Positions 1 through 64,000 of a stretch of DNA of 64,000 bases are shown here, in pieces. Below the pieces are notes generated by a model. The model was not told the origin of the DNA, did no database searches, and worked only from the letters and a program-made list of their open reading frames with translations. The DNA is taken from the sequence record KR014248. One strand, 5' to 3'. Positions within the stretch are counted from its first letter, which is position 1, and each line of letters begins with the position of its first letter. The stretch comes from Escherichia phage vB_EcoM_AYO145A. A program made the translations under genes and the position numbers.

Positions 1-2292
1 ATGACACCTGAAATGTTCAGCCTTCTGAGTTCTGGTGTATATACATTTAAAGAGCGAGCAGTGATTCGTGAACTGTCATGTAACGCAGTAGATGCTCAGA
101 AAGAAGCTGGAAAAGAGAACATCCCATTCCATGTGCATTTACCTACTCGTTTTGAGCCTTACTTCGAAGTTCGTGATTTTGGAACTGGATTGACTCATGA
201 TAAAGTTATGAGTTTGTATCTGAACTACGGAGCTTCTACGAAGAATGACTCTAATGATTACATTGGTGCAATGGGTATCGGCTCAAAGTCACCATTTGCA
301 ATTGCTCAGTCATTCACAGTATCTAGCTATGTTGATGGTGTTGTTAATAAGTACTCTGTTTATCTTGAGAATGGTATTCCTCAAGTAACTAAGCTGACAA
401 CTAACCCAACAAAAGAACCTAATGGTTTAGCTGTACGTGTGGCAGTTGCTGACCACCGTATCTCAAAGTTCTTTGAAGAAGCTGGGAATGTGTACTCATA
501 CTTTGCTGTAAAACCAGAAAGTAATATTGTGTACGACGATGTATTAGCAGATATGAACGTCATTGCCCGTGAAGAGGGTGTTTATGATGCCATGATTCAT
601 AAGCAAAGCTGGCGTTCTAGTGGTAACAGGACAGAATTTAATGTGGTGATGGGTAACATTGCCTACCCTGTTAACATGGAAGCATTACTTGGTGATGATT
701 TCTTCAAAATCTTGCCAGAATTTTTCCGTAGGAGCGTAGACCTTGTAAACATCTACATGCCTATTGGTTCAGTCGCTATTGCAGCTTCTCGTGAAGCATT
801 GCAGATGAATGACACGACAAAAAATGTCATCATTGAGGCTACCAAAAAGATAACTGAAGCAATTACAAGGGATGTTATTAAGGGAGTTAATAGCCAACCT
901 ACACTTATGGATGCTGCACAGGCTTATGCAGAGTTACGTTTGAACTCACGAGAGATGTTTAATGCTGTGTGTCCAAAGCTAGAGTGGGGAGGTGTTAAGC
1001 TTGACTCTCTGGAAGAAGAATTGTTAAACATTCGTCGTGGAATTATCTACGCAGAAGACGGCTCAGTCATCTATGAACGTGACGGCAAAGGTAATATTAA
1101 GGTTGACAGTAAAGGAAACAACATTCCTAAAGTGGACTACCTATACAATCCAGTTGCTTATGTTAAGTTCAACTCTTTAGAGAGTAAGATTCGTGCAACA
1201 GCACTTTCCTACACTCAAGAGGCGAGCATGTTCAATATCTTTGGTGCAATGCGTAAAAGCCAAATTGAACAGTTTTTGTTTGTGATTAATGACCGTCGCA
1301 ATAAAAACGGAACTGAGAAGACTGTAGGCCGCAATCAGATTCTGCGTGGTGCATGTCGAGACTACGCCAGTGAGTCAAGCCTGTTTCACAGATACAATGG
1401 TATTGTGTTTGTATTCTCGACTGAAAAAGAGTTAGATGACTTAATCAATCTGCACAAACTTGATAAAAGCTTGTTAAAGATTGTGAAAATGTCTGATAAG
1501 GAACACCATTACCAGCGTAAAGAAGCTGTAAGAGGTGTTGTAAAACTCTGGAAAGCTGTTCCAGCAGAAGGTGTAGCCTCCTACAAAGAGGTGTCAGAGG
1601 ACTTAGACACAATTGAAGAGTCTCAGCTTTATATTAAGGCAGTAGGTGACACAGTTGATGGTAGATGTTTTTGCTCATCTCCAGAGGATGTAGCTAAGTC
1701 AGTTGCTAATGTTATTGGGAAGACAGTCTATGTTTTCCGAAAAGCAAATTGGAAAAAGATACCAGAAGACTGGATTGAAGTAGATGAGAAGCTCTTGAAC
1801 GACAGCTTAACTGATGTTCATTGGATTAATCATAACAGGTATATGACACGCATCTACATGAATGGTGTTCTTGACCTTACAAGTAGCTGGATTATTGCCA
1901 GAAACTTTACATTCAATAATAGGAAGATTTCTCGTGGTTATTGCTATTCACGGGATACAAACAAAACTATCTTCCTAGAAGGTAATGAAGAGGCTGTAGA
2001 GGCAATGTTCGGTAAAATCCAATACGTTGCTGCACAGTTTGCATACACTTACACTATTAGTCGGTTGCAAACTTTGAAAGAGTGCCTTGACAATGATACA
2101 AAGCTGTACAAGAAAATTAAGAAAGCTGGTGACCGTATGGTTATTAAGGTGACAAACTACCTTTCAAAAAGAAAACAAGAAAACTTCTTGCTTTCTCATT
2201 TAGATTGGAATAAAGTGTCACCCATCGAAGTGAGTAAGTTCTTAGGCTTTGATGTGAAGTGTGTTCCAGAAGGGACTACAATTTACGATTAA
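1..2292 (+). CDS. rIIA: rIIA-like protein (GHKL-type ATPase fold); may be 5'-truncated at window edge
   Basis: 763-aa ORF starting at base 1; N-terminal GHKL-like boxes (ELSCNAVDA, DFGTGL, GIGSKSPF); followed by an rIIB-like gene. Confidence 0.75.
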   Translation: MTPEMFSLLSSGVYTFKERAVIRELSCNAVDAQKEAGKENIPFHVHLPTRFEPYFEVRDFGTGLTHDKVMSLYLNYGASTKNDSNDYIGAMGIGSKSPFAIAQSFTVSSYVDGVVNKYSVYLENGIPQVTKLTTNPTKEPNGLAVRVAVADHRISKFFEEAGNVYSYFAVKPESNIVYDDVLADMNVIAREEGVYDAMIHKQSWRSSGNRTEFNVVMGNIAYPVNMEALLGDDFFKILPEFFRRSVDLVNIYMPIGSVAIAASREALQMNDTTKNVIIEATKKITEAITRDVIKGVNSQPTLMDAAQAYAELRLNSREMFNAVCPKLEWGGVKLDSLEEELLNIRRGIIYAEDGSVIYERDGKGNIKVDSKGNNIPKVDYLYNPVAYVKFNSLESKIRATALSYTQEASMFNIFGAMRKSQIEQFLFVINDRRNKNGTEKTVGRNQILRGACRDYASESSLFHRYNGIVFVFSTEKELDDLINLHKLDKSLLKIVKMSDKEHHYQRKEAVRGVVKLWKAVPAEGVASYKEVSEDLDTIEESQLYIKAVGDTVDGRCFCSSPEDVAKSVANVIGKTVYVFRKANWKKIPEDWIEVDEKLLNDSLTDVHWINHNRYMTRIYMNGVLDLTSSWIIARNFTFNNRKISRGYCYSRDTNKTIFLEGNEEAVEAMFGKIQYVAAQFAYTYTISRLQTLKECLDNDTKLYKKIKKAGDRMVIKVTNYLSKRKQENFLLSHLDWNKVSPIEVSKFLGFDVKCVPEGTTIYD

Positions 2293-2295
2293 AGT

Positions 2296-2330
2296 ATTTG
2301 ACAAGGGGCTTCAAAGCCCCTTAGAATAAC
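2296..2330 (+). promoter_or_regulatory. sigma70-like promoter with palindrome in spacer (TTGACA-N18-TAGAAT)
   Basis: TTGACA followed by hairpin AAGGGGCTtcaaAGCCCCTT then TAGAAT, about 40 nt upstream of the rIIB start. Confidence 0.45.
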
Positions 2331-2371
2331 CTCACAAAATGATTTATTAACTAACAAGAGAGAGTAACAAG

Positions 2372-3481
2372 ATGACTACTAAAACTAAAGCACAGATTGA
2401 CGCAGAAATTTACAAACTGGTTAAAGAAGGCAAGCTGACTAAAACAGCTATTGCACAGAAGTTCAATACTTCAACCCGTTCAGTTGGTCGTGCTGTAGAG
2501 CGTCATGAAGCAACCTTAAAGGGTAAGAAAAAGGCAGCTTCGACACCAGCTACGAAGACTTTGAAGCAAGTTGCTAAGACCTTTAAGAAGAAAGCTGGCA
2601 AACCAGTTGAAAAGGTCGTTAAAGACGCTGTACAGAAAGCTCCAGTAAATAAACTGCATGAAGCTATGCAGAAAGATGACAAGATTGAGTACATGATTAC
2701 TGGTGACTCTGTAATTATGACTTACGGTTCAGAGTCTGAAATTGTTGAATCTACTCATCCGAACTATCAAGAGATTGTAGTTCATGTTGTGAAAGGTGAG
2801 TTTAAGAAAGCCTTTGAACTGATGAACATTCGTAAGTCTATCGAAAACTTCACTCAGGGTGCTATCACAATCAAAGGTGACAAACTATTCTACGGTGCTG
2901 TTGAGATGCGTTCTACTCTGGTTGACCGTATTCTTCACATGATGAAGACTGGAGATAAAGGTTTTGAACGCCTTGTAATGTTCTTTGAAAAACTGATGGA
3001 AAACCCATCTAAAGATTCTGTAGAACAACTTTGGGGCTTCGTATCTCACCTTGATGTTGAAATTGATGAAGAAGGCTACATCATTGGTTGGAAGAAAGTA
3101 TCTACTCGTGAAGGCAAGCTGGTTGACTCCCACACCTACAGAGTACCTAATGATTTAGGTAACATTGTAGAAATGCCACGTTGGATGGTTGATAATAACC
3201 GTAACGTGACTTGCTCTCAAGGTCTTCATGTTGGTGCTTGGGATTATGTTCGTTGCTTCTCAGGTGATACAATTCTGAAGGTTCGTGTCCATCCACGAGA
3301 TGTTGTATCTGTTCCGACTGATTACAACGATATGAAGATGCGTTCATCCCGTTATGAAGTTGCAGCAATCGTTGATAATCAACGTAAAGTGCTGGAAGCA
3401 TGGGATGGTAAGACTGAAGCTTTGCATGTCATCGTTGGCACTGCTGGAGAACTCATCTCCCAACGTAAACGTGAAATCTAA
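2372..3481 (+). CDS. rIIB: rIIB-like protein
   Basis: 369-aa ORF directly downstream of rIIA; C-terminal VHPRDVVSVPTDYND region matches my recollection of rIIB; synteny. Confidence 0.6.
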   Translation: MTTKTKAQIDAEIYKLVKEGKLTKTAIAQKFNTSTRSVGRAVERHEATLKGKKKAASTPATKTLKQVAKTFKKKAGKPVEKVVKDAVQKAPVNKLHEAMQKDDKIEYMITGDSVIMTYGSESEIVESTHPNYQEIVVHVVKGEFKKAFELMNIRKSIENFTQGAITIKGDKLFYGAVEMRSTLVDRILHMMKTGDKGFERLVMFFEKLMENPSKDSVEQLWGFVSHLDVEIDEEGYIIGWKKVSTREGKLVDSHTYRVPNDLGNIVEMPRWMVDNNRNVTCSQGLHVGAWDYVRCFSGDTILKVRVHPRDVVSVPTDYNDMKMRSSRYEVAAIVDNQRKVLEAWDGKTEALHVIVGTAGELISQRKREI

Positions 3482-3499
3482 TAAGTAATTTCTTAAAAG

Positions 3500-3528
3500 G
3501 CTGCTTCGGCGGCCTTTTTATTTGTATT
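3500..3528 (+). terminator. rho-independent terminator
   Basis: AGGCTGCttcgGCGGCCT hairpin followed by TTTTTATTT, just after the rIIB stop. Confidence 0.6.
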
Positions 3529-3580
3529 TTGTGCAGAGTGCTGTATAATTGTTGTCACGATAAACTAAACAGGAGAACCA

Positions 3581-4129
3581 ATGAAGAAGTTGATTCTAGG
3601 TTTGTGCTTAATGTTTACAGCACACTTATCTTATGCAGTTGACTGCCCAGAGCTATCAATTAGCCAAAAAGTAAACATGTTAAAAGCTTACCAGTATGGT
3701 GAGAATAACATGGGCAAAGGTTGGGGTATCACTCTAGCTGCTATAGCCTTACAAGAGTCAGAGTTAGGTCTGAAGGTAGAGAATAAAAAGACACACGATT
3801 ATGGTATTTTCCAGAATCACTTGAAGACTGTTGTAAAGCGTAACAAAATTAGCCCTAATGTGGCTAAAAAGAAACTCTTAAGAGACTTTGATTATGCTGC
3901 GAAGGAAACTCACAAAGAGCTTGAGTTTTGGACGAAGGTACATGGTCAACCAAAGTCAAAGAAGACTTTACAAAAAGTTTTAGCATCATATAATGCTGGG
4001 TATTCGTACAAAATTCCTAAAGCTAAGAAATACTCTCAAGATGTCTATAACAATATGAAAGTTATTGCTCAATGTGAATTTGCAACAAACATTTCTAAGG
4101 TAAATCATGAAAAAATTAAGAAAGTCTGA
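3581..4129 (+). CDS. secreted lytic transglycosylase (SLT domain)
   Basis: N-terminal signal peptide MKKLILGLCLMFTAHLSYA; SLT motifs AIALQESELG (catalytic Glu-Ser) and SYNAGYSY. Confidence 0.6.
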   Translation: MKKLILGLCLMFTAHLSYAVDCPELSISQKVNMLKAYQYGENNMGKGWGITLAAIALQESELGLKVENKKTHDYGIFQNHLKTVVKRNKISPNVAKKKLLRDFDYAAKETHKELEFWTKVHGQPKSKKTLQKVLASYNAGYSYKIPKAKKYSQDVYNNMKVIAQCEFATNISKVNHEKIKKV

Positions 4130-4802
4130 TGAAGTCCTGTGTCATGCTTACGACTTGCATCCTCATGAGTTAGGTCTTGATTCCTGTGTATGGACTCCAG
4201 AACAGTGTAGGGATTTTGAAGATACTGCAAGAGAAGTTGTATGTTCACTTGAAGAGTTCCACACATCAGAACCAATTGTGAACGTTGTGGACAAAGAGAC
4301 TGGACAATCTATAGGTGTAAGACGTGACAGCTTAGTCATAGTCAATAAAGACCTTGTAGAAAAAGGTAACCTTATCTTAGCAGACATTGATGGTGTTCTT
4401 ACAAATTTTAATCACGAAGATTACTCAACGGAATTGATTGATGGGTCATTTTCACAGTACACTAATTTGCTTGACTCTGTAAGTGCAAAGCCAACGTATG
4501 TTTTCAATATCATTGATGCAATTGCTAATCATGCTGCCATTGGACTCTTGACAGCTAGAGGTGAATCTCAGAGAATCCCTACTGAGATGTTTTTAAGGCA
4601 TTACATAGAGCATGATTACATGCTTTTTATGCGTGGTTTTGGAACTAACTCTATAAATGCAGAAAGTTTGAAAGTGAGGATGATTCAGTCTTGCATTCTT
4701 CCTTACTTTAATATAGTATGCTTTATAGAAGATACAGAGAAGAATGTTCAGAAGGTAAACAGAATCCTTCCACACATTAAAACCATGTTAGTTAAACATT
4801 GA
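4107..4802 (+). CDS. HAD-like hydrolase, possible nucleotidase
   Basis: 231-aa ORF; LILADIDGVLT resembles HAD motif I (DxDGT/V), but the motif sits unusually far from the N-terminus. Confidence 0.35.
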   Translation: MKKLRKSDEVLCHAYDLHPHELGLDSCVWTPEQCRDFEDTAREVVCSLEEFHTSEPIVNVVDKETGQSIGVRRDSLVIVNKDLVEKGNLILADIDGVLTNFNHEDYSTELIDGSFSQYTNLLDSVSAKPTYVFNIIDAIANHAAIGLLTARGESQRIPTEMFLRHYIEHDYMLFMRGFGTNSINAESLKVRMIQSCILPYFNIVCFIEDTEKNVQKVNRILPHIKTMLVKH

Positions 4803-5278
4803 GAGAAGAACTTATGAACAATATCATTACGGTAGCACTGGACGATACGGCAAACAAATCTGAAGTAGTTCGTAAAATGATTCAAGGTAACTTTGAAGGT
4901 AAAATTTTCCGTGCTGTTAATGTAAAAGCTGATGGTAGCATTCGTGAATATCGTGCATTGTTGAACGTTAAGAAGCACGTAAAAGGTGTTGGTTCAACGA
5001 CTGCACACAAAGAAAACCTGATGACTATCTATGATATGGGTAAGGCTTCAGAGTTAGGTGCTGAAGGTATCGTTAAAGAAGGTGCTCCGTATCGCTCTTT
5101 CAATCTGGAAACTGCTCTTATGCTTTCCTTTACAAGTGGTTCCAAAACAATCACTTATCTCTTTACTGATGCTGCAACGGTATCTGCTATTAAGGATAGC
5201 ACTGTCAAAGCTGGCGTAGTTGCTGCTGCAAAAGCTTCTTCGATGGCTGCGAATATCCTTGCTAAAGTCCTCGGTTAA
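4799..5278 (+). CDS. hypothetical protein
   Basis: 159-aa ORF in co-directional gene string; the start may be the ATG at 4814. Confidence 0.5.
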   Translation: MREELMNNIITVALDDTANKSEVVRKMIQGNFEGKIFRAVNVKADGSIREYRALLNVKKHVKGVGSTTAHKENLMTIYDMGKASELGAEGIVKEGAPYRSFNLETALMLSFTSGSKTITYLFTDAATVSAIKDSTVKAGVVAAAKASSMAANILAKVLG

Positions 5279-5290
5279 GGTTAAGATACA

Positions 5291-5312
5291 GGCTCCTTCG
5301 GGAGCCTTTTTC
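5291..5312 (+). terminator. rho-independent terminator
   Basis: GGCTCCttcgGGAGCC hairpin followed by TTTTT. Confidence 0.65.
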
Positions 5313-5330
5313 ATTTCAGGAGATTGTTAA

Positions 5331-5678
5331 ATGACATTTAAAGAGTTTTGTCAAGCTACTTTCATAATTGTTTTCTTAGTTGGGGCAGGTGTCTGGGGAG
5401 GATACTCTTACAGAGACTACCAAGTTGCTGAAACTGAGCTAAATAATGAGAAACTAATAAGTGTTGCCAAAGATGCTTATCAGGAAGGTTTAGCCACACT
5501 CAGCACCAATTACAAAAATGATTTGAAAGACGTGCTTGCTAAGAATAAGCATACAAAAGAGGTACTAACGTATGAAAAGACTAAGCCAGAGTTTTATAAT
5601 GTTTGTGTTACTGATAATTATGTCAGGGTGTTCAACGAACAAAGTGAACAGTACATTCAAAAACTCCCAAGTAAGTGA
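5331..5678 (+). CDS. i-spanin-like membrane protein
   Basis: 115 aa; N-terminal hydrophobic TM segment (FIIVFLVGAGVWGG) then a polar/coiled region; its 3' end overlaps the next lipoprotein ORF in another frame. Confidence 0.4.
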   Translation: MTFKEFCQATFIIVFLVGAGVWGGYSYRDYQVAETELNNEKLISVAKDAYQEGLATLSTNYKNDLKDVLAKNKHTKEVLTYEKTKPEFYNVCVTDNYVRVFNEQSEQYIQKLPSK

Positions 5679-5841
5679 GAGTGACAAGTACACTCAAGAA
5701 GAGTCAAGATTCACTGTCAAAGGTAATACTGGTAGTGATGTGGCAGCAGCCCTTGAGTTTTATCGTGATGGTTTTTACCAGTGCACAATCAAAGCTAATA
5801 ACCTTATTGATATGATTTTATTAGGAAACAAACAGCAATGA
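5572..5841 (+). CDS. o-spanin-like lipoprotein
   Basis: signal peptide ending in lipobox-like IMSGC; the start may be the internal ATG at 5599; overlaps the upstream membrane-protein gene (Rz/Rz1-like arrangement). Confidence 0.4.
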   Translation: MKRLSQSFIMFVLLIIMSGCSTNKVNSTFKNSQVSESDKYTQEESRFTVKGNTGSDVAAALEFYRDGFYQCTIKANNLIDMILLGNKQQ

Positions 5842-6107
5842 CAGAGAATGAAGACACTTTCTATGTAGAAGGGTACTTACTGCTACCACGACCAAAAGAA
5901 ACTTATATGCGGGTTGATTTCTCACCAACCATTATGGATAACGTGATGTGTCATATCTTTATGCAAGGTGTCACAGCACAGCTTAAGCATGTTGGTAAAG
6001 AGTGCAAAATAAAGGTTGACACTCATCCAGAAATCAAAGAGAATCACTACACATGGTTCTTACCAGACTCTAAAGAAATCTTAGCAGTTCTTAAAACGAG
6101 GAAATGA
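5838..6107 (+). CDS. hypothetical protein
   Basis: 89-aa ORF, start overlaps upstream stop. Confidence 0.5.
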   Translation: MTENEDTFYVEGYLLLPRPKETYMRVDFSPTIMDNVMCHIFMQGVTAQLKHVGKECKIKVDTHPEIKENHYTWFLPDSKEILAVLKTRK

Positions 6108-6415
6108 TTATGCAATTCCAGCCAACAAATCGTGGATTTTCTTATGCAGAATTTAAAGATGCTAAAGGGGAAATTTGTACTTTACAAGAGAGTTCATCAT
6201 ATGAACCATGTATCTGGTTAGGTGCTAAAGAGGTCTCTGTTCAGTACCTAGATGGTGGCTGGAAAACACTTGATATCCCAGCATTAGTAGGCAAAGATTT
6301 TGTAGGTAACCAAAGAATGAAACTCAATCAAGAACAGGTAAAAGAACTGTTGCCGTACCTTCAATACTTTGCTGAAAATGGTGAATTACCAACAGAGGAA
6401 CTTACAAATGGGTGA
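6104..6415 (+). CDS. hypothetical protein
   Basis: 103-aa ORF, coupled ATGA overlap with upstream gene. Confidence 0.5.
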   Translation: MIMQFQPTNRGFSYAEFKDAKGEICTLQESSSYEPCIWLGAKEVSVQYLDGGWKTLDIPALVGKDFVGNQRMKLNQEQVKELLPYLQYFAENGELPTEELTNG

Positions 6416-6812
6416 CTGTGCAGATGATGCAGACCGTTGGGCTGAACTTCAAGACTTAAGAGCAGAGTTTAGAGACATCTTAGTGAGGTCTTCTAAAACA
6501 AATGTAGAGTACACACAAAAGGATTTTCCAAAGGTTCCTTTGTATGTTATACACCAAAATAATCTAATGAACTCTGGATTAAGTTTGCAACAAAGGATGG
6601 AAATTTGCCTAGCAAGGTATTACATTAATGTTGACGCCAAAGTTGGTGAATTGATTAAGTGTCCGTGCTGTAATCTTGAATTTAAGAAGAAGACATACCA
6701 ACAAAAGTTTTGTGGAGTTAAAAAGAGAGGTCGCTCTAACTGTAAAGACTTCTTCTTTAATTTCACTGACTTAAAAAGAAATAACAGAGCTAAGTTCTTT
6801 ATTGTGGGGTGA
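6369..6812 (+). CDS. hypothetical protein with CPCC/CxxC motif
   Basis: 147-aa ORF; start more likely the ATG at 6405 (GAGGA RBS); contains CPCCN...C. Confidence 0.45.
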   Translation: MLKMVNYQQRNLQMGDCADDADRWAELQDLRAEFRDILVRSSKTNVEYTQKDFPKVPLYVIHQNNLMNSGLSLQQRMEICLARYYINVDAKVGELIKCPCCNLEFKKKTYQQKFCGVKKRGRSNCKDFFFNFTDLKRNNRAKFFIVG

Positions 6813-7141
6813 TTATGGAAGTGAACGGTAAAACCATTGTAGCTGTCATCCAAGATAGTGAAAAAGATATTGGTGTAGCACAAGTCACATATGGTAACGG
6901 TAAGTTCCTATATGGTGTTGTGGCAATGGTAGGGACAAGGGGTGATACAAAAACTTTCAAAGATTGTGTTGACCTTCTTGAAGAATCCATCCATAATCAT
7001 TGGTGTCTGATATGGATGACTGACAACGAAGTGATAGAACGCTTCAAAAAGATTGGTATCAACATTGATGGTATTGAGCATGTTGATTTATACGAACTAA
7101 CTGAGAAGGTAAACTATGAAAGTAATACTAGCCAGAGATAA
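6809..7141 (+). CDS. hypothetical protein
   Basis: 110-aa ORF with coupled start. Confidence 0.5.
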   Translation: MIMEVNGKTIVAVIQDSEKDIGVAQVTYGNGKFLYGVVAMVGTRGDTKTFKDCVDLLEESIHNHWCLIWMTDNEVIERFKKIGINIDGIEHVDLYELTEKVNYESNTSQR

Positions 7142-7343
7142 AAAGACACGAAAACTTATCAGGTCAGCAGTGTTCATTGGACGAAATGAGGTCATCCCAT
7201 TTACAGCAAATGATGTGATAGCTTACAGGAAGAACTTAGTATTCACTGACTGCTTACGTGGCTTCATCTCTGAACCATTGGAAGACTTTAAAAGTCGTTG
7301 TGGTAAAGGCATCATCATTCAAGAGGCAATTATTCATGGCTGA
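7116..7343 (+). CDS. hypothetical protein
   Basis: 75-aa ORF. Confidence 0.4.
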   Translation: MKVILARDKKTRKLIRSAVFIGRNEVIPFTANDVIAYRKNLVFTDCLRGFISEPLEDFKSRCGKGIIIQEAIIHG

Positions 7344-7536
7344 CTTCTGTAAAGACTGTTCTATCGAAATGTTCGGACGTGATACAGGTGACTTAAAAGG
7401 TCTCATCACTGAAGATGACTTTAAAGCTGGTTATGCAATGCCAGTAATCTGTGAAGGTTGTGGGTGTATCTGGGTAGACCACAAAGGGCAACGTGTAAAA
7501 CCTTCAGAAGACAAAGAATCTTGGGAGAGATGTTAA
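7336..7536 (+). CDS. small zinc-ribbon-like protein
   Basis: internal ATG of the 7258 ORF with AGAGG RBS; CKDCS...CEGCGC cysteine pairs. Confidence 0.4.
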   Translation: MADFCKDCSIEMFGRDTGDLKGLITEDDFKAGYAMPVICEGCGCIWVDHKGQRVKPSEDKESWERC

Positions 7537-8322
7537 ATGGGTATTGTAAAAATTATCAATGGTAATATCTTTGACGCATTTGATAAAGGTAAGTTTGACA
7601 TCATTGGTCATGGTTGCAACTGTATGAATTTCATGGGTGCAGGTATTGCAGCAACTATTTCTAAGCGTTATCCAAAAGTGTATGATACTGATACAGAAGT
7701 TTACCTGTTTGCAGGTGGCATTCGTCACAAACCCTGTGAAAATTTACTAGGTAATTTCTCTGTAGCACGTTTAAAACAAGGTCGTATAGCTAACCTTTAC
7801 ACCCAACTTCATACTGGTAAAGATGCCCGATACAGTGCTTTAGAGTCATCTTTGAAGCAGCTTAACAGATACTGTGAAGTCAATCAGTTGAAGAAAGTTG
7901 GGTTACCTATGATTGGTGCAGGTATCGGTGGGCTAGACCCTCAAGCCGTCACAGTTATCATCAATCAGGTGATGAAGAGTGTAGATGTTTATCTATATGT
8001 CTATGAAGGAGAGATGTACCACAAGTTACGCTCAGGTTGGAAGAACTACTGTGAACCAGAATACTTTGCAGGTGTAGTTGTGTTCACGGATAATGCAGTT
8101 ACCCTCTTCAGACGAAGAAAAGGTAAGATACATCAAAGTAACCCTCCGGTTGAAAAGATGTCTCTAAGTAACGCTCTAGTTACCCACCTGTCGAAGAGCA
8201 ATCACGGGATTGCAGTAACATTTGGCAGTGATGCAGATACTTACATCTATGCAAGAACTGATGAGGATATCGAGACAGTTTTCTCTTCGCCAGAAGTTAC
8301 CTTCTTAGACGCAAAGAACTAA
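7537..8322 (+). CDS. macro-domain protein (TARG1/OARD1/DarG-like ADP-ribose hydrolase)
   Basis: IIGHGCNCMNFMGAGIAATI and GLPMIGAGIGGLDP resemble the TARG1/DarG-type macro signature (H-C-x-x-C...MGAGIA, P-x-IGCG-x-D) as I recall it. Confidence 0.6.
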   Translation: MGIVKIINGNIFDAFDKGKFDIIGHGCNCMNFMGAGIAATISKRYPKVYDTDTEVYLFAGGIRHKPCENLLGNFSVARLKQGRIANLYTQLHTGKDARYSALESSLKQLNRYCEVNQLKKVGLPMIGAGIGGLDPQAVTVIINQVMKSVDVYLYVYEGEMYHKLRSGWKNYCEPEYFAGVVVFTDNAVTLFRRRKGKIHQSNPPVEKMSLSNALVTHLSKSNHGIAVTFGSDADTYIYARTDEDIETVFSSPEVTFLDAKN

Positions 8323-8351
8323 GAAACTTCGTAGGATATTCACAATAGACT

Positions 8352-8398
8352 AAGCCTTTCTTATCTGGTAAATTTTTCAGGTAAGGAGGGCTTTTTCA
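8352..8398 (+). terminator. imperfect hairpin plus T-run
   Basis: AGCCTTTCTTATCTGG ... CAGGTAAGGAGGGCT followed by TTTTT. Confidence 0.4.
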
Positions 8399-8590
8399 TT
8401 TCAGAATTGTGCAGGTATATTTCTATAGAGAAATCTGTAGAGAAAATTTTGAACTCCAAAGAGAAAATTCATTTTCAAACTGTGCAGGTAATCTCCAAAG
8501 ACCTTTTTCATTTTCAAAACGTGCAGAGAAAAATCAGGTCGGGCAAGAAAAATCATTTTAGAATTGTGCAGGTAGGTGGGTGCAGGTGGG
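8397..8590 (+). repeat. four direct repeats CATTTTCARAAYTGTGCAGGTA
   Basis: copies at about 8397, 8470, 8509, 8554, plus GGTGGGTGCAGGTGGGG; non-coding. Confidence 0.6.
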
Positions 8591-8750
8591 GATGTCGCCA
8601 TTTCTCACAAGGCTACCACATCTGAAAAGAAAAGTCAACAGAAAAATTTGTAGCGGATTGAAAAATAATTCTTGATTGTAGTTCTGTTTTGTGGTAGTCG
8701 CGCGCACCCGTTTCATTACAATCTTTGCAAAAATATTTTTAAAATTTTTC

Positions 8751-8779
8751 TTGACTCTTTGAACGGGGTTATCTAGTAT
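8751..8779 (+). promoter_or_regulatory. sigma70-like promoter (TTGACT-N17-TAGTAT)
   Basis: upstream of the first small-ORF cassette. Confidence 0.45.
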
Positions 8780-8842
8780 TTGCATCAACGGGGAGGGAAT
8801 GACCTTCCCCACTAAATAAAGTCCTAAACTGGAGATTCAAAA

Positions 8843-9223
8843 ATGAAATACCGTGCACCTAAATTCATCAACAAAGACAACTTTCGCAACGCACTGGAGA
8901 AGTCACTTGATGAAAATTTTAAAGGTAATGTTATTGTTGTTCACTCGTTTAATTTTAAGTATGATGTAAACGGGAATAGAATCAACCATTACACGGCAAC
9001 CATGTTAGATGGTACACTTTCAAGTGAAAAAGCCATTTTACATGCACTTGCAGGACGTGGTAAAAACCTGATAAGATGCGATAAGAGACGTTATCAGGGT
9101 GGCGCATATGGTTATGATGATGCTGTTTATCATCTTGAAAATATGGGCTATTCAGTGGAAAAAGCTGGAGTGTCTCAAATAATCGGCAGTGACGGCTATG
9201 TGACAATTTTCAAAATTAACTGA
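8843..9223 (+). CDS. hypothetical small protein (leader-cassette gene 1)
   Basis: 126-aa ORF with type A leader. Confidence 0.6.
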   Translation: MKYRAPKFINKDNFRNALEKSLDENFKGNVIVVHSFNFKYDVNGNRINHYTATMLDGTLSSEKAILHALAGRGKNLIRCDKRRYQGGAYGYDDAVYHLENMGYSVEKAGVSQIIGSDGYVTIFKIN

Positions 9224-9311
9224 TAAAGTACTTTACAAGGGGCTTATAGTTCGATAAAGTAAGCCCCAGATAAAGAGCTTTACCACTAAATCCTAAATTG
9301 GAGATTCAAAA

Positions 9312-9569
9312 ATGGCTATTATCAAAAACGTTGTAATTCCTGCAAAAACTCGTGATGACGCTCGCGTTATGGCTAAAAAGTTATGCGGGAAAGTGGTTGA
9401 CAACGGAAAAACATCTGCTGTAAGATGGGGTGTAAAGGCTGATAAACAACTAACCTTAAAACGCAGTTCAAACAACCTTTTTAAAGGTGTAAAATCACTC
9501 GGTAAAGTGAACGTCTTTACCAAAAAAGGCTATAAAATGCACTTATCATTAACTGGCAATTTAATCTGA
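9312..9569 (+). CDS. hypothetical small protein (cassette gene 2)
   Basis: 85-aa ORF with type B leader. Confidence 0.6.
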   Translation: MAIIKNVVIPAKTRDDARVMAKKLCGKVVDNGKTSAVRWGVKADKQLTLKRSSNNLFKGVKSLGKVNVFTKKGYKMHLSLTGNLI

Positions 9570-9657
9570 TAAAGTACTTTACAAGGGGCTTAAAAGTTGA
9601 TATCTTAAGCCCCAGATAAAGAGCTTTACCACTAAATCCTAAACTGGAGATTCAAAA

Positions 9658-10170
9658 ATGAAAACTGTAGATGCTACCTTTGAAGTTGTAAAAGAAAAAT
9701 TCACCATTATTTATGAAGCTGTCAATTGCTTTGAAGCAAGCCATAGCCTTGATAATTGGGAGTTTACAGATGACCATCAAGGCGGCGTGACGATTAAAAA
9801 TCCTAACTATCAGCGTAATGAATTTAAATATGCAATCCCTTTGCATTACAGCCTTAAACAGCTTTCAAGTGACTATGCAAAACAAGGCCGCGATAACCCA
9901 TCGAAAGAGGCTTACACGAGCTTACAGAAAGAACTAGAAAGAGATTTAGAGGCTTCAGAGTATAACCTTGCCGCGAAAGTTGTGGATGCAAACGGTAGCA
10001 CGGTTTTAGAAAGTTTTTATCTTGGTTATGCTTTCGATTGGTGCTATCGTGACGGCGATGATTTAGAGGATAGACTAAAAGAAGAGGTGAACAACGCAGA
10101 CGCAGAATCTGAAGTTTTAGAACGTTTGGAAGCATTAAAAGATTCAGTGATGAATATCTTTAAGAACTAA
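9658..10170 (+). CDS. hypothetical protein (cassette gene 3)
   Basis: 170-aa acidic ORF with type B leader. Confidence 0.6.
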   Translation: MKTVDATFEVVKEKFTIIYEAVNCFEASHSLDNWEFTDDHQGGVTIKNPNYQRNEFKYAIPLHYSLKQLSSDYAKQGRDNPSKEAYTSLQKELERDLEASEYNLAAKVVDANGSTVLESFYLGYAFDWCYRDGDDLEDRLKEEVNNADAESEVLERLEALKDSVMNIFKN

Positions 10171-10261
10171 ATAGATTTCTTTACACGGGGCTAACAAGCG
10201 GATATGATAGCCCCAGATAAAGAGATTTATCAAATTAACCCTTAAACTAGGAGATTCAAAA

Positions 10262-10558
10262 ATGAAATTATCAAATAAAGTTAGGGAAAACCTTAGCAAA
10301 TTACTCAACAAAATTGATTTTATAGAGACATCAAGGAATAGTCATGATGTTATGGAATGGTTACACGGCAAAATAAAAGGCCGTCGTGTAGTGATTTGCT
10401 TATGGAATAGTTGCAGGGAGTATAAAAAACCTGTATTGCAAGTCAATATCTATGATGATACTTTTAAAAGTCCTGTAAAGTCTAAAAGTGATTTATTAGA
10501 ATCCTATGAGATAACTGTAAATGGCAAAGTATCACGTAAAGAGGAAACACCATGTTAA
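10262..10558 (+). CDS. hypothetical small protein (cassette gene 4)
   Basis: 98-aa ORF with type B-like leader. Confidence 0.55.
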   Translation: MKLSNKVRENLSKLLNKIDFIETSRNSHDVMEWLHGKIKGRRVVICLWNSCREYKKPVLQVNIYDDTFKSPVKSKSDLLESYEITVNGKVSRKEETPC

Positions 10559-10884
10559 TGACTGGTATCACTGCAATCATTGCCATTTTCGCGCTATATA
10601 AGGCATATAAAGCCTATAATCTAGCAAACAAGGCAATCACACAGCAGGTTAGTAATAGCCTTGTAGAGAGCTTTCTAGGACGTTTAAGTGATGAGCAAAT
10701 AAAGCGGCTAGAGATGAGCTTCAGATATAAAGCGAAAACCTATCAGATAAGTGACATCTTCAAAGATAATTTTCAGCTTGTCGATGATTATAACTCTCTG
10801 ATAAATGCTTTAAATATCAGTGACTTAAAAGACTATTACGCTGTAATTGTCCAAGAATTGAACAAACGAAAAAATTTCTCTTGA
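10552..10884 (+). CDS. hypothetical membrane-associated protein
   Basis: 110-aa ORF, start overlaps upstream stop; N-terminal hydrophobic segment. Confidence 0.5.
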   Translation: MLMTGITAIIAIFALYKAYKAYNLANKAITQQVSNSLVESFLGRLSDEQIKRLEMSFRYKAKTYQISDIFKDNFQLVDDYNSLINALNISDLKDYYAVIVQELNKRKNFS

Positions 10885-10974
10885 TTTTGGTTTTTAAAAC
10901 AAGTAAATTACTAATCAACGGGGAGGGAATGACCTTCCCCACTAAGCAAAGTCCTTAAACTAGGAGATTCAAAA

Positions 10975-11247
10975 ATGTATACTACTAACAACGGTCGCAC
11001 CTTAAACGTAACCCTGCGCCACTATGTGAACGGTGTAATGCACTTCGAGGATTTACAAGCTGAACAACACATTCTGAATTGGCAACTTGCAGGACTGCAA
11101 AAAACTGCTACAGGATACGGGAAAAAGATTCCAACCAGTTGGAAAGTATACTACGAAGGCCGTTTGCGCAGAATTTATCAAGATGTATACAGCAACAGCG
11201 CAACAAGTTACATTATAGTAAAAGGCAAAAAACTGCATTTAATGTAA
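10975..11247 (+). CDS. hypothetical small protein (cassette gene 6)
   Basis: 90-aa ORF with type A leader. Confidence 0.6.
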   Translation: MYTTNNGRTLNVTLRHYVNGVMHFEDLQAEQHILNWQLAGLQKTATGYGKKIPTSWKVYYEGRLRRIYQDVYSNSATSYIIVKGKKLHLM

Positions 11248-11333
11248 AGTACTTTACAAGGGGCTTATAGTTCGATAAAGCAAGCCCCAGATAAAGAGCT
11301 TTACCACTAAACCCTAAATTGGAGAACTTAAAA

Positions 11334-11738
11334 ATGGCTATTAATAACCGTGAATTATCAATCTTAAAAGCACGTTTGACCGTCAATCGAATCAATGTTA
11401 TCACATCATCAGCACCGGACGAGACATTGCACAACATTATCGGAAAGATTCAAAGCGTTATTTTAGACGTTGAAAACGTAAAAAGCTCATTGGCTGACGT
11501 TGCAGCAGGTATCACACTAGATGGCGCACAATATGAAATGTGCGACATGTTAGGCAAATCAAAGGTAATGAATAAAGAGCTTGATTTAAAGATGTTCCGA
11601 TTTGCTGTTAAAGTATGGCTATCCGTTGAGTATGACGCTAATTTTGCAATCGCTGATTTCTTTGCCACTTGGTTACAACGTAATTTGACAAATCACGATT
11701 TTCGTGGTATCTGCGATGCAATTTATGCAGAACTTTAA
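11334..11738 (+). CDS. hypothetical protein (cassette gene 7)
   Basis: type B leader then GGAG-N9-ATG at 11334; the ORF-track start 11319 is a TTG inside the RBS. Confidence 0.55.
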   Translation: MAINNRELSILKARLTVNRINVITSSAPDETLHNIIGKIQSVILDVENVKSSLADVAAGITLDGAQYEMCDMLGKSKVMNKELDLKMFRFAVKVWLSVEYDANFAIADFFATWLQRNLTNHDFRGICDAIYAEL

Positions 11739-11838
11739 AAATTTTTGTTGACACTGGTTTTTAGATAGGCTAAATTGCACATCAACGGGGAGGGAATGAC
11801 CTTCCCACTAAATAAAGTCCTAAACTGGAGATTCTAAA

Positions 11839-12042
11839 ATGGCTATTATTAACGGCTTAACCATTGAAACTACACACATCAAAGATATCAAAGTTGGTGA
11901 TATAGTCCTTTCCCACGGCGTAGAAAAAACTGTCACTGCAAAGGATATCAAAGAGGATTCTTTCATGGGTAGGACTCTTTTCGGTGATTCTTATTGCTTA
12001 GGTTACCTTGCAGTGTTAAAAGTTGTCAAAAATAACAAATAA
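11839..12042 (+). CDS. hypothetical small protein (cassette gene 8)
   Basis: 67-aa ORF; type A leader preceded by TTGACA promoter-like box. Confidence 0.55.
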   Translation: MAIINGLTIETTHIKDIKVGDIVLSHGVEKTVTAKDIKEDSFMGRTLFGDSYCLGYLAVLKVVKNNK

Positions 12043-12127
12043 AGTACTTTACAAGGGGCTTATAGTTCGATAAAGTAAGCCCCAGATAAAGAGCTTTACC
12101 ACTAAATCCTAAACTGGAGATTCAAAA

Positions 12128-12691
12128 ATGAAATGCTATCACGGTACTACCATCAAAAACTTTGTAAACCTGCTGAATGGTGGCGACAAGCCGGAAGGAA
12201 TCTGGAACTGCTCCTACATGGACGATTGTTTTTACGTTTACCCAATGAGCAAGATTATCAAAACGGAATGTCTGGAAGATGAGGAAGATTCTTACATTCG
12301 TGAACGCTGCATTCAAAACGCCTTAGAGTCTGGACTTATTACGGCAGCTTTCCAAATGGAAACGCAGGACGTAATTGTCATTGAAATGGATATCCCAGAG
12401 GAAGAACTAGAGGACGATTATTCTTGCGACAACATGAGCGATATCGCCAGCTTTACCGGATACTTTGATAAAGATTGGATTATCGGCATTCACTCCGCGA
12501 AATTTAGTGCGATGTATGCACCTTTCTTTTTACCTGATACAACTAACCGCAATTTAGGCTATGTTGACGATGATTTGTTAAGTCTGGCGAAAATTGTACA
12601 GAATAGCGGTGATAGTTCCGTGTTTTGTGACTTGCTGGATAAAATCACGGCAAACATCACAGAACGCAATTTAAAAGACTTTTTAGGTTAA
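12128..12691 (+). CDS. hypothetical protein (cassette gene 9)
   Basis: 187-aa acidic ORF with type B leader. Confidence 0.6.
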   Translation: MKCYHGTTIKNFVNLLNGGDKPEGIWNCSYMDDCFYVYPMSKIIKTECLEDEEDSYIRERCIQNALESGLITAAFQMETQDVIVIEMDIPEEELEDDYSCDNMSDIASFTGYFDKDWIIGIHSAKFSAMYAPFFLPDTTNRNLGYVDDDLLSLAKIVQNSGDSSVFCDLLDKITANITERNLKDFLG

Positions 12692-12754
12692 TCAGTACAA
12701 AGACACCAACTTCCAACTTAAGGCCCATACAGGGCCATTTAAAGGGCTTAAATC

Positions 12755-12988
12755 ATGCTTACAACCGTTTATCTTATCCTTTCTATTTGTAACGGTCATT
12801 CATGCGATTTTAAAGGGCTTGAGGAGTTTACAGGGAGTAAAGAAAATGCTGTTCAAGTGTGCCAGATAGCAAGGCAAGACTATCCCGCCAGTGATGATAT
12901 ACAATGTTACTTTAAGACAGAAGATGAAGACGGCATCTATTTTGACAGCGTAGATGGTCAGTATGAAATTATCATTGAAAAAGACTAG
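12755..12988 (+). CDS. hypothetical small protein
   Basis: 77-aa ORF; different leader (GGCCCatacaGGGCC hairpin). Confidence 0.5.
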   Translation: MLTTVYLILSICNGHSCDFKGLEEFTGSKENAVQVCQIARQDYPASDDIQCYFKTEDEDGIYFDSVDGQYEIIIEKD

Positions 12989-13078
12989 ACAAGCCTGATA
13001 AAAATCTGTAAATTGTCAATCAACGGGGAGGGAATAACCTTCCCCACTAAATAAAGTCCTAAACTGGAGAATCTAAAA

Positions 13079-13420
13079 ATGGCTTATGTAACCGTAATTA
13101 CCGATAAAGCTGGCGCATCTTGGTCAACTCAGGTCAGTGATAAGATGTCACCCATGCAGTGCCTAAAATACTTTGAACAGTGGAATAAAGGCGAGGACAC
13201 AAGCCCCTTTCAAGTGATGCAGATTATCCATGTAGACAACGAAGGGAATAAAACGACGCTGAATAGTGAGTACTATGCAAGCCGTTTTGAAACGAGAAGT
13301 AAAACAATGAAACTTTTACGTGAATCCGGTTATGTCCATATCGCCGCGTTAATCTGGGATGACCTGCTAAAAAGTCAGCGTATCAGCTATGTAAAACCTG
13401 AAAAAATATTCATCAGTTAA
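13079..13420 (+). CDS. hypothetical protein (cassette gene 11)
   Basis: 113-aa ORF with type A leader. Confidence 0.6.
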   Translation: MAYVTVITDKAGASWSTQVSDKMSPMQCLKYFEQWNKGEDTSPFQVMQIIHVDNEGNKTTLNSEYYASRFETRSKTMKLLRESGYVHIAALIWDDLLKSQRISYVKPEKIFIS

Positions 13421-13639
13421 TCAATAACTTACAAAAAACTTTCAAAAAAGTATTGACAACGCCCCTTGACATTGGTAACTTTGTTCGAGGGGGTTTATCT
13501 AAAAGGGATTAACTTAAAAGATTCTTTATAGATAAGCTTAAAAAATTGCTTGCAATCAGCTAACAAAACAAGTAAATTACTAATCAACGGGAGGGATAAC
13601 CTCCCCACTAAGTAAAGTCCTTAAACTAGGAGATTCAAA

Positions 13640-14170
13640 ATGAACAAGTTCAAAGCTATCAACTTCATTCGTTCAAATGCTGTAATGTCAAAGCCTGTTA
13701 AAGATACCTATGAATTTCGTTGCAATGGTGTACACTTTGCAACCATCACTAAATCAGAAAACGGGGCTTATTACGTCCATCGTCGTAATGTTTCTACTGT
13801 TGTAGTTTCTCATTTTATGCAAGCTGTCGCGGAACTTCTCCCGATGTTTTTAGGTCTTTACTTAGATGAGTGTAAAAACGTTCACAACCACGTTAAAAAC
13901 CTTTTAAACGGTTATAAAATGGCTTATGAACGTTCTATCAAGTCACTAAACAAGTTTTACAACGCACCTAAAAATACTGTATCAATAGCCTATGCTGCAA
14001 ATGGTGAGATGGTAAACTTATCCAATGTGGAAGAAATCAAGCTGCATGATTTACGCCCTAGTGGTTACTCTAAGACTCTCGGTGAAGGTTTAACGTTCAA
14101 TATCAAGAACTTAGAAAAAACTTTAAAAGATATTGAAAAAGATATTGACGAGACAATCAAAAGTCTGTAA
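13640..14170 (+). CDS. hypothetical protein (cassette gene 12)
   Basis: 176-aa ORF; type A-variant leader; upstream TTGACA boxes. Confidence 0.6.
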   Translation: MNKFKAINFIRSNAVMSKPVKDTYEFRCNGVHFATITKSENGAYYVHRRNVSTVVVSHFMQAVAELLPMFLGLYLDECKNVHNHVKNLLNGYKMAYERSIKSLNKFYNAPKNTVSIAYAANGEMVNLSNVEEIKLHDLRPSGYSKTLGEGLTFNIKNLEKTLKDIEKDIDETIKSL

Positions 14171-14236
14171 ATTGTCAATCAACGGGGAGGGAATAACCTT
14201 CCCCACTAAATAAAGTCCTAAACTGGAGTTATCAAG

Positions 14237-14500
14237 ATGGAAAACGTAGAATTAACCACACTTTTACAAATCGCAACCGACAAAGAAAACGTAGCATTAT
14301 TACACCGCATTGAAAGCGATTTGTTCAATGGTGAAATCATCAAAGAGTCTTATGAAGTTGTAGGATTCAAAGACGGTAAAGCGTTTGGATTCTTTGACCT
14401 CGAAAAAGGCAACGCTGTTACAAATTACGATGTTTTATCTTGTGAGATTCTTACAAAATACAACGAAAAAAGGCTTGCAACATACGCCAACATGCAGTAA
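14237..14500 (+). CDS. hypothetical small protein (cassette gene 13)
   Basis: 87-aa ORF with type A leader. Confidence 0.6.
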   Translation: MENVELTTLLQIATDKENVALLHRIESDLFNGEIIKESYEVVGFKDGKAFGFFDLEKGNAVTNYDVLSCEILTKYNEKRLATYANMQ

Positions 14501-14565
14501 ATTACTCATCAACGGGAGGGATAACCTCCCCACTAAGTAAAGTCCTTAAACTAGGAGATTCAAAA

Positions 14566-14814
14566 ATGGCAACTATCCGCGCAATTGTAAATTCTTATGG
14601 CTGCTACACTCTGGACGTTAAATTTGATATCGGTGGAACTGATGAATGTTTTTCATTAGTGAAGACAGTTATCAAACAAGTTATCCCAGATTATAACCCT
14701 ACTGATGACTTCTGGAAAGATGCAGTAAAAGAGGCGTTGAACGATGAATATCATTACCATTATTGGGGTGATTTGATTGTCTCCCTGTACTACAATAAAC
14801 AAGGTTACAACTAA
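14566..14814 (+). CDS. hypothetical small protein (cassette gene 14)
   Basis: 82-aa ORF with type A-variant leader. Confidence 0.6.
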   Translation: MATIRAIVNSYGCYTLDVKFDIGGTDECFSLVKTVIKQVIPDYNPTDDFWKDAVKEALNDEYHYHYWGDLIVSLYYNKQGYN

Positions 14815-14852
14815 TCGACGCAACGGGGCTAAATAGCCCCAGATACCTTTAT

Positions 14853-14879
14853 AGCCCCTTTCTCATAGGGGCTTTTTTA
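14853..14879 (+). terminator. rho-independent terminator closing the small-gene array
   Basis: AGCCCCtttctcatAGGGGCT followed by TTTTTT. Confidence 0.7.
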
Positions 14880-14880
14880 C

Positions 14881-16470
14881 GTCTATCCAATCCTTATACA
14901 ATCCCTTTCCCTTTCCTTTCCAGAATCTTATCAGACCTTAAAAGCAATAACTCTATAGTCCACTCTATAACCTTTTATCAAATCAACTTAAATATAAGCC
15001 CATAACCCGAAAGGGAAGGGCAACCATTTAAACGCTCTATAAAGCTCTATAACAGCCTTATCAACCTAACTTAAGGGATTGCATTAACTCACCCTAAAAA
15101 GCTCTTTATAAAGCTTCCTAGAGCCTTAAAAGAATCTTATAAGGGTGTAAGCTTTATCATCTCGTTAGTTCCTTGTGAACTACTAAAAAGGGCTTGTTAG
15201 TGTCTTAAAAGTATGTTATAGGGGCTATAAAGTTACTTCAAAGTTACGTAAAAGAGGCTATAAAGTTACGTAAATGCTAGCCCCCTTAACATTCTCTTAA
15301 CAAATTCTTAACAATCCCTACATAGTTATGCTTGCTAGAGACTTGTTAGCCCCTTGTTAAATCTCTGTTAAAACCACGTAAAAGCCTTGTAAGAGTCTTT
15401 GACATAGCCTTTAAAGCTCCTGTAAAGCCCTATAAAAAGGTATCTGTACAGTTGGGGTGTAATTACTAGGAAGAGGTTTAAGAGAGCTTACAAAGAGCTA
15501 TAGAGAGCTTTTAAGAGGTATGTTTAGAGAATCACTAAGAAAGAGAGGGAACGATAAGAAAGAGATAGTGACCATGTTAATAGCTTGTTAAAAAGATTAA
15601 ATACTTGTTAGAAACTTGTTAATTATCTTAACAAAATAACTCTTAAAAATTAACTTGTTAGCTCTTGTTAGTCATCTGTTAAGCCTCTGTAAAGACTATG
15701 TATTGACTGTTAAGAACTTGTTACAGCCTTGTTAGTTCTGTTAAGAATCTGTTAAGACCTCTGAAGAGATGTTAAGAGCTTGAGAGAGTTGTTAAGAGAT
15801 TGTTAAGGATATTTTAAAATTCTGCAAAGGGGGTGTTACAGGGATGTTAAGGGCTACCAAGCAGATATACATCTTCTACAGATATTTTTGAGTTCCTTCA
15901 AAGACCCTAAAAAATGACTTGATAGTCCTATTTTATAAAAATTTTAAAATTCTGAATAATTACCTATACAGTCTTTTAAAAATACAGGTAGAAACAGGCT
16001 TATAAGATACCTTGTTAGTACCGTGTTAGACCTTGTGAGATAAGGTCTGTAAAGATATTCCTGTTAAGTTTGTTAAAACAGTCTATATAGAGGCTTAGTA
16101 ATACCTAGTGAACACCTATAGAGAGTGTCATAGCTGACATAGAGATTAAGAGGTGTATAGGAGCTTCTAAGAGGGTGTAGAGGAATGGTTAAGGTGATTG
16201 TATAGGTTGTTAAGAGGGCTTGTTAGAAGAGTGTTTAGAAGGGTTATACAGAGGGGCTATTAAGACCACTAGATAGTTACTAAGATACTATATAGTACTA
16301 TATAACTATATAGAGAGTAAGATTAAGAAGGTTGTTAAGAAGGATAGATATTTTGTTCACATATGATGGTGACCCAGAGGTTGGGACAACCGATGAAATT
16401 TTATAAAAAATATAAATTTCGTAAATTTTACTCAATAAAAAGCCCCCAATTAAGGAGGCTCTTAAGATAT
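14881..16470. repeat. 1.6-kb non-coding region with about 30 short YTTGTTAR / GTTAAGAG repeats and AT-rich tracts
   Basis: no ORF of 60 aa or more on either strand; many CTTGTTAG/CTGTTAAG/GTTAAGAG copies; duplicated CTATAAAGTTACGTAAA; AT-rich blocks near 15900 and 16400. Confidence 0.7.
16436..16466 (-). terminator. rho-independent terminator (minus strand)
   Basis: reverse complement reads AGCCTCCttaattGGGGGCT followed by TTTTTATT, just downstream of the 16472 gene end. Confidence 0.5.
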
Positions 16471-16471
16471 T

Positions 16472-17095
16472 TTAAACCAGTGTTTCCAGAACTGTTTTTA
16501 ATGATGACTTAGTTGTCTGATAAAAATGAGTAAATCCATTGTTGTTATCGAATATCTGCATCATAACAGCATCTCCCTTGATTGGATACACTCGGATATC
16601 ATAGTGAAAACCATTAAAGACACAAGAGCCATTACAGAATGCACTAAAGTCATCCACTGAGATATACTCTTCATGCCCTGTGATTTTTATACAAACACCT
16701 TTACTCAGTCTCTTAGGGTTGATATCTTCCATCACAGACATACTCTGTCCACCAAGAGATACCATAGTGACCACTTTACGGTTCTTCTGTTTAAAGTACA
16801 TCTTAACTTTCTGTAAAGTATCTTCATAGAACGGATAAGACTTCTCTACAAAGATTCCTTCAAGTGGCTCTTTACCATTTTCAACTTCTCTGTTATGCCG
16901 TACTGCAAAGATAATTTGTTCGAACCAGTCAAGATTTTCTTCGGAGAGTGCTTCCCGAATATCACCCCAGTCAAGTACTAAGTAGTTACCTTCAACTTCT
17001 TTTAAGTTATCTTTTTCCATAGCTATCACACCATTATCGTAAAACTTGATATTCTGGTACTGCGAATTTATTACTATTGTTCTTGATGAGGTCAT
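16472..17095 (-). CDS. hypothetical protein
   Basis: 207-aa ORF; overlaps upstream gene by about 60 nt, so the true start may be internal. Confidence 0.5.
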   Translation of the reverse strand: MTSSRTIVINSQYQNIKFYDNGVIAMEKDNLKEVEGNYLVLDWGDIREALSEENLDWFEQIIFAVRHNREVENGKEPLEGIFVEKSYPFYEDTLQKVKMYFKQKNRKVVTMVSLGGQSMSVMEDINPKRLSKGVCIKITGHEEYISVDDFSAFCNGSCVFNGFHYDIRVYPIKGDAVMMQIFDNNNGFTHFYQTTKSSLKTVLETLV

Positions 17096-17498
17096 CCTCT
17101 GAAACTAAAAATGTAATACCACATAAGTGTCTGTAACGACTATCATACTCGAATATCTTAAACAGATATTTACCATCATGATAAACCTGTTGCACTTCAC
17201 CTTCTGCAACAATCTCGCCTGTAATAAAATTTTTTAGTTTATACACATTACCAACTTTAGGTACTGTTTTCATCTCAGGCTCTTTTAGTGCTACACCTAT
17301 TTTTGCATCACCGAGTAAATGAGAACTCTCAAAAGCTACGTGTTTCATATAAGCTTCTGAGCATTCCCAGATAAAACAATGTACAAGAACCTTAGCAGCA
17401 TGTCTTGAACAGTTCAACTTATCACAAATTTCTGTGTACATCTCATCTTTAGTAGAATTGTCAAGCATTGCTCTTTGCACTACTTCTTTAATTTTCAT
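17034..17498 (-). CDS. hypothetical protein
   Basis: 154-aa ORF. Confidence 0.5.
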   Translation of the reverse strand: MKIKEVVQRAMLDNSTKDEMYTEICDKLNCSRHAAKVLVHCFIWECSEAYMKHVAFESSHLLGDAKIGVALKEPEMKTVPKVGNVYKLKNFITGEIVAEGEVQQVYHDGKYLFKIFEYDSRYRHLCGITFLVSEDDLIKNNSNKFAVPEYQVLR

Positions 17499-17916
17499 AA
17501 GCTCTCCGAATAACCCTATTAAGCATCTCTAAAGTCAGCTTTCCAGATTCTAAATGTGGCATGATGAGTTTTAAAGCTTTTTCAACATCATTCACAACAT
17601 CTATTATACCTTCTGCATAGGCTTCTACAAGGATATCTTTTACGTTTTGTTGGTTACCTTTTTGTGGTATCACTAGACGCATATCAAAATCATTTGCTTG
17701 AGGATGGTCACTGCCACGCCAATAACCCTCTTTGTTAAAGCTGATGTAGTTACCGTGGTAAAAGTGTATACCATTAACTTTAAACTTTTCCAGTACAAGG
17801 CATTGAATGGGGTATTCAGTATCCCAATCCCTGACTCCTAGAGCCTTCACTGTTGCGATATACTTCTGTGTTTTTGCATCTATGATGTCAAGTTCTTGAC
17901 CAGCAATGATTTGCAT
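17488..17916 (-). CDS. hypothetical protein
   Basis: 142-aa ORF. Confidence 0.5.
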   Translation of the reverse strand: MQIIAGQELDIIDAKTQKYIATVKALGVRDWDTEYPIQCLVLEKFKVNGIHFYHGNYISFNKEGYWRGSDHPQANDFDMRLVIPQKGNQQNVKDILVEAYAEGIIDVVNDVEKALKLIMPHLESGKLTLEMLNRVIRRAYEN

Positions 17917-17969
17917 ACTCGCTACCTTCTAAGTTTCTACAAAGGGGCTATCAAGTAACCCCTAAGTTA

Positions 17970-18194
17970 TTACTCAGACTTTTCAGTCTTCTTATCGGAT
18001 TTCTTACTAGTCTTCTTCTCAGCTTTCTGCTCAGGTTCCTTCTCAGAAGTTGCCTTGATAACCATATCAAGAAGTTCTGACAAGTCACTCTTCAGCAAAG
18101 TAACAGGCTGCTCGTTGTAGAAGTTTTTGTCAAGATAAACTTTGAACTCTTCAATAGATGGAAATCCAAAAATTGGTACAGGTGTCTTAATCAT
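17970..18194 (-). CDS. hypothetical small protein
   Basis: 74-aa ORF, lysine-rich C-terminus. Confidence 0.4.
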   Translation of the reverse strand: MIKTPVPIFGFPSIEEFKVYLDKNFYNEQPVTLLKSDLSELLDMVIKATSEKEPEQKAEKKTSKKSDKKTEKSE

Positions 18195-18270
18195 TACTTA
18201 GTTTCTCCATAGGCATCTTTTAAGATTGCCTTGTTAATCATTTCAGCGATTGCAAAACGAACACATACAG

Positions 18271-18804
18271 CTATAATTGTAGGTTGCATTCTTTACTTAC
18301 CTCTTCAAGTTTAACCTCAGAGTCCTTGAGTCGTTTCTTATGAACTCTGAATCTTAGTAGTGAGATGATGATACCAGCTAAAGGAACAGCATACAAGTAC
18401 CAGATATCATGCACCTTTGCAGTAATCTGTGTAATGGTCAAATCTTGAGCTATGCAGCTAATTGCTGATACTGTCAGTAACATTGCTAAGAAGAACGCCA
18501 GTACCATAACAATACTCAGGCAGCCTCTGGCATGGTGTTCATGCTTAATGCACTTATTCTTTTCGTCAACAACCCTGTTGTAGTCATTTGTAAAGTCTCT
18601 GTAGAAAGCTTTTAAGTATTCTTTATTGTAGCCTTCAAAGCAACCTGTACCGTACCAATAATCACCACCAAAATGAGCTATAATACCGGTATCTCCATTT
18701 GGTTTCGTCACTCTTAAAGAAGTGTGATGGCGAGTATCCTGAAAATCTATCTTGTATCTTTCTTCGTAAATCATTTCCCAACCCCTCTCAATCTTTTGTT
18801 CCAC
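18271..18804 (-). CDS. hypothetical membrane protein
   Basis: 177-aa ORF with two hydrophobic segments. Confidence 0.5.
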   Translation of the reverse strand: MEQKIERGWEMIYEERYKIDFQDTRHHTSLRVTKPNGDTGIIAHFGGDYWYGTGCFEGYNKEYLKAFYRDFTNDYNRVVDEKNKCIKHEHHARGCLSIVMVLAFFLAMLLTVSAISCIAQDLTITQITAKVHDIWYLYAVPLAGIIISLLRFRVHKKRLKDSEVKLEEVSKECNLQL

Positions 18805-19004
18805 TCAAGGTCAACAAGTCTTTGCAGGACTTTCCCTCTAGGTGTTACACCTTTTAAATCTGCATCATAGCAACGGTAAAAGTCACCTTCAGCGTGTTTA
18901 CCATAGCATTTTCTGATATTCTGGCTCCTACGATACTGTTCTAACAGGGACAGCTTGTAGTAGTCTTCAACTGTAGTTAGCTTTTTCATTCTTTTACCAC
19001 GCAT
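18771..19004 (-). CDS. hypothetical small protein
   Basis: 77-aa basic ORF. Confidence 0.4.
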   Translation of the reverse strand: MRGKRMKKLTTVEDYYKLSLLEQYRRSQNIRKCYGKHAEGDFYRCYDADLKGVTPRGKVLQRLVDLEWNKRLRGVGK

Positions 19005-19072
19005 CTTCTTAATAAACTAAAAAGGGAACTACCTCTCGATAGCTCCCATCATAGTTAACATTGTATATTCGG

Positions 19073-19654
19073 TCAAGAGTATTTTTTAGGCAGTAATGCG
19101 CTACGTTTGTTACTCTCTTCACTCAACAGTGCGATGAAGTCATCCCCTTTGCCTTTCCACGGGCTGAATGAAGGGATATGCTCACGAATAGCTTCAATCA
19201 CTGTCTTCAGTGCTGTATTTTTCATCCACCAGTCAGAATCTGCTGATGCTACAACATAGTAGCCACCTTCATCAGTCAGAATTGGCTCTGAGATACATGG
19301 TGAAATCAGAGTGGTGACGATTGAACCATTATTCATGTAGTATGTGCGCTTCATAACCTTTTCAAGAAGCTTGTGAAGGTCACCAAACAGTGTTACAAGT
19401 TCTTTATGGTCAATGTCTTTTTCGAGATTTGCTCGATACTTCAACAAAGCTGCATCAACTTCTCTGTCATTGAACTTGAAGTACTGAACTTCATCAACAA
19501 GGCAAACACTGATATTGTTAACATTCATAGTCAACTTGCAAACTTTTGCGGGAGAGTTAATACTTGGTTGAAAAAGTGCAATACACCCTTCAATATTTCC
19601 AAAGTGTTGTACCAGTGTTACTTGTGGAGTAATATTCTGTTGCTCTTCGGACAT
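19073..19654 (-). CDS. hypothetical protein
   Basis: 193-aa ORF. Confidence 0.5.
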   Translation of the reverse strand: MSEEQQNITPQVTLVQHFGNIEGCIALFQPSINSPAKVCKLTMNVNNISVCLVDEVQYFKFNDREVDAALLKYRANLEKDIDHKELVTLFGDLHKLLEKVMKRTYYMNNGSIVTTLISPCISEPILTDEGGYYVVASADSDWWMKNTALKTVIEAIREHIPSFSPWKGKGDDFIALLSEESNKRSALLPKKYS

Positions 19655-19998
19655 TACAGTTTCCTCATTAAATACTTTTTAAGTTGTGTGTTAGGTTTCT
19701 CAAAAACTTCTATAGAAGATATCTTGACAGATTCACCACGCATACCTGTATGTTTGAATATATAGTACTCTAACATCCCTATATACTTTGCTGGTAAGTC
19801 ATGCTTGACATACACCGTTACAGAATCTTCAAATTCAACAACCTTTGTACCATCTTTGTAGTTAAACTCTTTAGGATGGTCGTAGTTGTCGATATCGTAC
19901 ATTAAAAAGAGTCTTTTCCGTTGCATATCAAGCTTATTAGTTAAAGACTCTTTGATATCTGAGAAGTTTTTGTACACTATGACATGGAGCTTACTCAT
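19654..19998 (-). CDS. hypothetical protein
   Basis: 114-aa ORF, coupled with neighbours. Confidence 0.5.
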   Translation of the reverse strand: MSKLHVIVYKNFSDIKESLTNKLDMQRKRLFLMYDIDNYDHPKEFNYKDGTKVVEFEDSVTVYVKHDLPAKYIGMLEYYIFKHTGMRGESVKISSIEVFEKPNTQLKKYLMRKL

Positions 19999-20284
19999 CG
20001 TTAAACTCTCTGACGAAGAAATAATTGACTTTGTTATTACCTACCATAAGGTCAAAGCAGGTGTTCTCAAAAGGTTTGTTGTAGGCATCATATGAAGTGT
20101 ACGTATCAGCTACTTGTTTAGTGTTGAGCTTTTTACTTGATGGGTTTAAGAGGCCACCATACAGTTTCTTGATAGCCTCTTCTACAACAGACCAGATGAT
20201 TTCGTCAGTAATTTCTTCGTACAGGTCAAGTTCACGCTCTAGTGAGAAGTCACAAATAGGGAAAATAACCTGTACTTTACTCAT
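19991..20284 (-). CDS. hypothetical protein
   Basis: 97-aa ORF. Confidence 0.5.
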   Translation of the reverse strand: MSKVQVIFPICDFSLERELDLYEEITDEIIWSVVEEAIKKLYGGLLNPSSKKLNTKQVADTYTSYDAYNKPFENTCFDLMVGNNKVNYFFVREFNDE

Positions 20285-20682
20285 TAACGAATAACCTGTG
20301 TGACTTGAATTGCTTCAGTTACGGACAATTCACCTACTTTCTCTTCTTTGATAAAAGTGAAGGTGAGTTCAACAGGTTCTTCCTCTTCTTCTTCTTCTTG
20401 CTCAACTGGAACACCATTAAGCTCATCAAAGATTGATTGAGTTGTCCAGTCTTCTCCACCATCTGGGTAGTGGATTGCATAAAGAGGAAATTCCACGTCA
20501 TACCAACCAAATACGGGGCAACCATCTGCATCATCACGTACTCGTCGAAGAGTGTTGCCTGATTCTGTAAATCGAAGGCTGAGATTACCATTACACTCAA
20601 AAATTACTGCATCAGCAGGCCCAACATTTTCTCGACCATCATGACCAAATGTGTCAACCTTTACTTGAATCTCGTTATTCAT
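20284..20682 (-). CDS. hypothetical acidic protein
   Basis: 132-aa ORF with EQEEEEEEEP acidic tract. Confidence 0.5.
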   Translation of the reverse strand: MNNEIQVKVDTFGHDGRENVGPADAVIFECNGNLSLRFTESGNTLRRVRDDADGCPVFGWYDVEFPLYAIHYPDGGEDWTTQSIFDELNGVPVEQEEEEEEEPVELTFTFIKEEKVGELSVTEAIQVTQVIR

Positions 20683-21073
20683 AAAAACCTCTCTCTGCTT
20701 GTTCGATTTTTGCTCTTAAAATTTCGCAATGTTGTAAATGGTAGTTAGCTTCTTGTTCATGTGTTGCTAACTGCCTTTCAAGAACAGTTTTATAATAACT
20801 TGCGAGTTGCTCTTTTGTCAATGGGTGTTCTGAAATAATATCAAGTCCACTTTCGCCAAGAGGGTTGAATTGTCCATGTTCATTGACATTGTAAGTCTCA
20901 AACTTGAAGAGGCCATTGTTCACAGACTCAATAGGCGACAGCTCAACAAGCTCTACAGTAAACCGTGTATATACCTTGTCACCTCTTGAAACCACATTGT
21001 TTCCGACAATGCGTACAAGCGAGCCATTACGAGTGTACTTAAAAGTTCCAAAGTCACTAGCCCAAAGTTTCAT
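20675..21073 (-). CDS. hypothetical protein
   Basis: 132-aa ORF. Confidence 0.5.
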   Translation of the reverse strand: MKLWASDFGTFKYTRNGSLVRIVGNNVVSRGDKVYTRFTVELVELSPIESVNNGLFKFETYNVNEHGQFNPLGESGLDIISEHPLTKEQLASYYKTVLERQLATHEQEANYHLQHCEILRAKIEQAERGFYE

Positions 21074-21087
21074 AGTTTTCTCCTTAG

Positions 21088-21114
21088 AAAATAAAAAAGG
21101 CTCCCGAAGGAGCC
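21088..21114 (-). terminator. rho-independent terminator (minus strand)
   Basis: GGCTCCcgaaGGAGCC hairpin; on the minus strand it is followed by TTTTTTATTTTC. Confidence 0.6.
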
Positions 21115-21124
21115 TATGAAGATA

Positions 21125-21589
21125 TTACTTTGGATATACACTGTCAAGATAAATGTCAGCTTCCATTCTACGTCTGTTTTTCAGGCCGTTTGAAGTGACC
21201 TTCTTACCTTTGACTGTAACCTTGTTCCACCACTGCATAGCTTCTGCACAACCGACCTTATTACCAGCATTGTGGCGCTTGATAAATGTGGAATCCTGCA
21301 TAGCCGTGATACCAATGTTGTATGTTTCACTTACCAGTGCATCAAACTCATTCTGAGAAGTTGGAACCTTGATAGATTTGTTCACTGCTGCGACAAACTT
21401 TTCAACATCTGCAAGAAGATACTGTTCAGCCTGTTCAGCAGTAATTTTCATGCCCATCTTAACAGGTTTTCCGTCAATACGGATTGTACCATACCCGATT
21501 GTTGGGATTCCGGCAGAGTCTTCGTAAGCCTCTAACTTCAGACCTTCAAAGAACTTAATAGCTTCTAAACCTTTTCTTGAGAGTTGCAT
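21125..21589 (-). CDS. lysozyme (GH24, T4-lysozyme-like)
   Basis: 154 aa; N-terminal signature LEAIKFFEGLKLEAYEDSAGIPTIGYGT. Confidence 0.8.
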   Translation of the reverse strand: MQLSRKGLEAIKFFEGLKLEAYEDSAGIPTIGYGTIRIDGKPVKMGMKITAEQAEQYLLADVEKFVAAVNKSIKVPTSQNEFDALVSETYNIGITAMQDSTFIKRHNAGNKVGCAEAMQWWNKVTVKGKKVTSNGLKNRRRMEADIYLDSVYPK

Positions 21590-22722
21590 TATGCCTCCCC
21601 TGCTGGGTTAACTGTAACTGTTGCCGCATTAGATGTTACAGAGCCACCTGCACCAGTAACTACACAGGTGTAGCTTCCTGCGTCAGCAGTGATTGCACCT
21701 TCTTTGGTGTAAGTTGCAGTAGTTGCGTCTAGGATGTTTTCCTCACCCTTCTTCCACTGATAACCTGTCGCACCAGTAGCCACAACACTTAGTGTCAAGG
21801 TATCACCTTCAGTGATTTCTTGATTGGTTGGCTGCTGAGTGATTACCGGAAGTGCATTCACAGTAACTGTTGCAGGGTTAGAAGTAACAGAACCACCTGC
21901 ACCTGTTACAACGCAAGTGTATGAACCTGCATCTGCTGGCAGTGCACCAGACTTGCTATAGGTAGCGTTTGTAGCTGAAGGGATGTCAGAGCCATCTTTC
22001 TTCCACTGGTAACCTGTTGCACCTGTTGCAGTCACTGATAGACTGATGTTTCCACCTTCATTAATGGTATGGCTAGAAGGTTGCTGTGTAATCACAGGCA
22101 GTGCGTTCACAGTCACTGTTGCTGCATCTGAGGTAACACTTGTTCCACCCTCTCCAGAGACAACACAAGTGTATGAACCAGCGTCAGAAGGTGCTACTGA
22201 CTGTTTTGTGTAAGTTGCAGAATTGGCACTAGGGATATCCTCACCATCCTTCTTCCACTGATATCCAGTGGCGTTAGTTGCTAGAATGCTTAGAGTAAGT
22301 GTGCCACCCTCATTGACTGTTTGACCTGTTGGTTGCTGAGTAATTGCTGGTGGCTTAATAGCATCCTTCAACTTAGCATTCAACATTGAGAACGGCTTAA
22401 CTCTTGCCAACCATTCACAGTAAATTGTGTCAACATCTTTACCATTGATGATTGCATACTGCAAATCCATGAAGAAATCAGCAGTTCTCATCTGTGCACC
22501 AACACTGTAAAGGAGTTCATCACTAAAAGGAACTTTGTAGTCTGGTTTGTAGTCAAACTTCTTAACTTCTGCAATATCAGCTTCAGGCCAATACGAGCTA
22601 TAGGTGAGTGGTAAAATAGCCTCTTGATATGTTCTAAAGTCATATCTCTTACCAGCTTTTACATTTGCAATGAAGCCCTTCACAAACTCTTTGAAGTCTG
22701 GGTAAGTCTTTGCTTTAATCAT
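21589..22722 (-). CDS. protein with three tandem Ig-like domains
   Basis: 377 aa; N-terminal domain paralogous to the next gene; three near-identical repeats of about 83 aa (PVITQQP...GATGYQWKKDG...DAGSYTCVV.GAGGSVTSN.ATVTVNA). Confidence 0.7.
   Translation of the reverse strand: MIKAKTYPDFKEFVKGFIANVKAGKRYDFRTYQEAILPLTYSSYWPEADIAEVKKFDYKPDYKVPFSDELLYSVGAQMRTADFFMDLQYAIINGKDVDTIYCEWLARVKPFSMLNAKLKDAIKPPAITQQPTGQTVNEGGTLTLSILATNATGYQWKKDGEDIPSANSATYTKQSVAPSDAGSYTCVVSGEGGTSVTSDAATVTVNALPVITQQPSSHTINEGGNISLSVTATGATGYQWKKDGSDIPSATNATYSKSGALPADAGSYTCVVTGAGGSVTSNPATVTVNALPVITQQPTNQEITEGDTLTLSVVATGATGYQWKKGEENILDATTATYTKEGAITADAGSYTCVVTGAGGSVTSNAATVTVNPAGEA
21592..22350 (-). repeat. three tandem repeats of about 250 bp encoding Ig-like domains
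   Basis: seen at protein level inside the 21589..22722 CDS. Confidence 0.7.
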
Positions 22723-23090
22723 TTCTTTTTAGCCTCTAAATGTGCGTTTAGTCTAAAATAGCCTTTGTGATGCGGAGATACATCACCAACAACAATACCT
22801 TTAACCTTATAACCTTTACCAATTACATACTGGATATCCATAAGGAATCTTCCAAGACCAACAATATGGAACATTGGATATAATAGATTCTCAGAATCTG
22901 GAATATTGATTTCAGGTTTGTAGGTGCGTTGTTCGCTTGTTGGTGTAATATCTTCTTCAGGCCATTTACTGAGTCTCCATGTCAAAGGTGTTGGGATAAC
23001 ATCATTAAGGTTGTACCTTTCACCATTTTGCACGGAATTGATATAGGATTGTAGGAAGCAATAAAAGTCTTTTGCACTCTTAGCTTTCAT
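22719..23090 (-). CDS. hypothetical protein, paralog of the N-terminal domain of the Ig-repeat protein
   Basis: 123 aa; shares Y..D..Y/F..MDLQY.I..GK pattern with the 21589..22722 N-terminus. Confidence 0.55.
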   Translation of the reverse strand: MKAKSAKDFYCFLQSYINSVQNGERYNLNDVIPTPLTWRLSKWPEEDITPTSEQRTYKPEINIPDSENLLYPMFHIVGLGRFLMDIQYVIGKGYKVKGIVVGDVSPHHKGYFRLNAHLEAKKK

Positions 23091-23137
23091 TAAATATCCT
23101 TATAAATAATTAAAGGGGCATCAGCCCCTATTCACAC

Positions 23138-23728
23138 TTAAGCTTTAGTCTTAAGTAGGTTCTTAAGTTTTTTAAGATTCATACTCTCATCAAACTTAAA
23201 ACCAAATCCATTGACATAATCAATGAACTCGGATTTCTTACTGAGTGACAATGCGTAACTCATATCAAAGTTCTTACTTGTTTCTGCGTCTGGACTAGAG
23301 TTCACATCAAATGAAATTTCTGTAGGTTCTTGCTTACTTTTCCTAATATTATCAACCAACAAGCATGTATAGTTTGCTGGATAGAAATTTACACTACCAT
23401 CAACGTAGCTGTACTTATTATTATGGATAAGGTTGGAAAATACCTTAAGGAATGTTTCTGAGTCGTGGCAAACAAGTTTGAATTGGCTGCTCTCTCCAAG
23501 CGCAACTAATGAGTACGGACTTTCACTATCAAAGTCATAATTTGGATTTGATGTTGTAACCGTCACACGCATTAGGTTATTGGCAATAGTCTTCTGCTTG
23601 AAAGAATTTGGAACATAGTGAAGACCTCTATCGCACTGATTAACTAATTCTTTTAATAGGTCATTTGCATACGGTGAATTAATTGATACAGAGCCATCAC
23701 TATTGTAATTAAAACTTACTGTTAACAT
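23138..23728 (-). CDS. hypothetical protein
   Basis: 196-aa ORF. Confidence 0.5.
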   Translation of the reverse strand: MLTVSFNYNSDGSVSINSPYANDLLKELVNQCDRGLHYVPNSFKQKTIANNLMRVTVTTSNPNYDFDSESPYSLVALGESSQFKLVCHDSETFLKVFSNLIHNNKYSYVDGSVNFYPANYTCLLVDNIRKSKQEPTEISFDVNSSPDAETSKNFDMSYALSLSKKSEFIDYVNGFGFKFDESMNLKKLKNLLKTKA

Positions 23729-23955
23729 TTTTCAGTTCTCCTGCGGTTTATAATTTTGCTGCAATAGAGAAACGAAGTAAACTCACTGGAAGAAACCACT
23801 AAGTGTTGTTCACTAGATTGAGCCATTGCCCTGAAATACATTCCAGTCAAAGCATCATAGTGACTATTCTTTCCAATTGAGGTTATATAGCCATGACTCT
23901 TTGCAGTTTGATATAAATCTATAATATCTGCGATTTCTAATTGGGAACTACACAT
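23722..23955 (-). CDS. hypothetical small protein
   Basis: 77-aa ORF. Confidence 0.4.
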   Translation of the reverse strand: MCSSQLEIADIIDLYQTAKSHGYITSIGKNSHYDALTGMYFRAMAQSSEQHLVVSSSEFTSFLYCSKIINRRRTEKC

Positions 23956-24119
23956 AGATAATCCTCTTGTCTTCTGTAATTTTGAAAGAACAGGTACAGA
24001 CCAATTTCAGAGGACGAATAGTAGATTAATTCTACCCTTTTTGATTCCTTACAGTGATTGGTATTCTTACCTTTCTTCGGTTTATTTGATTTTCTCATTA
24101 AGTCTCCTTTGTAGAACAA
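23937..24119 (-). CDS. hypothetical small basic protein
   Basis: 60-aa ORF. Confidence 0.35.
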   Translation of the reverse strand: MFYKGDLMRKSNKPKKGKNTNHCKESKRVELIYYSSSEIGLYLFFQNYRRQEDYLCVVPN

Positions 24120-24347
24120 GGCAGACCTACAGCTTTAAGTAAGATGGTACAGTAATCCATACAACAAGTCAAGAACTATTGCAAGTTAAAAAAGTTGTTG
24201 ACAAAGGACTTGACAAGGTGTAGGCTTATAAATACTTAGAAGATAACTTAAAAGGTTCCTCTAAAAAGGCTATTTAAACAGATATCTTTCTGGATATCTA
24301 TCTTTTATCTTAAAAGCCTTTTAAGAGGTCTTATAAGAGGCATACCA

Positions 24348-24719
24348 ATGAAAAACAGAACAAACAAAGGCCAGTTTAAAAAAGGCCAGTCTGGAAACCC
24401 ATCTGGAAGACCAAAAGGCTCTCGTAACAAAAGCTCACTCGTAAAAGCTCAACTGACCATTGATAATTCTGCTGAGTTCGCTGCAAAGCTGTTTGAGGCG
24501 ATTGTTACAAGGGACGCGGCTAAGCTTGCAGAGTTCGGGTTAAACACAGATGACGTAACCATCAAGAGTATGATTGAGGTCGGTAAAACTATCTTTACTC
24601 ACTCAGCAGGTGAGATGAAAGCACTTGCAGCAGACACTAAGAAGACTCCTGATAATGGTGGTCAACAACAGACAGATAACAAACCAACGTTCTCTGCTGT
24701 AGCGACTCTCAAAAAATAA
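24348..24719 (+). CDS. hypothetical protein with basic Gly-rich N-terminus
   Basis: 123 aa; KGQSGNPSGRPKGSRNK N-terminus. Confidence 0.5.
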   Translation: MKNRTNKGQFKKGQSGNPSGRPKGSRNKSSLVKAQLTIDNSAEFAAKLFEAIVTRDAAKLAEFGLNTDDVTIKSMIEVGKTIFTHSAGEMKALAADTKKTPDNGGQQQTDNKPTFSAVATLKK

Positions 24720-24731
24720 TTTTAAAAGGTG

Positions 24732-24768
24732 TTGACAGACTCTACAAAGTTGCTCTAAAGTCTGTCAC
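24732..24768 (+). promoter_or_regulatory. promoter TTGACA-N18-TAAAGT overlapped by a 9-bp inverted repeat
   Basis: TTGACAGACT ... AGTCTGTCA; -10 TAAAGT; upstream of the Ro60-like gene. Confidence 0.45.
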
Positions 24769-24800
24769 ATCAAACAACAAATGAGAGAAGAGAGTAAAAT

Positions 24801-26216
24801 ATGAGCGAATTATTTAAACATGCGCACCTTCATGCAGGTCGAACTGAAAATGGTGCTGTAAACCATACTTCATCAATGTCTGCTCTTGTAGACTTTTACA
24901 AAGCTGCTGGTTCTAGCCGTAGCAATGTAGGAATCTTACCAGACCTGTTCTACAAAGCTTTGCGTGAGGATGTTGATGTTGCAGTTCGTATTTTGCTTCA
25001 TATGCGAGATGTACGAGAAGGTATGGGTGAGCGTAAAGCTTTCCGAACTGTTTTACTTCAAGCGATTGAAGATAAAGTTTTAGAGCCTACGCAGGTTCTT
25101 CGCATTATGGATAAGATTGCAGAGCTTGGTCGTTTTGATGACTTCAAAATCTTCGTGGGTACTCGTTTCGAGACAGATGCCTTCAAACATTTAGAAGCAG
25201 CATTACTAGACCCTGCAACAGCAGGTTTGGCAGCTAAGTGGTTACCACGAGTCAAACCACGTCATAAGCAGTTTGTAAAACGTTTCTGCAAGTTTGCAAA
25301 CTTGAGTGAGAAAGAGTACCGCACACTGTTGTCTGCACTATCTGATACAGTTGAACAAAAAATCTCTGCTAATGAGTTTGGTAAGATTGACTACAGTAAG
25401 ATTCCTTCACTTGCTGCTGCACGTTACCAAAAACTCTTTAACCGTAAAGATGGAGAACGCTACAAAGCTTACATCGAGTCACTCTCAAAAGGTGAGGCCA
25501 AGATTAACGCTGGTGCTGTTTACCCATACGATGTGATTAAATCTATCAAGTATGGTAATGCAGATGTTGCTAATGAGCAGTGGAAAGCACTACCAAACTG
25601 GATGGTAGAAGGTGAAAACATCCTGTGTATGACTGATGTTTCAAGCTCAATGTCTTGGGTGAATCTTGGTTCAATCACTGCCCTTGATATTGGTGTATCC
25701 CTTGCCTTGTATGTAGCAGAACGCAATACAGGTTGTTTTAAGAATGAGTTAATGGTTTATTCAACAAACCCTCATTTCATCGAATTGAGTGGTGATTTAC
25801 GAAACCGTCATCGTCAGATAATGCGTCATGTTGAATATGGCTCAACTAACTTACAAGCAGCTTTTGACCGTATTCTTGAAATAGGCAAGAGAAACAACTT
25901 GACTCAGAAAGATATGCCAAGTAAGCTTATTATCTTCTCTGATATGGAGTTCAATCAGGTTGATGGAGCTAACGGTCGTACAAACTTTGAAGCAATTCAG
26001 AGTAAGTACAAAAAAGCTGGATATGAGATGCCACAACTGGTATTCTGGTACTTAGCAAACCGTAATGGTACTTGCGAAGTATCTGTTAAGGATAATGGTG
26101 TAGCAATGGTATCAGGGTTCTCTCCAGCCACTTTAAAAGCTCTGCTTGGTGGTGAGAAGTTTGACCCAATCAGCGTAATGCTCAAAGCAGTAATGATTGA
26201 CCGTTATATCTGGTAA
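24801..26216 (+). CDS. Ro60-like TROVE + vWA protein (Rsr-like)
   Basis: 471 aa; vWA MIDAS-like ILCMTDVSSSMSW and LIIFSDMEFNQ; central VYPYDVIKSI and C-terminal NG...GF..ATL resemble Ro60 as I recall it. Confidence 0.55.
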   Translation: MSELFKHAHLHAGRTENGAVNHTSSMSALVDFYKAAGSSRSNVGILPDLFYKALREDVDVAVRILLHMRDVREGMGERKAFRTVLLQAIEDKVLEPTQVLRIMDKIAELGRFDDFKIFVGTRFETDAFKHLEAALLDPATAGLAAKWLPRVKPRHKQFVKRFCKFANLSEKEYRTLLSALSDTVEQKISANEFGKIDYSKIPSLAAARYQKLFNRKDGERYKAYIESLSKGEAKINAGAVYPYDVIKSIKYGNADVANEQWKALPNWMVEGENILCMTDVSSSMSWVNLGSITALDIGVSLALYVAERNTGCFKNELMVYSTNPHFIELSGDLRNRHRQIMRHVEYGSTNLQAAFDRILEIGKRNNLTQKDMPSKLIIFSDMEFNQVDGANGRTNFEAIQSKYKKAGYEMPQLVFWYLANRNGTCEVSVKDNGVAMVSGFSPATLKALLGGEKFDPISVMLKAVMIDRYIW

Positions 26217-26234
26217 AAAGTTTTAAAAAGGGTA

Positions 26235-26263
26235 TTGACAATGTGTTTGATACCCTTTAATAT
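26235..26263 (+). promoter_or_regulatory. sigma70-like promoter (TTGACA-N17-TAATAT) inside the GGGTAT/ATACCC inverted repeat
   Basis: consensus boxes read by eye. Confidence 0.45.
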
Positions 26264-26325
26264 GTTCTACATAGAAACAAAATGAGAGCTTTTCTAAGAT
26301 ACTGAAAAATATTTTAAAAAAGTTC

Positions 26326-26355
26326 TTGACAACCACTAAAAAATAATGTTAAAGT
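26326..26355 (+). promoter_or_regulatory. promoter TTGACA-N18-TAAAGT upstream of the first tRNA
   Basis: TTGACAACCACT...AGTGGTT inverted repeat spanning the -10. Confidence 0.45.
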
Positions 26356-26381
26356 GGTTACATAGAGTTTGAAAAGTTTAT

Positions 26382-26458
26382 CTCTGTTTAGCTCAGCTTG
26401 GTAGAGCGTTCCGTTTGGGGCGGTAAGGCCGGAGGTTCAAGTCCTCCAACAGAGACCA
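26382..26458 (+). tRNA. tRNA-Pro(TGG)
   Basis: cloverleaf by eye; anticodon loop TTTGGGG; D- and T-arms close to E. coli tRNA-Pro; CCA encoded. Confidence 0.75.
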
Positions 26459-26465
26459 AATTAAT

Positions 26466-26543
26466 GTTCCAGTAGACAAAATGGTAAAGTCACCACTCTT
26501 TCAAAGTGGATATTTGAGGGTTCAAATCCCTTCTGGAACGCCA
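26466..26543 (+). tRNA. tRNA-Glu(TTC)
   Basis: acceptor GTTCCAG/CTGGAAC; anticodon loop CTTTCAA; T-loop TTCAAAT; CCA. Confidence 0.7.
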
Positions 26544-26550
26544 GTTTTGA

Positions 26551-26623
26551 CAGAAGACCAATTACAGCAAACTTAATCTTATTCATCTGACACGAAATCG
26601 GACAAAGAAGAGATTTGGTCTGG
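26551..26623 (+). ncRNA. structured spacer RNA candidate (CAGAAGACC...GGTCTGG family, copy 1)
   Basis: 5' CAGAAGACCA and 3' TGGTCTGG form the terminal helix; shared internal CAGCAA box. Confidence 0.3.
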
Positions 26624-26634
26624 TCATTAAGAAT

Positions 26635-26711
26635 TGCGGGTATAGAGAAAGGGCGTCTCACATGTCTCATTAGCATGGTATCGGCAGGTTCGACTCCTGC
26701 ACCCGCCTCCA
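26635..26711 (+). tRNA. tRNA-Met(CAT), or Ile2/fMet
   Basis: anticodon loop CTCATTA; T-arm GCAGGttcgactCCTGC; CCA. Confidence 0.55.
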
Positions 26712-26717
26712 ATTTTG

Positions 26718-26777
26718 CAGAAGACCGTATGCAGCAATAAACTACTTTTTGCGGATAAAAGAAAAAACACGGTCTGG
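26718..26777 (+). ncRNA. structured spacer RNA candidate (same family, copy 2)
   Basis: CAGAAGACCG ... CGGTCTGG; compensatory G:C where copy 1 has A:T. Confidence 0.3.
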
Positions 26778-26788
26778 CAATGTATTAA

Positions 26789-26865
26789 GGTTAGGAAGCA
26801 CATAAGGTATGTGCGGTCGCCTGTTAAGCGAATGGCACAGGGTTCGAATCCCTGACTAACCGCCA
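26789..26865 (+). tRNA. tRNA-Asn(GTT)
   Basis: anticodon loop CTGTTAA; T-arm CAGGGttcgaatCCCTG; CCA. Confidence 0.65.
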
Positions 26866-26874
26866 AATTTAAAT

Positions 26875-26962
26875 GTGTCGTTATCCCGTAGATGGTAGCG
26901 GTGGGGACTGTAAATCCCTTGTCATTGAGACTCGGTAGGTTCGACTCCTACACGGCACACCA
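26875..26962 (+). tRNA. tRNA-Tyr(GTA)
   Basis: 88 nt with long variable arm; anticodon loop CTGTAAA; CCA. Confidence 0.7.
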
Positions 26963-26968
26963 AATAAA

Positions 26969-27046
26969 GGTTATGTAGTTTAATCTGGTTAAAATACTCC
27001 CCTGTCACGGGAGATGATGAGGGTTCAAATCCCTTCGTAACCGCCA
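26969..27046 (+). tRNA. tRNA-Asp(GTC)
   Basis: anticodon stem CTCCC/GGGAG, loop CTGTCAC; CCA. Confidence 0.75.
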
Positions 27047-27133
27047 AATTATAATAAGTATTCCAAGATGATGTTTTGAGAGGGCTATTTAGCCCCTCCC
27101 TTAAAGAGTTCTTACGAGTATTCTTTAAAGGAG

Positions 27134-27210
27134 CAGAAGACCAAATTCAGCAAGTACGTATGATATTTTCAAGCCAATTTAATTTTGAAAAAATTTAAAA
27201 CTTGGTCTGG
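27134..27210 (+). ncRNA. structured spacer RNA candidate (same family, copy 3)
   Basis: CAGAAGACCAA ... TTGGTCTGG. Confidence 0.3.
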
Positions 27211-27223
27211 CTCAACAAATTTA

Positions 27224-27355
27224 CAGAAGACCGTTTACAGCAAAACTTAAACAATCTATTTCTCCGGTAAAGAAAAGGCGAAGGTTCGATTCCTTCACTC
27301 GGCAGATGTCGAGTTGGTGTAATGGTAGCACTTAAGATGATAAACAACGGTCTGG
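27224..27355 (+). ncRNA. Y-RNA-like RNA candidate (YrlA-type, permuted tRNA-like module)
   Basis: terminal helix AGACCGT/ACGGTCT; inside, T-arm GAAGGttcgattCCTTC, then ACTCGGC-agat-GTCGAGT acceptor-like hairpin, then TG and D-arm GTGTaatggtaGCAC; about 1 kb downstream of the Ro60-like gene. Confidence 0.45.
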
Positions 27356-27357
27356 TA

Positions 27358-27500
27358 ATTATCTTTGTAGATAAGTTATTAAGCTTACCTGTGAGTATGC
27401 GACCACAAAGGGTGAAAGGGTAAATTCTAGATTTAAACCCAACAAGGCACATCGCTACAGACCTTAAGCAAGTCTGGGTAGCTTATCTACAAAGATAATT
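27358..27500 (+). ncRNA. structured RNA candidate closed by a perfect 19-bp inverted repeat
   Basis: AATTATCTTTGTAGATAAG (27358-27376) is the exact reverse complement of CTTATCTACAAAGATAATT (27482-27500); internal CAGACcttaagcaaGTCTG hairpin. Confidence 0.35.
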
Positions 27501-27505
27501 TTAAT

Positions 27506-27581
27506 GGAAGTGTAGCAGAATGGTGATGCGGCAGACTTTTAATCTGACAGGCGATGGGTTCGAATCCCTCCACTTCTACCA
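27506..27581 (+). tRNA. tRNA-Lys(TTT)
   Basis: anticodon loop CTTTTAA; T-loop TTCGAAT; CCA. Confidence 0.65.
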
Positions 27582-27585
27582 ATAT

Positions 27586-27662
27586 GGTTCAGTCGCAGAT
27601 AAGGTAATGCAGGGGTCTCATAAGCCCTATGAATGTGGGTTCGATTCCCATCTGAACCTCCA
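27586..27662 (+). tRNA. tRNA-Met/Ile(CAT)
   Basis: acceptor GGTTCAG/CTGAACC; anticodon loop CTCATAA; CCA. Confidence 0.65.
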
Positions 27663-27663
27663 A

Positions 27664-27739
27664 GCTGGTATAGTTAAGAAGGTTATAACACTCCCCTGAT
27701 AAGGGAACATCGGTGGTTCGATTCCACCTACCAGTACCA
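27664..27739 (+). tRNA. tRNA-Ile(GAT)
   Basis: D-stem GTTA/TAAC; anticodon loop CTGATAA; T-arm GGTGGttcgattCCACC; CCA. Confidence 0.65.
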
Positions 27740-27754
27740 ATTTCAATAAAGTTG

Positions 27755-27783
27755 TTGACATTGAGATGTGACTACTTTATAGT
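27755..27783 (+). promoter_or_regulatory. sigma70-like promoter (TTGACA-N17-TATAGT)
   Basis: internal promoter inside the tRNA island. Confidence 0.5.
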
Positions 27784-27987
27784 AACCTTAGTTTTCGTTG
27801 CGTAGCGTCTATTTTGCAAATTTAAAATAAATGCAAACGACAATGTTTTTCTGGCAGTAGCTTGATAGGCTAAACACCAGTGAGGTCTTCCAATCCCTCA
27901 TCAAAGAATTTGGCGTACTCGCCCACGGTATGATTAATAAGGTGGGCATCTTTAAGGGCTTTCTAAGAGAGTCTTTAAAGATAATTA

Positions 27988-28069
27988 CGGGGCGTATCTC
28001 AGCGGTCTTCTAAACCGCCGTTAACCGAGTAAGTGGAGTATGCGGGTTCGAGTCCTGCCGCCTCGACCA
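27988..28069 (+). tRNA. tRNA-like, possibly Arg(TCT); non-canonical D region
   Basis: good acceptor (CGGGGCG/CGCCTCG), T-arm and CCA; GCGGTcttctaaACCGC fits an anticodon arm but leaves no room for a normal D-arm. Confidence 0.35.
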
Positions 28070-28211
28070 AATAGTTAGCAGATTACTTAGACGGTCTTAG
28101 CGGGTCTTCCTGTAGGGAGGTGGTCTGTATCTCATGTTTTCCAGAACATGTAAATAATCTGAGAAGGGGCTTTACAGTGTTGAGATAATACGGTAAGCTT
28201 CGAATTATAGT

Positions 28212-28294
28212 GTGGGACGATGTTAAGACTCTAAGGCATGAGCAACGGCTTCCAACACCGTTTCAAAGGGGTTCAACTCCTCCGTCCCATGCCA
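28212..28294 (+). tRNA. tRNA-like, possibly Trp(CCA); enlarged D region or anticodon loop
   Basis: acceptor GTGGGAC/GTCCCAT, T-loop TTCAACT, CCA; AACGG-cttccaaca-CCGTT contains CCA in a 7- or 9-nt loop. Confidence 0.35.
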
Positions 28295-28307
28295 AAGTCT
28301 TATTAGG

Positions 28308-28395
28308 GGTAGGTAGCGGCTAATGGTAGCCAAACTGTCTTGAAAACAGTTGCCACTGTAGAGATACGGTGAGGGTTCGACTCCTTTACTTACCG
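28308..28395 (+). tRNA. tRNA-Ser(TGA)
   Basis: class II: anticodon stem ACTGT/ACAGT, loop CTTGAAA, long variable arm; 3' CCA not encoded (GCCT). Confidence 0.65.
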
Positions 28396-28652
28396 CCTAA
28401 TAAGATTTAAAGCCAAGCTTCATTCGGATGTTGCTTTGGTATACCGCGTGTATTGTTGTACGCACTGATAAAGCACCTAGTAGGTGTCACGGAGAAGAGA
28501 TAATATCAAGCTCTCCAAAGGTTCTAGTCACCGGATTAAACAAGACTATGCAAAGACCTTTTTAGGTCTTTTTAGAGGGCTTCTAAGGTTATTACAGCTT
28601 GTTGTGGAACCTTGTTGCTTAGGTTCTTAGAAGTTCTCTAAAAAGACTTAAT

Positions 28653-28730
28653 GGGAGATTGACGGTAATTGGTAAACCTATCTCGCTTAGAACGAGATGT
28701 TTGAGGGTTCGAATCCCTTGTCTCCTACCA
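28653..28730 (+). tRNA. tRNA with anticodon TAG (Leu by anticodon; class-I-like shape)
   Basis: anticodon stem TCTCG/CGAGA, loop CTTAGAA; T-loop TTCGAAT; CCA; short variable loop. Confidence 0.5.
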
Positions 28731-28737
28731 AATTAAT

Positions 28738-28813
28738 GCAGGTGTAGCAAAATGGTTATGCGGCTGACTCTTAATCAGTAAGACGATGGGTTCAATTCCC
28801 TCCACCTGTACCA
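28738..28813 (+). tRNA. tRNA-Lys(CTT), tentative
   Basis: acceptor GCAGGTG/CACCTGT; anticodon loop CTCTTAA; weak T-stem; CCA. Confidence 0.5.
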
Positions 28814-28819
28814 AACAAT

Positions 28820-28895
28820 GGGGATGTAGTTTACATGGTTAAAACATAAGTTTTGCAAACTTAAGTACAGGGTTCAATTCCCTGCTTCTCCACCA
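28820..28895 (+). tRNA. tRNA-Ala(TGC)
   Basis: anticodon stem TAAGT/ACTTA, loop TTTGCAA; T-arm CAGGGttcaattCCCTG; CCA. Confidence 0.65.
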
Positions 28896-28901
28896 ATTAG
28901 T

Positions 28902-28976
28902 GCATCCATAGTTTAAACGGGAAAATTACAGTCTTCCAAACTGAGGTTGAGGGTTCGATTCCCTCTGGATGCTCCA
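28902..28976 (+). tRNA. tRNA-Gly(TCC)
   Basis: acceptor GCATCCA/TGGATGC; anticodon loop CTTCCAA; CCA. Confidence 0.7.
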
Positions 28977-28982
28977 AACAAT

Positions 28983-29059
28983 GCTGCTTTCGTATAATTG
29001 GCTATTACACATCCCTTGTAAGGATGGAAATGCAGGTTCGAGTCCTGTGAGCAGCACCA
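28983..29059 (+). tRNA. tRNA-Thr(TGT)
   Basis: anticodon stem CATCC/GGATG, loop CTTGTAA; CCA. Confidence 0.7.
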
Positions 29060-29062
29060 ATT

Positions 29063-29150
29063 CAGAGGTCAAGTGAAAGACCGCTTTGAGTCAACTGAAG
29101 ACCGTAACAAATTCCACGGAGTTGAGTTAGCGGCACAACTCCAGACCTCT
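29063..29150 (+). ncRNA. structured spacer element
   Basis: outer helix AGAGGTC/GACCTCT enclosing GGAGTTGagttagcggcaCAACTCC hairpin and a GAAGACCG box. Confidence 0.25.
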
Positions 29151-29155
29151 TTCAT

Positions 29156-29230
29156 ACTCGCTTAGTTTATATGGTAAAACATCACCCTTACAAGATGAAG
29201 AAAAAGGTTCAAGCCCTTTAGTGAGTACCA
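29156..29230 (+). tRNA. tRNA-Val(TAC)
   Basis: D-stem GTTT/AAAC; anticodon loop CTTACAA; CCA. Confidence 0.65.
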
Positions 29231-29231
29231 T

Positions 29232-29309
29232 GTTCCAGTATCCCAATTGGCAGAGGATGCAAGCTCAAACCTTGTATTAGTGACGGTTCGAATCCGTCTT
29301 GGAACACCA
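29232..29309 (+). tRNA. tRNA with anticodon CAA (Leu by anticodon)
   Basis: anticodon stem GCAAG/CTTGT, loop CTCAAAC; T-arm GACGGttcgaatCCGTC; CCA. Confidence 0.55.
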
Positions 29310-29314
29310 ATTTT

Positions 29315-29390
29315 GCAGGATTAGTTCAAATGGAAAGAGCAACAGTCTACGAAGCTGTTAATAGGGGTTCGAATCCCTTATCCTGCGCCA
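29315..29390 (+). tRNA. tRNA-Arg(ACG)
   Basis: acceptor GCAGGAT/ATCCTGC; anticodon loop CTACGAA; CCA. Confidence 0.7.
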
Positions 29391-29409
29391 ATTTAAAGAG
29401 GCTATTTAG

Positions 29410-29967
29410 ATGAGATATTTGAAGTATGCTTCATGGATTTTCTTAGCTTTGTTAGAGCCATTTGCAGCAATCTTAGCAGTTATCTTAGCACCTTTCGTAG
29501 TTCCATTCTACAGTGAGAAGAAAGGCCACTTACCTTTCGGATTTAGATGGATGGAGACCTATGACAACCCGATTGATGGTGATGAAGGCCACGTTAAAAG
29601 ATGGGCTAAGATTAGAAAGATTGGTAAGCTCGGTGTTTATATGCAGAGAGTTGGATGGCTCTGGAGAAACAAAGCTTATAACTTCTCTTACCATGTATTA
29701 GGAAGAGATGTAAAAGATGTTACTAAGTGGAAAGGTAATATCAACGTAAGTTCTAACCCTGAAGATAATCAGACAGGTTATCTCCTAATGTGGAACAGTA
29801 ATGCTTGGGGATTATTTGCTTTTATCCCATCTATTAAAGTCTTTGGTAAACAATTCTACTGGAGAATTTATGTTGGGTGGAAACTAAAAAGTGTTGTCCC
29901 AGAAGAAAGAGCATTCTCAAGGGAAAGAGTTATGTTGGCATTCTTTATTCATCCACTAAGAAAATAA
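29410..29967 (+). CDS. hypothetical membrane protein embedded in the tRNA island
   Basis: 185-aa ORF with N-terminal hydrophobic segment; flanked by tRNAs. Confidence 0.5.
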   Translation: MRYLKYASWIFLALLEPFAAILAVILAPFVVPFYSEKKGHLPFGFRWMETYDNPIDGDEGHVKRWAKIRKIGKLGVYMQRVGWLWRNKAYNFSYHVLGRDVKDVTKWKGNINVSSNPEDNQTGYLLMWNSNAWGLFAFIPSIKVFGKQFYWRIYVGWKLKSVVPEERAFSRERVMLAFFIHPLRK

Positions 29968-29975
29968 AGATTTAA

Positions 29976-30051
29976 AGGGGATTAGTTTACAAGGTTAAAA
30001 CCTCGGTCTTTGAAATCGAAGAAGTTGGTTCAATTCCAACATCCCCCGCCA
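29976..30051 (+). tRNA. tRNA-Gln(TTG)
   Basis: anticodon stem TCGGT/ATCGA, loop CTTTGAA; T-arm GTTGGttcaattCCAAC; CCA. Confidence 0.65.
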
Positions 30052-30053
30052 AT

Positions 30054-30132
30054 GCTCCATTACTCCAATTGGCAGAGAGGCCAGACTTAAAATCTGTGTT
30101 ATGTATCGGTTCGAATCCGATATGGAGTACCA
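30054..30132 (+). tRNA. tRNA with anticodon TAA (Leu by anticodon)
   Basis: anticodon loop CTTAAAA; T-arm ATCGGttcgaatCCGAT; CCA; 7-nt variable loop. Confidence 0.55.
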
Positions 30133-30137
30133 AATTT

Positions 30138-30213
30138 AGCGGTATAGCATAACTGGCAATGCAACAGTCTCTGAAGCTGTCCTATTAAGGTTCAAATCCT
30201 TATGCCGCTGCCA
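30138..30213 (+). tRNA. tRNA-Gln(CTG)
   Basis: anticodon loop CTCTGAA; T-arm TAAGGttcaaatCCTTA; CCA. Confidence 0.65.
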
Positions 30214-30244
30214 CTTCTAAGGGTTCTTACGAGAGTCCTTAAAT

Positions 30245-30320
30245 GTGGCCTTATCATAAAAGGTAATGACCCATGCTGTGAACATGGTCTATACGGGTTC
30301 AAATCCCGTAGGTCACCCCA
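30245..30320 (+). tRNA. tRNA-His(GTG)
   Basis: anticodon stem CCATG/CATGG, loop CTGTGAA; CCA. Confidence 0.7.
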
Positions 30321-30326
30321 ATTTAT

Positions 30327-30402
30327 AGTCCAAGTAGCTTATATGGTTAAAGCGCGTGTCTGAAAAACATGAGAAGAGGGTTCAAATCCCACTGGACTAC
30401 CA
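30327..30402 (+). tRNA. tRNA-Phe(GAA)
   Basis: D-stem GCTT/AAGC; anticodon loop CTGAAAA; T-loop TTCAAAT; CCA. Confidence 0.65.
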
Positions 30403-30418
30403 ATTTCAAAGGTGCTTA

Positions 30419-31153
30419 ATGAAAGAGATGACAGAACAAGGTAAGGAGATTTTTAATCTCTTAAAAACCGGTAAAGGGTTCTCTAACCCGCTTATTACTG
30501 GTGCAGCAGTTCTCGGTGGAACCGTAGCTGCTTCTACATCACTTGTAAGCTCTATTAGTTCTGTAACAGACCCTACAATGAAGGAGAAACTTGTTGCTGC
30601 TGGACTTACAACAGTCCTTTTAAACAGCTTTACAACAAGCCTTACAAGCACTACAGCAACTACTAAGACCCTAACAGACTACGGTCAAAAGTCTATTGAT
30701 GAGTTTTCATCACGTATGCAGGTAGCAAAGGGATACTCCAATGTTATGGGTGCAGTAGGAGAACAAGTTGGTTGTACACCATTCAGTGGTATTATGGGTG
30801 TTGCTACAGAGTATGGTCAAAAAGCTATTGACACAATTAACAGTGCACTAGACGGTGTTAATGATGTATTAAGTGACTTACAAGATGCTATTGATAAAGG
30901 TCTTGATACTGTTTCTGATTTAGCTAACCAAGCTGTTAGTAAGATTAATGAAGGTATCTCAAAGATTACAGCTTATGCAGATGAAGTTGTGCAGATGATT
31001 GAAGAAGAAGCTGCCCTTATTGCAGAGTACCTTAAAACAAATATCAATGGGTTCTTAGCAGGTATCTTACCAGACTGGTTTGATGATGCTTGTAAAACTG
31101 GTGTGATTGATACTATTGCAACACCAGAAATGAAGAACGCATTACAGAAATAA
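30419..31153 (+). CDS. hypothetical Ser/Thr/Ala-rich protein
   Basis: the ORF-track start at 30356 lies inside tRNA-Phe; first ATG after the tRNA is 30419; low-complexity N-terminal half. Confidence 0.5.
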   Translation: MKEMTEQGKEIFNLLKTGKGFSNPLITGAAVLGGTVAASTSLVSSISSVTDPTMKEKLVAAGLTTVLLNSFTTSLTSTTATTKTLTDYGQKSIDEFSSRMQVAKGYSNVMGAVGEQVGCTPFSGIMGVATEYGQKAIDTINSALDGVNDVLSDLQDAIDKGLDTVSDLANQAVSKINEGISKITAYADEVVQMIEEEAALIAEYLKTNINGFLAGILPDWFDDACKTGVIDTIATPEMKNALQK

Positions 31154-31154
31154 T

Positions 31155-31247
31155 GGAAGATTAACCCTAAAAGGTAAGGGAGCAGTTTGCTAAACTGCCA
31201 GTAGCTGAGAAATCGGTGTACCAGTTCAAGTCTGGTATCTTCCTCCA
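31155..31247 (+). tRNA. tRNA-Ser(GCT)
   Basis: class II, 93 nt: acceptor GGAAGAT/ATCTTCC, anticodon stem GCAGT/ACTGC, loop TTGCTAA, long variable arm; CCA. Confidence 0.65.
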
Positions 31248-31251
31248 ATTT

Positions 31252-31327
31252 GAATCCGTGACAGAAATGGCTATGTGCCTGTCTGCAAAACAGGTTTATA
31301 AGGGTTCGAGTCCCTTCGGATTCTCCA
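31252..31327 (+). tRNA. tRNA-Cys(GCA)
   Basis: acceptor GAATCCG/CGGATTC; anticodon stem CCTGT/ACAGG, loop CTGCAAA; CCA. Confidence 0.7.
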
Positions 31328-31489
31328 AGTTATTTTACTCTCTCTCAATTAAAATAATAATAATGCCCTGCTATAAGTATTCTTCCTTTCGCTACCGAAG
31401 AGTATTTTTAGACAGGGCTTTTTTACAGAGTTATACTTTATAGGAAGACTTATACAGTATGTCTCTGACGTACATTGTGGTTTCTCCTT

Positions 31490-31513
31490 GACGGTCTCTG
31501 TGCCGTCTTTTTT
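31490..31513 (+). terminator. rho-independent terminator
   Basis: GACGGtctctgtgCCGTC followed by TTTTTT. Confidence 0.6.
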
Positions 31514-31549
31514 AAGGGGAAACAATATTAATTATTTGGAGAAAACATA

Positions 31550-31750
31550 ATGAGTGAGAACGTTTATAAAGAACTTTATGAAGCTAACAAAAAGCTGGAA
31601 TTTATGCAGAACACTATCATGGCAATTGCAGACAGATTATCTGTAGCAACAGGTATTGATATCAAAGAGGCATCTATGGATGCACTTCTTGATGCTGTTG
31701 ATGCAAAGTTCGAAGTTAAGAAAGAAGAGACTGCTACAGACTCTGAATAA
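31550..31750 (+). CDS. hypothetical small protein upstream of terminase
   Basis: 66-aa ORF with GGAGAAAACATAATG RBS. Confidence 0.45.
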   Translation: MSENVYKELYEANKKLEFMQNTIMAIADRLSVATGIDIKEASMDALLDAVDAKFEVKKEETATDSE

Positions 31751-31771
31751 TTCTATTTGCGGAGGTGCTTA

Positions 31772-33373
31772 ATGGACTTAAATGCTGTTAAGCAGAAGCG
31801 AGTGGAAGATGTTAGGAAAGTCCTAGCTGGAGAGTTGGGGCTTTCTGATGAAGTAAAAGAAATTATCAAATCATTCGGTAAAGACCCCTCTAAATTCCTT
31901 CCAACTCAAATTCTGACTTTATTAAGATACACACCAGACCAAGTTAGACTTATCTTCAAATTGATGACTGATAAGAACTATGTAGCCCCTCAGCCGGGTT
32001 CTCAAGAGGTGTTTTTAAATACTAATGCTGACTTGGTTTTATATGGTGGTGCTGCTGGTGCTGGTAAAACTGCTGCATTGTTAATGGACTCTTTAAGATT
32101 TATTGAAGACCCTAACTATAATGCTGTATATTTCCGTCGAAATACAACACAGCTACAAGGTGGTTTATGGCCTGCTGCAAAGAAACTATTTGGTAAGTTT
32201 GGTGGGGTTCCTCACGAGCAGAAGATGACTATCACATTCCCTTCTGGGGCAACTATCAAGTTTACTTATTTAGAACTTGAAAAACACGCTGAAGGTCATC
32301 AGGGTATTGAATACTCAGCTATCTACTTTGACGAAGGTACACACTTCTCTGCCTCACAGATTTCATACCTACAGACCCGTCTACGTTCTGGTGCTGAAGG
32401 TGATTCATACATGAAGATTTCCATGAACCCAGACAGAGACCACTTCATTTATGATTGGGTAGAGCCATTCTTAGATGAAGAAGGTTACCCAGACCCTGAG
32501 AAATGTGGTCGTATTCGTTGGTATGTTATGAATGATGGTGTGATGGTTTCTGATTGGGAGAGAGACAAGATTCTTGAAATGTTTCCTCTTGAGATTCCTC
32601 AGACATACACCTTCATCTCTGGTACGATTGATGATAACCCAATTCTTGACTTCTTAGAACCTAAATATCGTGGTAAGTTGGAAAACAACACACCTGTAAA
32701 CGTTGCAAGACTTCGTTTCGGTAACTGGAAGGCTCGTGCAGAAGGTTCAAACTATTGGCAAAGACAATGGTGTGAGATTGTTGATTCACTCCCAGAAGAT
32801 GTGTTTGATGTCAGAGCATGGGACTTAGCAGCGACTTTACCATCTGAAATTAACCCTAACCCAGACTGGACAGCGGGTGTTAAGATGGGTAAATCTAAAA
32901 AAGACGGTTGCTATTATATCATTGATGTAGTAAGATTTAGAGATAGACCCTCTGGAGTCGAAACACAAATTAATTTGACTGCTGAAAGTGACGGTAAGCG
33001 AACTGGTATTTTTATCCCTCAAGACCCAGGCGCTGCTGGTAAATCCTATGCAACATCCCTCATCAGGAAACTTGCCGAGAAAGGTTATCGCGCAAGAGCT
33101 AAACCAACAAATAAAGATAAAGTTACCCGCTTTGCGGGATTTTCTGCTGCTTCTGAAGCTGGACTTGTAAAAGTCTTGAGAGGTAGTTGGAACGAAGCTT
33201 ACTTTCAAGAACTTGAAGGTTTTTGTGGTGATGGTAAAACTAAAGATGACCAAGTGGATGCTACCAGTGATGCTTTCAACAGTCTTAACGAAGTTAAATT
33301 ATTCAAGCCACCATCAATGGGTGCTCACACAGACTTAGTGAGAGGAAACCCATATGAGGGGCTTAGACGTTGA
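31772..33373 (+). CDS. terL: terminase large subunit
   Basis: Walker A LYGGAAGAGKTAA; GGAGG RBS before the ATG at 31772 (ORF-track start 31757 is a TTG). Confidence 0.8.
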   Translation: MDLNAVKQKRVEDVRKVLAGELGLSDEVKEIIKSFGKDPSKFLPTQILTLLRYTPDQVRLIFKLMTDKNYVAPQPGSQEVFLNTNADLVLYGGAAGAGKTAALLMDSLRFIEDPNYNAVYFRRNTTQLQGGLWPAAKKLFGKFGGVPHEQKMTITFPSGATIKFTYLELEKHAEGHQGIEYSAIYFDEGTHFSASQISYLQTRLRSGAEGDSYMKISMNPDRDHFIYDWVEPFLDEEGYPDPEKCGRIRWYVMNDGVMVSDWERDKILEMFPLEIPQTYTFISGTIDDNPILDFLEPKYRGKLENNTPVNVARLRFGNWKARAEGSNYWQRQWCEIVDSLPEDVFDVRAWDLAATLPSEINPNPDWTAGVKMGKSKKDGCYYIIDVVRFRDRPSGVETQINLTAESDGKRTGIFIPQDPGAAGKSYATSLIRKLAEKGYRARAKPTNKDKVTRFAGFSAASEAGLVKVLRGSWNEAYFQELEGFCGDGKTKDDQVDATSDAFNSLNEVKLFKPPSMGAHTDLVRGNPYEGLRR

Positions 33374-33389
33374 TAGCTAGGTGAGAAGA

Positions 33390-34856
33390 ATGGCAGAAAT
33401 TACAGAAACACAAGAAAGCTTACCACCATTTAGAATGGGTGAAGTAGGTTCTTTGGGTCTGAAGGTTAAGAATGGAAGAATCTATGAAGAACCTCGTCAG
33501 GCACTAAGGTTCCCTGAAAGTATTAAAACTTTCCAATTAATGATGCGTGACCCTGCTGTAGCAGCATCTGTAAATATTATTAAGATGTTTGTTAGAAAAG
33601 TTAACTGGAGATTTGTACCTCCAAAGGGAAAAGAGCAAGACCCTAAAATGCTTGAAAGAGCAGACTTCTTTAATTCTTTAATGGATGACATGGAGCATGA
33701 TTGGGCAGATTTTATTAATTCTGTAATGTCATTCTGCACTTATGGGTTCTGTGTTAACGAGAAAGTTTATAAGAAGCGACAGGGTAAAAAAGGAAAGTAC
33801 CAGTCAAAATTTGATGACGGTCTAATTGGGTGGGCTAAATTACCAATCAGAAATCAATCAACGCTTGATAAGTGGTATTTTGACGAAGACTTTAGAAAAG
33901 TTACTGGTGTCAGACAAAATCTAAGAAATGTTTCACATATTGCTGGAGCAATTAATCTTGGAGAAAGACCACTAACAAGAAAACTCCCACGAGCTAAATT
34001 CATGCTGTTTAAGTATGATGATGAGTATGGTAACCCAGAAGGTCGTTCACCATTACTTAATGCTTATGTACCGTGGAAGTATAAAGTACAGATTGAAGAG
34101 TATGAAGCTGTTGGTGTTTCAAGAGACTTAGTAGGTATGCCAAAGATTGGTTTACCACCAGATTATCTGGATGAAAATGCAGAACCTGAAAAGAAAGCTT
34201 TCGTACAATACTGCAAAACTGTTGTCAACGATATGATTGCTAATGACAGAGCAGGTTTAATCTGGCCTAGATATATCGACCCAGATACTAAAGAGGATAT
34301 TTTCGAGTTCTCATTAGTTTCTAGACAGGGTGCTAAAGCATACGATACAGGTTCTATTATTGACAGGTATTCCAAGCAGATTATGATGGCATTTATGTCA
34401 GATGTTCTTGCTATGGGTCAGTCAAAATACGGTTCATTCTCTCTTGCAGATTCTAAGACAAGCTTATTAGCGATGTCAGTAGATATTCTGCTGAAGCAAA
34501 TTAAGAACGTAATTAACCGTGACTTAGTTGCACAGACTTATGCTCTTAATATGTGGGATGATGAAGAACATGTACAAATCACATATGATGATATCGAAAC
34601 TCCAGACCTTGAAGCAATTGGTTCTTATATTCAGAAGACTGTTGCAGTAGGTGCTTTGGAAGTTGACAAAGAGCTATCTAACAAGCTTAGAGAGCATATT
34701 GGTCTTCCTCCTGCTGATGAGTCTCAACCAGTATCTGAAAAGCTTTCTCCAAATAGCCAAAGCCGTTCAGGAGATGGTTATAAGACCGCTGGAGAAGGTA
34801 CTGCAAAGACACCTTCAGCGAAAGACCCAAGCACAGCAAATAAGGCAAATAAATAA
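33390..34856 (+). CDS. putative portal protein
   Basis: about 490 aa immediately downstream of terminase; ATG at 33390 preferred over the GTG at 33381. Confidence 0.55.
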   Translation: MAEITETQESLPPFRMGEVGSLGLKVKNGRIYEEPRQALRFPESIKTFQLMMRDPAVAASVNIIKMFVRKVNWRFVPPKGKEQDPKMLERADFFNSLMDDMEHDWADFINSVMSFCTYGFCVNEKVYKKRQGKKGKYQSKFDDGLIGWAKLPIRNQSTLDKWYFDEDFRKVTGVRQNLRNVSHIAGAINLGERPLTRKLPRAKFMLFKYDDEYGNPEGRSPLLNAYVPWKYKVQIEEYEAVGVSRDLVGMPKIGLPPDYLDENAEPEKKAFVQYCKTVVNDMIANDRAGLIWPRYIDPDTKEDIFEFSLVSRQGAKAYDTGSIIDRYSKQIMMAFMSDVLAMGQSKYGSFSLADSKTSLLAMSVDILLKQIKNVINRDLVAQTYALNMWDDEEHVQITYDDIETPDLEAIGSYIQKTVAVGALEVDKELSNKLREHIGLPPADESQPVSEKLSPNSQSRSGDGYKTAGEGTAKTPSAKDPSTANKANK

Positions 34857-35356
34857 TGGCTGAAGTTATCTCTATTTCAAATGCTACACGAGTGCATTCG
34901 TATAGAGGTGTTCTTATCGTCACTGACAAATTATCTGTAGAGGCTGGCTCAAGGGTCAGCCTTTCAGGTTATGTAAGTGATGGTGGAACCTCTGACGTTT
35001 TCACTATTTGTAGGTTACTTGATGCACCAATGAGTGGAAAACCGTTTATTTTAGGAAATTGTAGTGAAATTGTTAAAATTCCATTTGACAGTTCATGCCT
35101 TTTGGGTGTAAAGTTATATAACTGCGAGAATAAACGTATCAATGTTAATAGCATTGAAGCCGCTTTCATTATCCTCGATACTGCATTTCAATCTCCAATG
35201 ACAGTTAATAAAGAAACAAACAGACTTGAATACATTTTTTCACAAAATGATTACAAAGTACTTGTCAAAGGTAAAGTATATGATATGATTGTAAATGTGG
35301 TAGATGAATCTGGTAACCATTCAACAGTCCTTAAACAAAAAGTAAGGTTTAATTAA
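34856..35356 (+). CDS. hypothetical protein
   Basis: 166-aa ORF, ATGA-coupled to portal. Confidence 0.5.
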   Translation: MAEVISISNATRVHSYRGVLIVTDKLSVEAGSRVSLSGYVSDGGTSDVFTICRLLDAPMSGKPFILGNCSEIVKIPFDSSCLLGVKLYNCENKRINVNSIEAAFIILDTAFQSPMTVNKETNRLEYIFSQNDYKVLVKGKVYDMIVNVVDESGNHSTVLKQKVRFN

Positions 35357-35688
35357 TGGGAACATTAACTATTGATGGTAAGAATAAAATCCTCGCCACG
35401 CTAACCCCAACGACTATTATTTTACACAATGTAGACCCAACGGCAGACCCTACAGCAAATAAGGTTACTCAGCCAGTGGCTATTTATTTTTCTGAACCGG
35501 ATAATGGCTTAATTGCCTCAGAAGATACAGTTAACATTACTGTTCCAGCTTCTGCAACGGTCTCACACTATAGCTTGTGGGATGCTAACGATAAATGCGT
35601 GGCAACTGGTGCTCTTAGCAAACCTCAATTCTTTGCTGAAGAAGGTATCTATGTTATCTCTTCAGTCTCTGTAGATTTAAACAAATAG
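35356..35688 (+). CDS. hypothetical protein
   Basis: 110-aa ORF. Confidence 0.5.
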   Translation: MGTLTIDGKNKILATLTPTTIILHNVDPTADPTANKVTQPVAIYFSEPDNGLIASEDTVNITVPASATVSHYSLWDANDKCVATGALSKPQFFAEEGIYVISSVSVDLNK

Positions 35689-35699
35689 GGTGAGTAAAA

Positions 35700-37046
35700 A
35701 TGAGTTCGAATATCTTCAGACTTGCTGATAGATTATTCAACCAACCTTTACTAGCCACTGAATCATTAGCTCACTCAGCAGCAACTTATGTGAATAACAG
35801 ATTGCTGGGTGATGTCCAAGCAGCAGTAAACTTTGATAAACCCAAAGGTGAAGCAAGAAGTCTTTTAAAAGTAAAAGATGACATTGCTATTATCCCTATT
35901 ATGGGTGGTTTAACTCATCGTATGACATTCATTGATGCAATGTGTACAGGTGGTCTAAGCTCTTATGAAGGTTTACGTAGAGGCTTTGACGAAGCTTTAG
36001 CAGATGAGTCAATTAAGACTATTGTTCTGCATATTGATTCTGGTGGTGGTGAAGCTTCAGGTTGCTTTGAATTAGCACGTCACATCATGGCTTCAAGAGG
36101 CCAAAAGAAAATTATTGCTTATGTAGATGAGTTCGCTTGTTCCGCTGCATATGCTCTTGCATCTTCTGCTGAAGAAATTATTGCATCACCAGATGCAGAT
36201 GTTGGTTCTATCGGTGTAATCATGGTTCATCAGGAATTAACTAAGGCATTTGAAAAGAATGGCGTAACAATTAACGTCATTAAAGCTGGTGAGTTTAAAG
36301 GTATGGGTTCACCATTCCAAGCACTTTCAGAAGAAAGCAAAGAAAGACTTCAAAAGAGGATTAATGATACCTACGCAACCTTCACAGGTTTTGTAGCTGA
36401 ATCTCGTAATCTCTCTGAAGAAGCTGTAAAGAATACTGAGGCGAATGTTTATTCTGCTCAGGAAGCTCTTGAACTTGGTTTAATTAACTCAATCATGTCT
36501 CAAGATGATTTCTTAAATTACTTACAAGGTTCTGAAGAGGCTCCTGTAAGTTTAAACGTTAACAATTCAGGTGAAGAAATGACTGAACAAGAAAAGCAAG
36601 AACTAGAAGCTTTGCGTCTTCAGGTTGCTCAAATGAAAGCTAAAGAACAGGAAGCTGCTTTGTCAGATTTGACTAATAAGATTTCTGCTTCTGCTGAAGC
36701 TTTTGGATTTGATGCAAAAGAAGCTGCAACGACTATTTTAGGTGCTGGTCTTGATAACCCTCTGAGTGTTCTGTTTATGAATGCTATGGAAGGTGCTAAC
36801 CAGAAACTTAATGAAACTATCGCGTCCCATGCTTCTGCAATGGAAGAAAAAGAATCAGAAATTACCAAGCTGAAAGAAACTGCTGGTGCTGTTCTTGAAC
36901 ATTCCAACGCTATGGAAGAAATGGGTAATGACGGCGAAGCTGATTTGGTTGAAGAAGAAAAAGAACCAGCTAAGAATGCTTCCGAAGACACCGCTGAACA
37001 ACGCAAACTGGCTCTCCAGAATGCTCTAAAATCTCTTATCAAATAA
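35700..37046 (+). CDS. prohead protease (S49/ClpP-like) fused to scaffold-like coiled-coil
   Basis: S49-like VLHIDSGGGEASGC...FACSAAYALASSA...GSIGV; C-terminal Glu/Ala-rich coiled-coil. Confidence 0.7.
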   Translation: MSSNIFRLADRLFNQPLLATESLAHSAATYVNNRLLGDVQAAVNFDKPKGEARSLLKVKDDIAIIPIMGGLTHRMTFIDAMCTGGLSSYEGLRRGFDEALADESIKTIVLHIDSGGGEASGCFELARHIMASRGQKKIIAYVDEFACSAAYALASSAEEIIASPDADVGSIGVIMVHQELTKAFEKNGVTINVIKAGEFKGMGSPFQALSEESKERLQKRINDTYATFTGFVAESRNLSEEAVKNTEANVYSAQEALELGLINSIMSQDDFLNYLQGSEEAPVSLNVNNSGEEMTEQEKQELEALRLQVAQMKAKEQEAALSDLTNKISASAEAFGFDAKEAATTILGAGLDNPLSVLFMNAMEGANQKLNETIASHASAMEEKESEITKLKETAGAVLEHSNAMEEMGNDGEADLVEEEKEPAKNASEDTAEQRKLALQNALKSLIK

Positions 37047-37057
37047 GGAACACAATA

Positions 37058-37435
37058 ATGGCATATCAAGGTTTTACTAAGTTAGGTAAAAGAGAACCTC
37101 TGAATGATATCATTCTTTGGGAACAGATTACCCCAACAGGTCACTCTCGTAAAGAGTACACTCCAGTTGCTTCAACAGAATACCGTGTAGGTGAAGTTCT
37201 GAAAGCAGACGGTACTAAAGTTGCAGCAGGGGAAGAAGCTCAGGCTGACTCTGTATGTATCGTTAACTTCTACGCAGACTCACAACTGTCTTATCATGGT
37301 CAGTTGAAAGTGGTAGGTATCTACCGCGATGCAGAACTGAAAGACATGCTTACTCTTGAAGCAAGTGTTAATGCTGATAGTGTTAAGGCAGCTCTGGCTG
37401 CTAAAGGTATTGATTTCGTACCAACTGGCCTGTAA
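37058..37435 (+). CDS. putative head decoration protein
   Basis: 125 aa between protease and major capsid gene; assigned by position and size only. Confidence 0.35.
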   Translation: MAYQGFTKLGKREPLNDIILWEQITPTGHSRKEYTPVASTEYRVGEVLKADGTKVAAGEEAQADSVCIVNFYADSQLSYHGQLKVVGIYRDAELKDMLTLEASVNADSVKAALAAKGIDFVPTGL

Positions 37436-37468
37436 TAACAATAATAAGACATTCTGGAGAATTTTACA

Positions 37469-38572
37469 ATGTTGACTAATTCTGAAAAAAGCAGATTTTT
37501 CCTTGCTGACCTGACTGGTGAAGTCCAGTCTATCCCAAATACTTATGGGTATATTTCCAACTTAGGTCTGTTCCGTTCAGCACCAATCACCCAAACTACT
37601 TTCCTGATGGACTTGACTGATTGGGATGTTAGCTTGCTTGATGCGGTAGACCGTGATAGCCGTAAAGCAGAGACTAGCGCACCTGAGCGTGTTCGTCAAA
37701 TCAGCTTCCCAATGATGTACTTCAAAGAAGTTGAAAGCATTACTCCTGATGAGATTCAGGGTGTACGTCAGCCAGGCACTGCAAACGAACTGACTACTGA
37801 AGCTGTAGTACGTGCTAAGAAGCTGATGAAGATTCGTACCAAGTTCGATATTACTCGTGAGTTCCTGTTTATGCAAGCTCTGAAGGGTAAAGTTGTTGAT
37901 GCTCGTGGTACTCTGTACGCTGACCTGTACAAGCAGTTCGATGTTGAGAAGAAGACTATTTACTTCGACCTTGACAACCCTAATGCTGACATCGACGCTT
38001 CTATTGAAGAACTGCGTATGCACATGGAAGACGAAGCTAAGACTGGCACTGTAATCAACGGTGAAGAGATTCACGTAGTTGTTGACCGTGTATTCTTCAG
38101 CAAACTGACTAAGCATCCTAAGATTCGTGATGCTTATCTTGCACAGCAGACTCCGCTGGCTTGGCAACAGATTACTGGTTCTCTGAGAACTGGTGGTACT
38201 GACGGCGTTCAGGCTCATATGAACACCTTCTACTACGGTGGTGTTAAGTTTGTCCAGTACAACGGTAAGTTCAAAGACAAGCGTGGTAAGGTTCACACTC
38301 TGGTTAGCATTGATGGTGCAGCAGCAACTGTTGGTGTTGGTCATGCCTTCCCTAACGTTTCTATGCTGGGTGAAGCAAACAACATCTTCGAAGTGGCATA
38401 TGGTCCATGCCCTAAGATGGGTTATGCAAATACACTTGGTCAGGAACTGTACGTATTCGAATACGAAAAAGACCGTGACGAAGGTATTGACTTCGAAGCT
38501 CACTCTTACATGCTGCCATACTGTACTCGTCCTCAGTTGCTGGTAGATGTTCGTGCTGACGCCAAAGACTAA
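37469..38572 (+). CDS. major capsid protein
   Basis: 367 aa directly after protease/decoration genes; assigned by position and size. Confidence 0.6.
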   Translation: MLTNSEKSRFFLADLTGEVQSIPNTYGYISNLGLFRSAPITQTTFLMDLTDWDVSLLDAVDRDSRKAETSAPERVRQISFPMMYFKEVESITPDEIQGVRQPGTANELTTEAVVRAKKLMKIRTKFDITREFLFMQALKGKVVDARGTLYADLYKQFDVEKKTIYFDLDNPNADIDASIEELRMHMEDEAKTGTVINGEEIHVVVDRVFFSKLTKHPKIRDAYLAQQTPLAWQQITGSLRTGGTDGVQAHMNTFYYGGVKFVQYNGKFKDKRGKVHTLVSIDGAAATVGVGHAFPNVSMLGEANNIFEVAYGPCPKMGYANTLGQELYVFEYEKDRDEGIDFEAHSYMLPYCTRPQLLVDVRADAKD

Positions 38573-38593
38573 TATTCTTAAGGAGGGTTATGA

Positions 38594-39043
38594 ATGTGTT
38601 ATACAGGCGACCCAGCCAATAACCCTCTTGATAGAGTAAGAATCCTCTGCACAGACACTAATAATGATGAAATTCTTATTGAGCAGTCTGTGCTAGAGTG
38701 GTTCTATCTAGAATCTGGAAAGGATGAAAAGAAAGCAGCCATCAAAGCTCTTAAATATTTACTCTTTCAAGTAGCCAAGATGGGAGATGAGAAGGTTGGT
38801 GGTGTTTATTTACGTAACTCTTCCAGATTCAAATCTCTGAAAGCTGTTTATGACGACCTTGTTAAAAGCTCTGTTTCAGGACTACCCTATGCAGGTGGTA
38901 TTAATCAGTGTGATATTGACATGCGTCGTCAGAATCCTTGCTCTGTCAAGAAATACACAGAATATGGTGATGCTGCCAGATACGAGGGCAGAGATTACTG
39001 CAACCGTGTTAATGGCGTATTTATTATCGAGCGAGATGAATAA
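38594..39043 (+). CDS. putative head-tail connector protein
   Basis: 149-aa ORF, by position. Confidence 0.35.
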   Translation: MCYTGDPANNPLDRVRILCTDTNNDEILIEQSVLEWFYLESGKDEKKAAIKALKYLLFQVAKMGDEKVGGVYLRNSSRFKSLKAVYDDLVKSSVSGLPYAGGINQCDIDMRRQNPCSVKKYTEYGDAARYEGRDYCNRVNGVFIIERDE

Positions 39044-39525
39044 TGGTTAAAAGGGTTATTCACCCCGCTAGAGCAAAATTAGTCGGGGCTATGAAGAACT
39101 TGCAAACGGCTAATGCTCAAGTTGGGTATTTTCAAGAACAAGGTCAACATAGCTCTGGTTTTTCTTATCCTGCTTTAATGTATTTACAAGAAGTTATTGG
39201 AGTCCCTTCAGCTTCTGGTAAAGTATATCGTAGGTTGTTTGAAATCACTATGATGCTAAACAAACAGACCTTGTTAGAGCAGACTAAGAAGAATCTATAT
39301 AAGCAACTTAGCAGTCTCAACACAGACCCTTCAAATACCTTAGAAGCATTTGCAAAGAATGCTCAAAAGGCAATTAAAAAGGGTTTTGGTAATTCTGCTA
39401 TCCTCCCTCCTAACGCACCTTCCACAGTCAAGAAAAAAGGCTTTAATGCACCTCTTGTTGAGACAGGTGACTTAAGAGATAACCTTGCTTATAAAATTTC
39501 TACTAAGAAGGGTATTAAGAAATGA
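39043..39525 (+). CDS. putative head-tail joining protein
   Basis: 160-aa ORF, by position. Confidence 0.35.
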   Translation: MVKRVIHPARAKLVGAMKNLQTANAQVGYFQEQGQHSSGFSYPALMYLQEVIGVPSASGKVYRRLFEITMMLNKQTLLEQTKKNLYKQLSSLNTDPSNTLEAFAKNAQKAIKKGFGNSAILPPNAPSTVKKKGFNAPLVETGDLRDNLAYKISTKKGIKK

Positions 39526-39923
39526 GACTCTTAAACAGACACAGCTTTGTAGTAAAGCGTAAAGTCTCTGAAGACGGTTATTATAACGATGATGGTGATT
39601 GGGTAGCTTCACAAGATATTGTAGAGGTTAACTGTAAAGGTAATATCCAGCCATATATCAAAGGTTCTGTAAAGAATGGTACACAGATTGCTTTACCGGA
39701 AGGTATTAGACTTACTGATACAAGAATCCTGTATACCACATATAAGCTTAGGACTTCAGATGATGTAGAGTGGAATGAGTCTGACATTGTTATGATTGAT
39801 GGTCATGAGTATGAAGTATTTATGACTATGGATTGGTCACAGCAATTAGCCCATACGTCCCATTATGAATATATCATTATTAGAAGGGATAAAATGAATG
39901 CAGTTAGAAACAGCAGAACTTGA
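39522..39923 (+). CDS. putative head completion protein
   Basis: 133-aa ORF, by position. Confidence 0.35.
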   Translation: MRLLNRHSFVVKRKVSEDGYYNDDGDWVASQDIVEVNCKGNIQPYIKGSVKNGTQIALPEGIRLTDTRILYTTYKLRTSDDVEWNESDIVMIDGHEYEVFMTMDWSQQLAHTSHYEYIIIRRDKMNAVRNSRT

Positions 39924-40374
39924 AAAAGGTCTAGTTAGAACCTTAGTGGATGTTATTGGTCACAGATTAGCTCGTGATAAAAATAATAGGCCAAACGTAA
40001 TTAGAGCTTACCCTTCTGATAACTCAAATGACAAAGGTTTAAAACCTGACCAGCCATTTATTACCGTATATTGTCAAGATGCTGCAACACCTTATGGTTG
40101 GGTTCTTGATAAGTTTGTTGAGGATGATGTAGTTTGCTACAGAATTGCTTTTCAGATTCCAGTATTAATTACGGTGAATGGTAAAGGTGCTCACAGTATT
40201 ATGCTTGAGCTTAAACAACGATTAGAGATGAGTTCAGTCAGAGATTTAATCCTTGAAGAAACAGGGGCTACAGTACTAGACACTGGAGCAATCCCTAATG
40301 ACTATACTTATCTCAATACAGATTTCGAAAATTCTGCACCTCTTGTTGTAACTCTTGTAAAAATTCAGTCCTGA
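39898..40374 (+). CDS. putative tail completion protein
   Basis: 158-aa ORF, by position. Confidence 0.35.
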   Translation: MQLETAELEKGLVRTLVDVIGHRLARDKNNRPNVIRAYPSDNSNDKGLKPDQPFITVYCQDAATPYGWVLDKFVEDDVVCYRIAFQIPVLITVNGKGAHSIMLELKQRLEMSSVRDLILEETGATVLDTGAIPNDYTYLNTDFENSAPLVVTLVKIQS

Positions 40375-40496
40375 AAGATGAACGTGGAAGTATTATTGAG
40401 CGTGTCATTGTTGATGGTGAGTTGGTTTACGAAGAAGGACAAGAGCCACCAGAATATACTATCCATCTAGATGTAGACTCCAAAGGGGTAAAATAA

Positions 40497-41849
40497 ATGT
40501 GGAATCCAATTGTTAATGTAGATATTACATTGAACACCGCAGGAACTACAAGAGAAGGTTTTGGTTTGCCACTATTCTTAGCTTCAACAGATAACTTTGA
40601 AGAGAGAGTTCGTGGCTACACTTCCTTAACTGAAGTTGCTGAAGACTTCGATGAGAATACTGCTGCATATAAGGCTGCTAAACAACTTTGGAGTCAGACT
40701 CCTAAAGTAACTCAGCTTTATATTGGTAGACGTTCTATGCAGTACACTGTATCAATTCCTGATGCCGTTTCCGAAAGTACAGACTACTCAATTACTGTAG
40801 CTGTTGGTGGTGGAATCTCTCAACCATTCCAGTACACAGCACAAAGCTCAGACACTGCTGAGGTGGTTTTGCAACAGTTTAAAACACAGATTGAAGCTGA
40901 CCCAACAATCAAAGATAAGGTTTCTGTGAACGTAACTGGTAGTGCTGGTTCTGCCACAATGATTATTACTAAAGCTGGTGATAATGACTTTGTGAAAGTA
41001 ACAACCACAGCACAGACTGTATATATTGCAGGTACAACTGCCGATACAGCATCAACTGCTCTGGCAGCCATTGAAGCTTATTCTACTGACTGGTATTTCA
41101 TTGCAGCGGAAGACAGAACTCAACAGTTTGTCTTAGCAATGGCTTCTGAGATTCAGGCTCGTAAGAAAATCTTCTTTACAGCCAACTCCGATGTAACAGC
41201 ACTACAAGGCACGGAGTTAGCCAGTGCAAATGATGTTCCAGCACAGCTTGCTAAGGGTATGTATACTCGCACAGTTTGCTTGTGGCATCACGCAGCGGCA
41301 GAAGACTATCCAGAAATGGCATACATTGCTTATGGTGCTCCATATGATGCAGGTTCAATTGCTTGGGGTAATGCTCAGCTAACTGGTGTAGCTGCTTCTC
41401 TACAGCCAGCTAATAAGAGACCTCTGACAAGTATTCAGAAGTCAGCTTTAGATGCACGTCACTGTAACTTTATCGACCTTGATGGTGGTGTTCCAGTGGT
41501 TCGTAGAGGGATTACTTCTGGTGGGGAATGGATTGATATCGTCCGTGGTGTTGACTGGTTAGAATCAGACCTGAAAACTTCTCTGAGAGACTTGCTAATT
41601 AACCAGAAGGGTGGTAAGATTACTTATGATGATACTGGTATTACCCGTATTCGTCAAGTCATTGAAACCTCTCTACAAAGAGCAGTCAACAGAAACTTCC
41701 TGTCATCTTACACAGTTAATGTTCCTAAAGCCTCTCAAGTTGCTTTGGCAGACAAGAAAGCTCGTATCCTGAAAGATGTTACCTTCGCAGGTATCTTAGC
41801 AGGGGCTATCTTGGATGTTGACTTGAAAGGTACAGTGGCTTACGAATAA
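40497..41849 (+). CDS. putative tail sheath protein
   Basis: 450 aa, followed by a 148-aa gene, a frameshift chaperone pair and the tape measure (myovirus order). Confidence 0.45.
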   Translation: MWNPIVNVDITLNTAGTTREGFGLPLFLASTDNFEERVRGYTSLTEVAEDFDENTAAYKAAKQLWSQTPKVTQLYIGRRSMQYTVSIPDAVSESTDYSITVAVGGGISQPFQYTAQSSDTAEVVLQQFKTQIEADPTIKDKVSVNVTGSAGSATMIITKAGDNDFVKVTTTAQTVYIAGTTADTASTALAAIEAYSTDWYFIAAEDRTQQFVLAMASEIQARKKIFFTANSDVTALQGTELASANDVPAQLAKGMYTRTVCLWHHAAAEDYPEMAYIAYGAPYDAGSIAWGNAQLTGVAASLQPANKRPLTSIQKSALDARHCNFIDLDGGVPVVRRGITSGGEWIDIVRGVDWLESDLKTSLRDLLINQKGGKITYDDTGITRIRQVIETSLQRAVNRNFLSSYTVNVPKASQVALADKKARILKDVTFAGILAGAILDVDLKGTVAYE

Positions 41850-41864
41850 TAGAGGTAAATTGGA

Positions 41865-42311
41865 ATGGCTATGTATCAGCAATATTCCCCTAAAGACGTT
41901 GTATGTAGCTGGAATGGTATTGCCATTGAAGGCTTTGCCCCAGACTCATTCTTACGTCTACAGAGAACATCACCACTTGTGACACCAGTTGTTGGTGCAG
42001 GTGGTCAGGTTGCTCTGACAAGAAATGCAGACAAGACAGGTACTATTGAGATTGAGTTAATGCAGACTTCTCTCTCTAACCAGATGCTTTCTGCAATTCA
42101 AGCTAAACAAGACAATATGGAACTTGAAGAAGATATCTCTTCTAACTTCGTAATCTACGACCCATCAGGCTCTGTTCTGGCAACTGGTATTAATGCTTGG
42201 TTGCAGGAATTACCACAGATTGAACTTGGTCGTGACCAGAACTCTAAAACTTGGATTTTTGGTTGTGAGAAGCTAGACTACACTTCTACAATTCCAGCGT
42301 CAAGTGTTTAA
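41865..42311 (+). CDS. putative tail tube protein
   Basis: 148 aa between sheath candidate and chaperones; strong terminator follows. Confidence 0.45.
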   Translation: MAMYQQYSPKDVVCSWNGIAIEGFAPDSFLRLQRTSPLVTPVVGAGGQVALTRNADKTGTIEIELMQTSLSNQMLSAIQAKQDNMELEEDISSNFVIYDPSGSVLATGINAWLQELPQIELGRDQNSKTWIFGCEKLDYTSTIPASSV

Positions 42312-42323
42312 TAAATCCTATAA

Positions 42324-42356
42324 GGGGGAGACTTTAAAAGGTCTTCCCCTTTTTTG
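42324..42356 (+). terminator. rho-independent terminator
   Basis: GGGGAGACtttaaaagGTCTTCCCC followed by TTTTTTG. Confidence 0.65.
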
Positions 42357-42383
42357 TTTCTTTTAAAGTATTAAGGAATCACA

Positions 42384-42782
42384 ATGAAAACAGAATCTAG
42401 AGTAATTAATGGTAAAAAAGTAAATATCATTCTGCTTGGGGCAAGAGATGGTATTAAGATGTCTATGAAGTTGGGTAAGATTGTTGTTCCAACCTTTGCA
42501 CAGATGCTATCAAGTCTGACTGATAAAGATAAGAAAGAAGCTCCAATGGTTCCGTTTAAAGAACTTGTTGAAGCTTGCTTTGACAGAATTGAAGAAATTA
42601 ACCTTGAAGAAATGGCTACCATGTTATTTCAAGGGGCAACTGTTGATGACTTCCCACTTAATATTGATACATACTTCCAAGCAAACTATGGTGAATTTAT
42701 TGATTACTTAGCATTTGCGCTGGAGGCAAACTTCGGAAGTTTTTTCGAAGCAAGCATTTTCAAAAGCCTAACTTCTCAGTAA
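42384..42782 (+). CDS. tail assembly chaperone (G-like)
   Basis: 132 aa upstream of tape measure; in-frame T_TTT_TTC heptamer near its 3' end. Confidence 0.6.
   Translation: MKTESRVINGKKVNIILLGARDGIKMSMKLGKIVVPTFAQMLSSLTDKDKKEAPMVPFKELVEACFDRIEEINLEEMATMLFQGATVDDFPLNIDTYFQANYGEFIDYLAFALEANFGSFFEASIFKSLTSQ
42740..42746 (+). promoter_or_regulatory. candidate -1 frameshift slippery site TTTTTTC
   Basis: heptamer in the zero frame of the chaperone ORF; the -1 frame continues into ORF 42785..43024. Confidence 0.5.
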
Positions 42783-42784
42783 AC

Positions 42785-43023
42785 ATGGGTAACACTCTAC
42801 AGACACCACTAACTGATGCTGCTGTAGAGGCAACCTATGAAGAAGCAGACGAGATGAAATTTGTGCTTGCTATTTATGGTATGGAAGGGTGTAAAGAAAC
42901 ACTTGACCAACTCTTTGCTATGACATTCTCTGATTTATTATCATTGAGACAATTTCTTGAAATTCAGAGGTCGTATAAAGAGGAAATTGCTTACAACGAA
43001 CTTAGAAGAGCAGGAAAAATGTA

Positions 43024-43024
<1 letters not shown>
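42785..43024 (+). CDS. tail assembly chaperone extension (GT-like), likely made by -1 frameshift
   Basis: 79-aa ORF in the -1 frame relative to 42384..42782. Confidence 0.5.
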
Positions 43025-51040
<8,016 letters not shown>

Positions 51041-51042
51041 TA

Positions 51043-52215
51043 ATGGCAGTAGGTGAAATTCAAATTAGTGCCTTGCCTCAAGCAGCTTTACCAATTGACC
51101 TTAGTGATATCTTCCATCTTAAGCAGGGTATTGAGGATAAGAGATGCACTCTTGAGCAATTGCTTGCTCCACACTCAAGCCTAAGAAATAACCCTCATGG
51201 TGTTACTAAAACACAAATTGGTTTAGATAATGTTATTAATGCTCTTCAGTTAGTTGCTGCAAATAACTTATCAGATATTGTTAATGTAGCTGAGGCAAGA
51301 GCAAATCTACAGATTATGTCTTCCGAAGAGGTTAATAGTCTTGTTCAACAGCATATTAATGATAAGAGTAATCCGCACAATACAACTAAGGCACAGGTAG
51401 GGTTGAGTAATGTCCAGAACTGGACAACATCTAACCTTTATAATGAAGATGCAGATAAGTATGCTACAGCGAGAGCAGTAAATAACTTGTACAAGGCTGT
51501 TCAGGCTTCCTATCCAGTAGGTACTATCCATCTTTCCATGAACTCTGCAAACCCTTCTACATATTTAATTTGTGGAGGAACTTGGGAGTTAGTTTCAAAA
51601 GGTAGGGCATTAGTTGGTTATGACTCTGACACAAGACCAGCAGGTTCTGTATTTGGTGCTTCAACTGTCACTTTATCAGTTAATAATATGCCTCAACACT
51701 CTCACTCTGTATCTCTTAGTGGTGGTGGTCATACCCATAATGCAACTGTGTCAATTTCAGCTTTTGACTATGGAACTAAGACTACCAACTCTTTTGACTA
51801 TGGAACAAAGGGTACTAATACAACAGGTAACCATACGCACAACGTATCAGGTAACACAAGTACAAATGGTACTCACAACCACGATGTGTACCCTAGAGAA
51901 AATGATGGTACTGGTAATGCTGTAGCTGACTCCGATGGTGGTGGTGCAAGAAGAACATCAAGGACATCGAGTGATGGTGCACACTCACATAGTTTTAATG
52001 TTACATCTGGTGCATCCGGTGACCACAGCCACACAGTCGGTATTGGTGCTCACAGCCACACAGTCGGTATTGGTTCACATACACACAGTGGTACTGTGAC
52101 AGTTTCTTCTTCTGAGCATACACATAGTGGCAATACAAATAGTGTTGGTGGAGGTCAGGCGGTTAATATTGAACAGCCATCCTTCGTACTGTATGTATGG
52201 CAGAGAACAGCTTAA
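51043..52215 (+). CDS. tail fibre protein with His-rich C-terminal repeats
   Basis: 390 aa; C-terminal [17 protein letters not shown]...[16 protein letters not shown] repeats; C-terminus homologous to the next gene. Confidence 0.6.
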
Positions 52216-52261
52216 TTTCTTTACAGGGGCTATCAAGCCCCTTTTAAGAGGAAAATTTACA

Positions 52262-54625
52262 ATGGCAGATTACAAGTTGAGTGAATTAAACTCAATCGAT
52301 ACAATCCGTTCAGATGACCTTCTTCATGTCAGAGTTAAAAAGAGACCTGAAATGCTGGGTGATGAAGACCGTCGAATGACCTATCAAGACTTCTTAGCAT
52401 CTTTTAATCTTGAAAGATTTGTTCAGATTGCTGGTAGCACTATGACGGGTGACTTAGGGATTGTTAAGTTACTTTATGGTGGTAAGGCAGTCTTTGACCC
52501 AACAGGCTCTTCTGAGATTAATATTGGGGATGTTTTAAAGACTTTTAAAATTAACTCAAACGGTCTTAGACTAACTATTGCAGATGCTTCAAGGTCAGCA
52601 ACTGTTTATCATACCCTGAATAAACCAAGTCCTAATGAGCTTGGGATGAGAACTAATGAAGAGAATGATGCAAGATATGCAAGACTTGCTGTTACAAACT
52701 CATTCCAAGCTAAACAGAGTGTCGTAGCAAATGGCGAGCAGTTGACACTGAAGACCCCTGCTGGTGCAAGTGAGGCATACTCCGCTATTGTAGGTCGAAA
52801 TGCCAATAATGATAAAACTTGGGCTGTTGGGAATCTAACTCAAGGAAGTCTTGATGTTCATCTCGAAAACAGCAGAGGTTCAAGAATCACTCTAGGTGCA
52901 ATTGTGTCTGTTAATAAGGCTCTTGCTATTACTGGACAGGTTCAACCTTCTGACTTCTCTAACTTAGATGCTAGATATTTTACTCAGGCAGTTGCTAACC
53001 AGAGATTTGCACAGTTAGCTGCTAATAACACTTTTAGTGGTGCAAACACATTCACTAATTCCGTCAGTGTGAACTCTGATGCTGCTGCTATCATTCTCAA
53101 AAATAAAACTGTTAATGATAATTTGTTCATCCTAGCAAGAGACAGTGAAAACAATAATTTGTGGTATATTGGTAAAGGTGATACAAACTCTAATGTCACA
53201 TTATATGATTATAAGGGTGGTACTTCTATTAAATTAGACTCATCTGGTGTAACATTTAATAAGGTTGTAAAAATCATTGGTCAAGTTCAACCTTCTGATT
53301 GGGCTAACATTGACTCTAGATACATTCCAGCAGCTACTTTGAATAATCTTGCTAAGATTAATGTATCTAATACATTCACGAATACACAAACTATTGTTGC
53401 TAACAATGAAGGGTTGATTGTAAAGAATTTAACACAAAATCAGCCTTTGTATATCCGTGGTGTTGATACCACAAACACCTCTAGATGGTGGATTGGTGTA
53501 GGAGGGAACAATTCTAACGTGGTTACTTGGAGCAACAGCTACTCTGGCACAGCAATTGCCCTTGAACAATCAGTAATTGTGGCTAACAAGAGTCTTGCTA
53601 TCGCTGGTCAAGTTCAACCTTCTGACTTCTCTAACTTAGATGCTAGGTACTATACGCAATCTGTTGCGAACTCTAGGTACATGCTTGCAAGCCTCACTGG
53701 TTCAGCTTCTGAAAAGGATGGTGGGAATGGGGTTGCATGGAATGCTAGAACAGGGCTATACAATGTTACCAACACTACTGGTGGAGCATCTTTTCTTGTA
53801 TCTCATATGTTTTTAGGTGCTGGCTCTACACCATCTGCACAATTAAAATTTGAATACAGAAATGGTGGGATGTGGTATAGAACATCAAGAGATGCCTATG
53901 GCTTCGAAGTTAATTGGTCTAAGGTTTACACGGAAGCACAAAAACCAACCCCTTCAGATATTGGTGCATACACTAAAGCTGAAACTGACCAGAAGATTGC
54001 ACAGGCAGTAAGTGACTCTACAGACCTTAATAAAATCTATCCAGTAGGTATTGTAACGTGGTTTAACAGCAACGTTAACCCTAATACAGCACTTCCTGGT
54101 CTAACTTGGACGTACCTGAATAATGGTGTTGGGAGAACTATTAGAATTGCAGCAGCAAATGGTTCAGATGTTGCTACAACTGGTGGTTCAGATTCTGTAA
54201 CGTTAGCTGTTGGTAACTTACCATCACACACTCACAGCTTCTCTGCTACCACTTCATCTTTTGATTATGGTACGAAGGGGACTAATAGTACTGGTGGTCA
54301 CACTCACTCTGGTAGTGGTTCTACCAGCACAAATGGTGAGCACAGCCACTACATCGAGGCATGGAACGGGACTGGTGCAGGTGGTAGTAAGATGTCATCG
54401 TATGCCGTAGCATATAGGGCGGGTGGGAGTAACACTAATGCAGCAGGAAACCACAGCCACACTTTCTCTTTCTCAACTAACAATACTGGCGCTCACACAC
54501 ACTCTGTAGGTATTGGTGCTCACAGCCACACAGTTAGTGGTAACACTGGTGGTACAGGCTCTGGTTCAGCATTTAGTGTTACTAACCAGTTCTACAAATT
54601 AATGGCTTGGGTAAGAACTGCTTAA
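52262..54625 (+). CDS. long tail fibre protein with internal repeats and His-rich tip
   Basis: RBS + ATG at 52262 (ORF-track start 52127 overlaps upstream gene); three [15 protein letters not shown] repeats; C-terminal GxHSHT repeats. Confidence 0.6.
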
Positions 54626-54703
54626 TCCCTTATTGACTGATTGTTAAGATGGTGTTAATATCTTTATGGGTATTCTCACCATCTTGGCTGATGAGGTGAT
54701 TAA

Positions 54704-54898
54704 ATGCCTACAATCCTAGCAATTCTTCTAAAAAATCTAGGTAGCTTCTTCTGGAAACTCATTTTATCCCTTCTAAGTGAATACATGATTGAGAAAGTGT
54801 TCTTTAGGCTTGCAAGATACCTTGCGAGTAAAACAGACACACCTATTGATGATGAGTTCGTAGATAACTTAGAAAAAGCTTTTAAGGGGGAGAAGTAA
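54704..54898 (+). CDS. small membrane protein (holin-like candidate)
   Basis: 64 aa with N-terminal hydrophobic segment and charged C-terminus, after the tail fibre genes. Confidence 0.35.
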   Translation: MPTILAILLKNLGSFFWKLILSLLSEYMIEKVFFRLARYLASKTDTPIDDEFVDNLEKAFKGEK

Positions 54899-55270
54899 AT
54901 GAAGTGGTTAGAGGAAGCTTTTAAAAATAATATTGGTGCAATTGTTGTTGGTATTTTTAGTGTTATTGGGATGTATACCACTATGCAAGTTTCAAGTGGT
55001 AAGCAAGAAGTGTCTATCACAACAAAGTTACAACAGTTAGATAATTATTCCAAAAGTAATTATTCAGCTATTCGTGATTTACAGTCTGATATGAGGCTGC
55101 TTCAGCTAGGGATGGAGAACCAGAAAGTCCAGTTAGAGAATGTTAAGGGTGAGAACGCAAAACTTACTAAGACTCTTGATAAGTTCTCTGATAGTGTGAA
55201 CAATCTGGCTCAATCAGTATCAGCCCTCCAAGCTATTACTGAAAAGAACACAAAGAATACTGAAAAGTAA
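54899..55270 (+). CDS. membrane-anchored coiled-coil protein
   Basis: 123 aa; TM segment IGAIVVGIFSVIGMY then helical region. Confidence 0.4.
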   Translation: MKWLEEAFKNNIGAIVVGIFSVIGMYTTMQVSSGKQEVSITTKLQQLDNYSKSNYSAIRDLQSDMRLLQLGMENQKVQLENVKGENAKLTKTLDKFSDSVNNLAQSVSALQAITEKNTKNTEK

Positions 55271-55274
55271 AGTT

Positions 55275-55306
55275 TAAGGCTCCTTTTTACGGGAGCCTTT
55301 TTTGTT
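55275..55306. terminator. bidirectional rho-independent terminator
   Basis: AAGGCTCCtttttacGGGAGCCTT with T-runs on both sides, between convergent genes. Confidence 0.65.
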
Positions 55307-56206
55307 TTATTTACCTACTGACAAAGGTGCTTCAATCTTTCCTGCATGTTGATAGTTGCTAATACCACCGATAAAGTCACTTGCAGTAAGATGTTTCAGG
55401 TCACTTAAAGTATTAAGTTGTAGACCAATCTCAAAAGTAGGTGCATGGAACTCTTCATTGCTCATCAGTTCATAAACCTGCTTCATATGGTTCTGGTAAA
55501 TCTGAGTATCCCCAAAGACACCTATCAAGTACCGTGGAGTGTATCCAGTCATCTTACAAAGAACTTCCAGAATAAAACCATAAGACGCAATGTTAAAGGG
55601 AAGTCCTAAAAAGGTATCTACAGAACGCTGATACCATTGTAAGTCAACTTCACCCTCGTTAGTAATATAAATCTGAAACAGAACATGACAAGGTGCTAGA
55701 GCCATTGAGTTTGCTGCAATATCTGCTGCATTCCAAGCATTAACAAGCATGTAACGGTCTGTAATATCACCCTTCATCTTCGTTACTAAGGTTTCTAACT
55801 GGTCTACAACACAACCATTATGACCTTCAAAGTTTCTCCACTGAACCCCATAGATTCTCCCACCTGCATCTTCTAACCAATCTTGTTCAGAAGAATAGTT
55901 AGAACTTAACCAGCGTTTAAAATCATCTGACCAGATAGTCCAACGTTCTCCGTCATTTTCACCCCAAGTGCGGTAACGGAGTTCACCAAGCTTATTCTCG
56001 CCATTCAGGAACCATAAAGCTTCCCCAATAACTTGCCGTGTAAACACCTGTTTAGATGTTAAAAGCGGGAAACCAGTTCGCATATCAAAACGAAACTGAG
56101 GTGGAGCAAATGCAGAGATAACATCTCCAGTTCGTGTAGTACGCAGTTCACCAACTGATAAAACATGGTTCAGGATATTTTTGTAACTTGAATCTGCTTG
56201 TGACAT
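55307..56206 (-). CDS. thyA: thymidylate synthase
   Basis: 299 aa; N-terminal YKNILNHVLSVGELRTTRTGDVISAFAP matches the ThyA N-terminal signature. Confidence 0.75.
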   Translation of the reverse strand: MSQADSSYKNILNHVLSVGELRTTRTGDVISAFAPPQFRFDMRTGFPLLTSKQVFTRQVIGEALWFLNGENKLGELRYRTWGENDGERWTIWSDDFKRWLSSNYSSEQDWLEDAGGRIYGVQWRNFEGHNGCVVDQLETLVTKMKGDITDRYMLVNAWNAADIAANSMALAPCHVLFQIYITNEGEVDLQWYQRSVDTFLGLPFNIASYGFILEVLCKMTGYTPRYLIGVFGDTQIYQNHMKQVYELMSNEEFHAPTFEIGLQLNTLSDLKHLTASDFIGGISNYQHAGKIEAPLSVGK

Positions 56207-56207
56207 A

Positions 56208-56753
56208 TCAAAAGTGTCCTTTTACTTGTGGAACATAAATTTCAAAAGTTGCTTTACCATCCTCTGATGGTTTTGACTGTACCTTTGTAAATACACGGTT
56301 ATCATACAGCTTCTCAAAGAAGTTTTCAAAAGGTAAATGCACAGTGGCCTCTTCAGTAACTTTATGGAAAACAGTATGGAACACCACACTAGCATACGGT
56401 AAAGCATCGACAAGGACACCTGCGCCACCAATTACAAAGACATCTTCATCAATAGAGCTATCAAGATACTTCAAAAATGCTCCAAAGGACTCTTTACTAG
56501 CTTTAGCAAACATAACATCATCTTTACCAAAGTCTATACCATAATAAGGTACAGAGTTTGTTAAGATGAGGTTTGCACGTTCTGGTAAAGGCTTACTCCC
56601 CAGAGTCTTGAAAGTCTCATTACCCATCACTACTAAGTTGTTTTTAGTGAGTCTCTTAAACTCTTGCATATCTTGCTTATGTCGAGGCCACGGCATACCA
56701 GTCGGTGTACCAAATTCACCGTTTTCACCACTTGCAAATATTAGTTTAATCAT
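56208..56753 (-). CDS. frd: dihydrofolate reductase
   Basis: 181 aa; MIKLIFASGENGEFGTPTGMPWP is the DHFR N-terminal signature; adjacent to thyA. Confidence 0.75.
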   Translation of the reverse strand: MIKLIFASGENGEFGTPTGMPWPRHKQDMQEFKRLTKNNLVVMGNETFKTLGSKPLPERANLILTNSVPYYGIDFGKDDVMFAKASKESFGAFLKYLDSSIDEDVFVIGGAGVLVDALPYASVVFHTVFHKVTEEATVHLPFENFFEKLYDNRVFTKVQSKPSEDGKATFEIYVPQVKGHF

Positions 56754-57010
56754 TTTGTAAACCCTTTCTTAATGAACCAGTTGATGACACTCTTCACAAC
56801 TTTACTACGATGGTAGATAAAATGTGGAGATGGTTGGTATGAACCATAAGCCCAGAAAGCGATAATTTCATTACACCCTGTGCATCGGGTACTTTCTTCA
56901 GCAATATGACCGTTGACTATTTCACTTACCTCACCTTGTAAGTCTGTACACCCACAATGTGGACAACGGATAGGTGTTCCATCAGACTCATAGCAGTGTT
57001 CAATTTTCAT
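56750..57010 (-). CDS. zinc-ribbon protein
   Basis: 86 aa with CPHCGC ... CTGC. Confidence 0.45.
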   Translation of the reverse strand: MKIEHCYESDGTPIRCPHCGCTDLQGEVSEIVNGHIAEESTRCTGCNEIIAFWAYGSYQPSPHFIYHRSKVVKSVINWFIKKGFTK

Positions 57011-57526
57011 CTATTTAACCTCAAAAACTGGCTCAAGAACCAATATAAAGTCTACACAGTCATCTTCTTCATCCAGAATACCATCAAAGTTCTTAGGAAC
57101 AAAGTCGAAGAGGCTCATAACAAAACAGTCAGAAGTGACCTTGATAGTTCCTCCCATGTTCTCTACAGTTAACACTGTACGACTTTCTTTTACCTCCCTC
57201 AGAAGATTACCCACAAAGTCATCTAAGAAGTACTTCATCAGTGACTTGAAACCTTTAGGGTAATCTGTACCAGAGTATGTTTCAATCTGAGGCACAAGCT
57301 TAACATTTATACTAGTCTTTGTTAAGAACGTGTTAGAGAACATGCTATCAGGTAGCTTACAAACAGTCTTTCCAGTACCTTCATGCTCAATCTCAACAAA
57401 ACCAGCTTCGTCACCACATGTAACTATTTTAAAAGATGCTTCATTCTCATACTGTGAAGCCATAAACTTTTTAAGCATCTCTTTAAGGAAATCTGCATGA
57501 GCATCTTGTAAGTAGACATCAATCAT
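57011..57526 (-). CDS. hypothetical protein
   Basis: 171-aa ORF. Confidence 0.5.
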   Translation of the reverse strand: MIDVYLQDAHADFLKEMLKKFMASQYENEASFKIVTCGDEAGFVEIEHEGTGKTVCKLPDSMFSNTFLTKTSINVKLVPQIETYSGTDYPKGFKSLMKYFLDDFVGNLLREVKESRTVLTVENMGGTIKVTSDCFVMSLFDFVPKNFDGILDEEDDCVDFILVLEPVFEVK

Positions 57527-57539
57527 AGTTAATCACCTA

Positions 57540-57899
57540 TTATGGGAACAGACACTTAATGTCATCGTTTTTGAAGACAAAACTTGTGTAGTTGTGACCA
57601 TCAACATCTAGCCAAACAGCCTGAACATCTACACCATCAAGATTCTGGTAAAGCTCTTTGATGAAGTGGTCTTTCACAATCTGGCTGCTAGTTGTCTCCA
57701 GCTTAATGTTCGAGATTGCTGAACCTACAGCCATATAACCCATGACACGTTTCTTCTCAGTATGCTTAATCTTACCATCTTTGTAAGCCATAATGAGATT
57801 GGAAAGAATCTTCACACCGTAGTACTTTTCAAGGTGAGTAGGTACACCATAAAATCCTAATGCGAAGTTTTCAGAGTGGATAATGTTTTCACGTTTCAT
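57540..57899 (-). CDS. hypothetical protein
   Basis: 119-aa ORF. Confidence 0.5.
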   Translation of the reverse strand: MKRENIIHSENFALGFYGVPTHLEKYYGVKILSNLIMAYKDGKIKHTEKKRVMGYMAVGSAISNIKLETTSSQIVKDHFIKELYQNLDGVDVQAVWLDVDGHNYTSFVFKNDDIKCLFP

Positions 57900-57900
57900 A

Positions 57901-58230
57901 TTAGTCTGCCAACCTTAAATTGAAATTAACACCAAATTTTTCACATACTTCCAACATAAACTCAAGAGAGACATTACCAGTGAGATTGATTATGTTGGAT
58001 ACACGAGCCTGAGATATACCACAAATTTTAGCAACTTGCTCTTGAGAAAGACCTCTGGATTTAATCTCTCTCTTAAAACGATGTGCAACGAAGTCTCTCA
58101 TTTCGTCTACATCCATTGGACAAATATAACTCTCCATTTCAGCCTCTCTATCAGCCTCCCAATCATCTTGTGGGGCATAAGGGTCAAAAACCTCATTCAT
58201 CTTTCTTCTTCCGTTTGCGTGAAGTGTCAA
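57901..58230 (-). CDS. HTH (XRE-like) DNA-binding protein
   Basis: 109 aa; C-terminal GLSQEQVAKICGISQARVSNIIN helix-turn-helix. Confidence 0.55.
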   Translation of the reverse strand: MTLHANGRRKMNEVFDPYAPQDDWEADREAEMESYICPMDVDEMRDFVAHRFKREIKSRGLSQEQVAKICGISQARVSNIINLTGNVSLEFMLEVCEKFGVNFNLRLAD

Positions 58231-58414
58231 TCAATGAATCTATGTTTGTAGCCCTAACCTTTTCACGTTCATCGTTAAGATAATCATCAAGAGCCTTCTC
58301 AATCTGTGAATCATCTTGACAGATAACTGTAAAGACTGTAAAGCCGTCTGTATCGTCAATTATCTTACCATAACCGCTTCTGGGATGTAACTTTTTAAGA
58401 GCCATATCAGACAC
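58193..58414 (-). CDS. hypothetical small protein
   Basis: 73-aa ORF. Confidence 0.4.
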   Translation of the reverse strand: MSDMALKKLHPRSGYGKIIDDTDGFTVFTVICQDDSQIEKALDDYLNDEREKVRATNIDSLIDTSRKRKKKDE

Positions 58415-58790
58415 CTGTGCAGCTTCTGTTTTCTAAGAAATACTCAACACCGTACATAGCTTTTTGCATCAAATCTTCTTTAAACTGGATACGGTGGTTG
58501 AGCATAGCCTGTACATCAATATCATCACGGTGTTTCTCTTTAATATTTGCAGATTGCAGGAAATACTCTGCAAGAACGCGATACTGATAGTCAGTTACCT
58601 TATCAGTCATCTCTGTCAAAGACTCTTCAGAGATTGGTTTAAGTAACTCACCATTAGCTAGAGCAACACCTTTAACAATCTGGCAAGTGTCTTCTGGAAC
58701 ACCTGATAAGTCCACATTTGGAAGTTCTGTTGCATTGACTGGTAAATTCATTGCCATAACCATTGCAGAAGCTAATAAAATCTTTTTCAT
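58407..58790 (-). CDS. secreted/periplasmic hypothetical protein
   Basis: 127 aa with signal peptide MKKILLASAMVMAMNLPVNA. Confidence 0.5.
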   Translation of the reverse strand: MKKILLASAMVMAMNLPVNATELPNVDLSGVPEDTCQIVKGVALANGELLKPISEESLTEMTDKVTDYQYRVLAEYFLQSANIKEKHRDDIDVQAMLNHRIQFKEDLMQKAMYGVEYFLENRSCTGV

Positions 58791-58892
58791 AATGACCTCA
58801 AAGTTATATTAAATTTTGTATTACATTGAGTATAAAAATAAGCTATAACACCTGACTTGTCAACAGATTTTATAGCTTATTTGGCAGATTTT

Positions 58893-59175
58893 TTATAAGG
58901 CTACTGCCATCCTTCCATACCTTACCTTACCACACCTAACCATACCTAACCAAACTACACCATACAATACCTTGTTAAAAGACCCTTTTAAAGACCTTTT
59001 AAAAAGGTAAGTCTCATTTTAATGTAGTTGAGACTAGCTACCCATACTTTACCTTACCATACCAGACCTCACCCCGCCTTACCGCACCAGACAGCACAAT
59101 GCAGTACAGTACCTTATTAAAAGACCCTGTTTAAAGACATTTTAAAAAGGAGCCTCCGAAGAGGCTACCTAGTCA
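58893..59175. repeat. direct repeat A: C/A-rich CCTTACC-type tracts plus conserved hairpin core
   Basis: about 60 nt (AGACCTTTTAAAAAGGTAAGTCTCATTTTAATGTAGTTGAGACTAGCTACCCATAC) nearly identical to the core of repeat B. Confidence 0.7.
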
Positions 59176-59177
59176 AC

Positions 59178-59618
59178 TTAGAAAGGTTTTCTACGTTGCT
59201 TGTTAATATTAGCTTTCATAGCAGCTAAATGGTTTTGCTGTTCAATTAGTCGTGAACGTTCTTGATGACTAAGTGCCATAGTGTTCACATTCTCAATTGC
59301 TTGAGTGGCTTGCTTTAAAGCGCGACCAATCTTACCAGACATTTTACGTTTTGCAATAGTTGCTTGATGCTTAGGTTCGACAACACGATAACCAACACCC
59401 ATTGAAGCAACCAGATAAATCTTCTCTTCTTTAAGAAGCTTCTCAATAAACTTCTCAAGTCGATTTAAGCGTGTAAGTGCGTAAGCTTTCATTTCATCTT
59501 CGTACTTAACAATGTCACCTTGATAAGTTGGCTTCACAATACCTAAGAAGGTATCCATCTCAGAGTGTGATACAGTGTCACCGTAACTAAACTTTGCTGC
59601 TAATGCTTTTGTATTCAT
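59178..59618 (-). CDS. hypothetical protein
   Basis: 146-aa ORF between the two direct repeats. Confidence 0.5.
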   Translation of the reverse strand: MNTKALAAKFSYGDTVSHSEMDTFLGIVKPTYQGDIVKYEDEMKAYALTRLNRLEKFIEKLLKEEKIYLVASMGVGYRVVEPKHQATIAKRKMSGKIGRALKQATQAIENVNTMALSHQERSRLIEQQNHLAAMKANINKQRRKPF

Positions 59619-59620
59619 AA

Positions 59621-60226
<606 letters not shown>

Positions 60227-60298
60227 TTAGTTGATTGTTAAGTTGTTTGTAAAGAACCCTCAACAGAAGACTCTTTAGAAACTTGGTAGATTTTTAAC

Positions 60299-60560
60299 GT
60301 GGCTACTACCATCCACCCATACCATACCGAGCCTTACCTTACCAAACCAGACCGCGCCTTACCAAACCAGACCAAACATTACTTTACCCTACCTCATTAA
60401 AAAACCCTCTTAAAGACCTTTTAAAAAGGTAAGTCTCATTTTAATGTAGTTGAGACTAACTACCCATACCGAACCTCACCGCACCATACTACACCTGACA
60501 CCACCTTACACCACCTTACACCACCGCACCATACCTGACCGAGCTACACATCACTTAAAA
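60299..60560. repeat. direct repeat B (partner of repeat A)
   Basis: GTGGCTACTACCATCC start, CCTTACC/CACCTTACA tracts and the same hairpin core. Confidence 0.7.
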
Positions 60561-60609
60561 ACCCTCTTAGAAGACTCTTAAGTGATGCTGGTGAGTACCC
60601 GTTGGTTTA

Positions 60610-60645
60610 TGCTGCTCAGTATACTCACCAAATTTTCTATGTCAA
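60610..60645 (-). promoter_or_regulatory. sigma70-like promoter on minus strand (TTGACA-N16-TATACT)
   Basis: reverse complement reads TTGTTGACATAGAAAATTTGGTGAGTATACTG. Confidence 0.45.
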
Positions 60646-60652
60646 CAACTTT

Positions 60653-61789
60653 TTACTCATAATCCCTAATAACTAACCCAACAGGGAACTGTAAAGACCC
60701 CTTACGAGTCATCTTCTGGAACTGAACCGTTAAAGGCTTCCCGATAAACTCTTCAGGATGCTCAGCCAGATACTGCTTTTTCTCATGAGTGGTTTTCCAT
60801 GAGACATCTACAAAGACGTTAGGAAGAGTCTCTACAACGAACTTACCATGACCACGTTTATCAGTCTTTACACCAGTTACTTTAAACTCTTCAGTGTGCA
60901 TCTTCTTGTGCTTAATCAAGAAGTATGAACGGTGACAACACTCGTAGAAGGAGTCTTCAGAGATTGAACGGTACATTGCACCTTCAAACTTAGCTTCAAC
61001 CCACTTATCATGAGCTTCATCAAACTCTTCCCAAGAATTTACACGGATAGTCTGCACAGGAACAACTCTACAGGTATCCCCAAGCTCAACAATAGGTGAG
61101 TTATCAATAACTTCACGACGCTCAGGCCAAGATTTTGAATTGTCGCAGATATCATACCAGTAGAATTTAAGAAGGTGACGGTCTGGATTGTCAGCATTCT
61201 TAATCATAGATACAATATCTTCTAAGTCCCAACCATGAGCATAAATCTCACCATCAAAGTCTTCAACTTGTGGATGTAATTTAAGCAACAAAAGCAAATC
61301 TGGAATTAGTTCTGCTGGAACGTTGTAAACAGTATTCTCACGAGAATAAGCCGTAAAACTAACTAAATCAGCATCTCTTGAAATCCTACAACGGACACCA
61401 TCAAGTTTTGGTTGAGCATCAGCAGGGAACTTCAGATACTTTGCATGGCTAACCTTTGCAGCATCATGAGCAAGCTGTACACCTACCTTCTCAGTATTCT
61501 GTGCAGACTCTTTTGTGTAAGCATAACCTTTGCGGTCTACTTGCTTTTTATACTTAGCAGCAACTTCAAAGAGAGCTTGTTGTTCAGCGTTACGCTCATT
61601 CTTTTTACCGATGTTTTTAGGCTCTGCTGTGTACTCTTCAAACATCATCTTGCCATTTTCTTTACCGTAGGTTGTAATAACTTTGTCACCTACAGCAACA
61701 CATGACCAGACGTTGAAGGAACCATCTTTATTTTGTTTGTACAGAATTGTCATTTTATTCCTCTGAATGATACCAAGTATTGCAAGCAT
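60653..61789 (-). CDS. ATP-dependent DNA ligase
   Basis: 378 aa; adenylation motif I AQPKLDGVRCRI (KxDGxR). Confidence 0.7.
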   Translation of the reverse strand: MLAILGIIQRNKMTILYKQNKDGSFNVWSCVAVGDKVITTYGKENGKMMFEEYTAEPKNIGKKNERNAEQQALFEVAAKYKKQVDRKGYAYTKESAQNTEKVGVQLAHDAAKVSHAKYLKFPADAQPKLDGVRCRISRDADLVSFTAYSRENTVYNVPAELIPDLLLLLKLHPQVEDFDGEIYAHGWDLEDIVSMIKNADNPDRHLLKFYWYDICDNSKSWPERREVIDNSPIVELGDTCRVVPVQTIRVNSWEEFDEAHDKWVEAKFEGAMYRSISEDSFYECCHRSYFLIKHKKMHTEEFKVTGVKTDKRGHGKFVVETLPNVFVDVSWKTTHEKKQYLAEHPEEFIGKPLTVQFQKMTRKGSLQFPVGLVIRDYE

Positions 61790-61946
61790 TACATGCGTAA
61801 AGCTCTAAGTCATTTTTATCTGGTTTATGAAAGCAGTTTGCTCCGCAGTGGCAACGGAATGGCTTTCCACCAACTGTCAGGGTGAATGATTGAATCTTCC
61901 CATCAGGAGTTCGTACAGCATTTTTATGCTTATCTTCTTTGTTCAT
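61755..61946 (-). CDS. small Cys-rich protein
   Basis: 63 aa; CHCGANC ... CNAC. Confidence 0.4.
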   Translation of the reverse strand: MNKEDKHKNAVRTPDGKIQSFTLTVGGKPFRCHCGANCFHKPDKNDLELYACNACNTWYHSEE

Positions 61947-62164
61947 TTTCTCTTACCACCAATCTCTACGTCAATCACTTGAACATCACCAGCAACATCA
62001 AACTTATGAATGATGCTTTCCACAGTGTAAGTCCAACCCTCAATGCGAACCAATTCACCTTCTCGCGGTACGATTGGGTTACGTTGAGCTATGGTTGTAG
62101 TGGAGTGAACAGTATCATAACGGTAGATATAGTTTACTAAGACTTGCATCTTGAAAAACCTCAC
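61943..62164 (-). CDS. hypothetical small protein
   Basis: 73-aa ORF. Confidence 0.4.
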   Translation of the reverse strand: MRFFKMQVLVNYIYRYDTVHSTTTIAQRNPIVPREGELVRIEGWTYTVESIIHKFDVAGDVQVIDVEIGGKRK

Positions 62165-62397
62165 TCAATAACAGTAGTGTGTGATTGACTATTTTTACCA
62201 TAACGATAAGATGTTGTCGTTTGAGAGTTTGGACATCTTACAACAACAATATCTGTGCTTATTGCATCCTCATTCAGCTTATAGACTTTACAATCTTGCA
62301 TCTCTGGTGGGAGACTATAAGAAGCATTTTTATCTTCATAAGAAGGGTTGCAGCCAGATAGAAAAATAACACCAAGCACAATTACTGATTTCCACAT
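62161..62397 (-). CDS. small lipoprotein
   Basis: 78 aa; signal peptide with lipobox FLSGC. Confidence 0.5.
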   Translation of the reverse strand: MWKSVIVLGVIFLSGCNPSYEDKNASYSLPPEMQDCKVYKLNEDAISTDIVVVRCPNSQTTTSYRYGKNSQSHTTVIE

Positions 62398-62554
62398 AAT
62401 ACTTCTCCTGTCTGTTGTTCACGATACTCAAGCTCTCTGAAAGTTTTGTAGTAATGAATTTTGTAGTACGCTATCTCATTACTTTTTACATTTGTTTTGA
62501 GCAGATTCCAGTCAGAATCTTTACCCATCCTTCCCCAGAGACTATATAACTTAT

Positions 62555-62788
62555 TCATAACAATTCCAAGATATCAATACGTTCACCCTTAAGAACACCT
62601 GTACGGTCTTTTGCAATCTTACCTTCAACAATAAGAATGTGTGCAGACCTTAAAGTGTCACTGTTAAAGGCTTTTACGAACTTGCTAGGCATCACTACAA
62701 TACACATCTCCTGAATCAACTCTGGGGTATAGCAGTTGTCGTGAAGTTGCTGAATAACGTCTGCAAGTGTCATTTTTGATGTCTCCAA
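62555..62788 (-). CDS. hypothetical small protein
   Basis: 77-aa ORF. Confidence 0.4.
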   Translation of the reverse strand: METSKMTLADVIQQLHDNCYTPELIQEMCIVVMPSKFVKAFNSDTLRSAHILIVEGKIAKDRTGVLKGERIDILELL

Positions 62789-62979
62789 TACTCAATGTCA
62801 ATAAGTTCTTGTGCAATGCTTTTCAGATTACCTTTCAAGAAAACCTTCTCAGAACCTGAAAGAGATGAGTTGTCAATTAACCTGTTCATTCTCTCAAACA
62901 ACTTCTGCTTACGATTTTTGATAGTCTCCTTTGAAGCACCTTTCATCATCGCTGCATGGGTTCTTCCACGGTGGCTCAT
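62770..62979 (-). CDS. hypothetical small basic protein
   Basis: 69-aa ORF. Confidence 0.4.
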   Translation of the reverse strand: MSHRGRTHAAMMKGASKETIKNRKQKLFERMNRLIDNSSLSGSEKVFLKGNLKSIAQELIDIEYWRHQK

Positions 62980-63040
62980 AAGCCCTCCTATATAAGATAT
63001 AGTATAAGGTACTCTTCCATGAGCACCCTGTCAACACTAA

Positions 63041-64000
63041 TTAGTGAACCTCAAGCCAGCTTTTACCAACCTTACCAGTACCTGTAACAAGCGTTTCTTT
63101 CTTAAGACCTAAGTTCTTAGAAGCTTGTCCATAATACCAGTCAGTAACTGCTTTCACTTCTGCCGTCATACTTTCTGGACATTCCCAACTCGTCTCGTCG
63201 TGATATGCGCAGAGTAAACGAGCACCAATAGCTGGTTTGCGACCATTCAACTTCATCAAGCCTTCGTCAATCATACGACGACAAGCAAGGTTAATCGCCT
63301 CATTTTGAATCTGAGCCTCCGAACCCATGAGCAAATAATTCAATAACTTGTGTGGAGATTTACACCACAACCAAGCTCCAGCAACCTTTACAAAACCCCC
63401 TTTAGAGATTGCAGCGGTCTTACCAAACACCTCTTCAAGTGCCTTTTTAGTTGCTTTGTAGTCAGCTTCCAAGTTATCTAATAGTTTCTTAATCTTTGGC
63501 AAACGCACAAAGTAAGTCTGTTTAGTTAATGCACCTTCCTGAGTAGTGGCTGCCTTAATAGTTTTAGCAAACTTCTCATCACCTGCACCAAACAGTAGTG
63601 CATAGATACCATTCTTAGCTTTCTTACGACCTTTGCTAATCTCATGAAGAAGATTCTCATCCTGAGTAGCTCGACAAGTCAAGATATCCTGCTCATCATT
63701 CAAGCTAAAGTAAATACTGTTCAGTGTGTGTGCATCAGTCCCTGAATAGACAACGTAAAGGTCATTCTCAGAGTCATAGCGAAGGTACTTATCAATCTCT
63801 GGATTGAGGTACTCATCAAAGTGTTTGCAGTAATAACGTCCGTCTTCTTGACGAATAAATTCAATCTCTTCTTTACCTTGCGTTACCGCTTTGGTGAAGT
63901 CTTTATCACCCATAAAGTTACAAAGAAGAACTAGCTGAGCTGAGTTCATATCTACAGAGACAACGTTAGTACCTTCCTCACAAATCCACACTGCCCTCAT
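63041..64000 (-). CDS. family-A DNA polymerase, C-terminal polymerase domain (N-terminus beyond window)
   Basis: motif A-like VDMNSAQLVLL, motif B-like GRKKAKNGIYALLFGAG, motif C-like AYHDE; ORF runs to the window edge. Confidence 0.7.
   Translation of the reverse strand: MRAVWICEEGTNVVSVDMNSAQLVLLCNFMGDKDFTKAVTQGKEEIEFIRQEDGRYYCKHFDEYLNPEIDKYLRYDSENDLYVVYSGTDAHTLNSIYFSLNDEQDILTCRATQDENLLHEISKGRKKAKNGIYALLFGAGDEKFAKTIKAATTQEGALTKQTYFVRLPKIKKLLDNLEADYKATKKALEEVFGKTAAISKGGFVKVAGAWLWCKSPHKLLNYLLMGSEAQIQNEAINLACRRMIDEGLMKLNGRKPAIGARLLCAYHDETSWECPESMTAEVKAVTDWYYGQASKNLGLKKETLVTGTGKVGKSWLEVH

Follow-up and report, generated by a model that had tools for sequence, protein, structure and literature searches.

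Promoter-early stem-loop (PeSL) cassettes occur in the T4-type phages RB49/phi1, T4/PST, and KVP40/nt-1 (PMC2839356, PMC4122927), and for those of RB49/phi1, promoter and terminator activities have been demonstrated with reporters, inverse PCR having been applied to circular excision products (mini-circles) (PMC2839356). This design, a cassette carrying a promoter together with a stem-loop, is already known from T4-like phages and is met here in a new phage group. In the early genes of phage T7, intercistronic RNase III hairpins form a helix of approximately 20 bp with internal loops, and their cleavage leaves a protective 3′ hairpin; these sites are not known to contain promoters. Strong promoters with UP elements include rrnB P1 and the early promoters of phages T4 and T5.

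The window analyzed here, the whole stretch of 64,000 nucleotides from Escherichia phage vB_EcoM_AYO145A (KR014248), is a Felixounavirus (Ounavirinae) genome with approximately 98% identity to Escherichia phage EcoM2. In this Felix O1-like phage, predicted host-type promoters, many and strong, overlap conserved hairpin-forming repeats, and the candidate sites form a coherent group of predicted strong, probably early promoters. No earlier description of promoter/stem-loop elements in Felix O1-like phages was found in the literature, and the literature searched yielded no mapped transcription starts or RNA 3′ ends for these phages. When the Rfam 15 covariance models were run against the window, tRNAs alone reached the gathering score, and there were no matches with E values up to 1 across 8800-14900 and 24100-26400.

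Repeated leaders of the variable region

The variable region contains approximately 14 small genes, all annotated as hypothetical (ORFans). Nearly each gene is preceded by a leader of type A (about seven copies) or type B (five copies), the end of which is the ribosome-binding region CTGGAGATTCAAAA-ATG. The features of this region, all on the plus strand, are as follows.

8813..14814, plus strand: variable region of small genes
9224..9282, plus strand: type B copy 1, TTTACA (9232-9237), 17-nt spacer, TAAAGT (9255-9260), starting at the stop-codon motif TAAAGTAC
9570..9628, plus strand: type B copy 2, TTTACA (9578), 17-nt spacer, TATCTT, with a 9-bp inner stem GGGGCTTAA/TTAAGCCCC
10171..10230, plus strand: type B variant copy 3, TTTACA (10180), 17-nt spacer, TATGAT, with the inner stem GGGGCTA/TAGCCCC
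11245..11303, plus strand: type B copy 4, degenerate −10 TAAAGC in which T6 is lost
11748..11806, plus strand: type A leader with promoter, TTGACA, 17-nt spacer, TAAATT (11748-11776)
12040..12098, plus strand: type B copy 5, TTTACA (12048), 17-nt spacer, TAAAGT (12071)

Type B leaders, present in 3 to 10 copies per related genome, span from (A)TAAAGTAC, in which TAA is a stop codon, to GGAGATTCAAAA-ATG, and the same layout from stop codon to start codon holds at sites 2298 and 24732 described below. Where intergenic spacers are short, a hairpin and a promoter could come to overlap merely for lack of room, with no functional coupling, a consideration that weighs against a joint role of the two. 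The predicted type B fold has stems of 5, 5, and 8 to 9 bp, separated by 1 × 1 and 3 × 3 internal loops, with the −35 hexamer in a stem. In copy 1, the three stems are TAAAG/CTTTA, CTTTA/TAAAG, and GGGGCTTA/TAAGCCCC, the −10 hexamer lies in the apical loop, and the fold reaches −22.4 kcal/mol (z of −5.0). Copy 3, with an outer stem continuous over 13 bp, folds at −24.2 kcal/mol (z of −6.2), and copy 4 is probably a weak or inactive copy of the promoter.

A previous reading of the letters alone (here, the sequence-only reading) had given type B leaders the form TTTACA, 17-nt spacer, and TAAAGT, which holds for two of the five copies (−10 at 9255 and 12071) and fails for the others, where TATCTT, TATGAT, or TAAAGC is found. 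When 52 distinct type B copies are compared, CTTTACA and the TA dinucleotide of the loop never vary and stand at 17-nt spacing, and the next three bases are free. At least 12 different TAnnnT hexamers are used among type B leaders. The RNAalifold consensus of these copies has 16 pairs, one of them covarying (GC in 38, UA in 7); the inner stem is conserved and admits G.U pairs but lacks compensatory changes, and the outer-stem pair 6-58 is broken in several copies.

In the type A leader at 11748, a G-run is paired with a C-run in a hairpin (GGGGAGG..CCTTCCC, 11787-11806) situated 3′ of the predicted start; this leader appears in the Felix O1 genome paper solely as a 39-bp direct repeat. A cassette map of 19 loci shows that the leaders enclose gene clusters that some relatives have and others lack (9, 10, 15, 16, 17, 25, 26, and 36), that cluster 25 occupies different positions in two genomes, and that genomes lacking cassette 15 have just one leader, a chimera, at the deletion junction. 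In Felix O1, ORFs 13, 16, 20, 21, and 22 of the variable region peak at 5 min postinfection (PMC3185647).

Sites outside the variable region

The following further sites combine promoter-like hexamers, most of them with an inverted repeat.

2298..2327, plus strand: intergenic promoter-like site, TTGACA (2298-2303), 18-nt spacer, TAGAAT (2322-2327)
24710..24767, plus strand: UP-like tract AAAAAATAATTTTAAAAGGTG, candidate promoter with TTGACA (24732-24737), 18-nt spacer, and TAAAGT (24756-24761), and repeat
26215..26263, plus strand: UP-like tract, candidate promoter with TTGACA (26235-26240), 17-nt spacer, and TAATAT (26258-26263), and repeat
26307..26359, plus strand: UP-like tract, candidate promoter with TTGACA (26326-26331), 18-nt spacer, and TAAAGT (26350-26355), and repeat
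27746..27783, plus strand: candidate promoter with TTGACA (27755), 17-nt spacer, and TATAGT, and repeat ATAAAGT (27746-27752)/ACTTTAT (27774-27780)
35085..35114, plus strand: intragenic TTGACA, 18-nt spacer, TAAAGT
58836..58882, minus strand: TTGACA (58863-58858) in a hairpin loop, stems of 13 and 5 bp
60224..60253, minus strand: TTTACA, 18-nt spacer, TAAAGT, a candidate only

The inverted repeats that the sequence-only reading had placed at 2296-2330, 24732-24768, 26235-26263, and 26326-26355 are all present as it described them. At 2298, the hairpin AAGGGGCT-TCAA-AGCCCCTT (2303-2322) occupies the spacer, the RNA folds at −14.2 kcal/mol (z of −2.8), and the 5′ flank TAAAGTAT-TTGACA-AGGGGCTT is similar to the type B leader. 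Nineteen related loci retain the −35, the stem, and a −10 of either TAGAAT or TAAAAT; among these loci, the loop reads TCAA or TTGA and a C.A mismatch appears in two. Site 24732, upstream of a DUF2828/VWA gene, has a 9-bp inverted repeat, TGACAGACT/AGTCTGTCA (arms 24733-24741 and 24759-24767), folding at −15.6 kcal/mol (z of −3.5). The 9-bp repeat at 26235, AAAGGGTAT/ATACCCTTT (arms 26227-26235 and 26250-26258), holds the −35 in its loop and folds at −12.6 kcal/mol (z of −3.45); this hairpin (gggtattgacaatgtgtttaatacccttt) corresponds to terminators t42/t43 of Felix O1 (PMC3185647, Table 2), and the TTGACA in its loop and the TAATAT in its tail went unnoticed in that paper (PMC3185647). Site 26326, the second of two tandem promoter candidates before the tRNA cluster, has a 7-bp repeat, AACCACT/AGTGGTT (arms 26331-26337 and 26353-26359), with a weak fold (−6.7 kcal/mol, z of −1.1). 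The 7-bp repeat that spans the 27755 promoter, P45 in the Felix O1 genome paper, is absent from the sequence-only reading and folds without significance (z of −0.9); at both of these sites, the fold is no stabler than that of shuffled sequence.

On the minus strand, the palindrome proposed around a TTGACA near 58860 proved real and longer than claimed, extending over 13 bp (AAATAAGCTATAA/TTATAGCTTATTT). An A-tract is also present, TATTTT/TATACT lie within the U-rich 3′ tail, the fold reaches −17.8 kcal/mol (z of −4.3), and across 17 relatives the arms are invariant, with variable flanks. Near 60250, TAAAGT with an 18-nt spacer was found as proposed, but its −35 is TTTACA and not TTGACA; this site is a doubtful promoter, unlikely to serve the downstream gene because only 3 nt separate its −10 from the GGAG of that gene's ribosome-binding site. 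The combination of TTGACA, 18-nt spacer, and TAAAGT was confirmed at 24732 and 26326, and a third exact match, absent from the sequence-only reading, lies at 35085 within a 66-nt island invariant among relatives, where it may represent an internal promoter. Sites 24732, 26235, 26326, and 58863 are single copy and conserved, lie outside the variable region, and are not shuffled.

Enrichment and conservation of the overlapping repeats

Generic promoter-consensus matches were not enriched (70 observed versus 57 expected, 47 versus 46, and 63 versus 52); at about chance level, a consensus match by itself means little in the window. A genome-wide search for TTGACA-N16-19-TAAAGT gave 4 matches versus 0.16 expected, so this recurrence exceeds chance, and TTTTAAAAR-N2-8-TTGACA gave 3 versus 0.02. 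Near-consensus UP-like A/T tracts accompany three promoters (24732, 26235, and 26326), and AAAAAGTTG is located upstream of TTGACA at 24198, 60645, 27755, and 13453; an AT-rich tract 5′ of the −35 is found overall, type B having TAAAGTAC only. The −35 and −10 stand 16 to 18 nt apart, with hexamers invariant among relatives (in 27 related loci, TTGACA throughout and T1, A2, and T6 of the −10) and spacers that vary. Such fixed positions amid drifting spacers support the view that these are real sigma-70 promoters.

The proposal that TAAAGT defines a phage-specific promoter class was not supported. The architecture is that of ordinary sigma-70 promoters, and the type B leaders draw on the many TAnnnT hexamers described above. 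At orthologous sites, the −10 is TAGAGT or TATAGT in Mooglevirus-like genomes; in Kolesnikvirus and PMBT37, it is TACCTT or TAAATT. Judged from these alignments, TAAAGT is not conserved as a class mark.

Perfect stems of at least 7, 8, and 9 bp occur in 5.8%, 1.4%, and 0.27% of 55-nt genome segments, respectively, compared with repeats of at least 7 bp in 6 to 7 and of at least 8 bp in 4 to 5 of the 13 independent promoter candidates (binomial p of ~1e-5 or lower). This enrichment, together with arms that are kept in relatives, supports the view that the palindromes overlapping promoters are nonrandom and conserved. [quoted passage not shown] The 3′ end of the hairpin falls −5 to +7 nt relative to the end of the −10, at or before the predicted start site.

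The repeats might be a functionless by-product of promoter composition, arising from pairing between A-rich UP tracts and T-rich −10 regions, from the complementarity of TAAAGT to an ACTTTA around the −35, and from the duplication of leaders together with their palindromes. Indeed, the outer pairs at 26235 and 58863 match an A-tract with a T-tract, CTTTA/TAAAG complementarity connects TTTACA-type −35s with TAAAGT −10s, and the insignificant folds of 26326 and 27755 and the uncompensated type B inner stem agree with such an origin. We consider it unlikely, since conservation of the arms extends beyond the hexamers even as the loops change, both at 24732 (GACT 3′ of the −35 and CTGTCA 3′ of the −10; 3 of 18 arm columns vary versus 14 of 17 in the loop, or spacer) and at 26235 (the arm core GGGTAT/ATACCC). 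Moreover, the orthologous 24732 repeat in Kolesnikvirus, ACAGATAC/GTATCTGT, differs from that of the window by the compensatory changes C:G to T:A and T:A to A:T, and in Mooglevirus-like loci, where the 26326 repeat is broken, a new repeat (AACACT-7-AGTGTT) is found in the spacer. The enrichment given above and the base-pair asymmetry described below also count against a by-product.

Palindromes over the −35, −10, and +1 match the classical layout of operators, through which dimeric DNA-binding regulators of phage or host origin might switch early promoters off or on, and the palindrome TAAAG-N2-CTTTA occurs twice in the type B leader, once across the −35 and again at about +5 to +16. This account is quite improbable: no palindrome is common to the sites, the arm being different at every independent promoter (TGACAGACT, AAAGGGTAT, AACCACT, AAGGGGCT, ATAAAGT, and AAATAAGCTATAA) and the half-sites standing 4 to 21 nt apart; orthologous arms have diverged through compensatory or wobble substitutions instead of keeping one sequence; and all TAAAG-N2-CTTTA matches but one are confined to the repeated leader, where the two base-pair with one another as part of the long hairpin.

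Arms that overlap or abut the −35 and −10 could alternatively act in DNA, with cruciform or hairpin extrusion under supercoiling hiding or exposing the hexamers, and the occurrence of the 2298 loop in both orientations among relatives suggests that this palindrome sometimes folds or recombines. Large loops disfavor cruciform extrusion on energetic grounds, however, and those of type B, 24732, 26235, 26326, 27755, and 58863 measure 11 to 21 nt. In addition, both strands fold in a cruciform, so that one hairpin would bear an A.C mismatch for each G.T-type variant, and the latter are frequent and have become fixed, whereas A.C seldom occurs; extrusion is very improbable. In type B, whose repeat-family copies are nonindependent observations, there are 79 G.U cells versus 3 A.C cells, with U.G fixed in the majority of Mooglevirus copies, and all sites together have 15 distinct G.U-type variants versus 4 A.C-type variants (p of ~0.01), an excess that could in part reflect strand-biased C-to-T mutation (the GC skew is positive on the plus strand). 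Since G.U is tolerated and A.C almost never, function in sense-strand RNA is favored over duplex DNA, and the pattern points to a role of the arms in that RNA. Structure-dependent regulation of the promoters, as once suggested, is disfavored by the missing shared operator, by loops poorly suited to cruciforms at most sites, by this asymmetry, and by hairpins that end at or before the predicted start.

Finally, symmetric sites might be bidirectional promoters, the mirror of 24732 yielding antisense RNA into the DUF5681 gene. A scan did find GTGACA, 18-nt spacer, and TAGAGT on the minus strand (24768-24739), and this −10 reads TAAAGT in one related locus (L023); in other loci it is lost although the repeat core is kept (TAGAGC in L018/L019, AGAACC in L020-L022), and no plausible mirror hexamers exist at the other sites, which leaves this reading extremely improbable.

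Proposed composite elements and their relation to known systems

We lean toward reading the sites as composite elements, each with a host sigma-70 promoter superimposed on a hairpin-forming inverted repeat, by analogy with the PeSLs of T4-type phages. Their parts would be a UP-like tract rich in A/T, a −35 of TTGACA or TTTACA, a spacer of 17 to 18 nt, and a −10 of TAnnnT. Because the hairpin reaches no farther than the predicted start, RNA begun at the embedded promoter would be without it, and its folding would be confined to transcripts that continue past the end of the upstream gene. In such read-through RNA, the hairpin may serve the upstream message as a 3′-end, attenuation, processing, or stabilizing signal, and the embedded promoter would restart transcription for the following gene. 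Type A and type B leaders may also provide portable homology for the gain, loss, and relocation of cassettes.

Compared with Rho-independent terminators that overlap promoters, the 26235 hairpin (t42/t43 of Felix O1) and 58863, with its A-tract, stem, and U-rich tail, fit in part. Type B, 2298, 24732, and 26326 do not match the pattern of an intrinsic terminator (a GC-rich stem and a short loop with a U-tract behind them), having no T-run after the stem. Most hairpins lack a U-tract and are not canonical intrinsic terminators, an observation that stands against a composite-element reading. As for the T7 RNase III hairpins, type B and 58863 fit an irregular helix of approximately 20 bp in silico, the other hairpins having 12 to 13 bp, and cleavage by RNase III is purely hypothetical here. 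Sites 24732, 26235, and 26326 resemble UP-element promoters in carrying a distal AAAAA(T)TTTT and a proximal AAAAA directly 5′ of the consensus TTGACA; they differ in the 18-nt spacer, the weaker −10 TAAAGT, and the hairpin over the core.

The elements differ from PeSLs in that type B is one long three-stem hairpin of approximately 60 nt, a stem of which contains the −35 and the apical loop the −10, and in that the single-copy sites stay outside the variable region. The phage belongs to the subfamily Ounavirinae, and the likeness is one of layout, no sequence homology being claimed. What the two share is a promoter of sigma-70 consensus preceded by an AT-rich tract; a stem-loop between the −35 and −10, overlapping either, or just downstream, often pairing a G-run with a C-run; repetition in a variable region of small genes without known function (24732, 26235, and 26326 excepted); and gene indels between close relatives that are bounded by the elements and leave recombinant junctions.

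Promoter-like sites and their inverted repeats

When a 4-kb stretch of the window was compared with phage records, 305 were matched, the best being Escherichia phage EcoM2 (Felixounavirus, Ounavirinae; 98% identity), whose annotation shows the same gene order as the window.

Layout of the window, in gene order
First, plus strand: early block, including a run of small hypothetical genes at ~8800-14800 (EcoM2 annotation)
After the early block: ORF-free region, 1.66 kb
After the ORF-free region, minus strand: gene block
~24100-24350: divergent region
After the divergent region: DUF5681 gene and DUF2828/VWA gene
After these two genes: 25 tRNA genes
Last in the order given: structural genes

The ORF-free region (14815-16471) lies between convergent gene blocks and is dense in (C)TTGTTA(A/G)/TGTTAAG repeats at 11-nt spacing, with an inverted TTAACA array at 15286-15315; since this pattern looks iteron-like, an origin of replication or some other array of protein-binding sites may lie here. 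Within the tRNA cluster, positions 27988-28066 gave a weak Rfam tRNA match (31.7 bits) without an ARAGORN call and may be a tRNA pseudogene. Rfam returned only tRNAs and no hairpin family, for the whole window at the gathering score and, with E values up to 1 allowed, for the two main regions.

Promoter-like elements, single sites being named by the -35 position, with the z-score of the RNA fold against shuffled sequence where computed
2298, plus strand: TTGACA-18-TAGAAT, spacer filled by AAGGGGCT-TCAA-AGCCCCTT; z -2.8
24732, plus strand: TTGACA-18-TAAAGT, inverted repeat TGACAGACT/AGTCTGTCA; z -3.5
26235, plus strand: TTGACA-17-TAATAT, inverted repeat AAAGGGTAT/ATACCCTTT; z -3.45
26326, plus strand: TTGACA-18-TAAAGT, inverted repeat AACCACT/AGTGGTT; z -1.1
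27755, plus strand: promoter P45 of the Felix O1 genome paper (PMC3185647), 7-bp spanning repeat; z -0.9
35085, plus strand: third exact TTGACA-18-TAAAGT, intragenic
58863, minus strand: 13-bp inverted repeat; z -4.3
60253, minus strand: TTTACA -35, -10 ending 3 nt before a GGAG ribosome-binding site
9221-9288: type B leader (repeated ~60-nt element, five window copies); z -5.0
10171-10240: type B variant; z -6.2

The sequence-only reading had placed palindromes over the core elements of several promoters. Those at 2298, 24732, 26235 and 26326 were all confirmed, and the minus-strand repeat near 58860 is present and, at 13 bp, exceeds the 8 bp reported. The recurrence of TTGACA-N18-TAAAGT held at 24732 and 26326 and failed near 60250, where the -35 is TTTACA; the TAAAGT ascribed to type B leaders occurs in two of the five window copies and is missing from the other three. 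That reading was also incomplete, lacking the motif at 35085 and the repeat spanning 27755.

Some candidates were set aside. The 60253 site is unlikely to be the promoter of its downstream gene because too little room is left between its -10 and the ribosome-binding site. The minus-strand sites 21147 and 19076, which abut true terminators, were not counted; their -35 lies within coding sequence, and the predicted start would leave the terminator hairpin inside the RNA.

As for enrichment, the proposed genome-wide motif search bore out the recurrence, with four matches to TTGACA-N16-19-TAAAGT against 0.16 expected. Generic promoter-consensus matches were not enriched in the window; therefore, a consensus match alone carries no weight. 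Perfect stems with loops of 3-22 nt were then counted in 55-nt windows of this genome, of which 5.8% contain a stem of at least 7 bp, 1.4% at least 8 bp and 0.27% at least 9 bp. Among 13 independent intergenic promoter candidates, the type B family counting as one, stems of at least 7 bp were found in 6-7 and of at least 8 bp in 4-5 (p ~1e-5 or lower), the higher count alone including 58863, since the fixed window of the test leaves out its left arm. Most elements also fold better as RNA than shuffled sequence. Overall, these results indicate that the overlap of promoters and repeats is real and non-random.

Several other arrangements were observed. A 12-bp palindrome, AGTTATATAACT, follows the promoter-like motif at 35085 (35085-35125 together), within a 66-nt stretch that is invariant among relatives differing by 12-16% overall, a conservation equaled by only 3% of 45-nt windows in the same gene. 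TTGACA hexamers also occur in tandem, 12-13 nt apart and with AAAAAAGT before each set, at 24198-24232 in the divergent intergenic region and at 13453-13490 before gene 13640; these could be alternative promoters that overlap. Each of the two promoter-like sites on the minus strand has upstream of it a paralogous G-rich segment (58880-58940 and 60270-60330, minus strand) followed by GGYAGTAGCC...AAAAATCTRCC. The short stem differs between the two copies by a compensatory change, GGCAG/CTGCC versus GGTAG/CTACC. Within 8323-8557, three tandem copies of CTTTTTCATTT(T)CA...GTGCAG(G/A) come after a terminator at 8352-8393, and a similar motif, TTTTGTGCAGAG (3530-3550), precedes a TATAAT at ~3545; this different recurring motif may mark non-sigma-70 promoters, middle or late ones.

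Conservation of promoter elements and repeat arms

Related loci were compared around the DUF2828/VWA gene (26 loci), the phosphatase gene (19) and the minus-strand sites (17). In relatives of 24732, TTGACA and the -10 positions T1, A2 and T6 do not vary, and the spacing is held at 17-18 nt with 14 of 17 spacer columns varying. Neither CTTTACA nor the loop dinucleotide TA varies among 52 distinct type B copies, and they lie 17 nt apart; the three bases after TA are unconstrained, with T6 conserved to at least 90%. This is the footprint a sigma-70 -10 element would be expected to leave. The hexamers include TAAAGT, TATCTT, TACCTT, TAACTT, TACAGT, TATAGT, TATGAT, TAAGAT, TAGGAT, TAGAGT, TAGTAT and TACCAT. 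The promoter reading of these sites is well supported by the conservation patterns.

TAAAGT itself is common in the window (59 on the plus strand against 35 expected), and for TATAAT the count is far below the ~52 expected, at 16 on the plus strand and 12 on the minus strand. Since the -10 varies freely as TAnnnT, TAAAGT is one acceptable hexamer and no class mark; in Mooglevirus-like genomes the orthologous -10 is TAGAGT at 24732 and TATAGT at 26326. A phage-specific promoter class defined by TAAAGT, as suggested earlier, accordingly finds no support. An upstream TTTTAAAA(A)G is common to 24732, 26235 and 26326 (three observed against 0.02 expected), and we take it to resemble the full UP-element consensus. 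A bidirectional promoter at 24732 was rejected, the mirror -10 being without conservation.

The repeat arms also appear to be under selection. At 24732, 3 of 18 arm columns vary, with internal changes that leave G.U pairs possible on the plus strand. In Erwinia phage vEam_W_28 (Kolesnikvirus), the orthologous promoter, which follows the DUF5681 gene, carries ACAGATAC/GTATCTGT and so differs by two compensatory pair changes; in Salmonella phage PMBT37, 6 bp are retained, with a single G.U. After this promoter, the Kolesnikvirus and PMBT37 loci (L103:2270-2400, L104:2890-3020) carry a ~130-nt structured tRNA-like RNA with a GGTTCGAATCCC T-arm, a position occupied in the window by the DUF2828/VWA gene, for which Pfam gives DUF2828, DUF7788 and VWA only, with no bearing on mechanism. 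The 26235 arms show a single change, U.G, with 5 of 14 loop columns varying. The 26326 repeat is broken in Mooglevirus-like loci, where a new 6-bp repeat, AACACT-7-AGTGTT, lies within the spacer; we had considered this variant a compensatory C:G to A:T change, and a pair-by-pair count gave two mismatches plus the new repeat. At 2298, both orientations of the loop are found among genomes (2311-2314 in the window; loci L033-L051), TCAA and its reverse complement TTGA, a loop inversion within the palindrome.

Pairing is 97.8% in the inner stem of type B, where seven G.U variants occur and compensatory changes are absent. RNAalifold on the 52 copies gave a three-stem consensus of 16 pairs, one of them covarying (GC 38, UA 7, six broken). 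G.U cells number 79 versus 3 A.C cells in type B, and distinct single-transition variants, each counted once over all sites, are 15 G.U-type versus 4 A.C-type (p ~0.01). Since a Watson-Crick transition that reads as G.U on one strand reads as A.C on its complement, this imbalance points to pairing in the sense strand, as RNA. Strand-biased mutation could contribute to the G.U excess.

The type B leader as a putative promoter and read-through hairpin

The type B leader begins at the stop codon of the preceding gene, within (A)TAAAGTAC, and its full sequence, TAAAG-TA-CTTTA-CAA-GGGGCTTA-loop-TAAGCCCC-AGA-TAAAG-AG-CTTTA, is a single long imperfect palindrome. Its 5' half, TAAAGTAY-TTKACA-AGGGGCTT, is shared with 2298. 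TAAAG-N2-CTTTA was rejected as an operator, 8 of 9 matches lying within the repeated leader, mutually paired in the long hairpin. The -35 (TTTACA) is in the second stem, and the -10 is in the apical loop, reaching into the 3' arm by one base. Transcription is predicted to start 7 nt past the -10, where the inner stem ends, so a transcript from the type B promoter would not contain the hairpin and a read-through transcript would. At the other sites the 3' end of the hairpin falls between -5 and +6 nt relative to the last base of the -10, and we infer the same logic there. Structure-dependent regulation of the promoter itself, the earlier suggestion, is less likely than a role of the hairpin at the RNA level in read-through transcripts, which could be attenuation, RNase III-type processing or 3' stabilization.

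Small genes between leaders are present or absent among 19 genomes (clusters 9, 10, 15, 16, 17, 25, 26 and 36), cluster 25 occupying different positions in two genomes. Where cassette 15 is absent, a single junction leader remains, its 5' part being that of the upstream leader and its 3' part that of the downstream one. Felixounavirus and Mooglevirus-like genomes have 3-10 type B copies each; single 15-mer matches in unrelated contigs look like chance.

We put forward, tentatively and with the odds leaning against it, that the Ounavirinae carry an undescribed mobile family of dual-coded elements. The same ~60 nt would be a sigma-70 promoter as DNA and a ~20-bp hairpin in read-through sense RNA, with the -35 within a stem and the -10 within the apical loop. 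Cutting (RNase III being one candidate) or binding of the hairpin would then make every small early gene an insulated expression unit of its own, and recombination between copies would lead to gain, loss and relocation of orphan genes.

Comparison with known systems

The Felix O1 genome paper gives the type B and type A cores (one type A leader carrying TTGACA-17-TAAATT) only as 57-bp and 39-bp direct repeats, assigns the 26235 hairpin to terminators t42/t43 and recognizes just five candidate promoters; according to it, read-through past the many terminators, secondary promoters and temporal control are not understood, and its RT-PCR table has the variable-region ORFs 13, 16, 20, 21 and 22 at 5 min after infection (PMC3185647). 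In the literature searched, we found no start-site mapping or promoter/hairpin description for Felix O1-like phages and no paper applying the PeSL (promoter-early stem-loop) idea to them. The composite reading would give a concrete, testable transcription map for a genus in wide use for Salmonella and E. coli typing and biocontrol, and it warns annotators that a hairpin called a terminator may also contain a strong promoter.

PeSLs of T4-type phages combine a sigma-70 promoter and AT-rich upstream tract with a stem-loop between or over the boxes, start at a stop codon, end with a ribosome-binding site and ATG, and cluster in variable regions of orphan genes shuffled via recombination (PMC2839356, PMC4122927); their promoter and terminator activity was demonstrated with lacZ fusions, and excised circles have been shown for them as well (PMC2839356). 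On the composite reading, the cassette-shuffling model would extend beyond T4-type phages, suggesting a convergent route to plug-in early-gene modules. PeSLs are the closest described system: the type A and type B leaders have every sequence-level PeSL feature examined, whereas the single-copy sites share the promoter/hairpin overlay and lack the mobility. On this analysis, the system is best filed with the promoter/stem-loop cassettes, as a newly recognized member.

Follow-up and report, generated by a model that had tools for sequence, protein, structure and literature searches.

In phage lambda, the spanins Rz and Rz1 are a type II inner-membrane protein and an outer-membrane lipoprotein, respectively, which are encoded in different frames of common DNA, offer periplasmic cysteines for intermolecular disulfides and act in the disruption of the outer membrane. 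Rz1, a proline-rich protein of 40 aa, is wholly embedded in Rz. The spanins PseT.3/PseT.2 of phage T4 are organized differently: they are located far from the holin and endolysin genes, in an early/middle region beside a pseT-type gene, and their genes, which overlap by 4 nt, belong to the 'separated' class. For Felix O1, SpaninDB (Kongari et al. 2018) lists an i-spanin at 5330-5678 and an o-spanin at 5571-5841 with an overlap of 107; both Felix01 and wV8 are classified there as 'ovl', with the same coordinates and the same 107-nt overlap. The other family relevant here is Vs.1. A marginal match of vs.1 to the SLT domain was reported in six of six T4-like genomes by Nolan et al. 2006, who suggested 'some role in cell lysis', and the 2010 Felix O1 genome paper describes ORF3 as 'Vs.1 CHP' and lists Vs.1 of Aeh1 as its homologue. 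This 2006 comparative-genomics note was the only source on Vs.1 function obtained from our literature search. As neither the Felix O1 spanins nor any member of the Vs.1 family proved to be the subject of an experiment in the searchable literature, we infer the functions of the spanins and of the Vs.1-like protein discussed below.

Here, we analysed a 64,000-nucleotide window of Escherichia phage vB_EcoM_AYO145A (AYO145A; KR014248), a Felix O1-like myovirus (Felixounavirus). Felixounavirus genomes show 97.7% DNA identity to the window, and 252 records cover at least 80% of the query. The window has the start point of the Felix O1 reference genome and its ORF coordinates match those of the Felix O1 table exactly; all ORFs named in a first-pass annotation of this DNA are present. 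The region of interest very probably belongs to the conserved early/middle region near rII in Felix O1-like phages and harbors two functionally separate things. With high confidence, we explain it as a two-component spanin of the overlapped class and a separate Vs.1-like accessory protein. The features are as follows:

3495..3518, plus strand: Rho-independent terminator after rIIB (10-bp stem with 5 G-C pairs, then a T run)
3581..4129, plus strand: Vs.1-like protein with SLT/GH23 lysozyme fold, predicted to be secreted, Felix O1 gp3, 182 aa (phrog_600, 'unknown function', E 1e-57)
4107..4802, plus strand: PseT-like protein, Felix O1 gp4 (phrog_3970, E 9e-134; annotated 'polynucleotide kinase')
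4799..5278, plus strand: ORF without assigned function, Felix O1 gp5 (phrog_2267, unknown function; Felix O1 table)
5290..5307, plus strand: Rho-independent terminator in the gap between gp5 and the i-spanin (7-bp stem with 5 G-C pairs, then TTTTTC)
5331..5678, plus strand: i-spanin, Felix O1 gp6, 115 aa (phrog_1152 'Rz-like spanin', E 8e-42)
5572..5841, plus strand, +1 frame: o-spanin, Felix O1 gp7, 89 aa (phrog_4180, E 9e-51; phrog_456 'Rz-like spanin', E 6e-5)
21125..21589, minus strand: soluble GH24 endolysin, homologue of Felix O1 gp35 (Pfam Phage_lysozyme, E 1e-40)

NCBIfam returned no meaningful match for any of five proteins.

Gene order, terminators and the endolysin

The first-pass annotation had described the SLT gene and the spanin genes as a lysis-like cluster. 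This grouping does not hold, as two unrelated genes and a terminator keep the SLT gene apart from the spanins. The terminator at 3495..3518 sets rIIB apart from the Vs.1-like gene. Phage Meda carries annotated terminators at this site and at the place matching 5290..5307. The unit bounded by these two terminators thus comprises the SLT gene, a PseT-like HAD phosphatase and the ORF of unknown function, while the spanins open the next unit. The PseT-like gene shares 23 nt with the Vs.1-like gene. By our reading of its sequence, gp4 contains only the HAD-type phosphatase motif ADIDGVL and lacks a kinase P-loop; it resembles the phosphatase half of T4 PseT at the motif level only. We considered gp4 as a true polynucleotide kinase and discarded this assignment, since T4 PseT aligns at the HAD phosphatase motif region only and no P-loop was seen. 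Translation of gp5 probably begins at the ATG at 4814, and the protein has no membrane segment (maximum hydropathy 1.36).

A separate GH24 lysozyme had been proposed at 21125..21589, and this is well supported: the protein scores 139 bits against Pfam Phage_lysozyme and passes the cut-off of 22.3. It has neither a signal nor a TM segment, its N-terminus is not hydrophobic, and it is annotated as 'endolysin glycoside hydrolase' in Meda and as 'Lysin' in Felix O1. The endolysin shares the lysis pathway with the spanins, yet it is encoded 15 kb off on the opposite strand. Published notes on Felix O1-like phages describe their lysis genes as scattered, and RT-PCR on Felix O1 places the peak of each of ORFs 3, 4 and 6 and of lysin 35 at 25 min. 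No holin was found near the spanin/SLT locus. Among the small ORFs of the window, only 18271-18804 on the minus strand is convincingly multi-TM.

An overlapped spanin pair

The i-spanin contains a single hydrophobic segment at residues ~7-25 (5349-5405; KD 2.14) and none elsewhere, and the position of this segment is kept in five homologues. This pattern suggests a topology in which an N-terminal membrane anchor is followed by a periplasmic remainder. The predicted periplasmic domain carries a conserved EK-KP-F-N-C-D-Y-FNE block including Cys92, which is invariant in the alignment. The o-spanin ORF is preceded by the ribosome-binding site AAGAGG, 9 nt upstream. As with all signal-peptide and lipoprotein assignments given here, its lipobox was read from the sequence and its conservation: the signal and lipobox consist of FIMFVLLIIMSG followed by the Cys, with the lipobox IMSG-C and Ser at position +2. 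The codon of this residue, Cys20, is located at 5629-5631. The signal MKRLSQSFIMFVLLIIMSG leads directly into Cys-Ser-Thr, a triplet that is invariant in five homologues, and Asp, the residue of inner-membrane retention, is not present at +2. Ser at +2 predicts sorting to the outer membrane. The mature o-spanin would comprise 70 aa, has no proline and contains a conserved LE-Y-D-C-N-L block with Cys71. Each of the two proteins therefore has one predicted periplasmic Cys, C92 in the i-spanin and C71 in the o-spanin, both of which are invariant; Kongari et al. 2018 give the rule that one or more periplasmic cysteines are available to form an intermolecular disulfide.

The o-spanin gene begins 241 nt inside the i-spanin gene and runs 163 nt past its end, giving an overlap of 107 nt. 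Thus, the proposed pair of a TM-anchored protein and a lipoprotein encoded in a different frame is confirmed by the TM segment, the lipobox and SpaninDB. Its description as a 'classic Rz/Rz1 arrangement' needs correction, as the class is 'overlapped' (P2 lysB/lysC-like), whereas lambda Rz/Rz1 is embedded. In coordinates, lengths, 107-nt overlap, lipobox and Cys pattern, the AYO145A pair equals gp6/gp7 of Felix O1, and the i-spanin and its Felix O1 counterpart in SpaninDB differ by two residues. The AYO145A spanins are the Felix O1 gene pair in a close relative, with no difference of substance. Relatives of this pair are encoded in Mooglevirus, in Kolesnikvirus (phiEa21-4/phiEa104) and in phiEco32-like Kuravirus. 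The i-/o-spanin annotation is also present in many GenBank records, including that of the CPT-annotated phage Meda.

An overlapping ORF of 89 codons may in principle be a chance product of the alternative frame and no gene. Gene callers have missed or truncated 5572..5841 in several GenBank records, and the ORF was left out of RT-PCR testing in Felix O1. We nevertheless regard a chance ORF as extremely improbable. The same overlapped pair occurs in relatives from Mooglevirus, Kolesnikvirus (Erwinia phage phiEa104) and Kuravirus (a podovirus) at 26-39% identity, and the lipobox Cys-Ser-Thr and the one periplasmic Cys per protein are invariant in them; the o-spanin ORF itself is kept, with the invariant Cys-Ser-Thr and the C-terminal block, in relatives at 30-39% identity. 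Judging from these alignments, the recurrence of the pair and its invariant residues in distant relatives is more than chance. Divergence in the overlap zone proceeds at about half the rate of the single-coding flanks, and in the part coding for the o-spanin only, synonymous changes exceed non-synonymous ones (27:17, 7:0, 3:0 and 3:0). Together with the ribosome-binding site and the entry in the curated SpaninDB, this conservation effectively refutes the chance-ORF reading.

With lambda Rz/Rz1, the AYO145A pair has the two-membrane layout, the shared DNA and the available periplasmic cysteines in common, and a role in outer-membrane disruption is expected. Sequence similarity to the lambda proteins is undetectable and, unlike in lambda, the genes are outside any holin-endolysin cassette. 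The o-spanin, longer and free of proline, is unlike Rz1, and the i-spanin differs from Rz in that no coiled coil is predicted (SpaninDB tables). The mechanics of the pair may therefore differ from those of Rz/Rz1. With the T4 spanins, the pair shares the distance to holin and endolysin, the early/middle location and the neighboring pseT-type gene. The gene order relative to pseT is reversed, the overlap of 107 nt contrasts with the separated T4 genes, and the periplasmic Cys counts of i-spanin/o-spanin are 1/1 as compared to 0/2 in T4. Homology to PseT.3/PseT.2 was rejected, as BLASTP gave E values of 18 and 8.3, i.e., no similarity. Because the T4 spanins lack sequence homology, the pseT-like neighbor is at most a positional parallel.

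We propose that the N-terminal helix of the i-spanin would anchor the protein in the inner membrane, while the o-spanin would be lipidated at Cys20 and then sorted to the outer membrane. The conserved C-terminal blocks of both proteins could meet in the periplasm, forming a complex that is probably stabilized by intermolecular disulfides via Cys92 and/or Cys71. The GH24 endolysin, let out by a putative holin, would clear the peptidoglycan mesh first, and the spanin complex would then fuse or disrupt the outer membrane as the final step of lysis.

A Vs.1-like protein with a lysozyme fold

The gp3 gene is preceded by an AGGAG ribosome-binding site, 5 nt upstream. The N-terminus of the protein, MKKLILGLCLMFTAHLSYA followed by VD after the predicted cleavage site, shows the n/h/c layout of a Sec signal, with a predicted signal peptide of residues 1-19 (3581-3637); homologues retain a small residue at -3 and Ala at -1 of the cleavage site. 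Two other readings of this N-terminus were rejected. A SAR endolysin does not fit, as the hydrophobic core of merely ~11-14 residues is too short, and a lipoprotein does not fit either, since position -1 of 'LGLC' (residues 6-9) is Leu and the stretch is too near the N-terminus for a lipobox.

The motifs E-S, G-x-F-Q and Y-N-A-G of gp3 constitute the full SLT/GH23 catalytic set. The putative catalytic Glu59 (codon 3755-3757) is invariant in 14 homologues down to 29% identity, as are Q78, Y137, N138 and G140, whereas S60 and G75 are near-invariant (at least 90% of the 14). The earlier call of a secreted SLT protein with a signal peptide and ES / YNAG motifs is thereby substantiated, and so is the statement that the phage encodes two muralytic folds of different classes, the SLT-type protein and the GH24 endolysin. 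Against Pfam SLT (PF01464), gp3 yields an E value of 7.9e-4 and 19.4 bits, under the gathering cut-off of 21.3, while Vs.1 of the T4-like phage ime09 scores above it with 23.8 bits. A single-sequence search of the PDB with gp3 gave no match at E up to 1. A profile search of the PDB returned EtgA as the best match (E 2.4e-4) with the E-S motifs aligned and also reached goose lysozyme.

The AF2 model of gp3 has a pLDDT of 84 and a pTM of 0.79. In a Foldseek search against the PDB, the best 45 matches all adopt a lysozyme fold, and nearly all of them are GH23 or goose-type lysozymes; the top matches are goose-type lysozymes, EtgA, MltE, Slt70-type enzymes and phiKZ gp144. The matches to solved structures are weak (best E 7e-3, TM ~0.5), and those to phage proteins named 'SLT domain-containing' in BFVD reach E 2e-8 with a TM of 0.70-0.74.

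By BLASTP, gp3 and ime09 Vs.1 share 32% identity over 174 aligned columns (E 1e-16), and tblastn with gp3 finds matches in at least 2,139 phage records, T4-like 'vs.1' genes included. The family is found in Felix O1-like, T4-like and Vi1-like myoviruses. On this similarity, gp3 is a homologue of T4 Vs.1, with which it shares the length of ~180 aa, the predicted N-terminal signal peptide and the E-S, G-x-F-Q and Y-N-x-G motifs. The neighborhoods differ, as the gp3 gene is located beside rIIB and the PseT-like gene and T4 vs.1 beside regB and vs. Moreover, members of the Ounavirinae have a conserved Cys pair, C22 and C165, which the T4-type Vs.1 proteins lack. EtgA, IagB/IpgF, VirB1 and P19 of plasmid R1 are, like gp3, small GH23 proteins that consist of a single domain and carry a Sec signal. 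Unlike these secretion-system transglycosylases, gp3 is linked to no secretion apparatus and to no known activating partner. Its homology to them appears distant, and we do not claim membership in that group.

Possible roles of the Vs.1-like protein

We picture gp3 as a small periplasmic protein that is exported via Sec, adopts a GH23 fold and retains its catalytic motifs intact. Most likely, it would act as a low-level lytic transglycosylase that cuts or remodels murein locally during mid-infection, and because of this low-level remodelling its function would be an accessory one, neither that of a lysis endolysin nor that of a virion enzyme. An endolysin of a lysis cassette was rejected, as no holin is nearby, terminators and two unrelated genes separate gp3 from the spanins, and the GH24 endolysin is separate. 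In T4, an intact vs.1 does not rescue lysis in e and t mutants, and the Vs.1 family is therefore not a redundant endolysin.

A role as a true accessory of the lysis pathway, in which a periplasmic pool of gp3 speeds sacculus destruction or frees trapped spanin complexes at the onset of holin or endolysin action, would group the protein functionally with the neighboring spanins, as the first-pass annotation proposed. The predicted export, the motifs of an intact catalytic site, the 25-min peak together with i-spanin and lysin in Felix O1, and the position of the gene 1.2 kb upstream of the spanins in AYO145A, Mooglevirus and Kolesnikvirus all fit this idea, as does the proposal of Nolan et al. 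for vs.1. The intervening genes and terminator speak against it, however, and in T4-like phages and Ackermannviridae the Vs.1 homologue adjoins no lysis gene. With the phenotype of the T4 mutants also weighing against it, we consider this role possible, although unlikely. It was further suggested that one of the two muralytic enzymes serves in injection. SLT domains are common in tail or internal virion proteins of many phages, and the weak Foldseek matches of gp3 include LT_GEWL domains of tape-measure and internal-core proteins. A murein hydrolase that is associated with the virion or acts in injection is nonetheless highly improbable, because the predicted cleavable Sec signal with its conserved A-x-A-type site would take gp3 out of the cytoplasm, where virions assemble, and because Felix O1 gp3 is missing from the mass-spectrometry list of structural proteins. 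The small, single-domain protein is also encoded in the early/middle region beside rIIB.

This same neighborhood can be taken to favor a different function. In this reading, gp3 retains the lysozyme fold, mainly binds and may take part in superinfection or lysis-inhibition signalling as a regulatory or murein-binding factor of the periplasm: the gene adjoins rIIA/rIIB, ime09 vs.1 is within ~2 kb of rI, and similarity to enzymatically proven SLT proteins is marginal. Against this, homologues down to ~30% identity keep the catalytic Glu and each of the three SLT motifs invariant, as expected of an active enzyme, and we judge a mainly binding protein improbable. Returning to the transglycosylase, we suggest tentatively, and with considerable doubt, that the Vs.1-family protein is an active periplasmic enzyme with a specific, so far unrecognized role in infection. 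If so, it may open the murein mesh for spanin complexes or other envelope-spanning phage assemblies or, alternatively, condition the sacculus for rapid lysis, and the Vs.1 family would represent a fourth, accessory lysis component in large virulent myoviruses. The scientific interest of the locus lies in the role of this family, i.e., a predicted secreted protein of muralytic fold conserved across thousands of virulent myoviruses.

The features themselves are real but ordinary and already known: a catalogue entry exists for the spanins and an annotation for the endolysin, and since 2010 the SLT-like ORF has been recognized as a Vs.1 homologue. Their practical value is in annotation, as many Felixounavirus records still use 'hypothetical' for these genes. 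In several records the start of the o-spanin is shortened, by which the signal peptide is lost, and some records label the Vs.1 homologue 'RegB'.

Gene order around the SLT and spanin genes

The 2.8 kb around the locus share 97-98% DNA identity with dozens of Felixounavirus (Felix O1-like, Ounavirinae) genomes, and at least 80% of this query is covered in 252 phage records. The ORF coordinates of the window agree with the published Felix O1 table, and the window thus starts where Felix O1-type genomes are conventionally opened.

Gene coordinates in the published Felix O1 table
1-2292, rIIA
2372-3481, rIIB
3582-4130, ORF3
4108-4803, ORF4
4814-5278, ORF5
5331-5678, ORF6
5572-5841, ORF7

Terminator-like hairpins at 3495-3518 and 5290-5307, sites that are annotated as terminators in phage Meda, enclose a three-gene unit coding for a Vs.1-like SLT protein (ORF3), a PseT-like HAD phosphatase, whose gene overlaps the Vs.1-like gene by 23 nt, and an unknown ORF. 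The spanin genes start the unit following terminator 5290-5307. In T4-like phages and Ackermannviridae, the Vs.1-like homolog lies away from the lysis genes. Lysis genes are described as scattered in notes published on Felix O1, Moogle and Meda. By RT-PCR, Felix O1 ORFs 3, 4 and 6 and the lysin ORF 35 were all maximal at 25 min, a pattern compatible with a common role but no proof of one. The first-pass annotation had proposed a lysis-like cluster at 3581-5841. While its genes are present, terminator 5290-5307 and the two genes between the SLT gene and the spanins argue against a single cluster, and the region can be termed a 'lysis cluster' only loosely.

The product of 4107-4802 ('polynucleotide kinase') carries an HAD phosphatase-type motif (ADIDGVL) only; its similarity to T4 PseT is confined to the phosphatase motifs, and no kinase P-loop is visible in its sequence. 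In Meda, the counterpart of this gene is split into two ORFs. Further downstream, the ORF-free gap 8323-8842 contains a 19-22 nt motif in four direct copies (8396-8574). The 64 kb hold no further copy of the motif (chance expectation, 0.04 matches), and the repeats may serve as operators, as a promoter or as iterons.

Copies of the TCATTTTNRAAHYGTGCAG(GTA) motif, just past the strong terminator 8352-8393
8396, direct copy
8469, direct copy
8508, direct copy
8553, direct copy

An overlapped spanin pair of the Felix O1 family

ORF 5331-5678 has one hydrophobic segment (residues about 7-25). ORF 5572-5841 lies in the +1 frame relative to it, shares 107 nt with it and starts with MKRLSQSFIMFVLLIIMSG followed by CST, which reads as a lipoprotein signal with Ser at +2. 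We compared the matching region from Mooglevirus Sf16, Kolesnikvirus phiEa104 and the podovirus ShigP1 (Kuravirus, phiEco32-like), in all of which a lipoprotein ORF overlaps an i-spanin-like ORF. At 26-39% identity, these relatives keep the i-spanin block E-K-x-x-P-x-F-x-N-x-C-x-x-D-x-Y-x-x-x-F-N-E with an invariant Cys (window C92), the o-spanin lipobox Cys-Ser-Thr and the o-spanin block L-E-x-Y-x-D-x-x-x-x-C-x-x-x-x-N-x-L, again with an invariant Cys (window C71). Divergence from Sf16 amounts to 0.13 per site in the doubly coding 107 nt versus 0.21 and 0.28 in the single-coding flanks, and synonymous to non-synonymous changes in the o-spanin-only part are 27:17 versus Sf16 and 7:0, 3:0 and 3:0 in closer relatives. 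The i-spanin matches the PHROG 'Rz-like spanin' (E 8e-42) and the o-spanin, weakly, a spanin family (E 6e-5). Judged from its sequence, the overlapping pair is real and a predicted spanin. As each subunit has one periplasmic Cys, C92-C92 and/or C71-C71 dimers would be expected; a heterotypic disulfide between i-spanin and o-spanin may also form.

The membrane anchor and out-of-frame lipoprotein described in the first-pass annotation are thus borne out, whereas its 'classic Rz/Rz1' arrangement is not, since the pair is 'overlapped' and that of lambda embedded (Kongari et al. 2018, PMC6139136). The window pair would act in the manner of the lambda proteins but has no sequence similarity to them, and the window o-spanin is not proline-rich. 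The pair represents the Felix O1 spanin family itself. In the supplementary tables of Kongari et al. 2018 (PMC6139136), the Felix01 pair (NC_005282.1; i-spanin 5330-5678, o-spanin 5571-5841, 107-nt overlap) is classed as a two-component spanin of the 'ovl' (overlapped) type, and spanins of wV8, UAB_Phi87 and phiEa21-4 are entered as well. According to these tables, about 66% of the i-spanin periplasmic domain is helix, without any predicted coiled coil, and the mature o-spanin (70 aa) has little regular structure. The window has the Shine-Dalgarno string tabulated for Felix01, and its i-spanin differs by two residues. The pair carries i-spanin/o-spanin annotations in many GenBank records and also appears in several genome papers; spanin pair, endolysin and SLT-like protein are all catalogued already. 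The window spanins show no similarity to T4 PseT.3/PseT.2 (E 18 and 8.3), and in both phages the spanin genes adjoin a pseT-type gene.

Several GenBank records place the o-spanin start codon too far into the gene, e.g. at 'MSGC...' (L002 3721-3942; L007 2573-2767; L005, phiEa104, 3648-3776). The late start drops the signal peptide, and the DNA holds the full ORF with signal and lipobox. A macro-domain gene (Tk.4-like, Appr-1-p processing) directly follows the o-spanin in ShigP1 (L006 2939-3379) and phiEa104 (L005 3784-4566); that of the window (7537-8322) is located 1.7 kb further on. Otherwise unrelated phages share this linkage of spanin and macro-domain genes.

Sequence and fold of the Vs.1-like protein

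ORF3 (3581-4129, 182 aa) is preceded by an AGGAG ribosome-binding site. Its N-terminus, MKKLILGLCLMFTAHLSYA followed by VD, reads as a Sec signal (charge, hydrophobic core, small-x-small). Family-1 lytic transglycosylases are recognized by three signature motifs (E-S, G-x-F/M-Q and Y-N-x-G), and ORF3 carries all of them. Among 14 homologs, down to 29% identity, E59, Q78, Y137, N138 and G140 never vary, S60 and G75 hardly vary, and Ala is kept before the predicted cleavage site. ORF3 falls just under the Pfam SLT threshold (19.4 versus 21.3 bits, E 7.9e-4). Its AlphaFold model is confident (pLDDT 84), and the closest solved structures found by Foldseek are all lysozyme-fold, nearly all GH23 enzymes or goose-type lysozymes, with EtgA, MltE, Slt70-type enzymes, MltF and phiKZ gp144 among the matches. 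These matches are weak (best E 7e-3, TM about 0.5); predicted viral structures named 'SLT domain-containing protein' match far better (E 2e-8, TM 0.70-0.74). The best PDB sequence for the family profile is EtgA (E 2.4e-4), with the catalytic E-S aligned. The SLT-type protein with signal peptide and E-S/Y-N-A-G motifs was therefore correctly recognized at first pass. Ounavirinae family members share a Cys pair (C22 and C165; CPEL ... QCEF) that T4-type Vs.1 lacks; by sequence, it is consistent with a periplasmic disulfide.

A tblastn search revealed relatives in 2,139 phage records. They come from Felix O1-like phages, T4-like phages, whose gene is annotated vs.1, Ackermannviridae, and myoviruses of Aeromonas, Vibrio and Acinetobacter. 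The match in T4-like ime09 is gene vs.1, flanked by regB and vs (32% identity, E 1e-16); the alignment takes in a comparable signal peptide, and ime09 Vs.1 exceeds the Pfam SLT threshold. The Felix O1 genome paper lists ORF3 as 'CHP; Vs.1 (Aeh1) 31.6%', and we found no functional study of Vs.1-family proteins in the searchable literature. Homologs in phiEa104 (gp007, L005 62-574; 46% identity to ORF3, E 2e-46) and Salmonella phage bering_84 (L009 3402-4019) are labeled 'RegB endoribonuclease', which looks like a misannotation propagated from the T4 neighbor gene regB.

Endolysin, holin candidate and probable role of the Vs.1-like protein

The separate GH24 lysozyme noted at first pass (21125-21589, minus strand) is upheld by Pfam Phage_lysozyme (E 1e-40), and its sequence contains no export signal. 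As the holin is reported as not identified in Felix O1 or Meda, ORF 18271-18804 (minus strand, 177 aa) may be considered a candidate. It shares its strand with the endolysin gene, which it follows 2.3 kb downstream, and has no Pfam match. The protein combines two strong transmembrane segments with a charged C-terminus and corresponds to Felix O1 gp27, 'membrane protein'.

From anatomy and homology, we infer that vB_EcoM_AYO145A follows the standard three-step model of the spanin literature (endolysin, holin, spanin). Soluble GH24 endolysin would build up in the cytoplasm and be let out by a putative holin; once murein is degraded, the periplasm-spanning i-spanin/o-spanin complexes would be freed, draw the inner and outer membranes together and destroy the latter. 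T4 e and t mutants fail to lyse with vs.1 intact, and the Vs.1 family therefore cannot be a redundant endolysin. An injection enzyme, as suggested at first pass, is unlikely, as ORF3 is predicted to be Sec-exported and mass spectrometry of Felix O1 virion proteins did not identify gp3. Most probably, the Vs.1-like protein is a low-activity periplasmic lytic transglycosylase that would act locally and earlier than the steps above; its architecture is comparable to EtgA and other specialized transglycosylases of secretion systems. Its activity may serve lysis, envelope remodeling or some other purpose. Overall, the first-pass observation is confirmed and its interpretation partly supported. T4-like and related myoviruses normally pair a GH24 endolysin with a Vs.1-type GH23 protein, and this combination is not peculiar to vB_EcoM_AYO145A.

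Follow-up and report, generated by a model that had tools for sequence, protein, structure and literature searches.

The window analysed here is the first 64 kb (64,000 nucleotides) of the genome of a Felix O1-like myophage (Felixounavirus), beginning at the ATG of rIIA (ORF 1..2292). Records of Felix O1-type phages customarily open just 5' of this gene (PMC3185647). A 520-bp gap separates the gene at 7537..8322, which encodes a Pfam Macro domain and carries the label 'phosphatase' in many records, from the first of a series of small genes (8843..9223). This gap contains an array of four direct repeats, hereafter called boxes (Table 1). The first-pass annotation had placed four such repeats near 8397, 8470, 8509 and 8554, upstream of the small-gene array. 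A repeat search recovered all of them, each one nucleotide further 5', with none expected by chance, and all precede the first small gene. The stretch 8200-8900 is matched by 230 phage records at 80-99% identity, nearly all of them Felixounavirus of Escherichia, Salmonella and Shigella.

Table 1. Features of the box array and its surroundings in the window; box sequences as listed include a leading T.
Feature	Position	Strand	Basis or remark
Fifth box TTATTTGTATTTTGTGCAGAGT	3518..3539	+	bipartite pattern match
Predicted intrinsic terminator of the macro-domain gene	8352..8393	+	17-bp stem; terminator scan
Box 1 TCATTTCAGAATTGTGCAGGTA	8396..8417	+	repeat search; matrix 27.1 bits
Box 2 TCATTTTCAAACTGTGCAGGTA	8469..8490	+	repeat search; matrix 29.1 bits
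Box 3 TCATTTTCAAAACGTGCAGAGA, CGTGCA variant	8508..8529	+	repeat search; matrix 26.1 bits
Box 4 TCATTTTAGAATTGTGCAGGTA	8553..8574	+	repeat search; matrix 28.7 bits
Variable tail separating the array from the conserved promoter block	8575..8630		G-rich allele GGTGGGTGCAGGTGGGG... here
Conserved block	8631..8700	+	degenerate fifth unit AAAAATTTGTAGCGGA, A/T-rich tract, TTGATT-N17-TAGTCG; identity 0.77-1.0
Predicted sigma-70-type promoter P2, TTGACT-17-TAGTAT	8751..8779	+	present in all aligned relatives

All four boxes lie on the same strand, with start-to-start spacings of 73, 39 and 45 bp. When a degenerate 22-mer was searched with up to three mismatches, its three matches were all boxes and none occurred elsewhere in the 64 kb (0.00 in shuffled sequences). 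The bipartite pattern TYATTT-N7-GTGCA gave five matches in the window against 0.21 expected, whereas the short 3' core TGTGCAGGTA alone, with at most one mismatch, was found seven times against 4.2 expected, which is not significant. A motif search across the whole genome had been proposed as a check on the repeats. We scanned a 19-nt scoring matrix over the window together with the 60-86 kb part of VSe11, and over the complete genome of Erwinia phage phiEa21-4. Scores of the four array sites ranged from 26 to 29 bits in the window and from 22 to 29 bits in phiEa21-4, and the next-best matches reached at most 17 bits, within the maxima of shuffled sequences. The array is thus a single locus, to which only the bare bipartite pattern adds one further site, at 3518-3535.

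The core of each box reads TCATTT-N7-GTGCA, and its 7-nt gap is fixed in 12 of 12 aligned units from three genera. The first half-site reads TTATTT in one of these units, and the N7 between the half-sites is variable in sequence and A/T-rich. The half-sites start 13 bp apart, about one helical turn, without dyad symmetry between them. Each box belongs to a longer repeat unit (roughly 38-45 bp): the flanks GAACTCCAAAG... and GGTCGGGCAAGAAAAA are conserved too, and in the window TGAACTCCAAAGAGAAAAT (8451-8468) precedes box 2 and AGGTCGGGCAAGAAAAA (8536-8552) precedes box 4. Box 3 has a degenerate 3' end, CGTGCAGAGA. Two tandem 12-mers, TCTATAGAGAAA and TCTGTAGAGAAA, occupy 8422-8445 between boxes 1 and 2, and a related TTTGTAGCGGA lies at 8648-8658; they may be remnants of a box unit or else members of another, weaker repeat family.

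On its left the array adjoins the terminator of the macro-domain gene, described as Felix O1 t13 with a dG of -21.8 kcal/mol (PMC3185647 Table 2). The T-tract of this terminator, TTTTTCATTT, runs into box 1 and forms its start, and Felix O1 terminator t5 ends with the same kind of tail, CCTTTTTCATTTCAG. On its right the array is followed by a variable tail. The repeats had been described as ending in GGTGGGTGCAGGTGGGG. This sequence is present, at 8575-8591, but it belongs to one of two unrelated tail alleles and lies outside the conserved element. Felix O1 and most relatives carry instead a C-rich allele with five minus-strand G-runs that is prone to form quadruplexes, and tail identity to relatives with the other allele is 0.38-0.45. 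An inversion of the C-rich allele is not supported as the source of the G-rich tail, which scores -4.5 in forward and -7.0 in reverse orientation against a shuffle maximum of -3.5. Four IMG/VR contigs (L112, L113, L118 and L120) stop 45-160 bp past box 4, and the Andreotti GenBank record MN850610 (L034) stops past box 4 as well, with a fold-back inverted repeat; these are probably assembly breaks at a heterogeneous or hard-to-sequence spot.

Beyond the tail, TTGATT-N17-TAGTCG in the conserved block is a possible promoter, P1, whose -10 element is non-canonical and which was not among the calls of the promoter scan. The predicted promoter P2 would drive the first small gene. Between P2 and this gene lies a cassette consisting of a hairpin GGGGAGGGAATGACCTTCCCC, then ACTAAATAAAGTCCTAAACTGGAG and an ATG, which occurs in four near-exact copies before small genes (8783-8842, ~11780-11838, ~13020-13078 and ~14178-14236; none expected).

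The fifth match to the bipartite pattern lies directly after the rIIB terminator (3495-3518, called by the terminator scan) and overlaps the -35/spacer of a candidate promoter, TTGTAT-N16-TATAAT (3522-3549), 5' of the SLT-like gene 3581..4129. A GTGCAG box near 3533, before the SLT gene, had been pointed out in the first-pass annotation; it is part of this fifth box, which has been retained in other genera. Felix-like contigs, Michonne (Mooglevirus) and the contig L037 keep the terminator, TGTGCAG and TGTATAAT at this position, while the N7 varies (GTATTTT, GTGATTT or GAAAAAT), as does the 3' flank. TGTGCAG is therein a conserved island within a variable spacer in three genera. The fifth box is absent in phiEa21-4, its matrix score is only 11.6 bits, and its candidate promoter was not called by the simple promoter scan. 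We regard it as moderate evidence.

Conservation of the array reaches well beyond the genus and takes in all branches of the Felix O1 subfamily. In an exact-pattern scan of IMG/VR the motif was found in Felix-like contigs of 84-90 kb; three other contigs (L007, L008 and L017) had unrelated single matches inside a gene. Four-box arrays occupy the same syntenic spot, between the macro-domain gene and the small genes, in four further lineages: Citrobacter phage KMM2 (Mooglevirus; spacing 75/41/45, macro protein 65% identical), SUSP1 (Suspvirus; 75/41/45), Erwinia phage phiEa21-4 (Kolesnikvirus; 37/37/39, boxes TCATTTTCAATTTGTGCATAGG, macro protein 34% identical) and the contig L047, a very distant relative that shares 37% identity in the macro protein and 41% in the SLT-like protein, and whose DNA cannot be aligned to the window. 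Box 1 follows a terminator in all lineages checked but L047, which has no evident one.

The boxes are retained where the surrounding DNA has diverged. When 8340-8720 was compared with Erwinia phages by sensitive blastn, only positions 129-231 of the query (boxes 2-4) still matched. Against Mooglevirus and Suspvirus, identity is 0.78-0.89 in the boxes and 0.77-0.83 in the block 8631-8700, compared with 0.58-0.61 in the adjacent coding DNA, 0.41 in spacer 3 and 0.42-0.45 in the tail. Individual units are orthologous across genera: Felix unit 4, AGGTCGGGCAAGAAAAATCATTTTAGAATTGTGCAGGTA, has its counterpart in phiEa21-4 unit 3, AGGTCTGGCAAGAAAAATCATTTTCGATTTGTGCATAGA, the likeness extending over the 39-nt unit of box 4, and the CGTGCA variant of box 3 is shared by the orthologous phiEa21-4 unit, which also reads AAAATCGTGCA. 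Natural variants with three boxes, without box 2, are found in L006 and phiWec177. Mosaic junctions lie inside or beside the array; in L006, L033 and L054 the left part has diverged and box 2 is lost, boxes 3-4 are 100% identical, and the tail alleles swap independently. These comparisons show strong purifying selection on the array as DNA, and among the non-coding elements found in the early region none is better conserved.

Among remoter macro-domain relatives the box motif is absent (L130-L149), and no array of any kind follows the macro-domain gene in Pakpunavirus B55, L130-L134, L136, L137 and L140. IMG/VR matches outside Ounavirinae (L036, L039-L045, L048, L049 and L052) proved to be coding repeats, in frame and rich in Ser/Ala. 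One environmental contig, L038, from a pelagiphage-like podovirus, carries two 50-bp units with AATCATTTTAACATAGTGCAGTG (reverse complement, 3880-4060) just 5' of a TTGTCA-17-TATAAT promoter. Its box is 18/21 identical to box 4, a likeness that we attribute to chance since both phage and host are unrelated. No bacterial-chromosome counterpart could be assigned either, as the paired motif gave 43 matches in the genomes of 185,579 species, none of them in Enterobacterales.

The array is non-coding, as the first-pass annotation had proposed. Although it is spanned by possible small ORFs of 50-72 codons, no frame is kept between genera because the unit spacing changes from 73/39/45 to 75/41/45 and 37/37/39. 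Some records annotate 'hypothetical protein' CDSs of 31-50 codons across the array (OR863361, L101 at 8270-8637, and others), which we consider spurious since their frame is not conserved between genera. The array is not a structured RNA either: folding was no better than in shuffled sequences on either strand (z = +0.12, +1.44 and +0.90), and a search of the whole window against Rfam returned tRNAs only, with no match at the array. The 25 tRNA genes cluster at 26382-31327, which is usual for Felix O1-like phages, and an additional weak Rfam tRNA match covers 27988-28066. Located between a terminator and a conserved promoter, the array is probably little transcribed.

Sites for known factors were equally unrewarding, as the searches for IHF, Fis, CRP, LexA, sigma-E, sigma-54 and Chi returned nothing shared by the three genera. 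The extended unit resembles a sigma-E promoter (GAACT ... TCAAA), but it has a spacer of 18 nt, two more than the 16 nt of sigma-E promoters, and a scan with the 16-nt spacer gave no match in the window or in Moogle. In the test for sigma-70 hexamers 16-18 bp apart only box 1 matched, overlapping a weak TTTTCA-17-TATATT (8393-8421, 9/12), and boxes 2-4 have no -10 in a fixed register.

The array is also distinct from the end of the virion DNA. Felixounavirus genomes have direct terminal repeats (DTR) of 581-618 bp (PMC6454146, PMC8303462, PMC11350853). The published 618-bp DTR of UAB_69 maps to 14626-15243 of the UAB_69 genome opened at rIIA. Its homologue in the window lies at about 15278-15860, 6.7 kb downstream of the array, and a genome terminus or pac site at the boxes was rejected on this ground. 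This homologue is inside a 1.6-kb non-coding region (14870-16440) between convergent gene blocks, packed with repeats of the CTTGTTAA/G type, several of them 11 bp apart. It is this region, and not the box array, that we predict to be the physical genome end. The last box is about 7.3 kb from the end of the DTR homologue. The SeKF_63 record includes both terminal copies of the DTR, and there 7.2 kb separate the end of the last box from the right-hand repeat. All the genes between the array and the right end are small and evolve fast; they have sigma-70-like promoters, and their transcription runs toward the right end. A single Chi site, GCTGGTGG, occurs in the 64 kb, at 22346 (+), and none near the right-end early region; its scarcity is relevant only because Felix O1-like phages reportedly have no RecBCD inhibitor.

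Among 82 small or unassigned ORFs, the sole recognisable sequence-specific DNA-binding domain is the Cro/C1-type domain (E = 5e-11) of a 109-residue HTH_3 protein encoded at 57904..58230 (-). It has no detectable homologue in phiEa21-4, which makes it an unlikely ligand. The C-terminal half of the macro-domain protein is an unlikely ligand as well, since Felix and phiEa21-4 have little of its sequence in common. Neither these 82 ORFs nor the annotated replication module contained a recognisable Rep-like or initiator family, although an initiator of unrecognised fold is conceivable. That the motif stays constant while phage proteins fall to about 35% identity hints at a host factor or at a very constrained phage protein.

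Our preferred interpretation, which we advance as tentative, is that the array may be a cis-acting protein-binding element that controls or insulates early transcription. Iterated protein-binding sites, for a regulator or as origin iterons, had been suggested in the first-pass annotation, and this suggestion agrees best with conserved, unstructured, single-locus islands in at least four genera, the binding itself being putative. The boxes would be sites, all in the same orientation, for one sequence-specific DNA-binding protein acting at the DNA level, each site consisting of the invariant half-sites TCATTT and GTGCA inside the longer unit. The array marks the border between a conserved rightward operon, from rIIA to the macro-domain gene and its strong terminator, and the hypervariable small genes with host sigma-70 promoters that occupy the final ~7 kb of the virion DNA on the right. 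Bound protein could hold a multi-protein complex there and thereby insulate or repress the early promoter region. At the fifth box, the same protein would sit on the -35/spacer of a promoter restarting transcription after the rIIB terminator.

We favour transcription control because the fifth box sits on a promoter core, because box 1 overlaps a weak promoter-like site, and because the array is tied to a terminator and a promoter block. Against it, boxes 2-4 lie clear of any promoter. The interval between the last box and the canonical promoter that follows it also differs, being ~100-180 bp in Felix and Moogle and ~205-220 bp in phiEa21-4 and L047, and direct contact with RNA polymerase is therefore unlikely. 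That a protein from host or phage binds here and affects transcription is what we infer from the sequence.

The main rival to this regulatory reading is a replication origin, which we consider unlikely but worth keeping in mind. The boxes would then be iterons for an initiator, either phage-encoded or host DnaA, and the adjacent A/T-rich promoter region would open for loading of the T7-like primase-helicase and the family-A polymerase. A single locus with four same-orientation sites of ~20 bp, A/T-rich tracts and a strong promoter just 3' of it, and conservation deeper than that of the neighbouring genes are all consistent with an origin. However, the spacing of 37-45 and 73 bp departs from the classical iteron register of ~22 bp, no initiator-like gene is recognisable, and GC skew (the only proxy) is unchanged at 8.4 kb. 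The replisome is T7-like, and T7 initiation is primed by transcription, without iterons. A fifth box on a promoter 5 kb away is not expected at an origin either.

DnaA itself, which would suit an origin, fits one lineage only. All four phiEa21-4 boxes contain CTATGCACA or TTATGCACG, which match the DnaA box TTWTNCACA at 8/9 positions, and one L047 unit reads GTGGATAGG, varying at the N position of the DnaA box. In contrast, with up to one mismatch none of the four boxes matched in the window and none of the four in Moogle; the window boxes read ACCTGCACA, and Felix and Moogle boxes reach just 6/9 even though the host DnaA is essentially the same. DnaA would also leave the invariant TCATTT half unexplained, and we rejected it as a general ligand.

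A checkpoint in DNA entry is a more speculative proposal, and we regard it as a long shot. Here the right-hand ~8% of the genome, with its sigma-70-driven 'takeover' genes, would enter first, and a host or early phage protein on the boxes would pause transfer until early proteins act. The geometry is suggestive: in SeKF_63, 7.8 kb (8.6% of its 90,390 bp) separate the last box from the physical end on the right, T5 transfers 7.9% first, and conservation falls off sharply, as in T5, from the non-coding repeats to the small ORFs toward the end. The DnaA-like boxes of the Erwinia lineage also recall the T5 injection stop signal, which has DnaA boxes. However, the array has neither the large inverted repeats and palindromes of T5 nor its DnaA boxes in pairs 3 bp apart, the small genes are not enclosed in a 10-kb repeat but stand apart from a short DTR, and the fifth box at 3518 is left with no role. 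We know of no evidence for two-step injection, or for a leading end, in Felix O1-like phages. If true, this proposal would extend the two-step transfer of T5 to an unrelated subfamily of phages whose terminal repeat measures only ~600 bp.

We give little credence to the notion that the boxes are an evolutionary by-product, that is, tandem duplicates of the terminator tail (TTTTTCATTT...) that stay alike because they serve as a recombination linker bordering a hypervariable region, and that bind nothing. It would explain why the 5' half of the units matches a generic post-terminator sequence, as at the end of t5 (CCTTTTTCATTTCAG), why mosaic junctions lie in or next to the array with tail alleles swapping independently, and why three-box variants are viable. 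However, neutral duplicates would decay, whereas the half-sites and their 7-nt gap are invariant where the flanking DNA cannot be aligned, and single units are orthologous between genera.

Reiterated unusual promoters, for a modified or phage-directed RNA polymerase, had been the other suggestion for these repeats and did not survive the scans; we now hold them to be very improbable. In their favour, a TAnnnT hexamer follows box 1 in most Felix and Moogle variants, box 1 scores 9/12 as a sigma-70 site, and the box at 3518 lies within a promoter. However, neither whole-genome scan (the window with VSe11 60-86 kb, and all of phiEa21-4) gave more than one locus, so that the motif is absent 5' of every other gene cluster, as a dispersed phage promoter would not be. 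Boxes 2-4 lack a -10 in register, the registers of box 1 and the 3518 box differ by 6 nt, and promoter-like matches on the minus strand of phiEa21-4 vanish in Felix, where the unit spacing differs. Least credible of all is a transcribed element that would encode a small protein or act through four modules as a structured RNA or an RNA sponge: ORFs of 50-72 codons and the tiny CDSs of some GenBank records can be cited for it, but the frame is broken, folding equals that of shuffles, Rfam gives no match, and the array is placed past a strong terminator but before the promoters.

In the literature that we searched there was no description of this array, and a full-text search for the box sequences gave no phage paper. 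The searched literature also held nothing relevant on transcript maps of Felix O1 or on protein binding in the array region. The Felix O1 genome paper gives the terminator and other direct repeats, not these boxes (PMC3185647), and the Felix O1 RefSeq record has no feature at the array, as is the case in most other records checked.

Felix O1 and its relatives are classic phages for typing Salmonella and are widely used in biocontrol and therapy cocktails. Transcription timing and the start of replication were explicitly left open in the Felix O1 genome paper (PMC3185647). In this respect the array offers a concrete handle, as a 200-bp probe could fish out a regulator, an initiator or a host factor. 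Felix O1 can be rebooted from PCR fragments (PMC10933291), and the array is a region that genome engineers should not disturb unknowingly. The tiny 'hypothetical proteins' that some annotation pipelines call over it should be regarded as spurious.

Compared with known systems, the array shares with the iterons of lambda ori, P1, F, R6K and RK2 four direct, asymmetric, same-orientation sites of ~20 bp at one locus, beside A/T-rich DNA and better conserved than their surroundings. It differs from them in spacing (37-45 and 73 bp here, ~22 bp in iterons), in that no cognate initiator gene was found here, in its T7-like replisome, in the extra box on a distant promoter, and in showing no skew or other origin signature. 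The injection stop signal of T5 is Repeat Region 3 of the first-step-transfer DNA (Davison, bioRxiv 10.1101/866236). Like that signal, the array is a non-coding repeat cluster that borders small early genes on their inner side, ~8% from a genome end, is better conserved than those genes and has DnaA-box-like sequences in one lineage. Unlike it, the array has no large inverted repeats, palindromes or paired DnaA boxes and is not part of a long terminal repeat.

In T4-type phages, promoter-early stem-loop (PeSL) cassettes shuffle small genes in a hyperplastic region. The PeSL likeness is seen in the promoter/hairpin/ribosome-binding-site cassettes of the small genes, at 8783-8842 and elsewhere, and not in the four boxes, which have no hairpin and no promoter and occur once. 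Operator and upstream clusters, such as the p4 sites of phi29, lambda OL/OR and the Fis sites at rrn P1, differ from the array in that its repeats are asymmetric and direct rather than dyads, stand at a distance from the promoter that is not conserved (100-220 bp) and fit no known consensus. Still, like these clusters, the array groups its sites upstream of strong predicted sigma-70 promoters, and at the fifth box one site overlaps a promoter core. It is thus reasonable to think that the array is a so far undescribed case of a familiar class, that of clustered direct-repeat putative binding sites.

Follow-up and report, generated by a model that had tools for sequence, protein, structure and literature searches.

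Repeated promoter-hairpin-leader cassettes in a hyperplastic small-gene array of Escherichia phage vB_EcoM_AYO145A

This locus raises the question of why one small gene after another should follow almost the same upstream sequence. The window analysed covers the opening 64 kb of a Felixounavirus genome (subfamily Ounavirinae; a Felix O1-like myophage), and in it an array on the + strand (8751-14873) holds 14 small ORFs, 12 of which stand behind one of two types of repeated cassette, each about 90 bp long and combining a promoter, an RNA hairpin and a ribosome-binding leader. A repeat search of the window recovered the type B unit (108 nt) in four copies, the type A and A' units (70 nt) in 5 + 3 copies and AGCCCCAGATAAAGAGCTTTACCA in five copies, where about zero cassette copies would be expected by chance, confirming the observation of an earlier note on this DNA that leader cassettes recur here. 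Five cassettes are of type B and seven of type A, including two with a shorter stem, GGGAGG/CCTCCC (type A'); all lie on the + strand in a single orientation, run up to a start codon and occur nowhere in the window outside this one array (8.8-14.6 kb of the 64-kb window). The earlier note had placed a cassette ahead of each of the 14 ORFs, which holds for 12 but not for 10552-10884 and 12755-12988, each the second gene of a two-gene module that relatives always carry as a unit. Recorded in earlier genome papers only as direct repeats or as SAS-like, these sequences are PeSL-like cassettes, a further example of a class known from T4-like phages, where genes are gained, lost and swapped at the cassettes as they are in the Felix O1-type array. 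We consider it probable, at roughly 0.7, that portable promoter-hairpin-leader cassettes drive both expression and shuffling in a hyperplastic early-gene array.

The left edge of the array is set by an intrinsic terminator (8352..8393, +; a 17-bp stem followed by a T-run, equivalent to Felix O1 t13), which ends the upstream unit after a macro-domain gene, and its end by a second one (14853..14873, +; Felix O1 t23). Between them, all on the + strand, ORF 1 (8843..9223; 126 aa, pI 9.3, family F1, phrog_4495 of unknown function), ORF 2 (9312..9569; 85 aa, pI 10.6, F2) and ORF 3 (9658..10170; 170 aa, pI 4.6, F3) are followed by the first two-gene module (10262..10884), in which ORF 4 (10262-10558, 98 aa) and ORF 5 (10552-10884, 110 aa) overlap by 7 nt at a cassette-free junction. 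ORF 6 (10975..11247; 90 aa, F6), ORF 7 (11334..11738, ATG at 11334; 134 aa, F7) and ORF 8 (11839..12042; 67 aa, F8) lead to the second module (12128..12988), where ORF 9 (12128-12691; 187 aa, pI 4.1) and ORF 10 (12755-12988, 77 aa) are separated by a different hairpin, GGCCCatacaGGGCC (12722-12736). After ORF 11 (13079..13420; 113 aa, F11) comes a 219-nt spacer containing a terminator-like hairpin followed by UUUAUCU (13461..13492, +), found by RNA folding and missed by the consensus scan, which may split the array into two units. ORF 12 (13640..14170; 176 aa, F12), ORF 13 (14237..14500; 87 aa, F13) and ORF 14 (14566..14814; 82 aa, F14) complete the series, and beyond them a promoter-less hybrid hairpin, CAAC-GGGGCTaaatAGCCCC-AGATA (14821..14847, +), joins a type A head to a type B stem and tail and is probably a remnant or a solo cassette.

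In type A the promoter precedes the hairpin. The pattern TTGnnn (or TAGACA)-N17-TAnnnT-N6-CAAC-hairpin occurs in all seven window copies, and the promoter pattern in all 57 distinct copies from 13 of the 14 phages compared, the Erwinia phage among them having no type A copy; information content across the 57 is maximal at TTG, TA...T and ATCAAC, with an A-tract upstream. Cassette 1 (8751..8842, +) has -35 TTGACT at 8751, -10 TAGTAT at 8774, CAAC at 8786, the hairpin at 8790-8810 and a Shine-Dalgarno (SD) mini-hairpin at 8823-8834, and the copy ahead of ORF 6 (10881..10974, +) has TTGATT at 10881, TAAATT at 10904, the hairpin at 10920-10940 and the mini-hairpin at 10953-10966 in its CCTTAAACTAGGAG form. 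Ahead of ORF 8 (11748..11838, +) TTGACA at 11748 and a -10 at 11771 are followed by a hairpin (11787-11806) whose 3' arm is short of one C, and ahead of ORF 11 (12986..13078, +) the -35 TAGACA at 12986 includes the stop codon of ORF 10 (-10 at 13009, hairpin 13025-13045). The final codons of ORF 12 likewise hold the -35 TTGACG (14145) of the ORF 13 cassette (14145..14236, +), and the TAA of its -10 TAAATT (14168) is the ORF 12 stop codon (hairpin 14184-14204). The two A' copies (13550..13639 and 14475..14565, both +) carry TTGCAA at 13550 and 14475, -10 boxes at 13573 and 14498, and hairpins at 13589-13606 (GGGAGG/CCTCCC) and 14514-14531. A promoter-like unit had been described for type B and is borne out there, but it is not exclusive to that type. 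A promoter consensus scan recovers 8 of the 12 cassette promoters, and since a generic scan of this AT-rich DNA gives no clear enrichment (32 sites against 20 +/- 5.5 expected), the assignment of promoters to the cassettes rests on positional conservation. Host sigma-70 RNA polymerase would have one promoter per gene or module, with fresh starts at 12 points within 6 kb.

Because the type A promoter lies upstream of the hairpin, the latter would form the 5' end of the transcript; it starts 10 nt past the -10 hexamer, so that the RNA would begin 2-4 nt ahead of it. Shuffled sequences fold at -2 to -5 kcal/mol; of the 34 hairpin sequence variants most reach -9 to -14 kcal/mol and six are weaker, at -3.7 to -6.0 kcal/mol, and in the common forms the sense strand is 2-4.6 kcal/mol more stable than the antisense. 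We infer that a hairpin of -10 to -14 kcal/mol in this position most likely protects the mRNA 5' end.

Type B follows a different geometry, with the promoter inside the hairpin, the -35 in the lower stem and the -10 in the apical loop. The copy ahead of ORF 2 (9223..9311, +) has -35 TTTACA at 9232, -10 TAAAGT at 9255, an upper hairpin at 9239-9267 within a three-tier structure (~9223-9283) and an SD mini-hairpin at 9292-9303. The others, all +, precede ORF 3 (9569..9657; -35 at 9578, -10 TATCTT at 9601, upper hairpin 9585-9613), ORF 7 (11244..11333; -35 at 11253, the weakest -10, TAAAGC, at 11276, upper hairpin 11260-11288) and ORF 9 (12039..12127; -35 at 12048, -10 TAAAGT at 12071, upper hairpin 12055-12083), while a variant precedes ORF 4 (10171..10261; -35 at 10180, -10 TATGAT at 10203, upper hairpin GGGGCTA/TAGCCCC at 10187-10214) and carries a compensatory U-A pair in the lower stem. 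CTTTACA is invariant in all 63 distinct copies from three genera. The loop varies except at T39, A40 and T44, and a -10 hexamer placed 17 nt past the -35 has its positions 1, 2 and 6 at just these bases.

Pairing in type B is conserved as well: 93.9% of hairpin cells are paired, compared with 32-55% when partners are slid, and RNAalifold independently returned the same three tiers, although half of the lower stem consists of the invariant -35 hexamer and its partner and is uninformative on pairing. Pair 12-62 is GC in 52 copies and UA in 7, pair 25-49 GC in 59 and UA in 4, and pair 27-47 CG in 41 and UG in 22, with IMG/VR copies supplying U-A and completing a C-G / U-G / U-A series. None of 500 shuffles reached the covariation score, a control that overstates significance because the copies are related via recombination and the independent events few. 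As the predicted transcription start lies just 3' of the upper stem, RNA initiated at the cassette's own promoter would lack the hairpin, and only read-through RNA from the upstream gene would form the full three-tier interrupted structure of ~20 bp. In such RNA it would most likely define where the upstream message ends, through attenuation or through cleavage of the RNase III type, leaving a protective 3' hairpin on that message.

The original view of PeSLs takes such hairpins as terminators or insulators, which would make the units monocistronic, transcribed from their own promoter only, and leave the hairpins no role in stability or processing. The RB49/phi1 PeSL stem-loop, which like that of type B overlaps the -35 and -10 boxes or lies between them, lowered lacZ expression to the extent seen with a strong terminator (PMC2839356), and the cassette hairpins are GC-rich and intergenic. 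Yet none of the 12 is followed by a U-run (type A continues into ACUAAAUAAAG, type B into AGAUAAAGAG), a terminator scan detects only the two flanking terminators, a type A hairpin lying 3' of its own promoter would halt its own transcript too, and a terminator would have no need of the conserved type B lower stems, so that we regard this explanation as unlikely.

Type B could alternatively be a DNA operator, with TAAAGTACTTTA over the -35 and GATAAAGAGCTTTAC at +2 to +16 binding a phage or host repressor that shuts off all type B promoters jointly, and hairpin potential as a by-product. The invariance of GATAAAGAG and CTTTACA in the 63 copies from three genera exceeds what pairing requires and points to an additional constraint, most copies have a perfect 12-bp palindrome as their 5' flank, the folding energy of the whole 70-nt element has no strand bias (-22.9 vs -22.7 kcal/mol), and for the ESAS inverted repeats of cluster K mycobacteriophages a role as DNA sites was considered more likely (PMC3203893). 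However, the variant upstream of F4 and the Mooglevirus F7 copies break both palindromes at the matching position and restore pairing between the flanks (pair 12-62, G-C to U-A, the 7 copies above), G-U and U-G pairs are common in the stems, the upper-stem C-to-U change is near neutral in the sense strand only (0.7 kcal/mol, against 3.7 antisense), and no repressor candidate was identified; an operator is accordingly improbable in our judgement.

Both cassette types, across the three genera, finish in a common leader consisting of an A-rich linker, an SD sequence (GGAG or AGGAG) inside a mini-hairpin of 3-4 bp with loop UAAAYU, an 8-nt A/U spacer and the ATG. In the window this 3' leader occurs as CCTAAAYTGGAGAWTCWAAAATG in six copies (0.01 expected from shuffles) and as CCTTAAACTAGGAGATTCAAAA in four (0.00 expected), with two further diverged copies at 11313 and 14217. 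The mini-hairpin takes the form CC-TAAAYT-GG (n=97) or CCT-TAAAYT-AGG (n=56), and most leaders of the Erwinia phage (SunLIRen) retain CCT-N5-AGG. This third layer would supply each gene with a standard leader, to whose function the mini-hairpin may contribute. A stronger version makes the leader the primary element, an SAS-like operator at which a single RNA-binding factor would set the translation of all array genes or shut it off, promoter and large hairpin being secondary. Besides the sharing of the leader, it has in its favour that the SD and anti-SD segments change jointly in 153 of 153 copies, none having only one of the two insertions, that work on phage Mordin had already compared 26 bp of the leader with SAS (PMC4611695), and that the mycobacteriophage SAS, GGGATAGGAGCCC, also encloses the SD between complementary ends. 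The insertions are 7 nt apart, however, and linkage alone could account for their co-occurrence; the short stem is marginally stable, no such RNA-binding factor is known, and promoter and large hairpin are conserved at least equally strongly, which makes translational control of this kind rather unlikely.

The portable-cassette reading also covers gene content. The cassettes span three genera of Ounavirinae, type B being present in 286 phage records, Mooglevirus and 29 Erwinia (Kolesnikvirus) phages among them, and type A in 247; the copy number per genome equals that in the array. The array is hyperplastic and varies much more than other parts of the genome: only 19 of 254 relatives (7%) cover 80% or more of it, whereas two control blocks are covered to that extent in 252 of 258 and in 209 of 259 relatives, the figure for a structural block being 98%. 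Across 13 related genomes gene presence varies cassette by cassette. The intergenic cassettes, 23% of the region, hold 31 of the 48 internal synteny break-points, and most of the remainder lie within 20 nt of one. wV8 and heid lack F3 (ORF 3), and vB_SflM_004 has it truncated; the family was deleted twice independently with differing crossover points, both within cassettes. F13 (ORF 13) is missing from Felix O1, Bas63 and Mushroom. F4 and F5 are adjacent in all Felixounavirus and Mooglevirus relatives examined. The leader type of a given family also changes among the 13 relatives, F11 having type A in AYO145A and type B in wV8, Mordin and Sf13. These patterns, from the kind of comparison with relatives that the earlier note had itself suggested as a check, support its core interpretation, PeSL-like modular shuffling with gain and loss bounded by cassettes. 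As has been proposed for PeSLs, direct repeats so nearly identical would recombine homologously, deleting, inserting or exchanging genes while every survivor retains a working promoter and leader.

Another reading denies the repeats any regulatory role and sees in them duplicated DNA, selfish or neutral, such as relics of duplicated genes or a small mobile element, which would agree with their earlier treatment as plain direct repeats. The flanking gene families are mutually unrelated, so the cassettes are not a product of gene duplication, and their single orientation, termination at start codons, confinement to one array and retention in three genera with promoter-typical, position-specific conservation and compensatory changes make this explanation highly implausible.

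The description of these as early genes fits RT-PCR data for Felix O1, in which four array genes (ORFs 16, 20, 21 and 22) peak at 5 min post-infection, although three others peak at 25 min. All 14 proteins are ORFans that fall in PHROGs of unknown function, with no Pfam domain in any, and several were rightly called acidic (6 of 14, pI 4.1-5.3). The proposal that they serve host takeover or anti-defence is a guess; among the 14, only the 187-aa ORF 9 protein gives a fold match, weak but consistent, of ADP-ribosyltransferase-like type.

The leader cassettes of the small-gene array are built on two fixed architectures and end in an unusually uniform leader, and we read them as the Ounavirinae counterpart of the promoter-early stem-loop cassettes (PeSLs) of T4-like phages. 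This reading is well supported, and so, on comparative grounds, are the putative roles of the cassettes as promoters and in recombination. The window matched 254 phage records, headed by three Escherichia phages of the genus Felixounavirus (C600M2, CL1 and mio, each about 91% identical). Taken with the rIIA-like ORF at its start and its 25 tRNA genes, this makes the window the opening 64 kb of the genome of a Felix O1-like myophage. The array comprises 14 plus-strand ORFs (families F1-F14) at 8786-14820, encoding proteins of 67-187 aa, and is bordered by plus-strand terminators at 8352-8393 on the left (t13 of Felix O1) and 14853-14873 on the right (t23 of Felix O1), the sole canonical terminators found when the plus strand was scanned at the array borders. 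A placement of the array beside a fixed genome end was considered and dropped; nothing in the data fixes the position of the genome ends.

A repeat search of the window returned a 108-nt family of four copies, corresponding to type B cassettes (promoter inside a three-tier hairpin, then the common Shine-Dalgarno (SD) leader), two 70-nt families of five and three copies, corresponding to type A cassettes (promoter, 5' hairpin, SD leader) and their shorter-stem form A', and a 24-nt core, AGCCCCAGATAAAGAGCTTTACCA, of five copies. The 3' leader motifs occurred six and four times, against 0.01 and 0.00 expected from shuffles. All cassette copies lie on the plus strand and are confined to 8.8-14.6 kb of the window. 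The earlier note had placed such a leader before nearly every ORF of the array, and this held for 12 of the 14; the ORFs at 10552-10884 and 12755-12988, both on the plus strand, lack a cassette and are the second genes of the F4-F5 and F9-F10 modules, respectively, which are intact in all Felixounavirus and Mooglevirus relatives having them.

The promoter pattern, TTGnnn or TTTACA-N17-TAnnnT, was kept in 12 out of 12 window copies and in 57 (type A) and 63 (type B) distinct copies from relatives, with the conservation peaks of the cassettes coinciding with the -35 and -10 positions, and a consensus promoter scan recovered eight of the 12 cassette promoters. A promoter-like unit had previously been ascribed to type B alone; type A proved to carry one as well. 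All seven type A copies of the window consist of TTGnnn (TAGACA in one), 17 nt, TAAATT or TAGTAT, 6 nt, CAAC and the hairpin. This spacing was invariant in the 57 distinct copies, which represent every one of the 14 phages except the Erwinia phage, where type A is lacking. In these copies information peaked at TTG, at ATCAAC and at three positions of the -10 hexamer (T1, A2 and T6), and an A-tract lies 5' of the -35 element. Given normal sigma-70 geometry, transcription would be expected to start within CAAC, 2-4 nt 5' of the hairpin. The hairpin itself was found in 34 sequence variants, e.g., GGGGAGGG/CCUUCCCC, GGGAGG/CCUCCC, GGGAGGU/GCCUCCC, GGGGGA/UCCCCC, GGGGAGG-GAAA-CUUCCCC and GGGGC/GCCCC, most of which folded at -9 to -14 kcal/mol compared with -2 to -5 in shuffles, while six weaker variants gave -3.7 to -6.0 kcal/mol. 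The common type A stems showed a strand bias in folding energy. Pairing beyond the type A core in read-through RNA was rejected, since that core hairpin alone folds and a conserved outer stem is absent.

In type B the promoter is built into the hairpin. CTTTACA was invariant in the 63 distinct copies, and 17 nt 3' of it the hexamer in the apical loop was conserved at T, A and the final T only (TAAAGT, TAAGAT, TATCTT, TAGTAT, TATGAT and others), a pattern that fits the expectation for a -10 element and not that for an RNA loop. Since the arms of the upper stem form the promoter spacer and the discriminator (from the -10 hexamer to the start site), the predicted start is the A of AGAUAAAGAG, just 3' of the hairpin. 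Folded as read-through RNA, each type B copy of the window gave a three-tier hairpin, with a lower stem UAAAGU/GCUUUA (6-7 bp) followed by a 1x1 mismatch, a middle stem CUUUA/UAAAG (5 bp) followed by a 3x3 internal loop CAA/AGA, and an upper stem GGGGCUUA/UAAGCCCC (8-9 bp, approximately -14 kcal/mol) capped by an 11-13-nt loop. By eye, 8-9 of 12 positions of the type B leader GAGCUUUACCA(C/A) agree with the rrn boxA, GCUCUUUAACAA, a tentative likeness on which no argument here draws.

This structure was examined in an alignment (A1) of the 63 distinct copies from 14 phages of three genera, where 93.9% of cells were paired, against 32-55% when the partners were slid by one to three columns, and RNAalifold recovered the three tiers independently. 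Compensatory changes on both sides occurred in four pairs, namely 12-62 (G-C in 52 copies, U-A in seven), 25-49 (G-C in 59, U-A in four, the latter in the Erwinia phage), and 7-67 and 8-66 with a few additional cells, and one-sided changes were seen at pairs 27-47 (C-G in 41, U-G in 22) and 10-64 (A-U in 56, G-U in seven). Another 50 distinct type B copies came from a scan of IMG/VR; in one, pair 27-47 is U-A, which completes the series C-G, U-G, U-A at this position. The whole 70-nt element showed no strand bias in folding energy; a bias of the upper stem was confined to copies with U at column 27, and in the upper hairpin the C-to-U change shifted the sense strand from -14.3 to -13.6 kcal/mol and the antisense strand from -13.4 to -9.6 kcal/mol. 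The flanks of the element could alternatively represent two DNA operators, each flank being a palindrome in itself. In the variant upstream of F4 and in the Mooglevirus F7 copies, however, both self-palindromes are broken at the matching position and the pairing between the flanks is intact, which favours an RNA stem over two operators.

The same design extends beyond these sequences. The Erwinia phage holds additional sequence families in which a GC-rich stem carries the -10 hexamer in its loop, such as GGGGTTAC...TAACCCC and GAGGGG-TTAAAAT-CCCCTC, indicating that the architecture is conserved more deeply than the sequence. In the Erwinia phage SunLIRen (locus L012, 10470-10565), before the F12 homologue, a canonical terminator hairpin bears the -35 hexamer CTTTACA in its loop; TATACT and a 5' hairpin, GGTTCAGCACTGAACC, come after it, so that terminator, promoter and 5' hairpin are here combined in a third arrangement.

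The cassette hairpins as intrinsic terminators were rejected as well, because a U-run is absent after every one of them, the following sequence being A-rich, and the terminator scan called none. A covariance-model scan of 8000-16500 against Rfam at E <= 1 gave no match. Downstream of the hairpins each copy continues with GGAG or AGGAG, 8 nt and ATG, and the SD lies in a mini-hairpin of the form UCC-UAAAYU-GGA or UCCU-UAAAYU-AGGA. Among 153 Felixounavirus and Mooglevirus copies the short form was present in 97 and the long form in 56, and the form with a single insertion in none; SunLIRen keeps CCU-N5-AGG in most leaders. Reasoning from these features, we infer a role in 5' protection for the type A hairpin, one in processing or attenuation for the type B hairpin, and a further role for the SD mini-hairpin. 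On a bolder reading, the 60 bp of type B might serve both as a DNA promoter and as an RNase III-type site in read-through RNA, with the SD mini-hairpin acting as an array-wide operator that switches translation off, though we regard this as improbable. The -35 hexamer would then pair with the first transcribed bases, primary and processed transcripts would have a common 5' end and leader, and a phage-encoded factor binding the SD mini-hairpin would stop translation of the whole early array at once.

That gain and loss of genes among relatives would be bounded by cassettes, as the earlier note supposed, was borne out by the comparison of gene content. The array ORFs of 14 phages were clustered into families, and the leader type was scored for each family member. 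F1 has a type A leader when it is the first array gene and a type B leader when it is preceded by F25 (68 aa), and F11 has type A in the window phage and Felix O1 and type B in wV8, Mordin and Sf13. Both wV8 and heid lack F3, Felix O1 is without F1, F2, F8, F9, F10 and F13, F36 occurs only in wV8 and F34 only in LF110P2, and F38, F26, F40, F41 and F44 belong mainly to Moogleviruses. Of 48 BLAST segment ends, 31 fell inside the intergenic cassettes, which make up 23% of the region (binomial p 1e-9, with events that are not independent), and most of the others were at most 20 nt from a cassette. Where a gene is missing, both flanking BLAST segments overlap on the one remaining cassette. In explicit alignments, the F4 cassette of wV8 is of the F3 type throughout, up to ...GGAGATTCAAAAATGAAA, and that of heid switches from the F3 to the F4 type within AGCCCCAGATAAAGAGCTTTA, so that F3 was lost twice independently, each time via a crossover inside the repeats. 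The array was covered to at least 80% in 19 of 254 records, none of them reaching 95% identity, compared with 252 of 258 records covering a structural block of the same length (124 at 95-99% identity) and 209 of 259 covering the rIIA block (90 at 95-99%); the array is far more plastic than the remaining genome.

Several other arrangements were observed at or near cassettes. In Mordin (locus L002, approximately 1950-2060), two tandem type B cassettes without an ORF between them lie 5' of the F1 gene, a footprint that would be expected of cassette-to-cassette recombination. Directly 5' of the closing terminator of the window array, at 14821-14847, is a promoter-less hairpin, CAAC-GGGGCTaaatAGCCCC-AGATA, a hybrid of a type A head with a type B stem and tail, and C600M2 likewise has a type B-like hairpin 3' of its last array gene. 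At 13461-13492, a terminator-like hairpin followed by UUUAUCU lies within an unusually long spacer of 219 nt 5' of ORF 12; at this position the Moogleviruses carry an ORF of 46 aa behind a leader of its own, which makes the spacer look like a scar left by gene loss.

A Pfam search with the 14 array proteins found no domain, and all 14 matched PHROG families, each of them of unknown function; six out of 14 are acidic. Gene duplication was tried as a source of the array, and no paralogy among its genes was found, the weak hits being artefacts of ORF calls that began at an ATG in the hairpin loop GGGGAGGGAATG.

PeSLs are known from the T4-like phages RB49/phi1, PST and nt-1 (Arbiol et al. 2010, PMC2839356; Comeau et al. 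2014, PMC4122927), and they have much in common with the cassettes described here. Both are roughly 100 bp long and combine a sigma-70-like early promoter, AT-rich upstream, with a G-run/C-run stem-loop that lies between the -35 and -10 boxes or over them, and both end 3' with an SD and a start codon. Both also cluster 5' of ORFans in a hyperplastic region, and in both cases indels or replacements among close relatives are bounded by the repeats. The phages here are Ounavirinae, a subfamily unrelated to the PeSL phages, and the comparison makes no claim of sequence homology. The cassettes here differ in that they have two fixed architectures, that the type A hairpin lies 3' of the predicted start site, a position not mentioned in the consulted passages of the PeSL papers, that conserved lower stems extend type B into an interrupted hairpin of about 20 bp, and that the leader and SD region is much more uniform. 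For PeSLs, terminator activity and mini-circles have been demonstrated (PMC2839356; PMC4122927).

A second point of comparison is offered by the SAS/ESAS elements of cluster K mycobacteriophages (Pope et al. 2011, PMC3203893). Like the leader here, SAS is a short, asymmetric, conserved motif with an SD, a few nucleotides 5' of ATG, which precedes many non-structural genes of different families and has an upstream inverted repeat in about half of its copies. The likeness is one of position and SD content and not of sequence, since the 13-bp SAS consensus GGGATAGGAGCCC, located 3-7 bp before the start codon in phages of another host phylum, is not matched by the leader CCT(T)AAAYT(A)GGAG + 8 nt. 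Moreover, promoters are not reported for SAS, and departures in the arms of ESAS did not support RNA pairing, whereas those here do.

Three further systems share traits with the cassettes. The early genes of T7 are separated by irregular intergenic hairpins spanning roughly two helical turns, in which an internal loop parts the upper from the lower stem; RNase III cleaves there, and the upstream message keeps a 3' hairpin that stabilises it. The T7 cluster is transcribed by host polymerase from three promoters, all at the head of a single long transcript. Type B is similar in predicted shape alone, an irregular intergenic hairpin of about 20 bp interrupted by an internal loop, and differs in having no sequence similarity to the T7 sites and in the predicted promoter for each gene. 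For type A, a parallel is the ompA 5' UTR, which Emory, Bouvet and Belasco reportedly described in 1992 as a 5'-terminal stem-loop that stabilises mRNA; the type A hairpin would likewise be stable and 2-4 nt from the 5' end, if the start deduced from promoter geometry is correct. The host-takeover module of SPO1 is said, by Stewart et al. in 1998, to comprise some two dozen small early genes, compactly clustered and of unknown function, many of which have a strong early promoter and a strong ribosome-binding site of their own; to our knowledge, neither a repeated hairpin-and-leader cassette nor cassette-bounded shuffling has been described for it.

Parts of the cassettes have been recorded before. 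The Felix O1 genome paper lists a 57-bp direct repeat, which is part of type B, and a 39-bp one, which is part of the type A promoter; it leaves them uninterpreted and out of its promoter list, and states that the passage of transcription past the many terminators, and its timing, are unknown. The paper's RT-PCR table assigns array ORFs 16, 20, 21 and 22 to 5 min and ORFs 17, 19 and 23 to 25 min. The GenBank record of wV8 annotates the repeats as DR_1 to DR_9, and the text of the wV8 paper mentions neither repeats nor promoters nor terminators. The Mordin announcement reports a 26-bp repeat before eight genes that is "reminiscent of SAS" and thus already draws the SAS comparison (PMC4611695). 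Leaving aside the phiEa21-4 genome paper (Lehman 2009), our literature search found no account of the Ounavirinae cassettes as promoter-hairpin units or recombination modules, and no transcriptome papers on Felix O1-like phages. PeSLs have been described from T4-like phages only, and our data suggest that PeSL-style shuffling is not limited to that group.

The Felix O1-like phages have a classic use in Salmonella typing and are proposed in some papers for biocontrol or therapy. The cassettes provide 12 candidate early promoters and account for the strong variation of a 6-kb block among otherwise near-identical phages; for the engineering of these phages, they offer natural points of insertion or replacement and ready-made expression units. 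The array likewise delimits the set of small early proteins that would most repay a screen for host-takeover or anti-defence functions, a possible ADP-ribosyltransferase among them.

Other repeats were noted in the window. Between the terminator at 8352-8393 and the first array promoter, four copies of CATTTTnnAAnTGTGCAGGTA lie at 8396-8575 with a spacing of 39-84 nt, and the motif recurs at the same place in the Citrobacter phage Mordin (locus L002, approximately 1340-1415); the copies may form a protein-binding array. From the end of the array to the first minus-strand gene, about 1.6 kb (14880-16470) are without an ORF of at least 90 aa and rich in CTATAAAG/CTTTATAG motifs, and repeat regions are annotated at the matching place in phages adrianh and heid; this stretch could hold an origin or a packaging site, or it could be regulatory. 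Two non-coding segments between minus-strand genes, 58915-59147 and 60327-60574, have common repeats of 91-159 nt that are composed of ACCNN-like pentamers and followed by TTAAAAGACCCTTTTAAAGACC. Finally, three tandem repeats of about 250 nt at 21644-22350 lie within the minus-strand ORF 21589-22722, the protein of which is therefore internally repeated.
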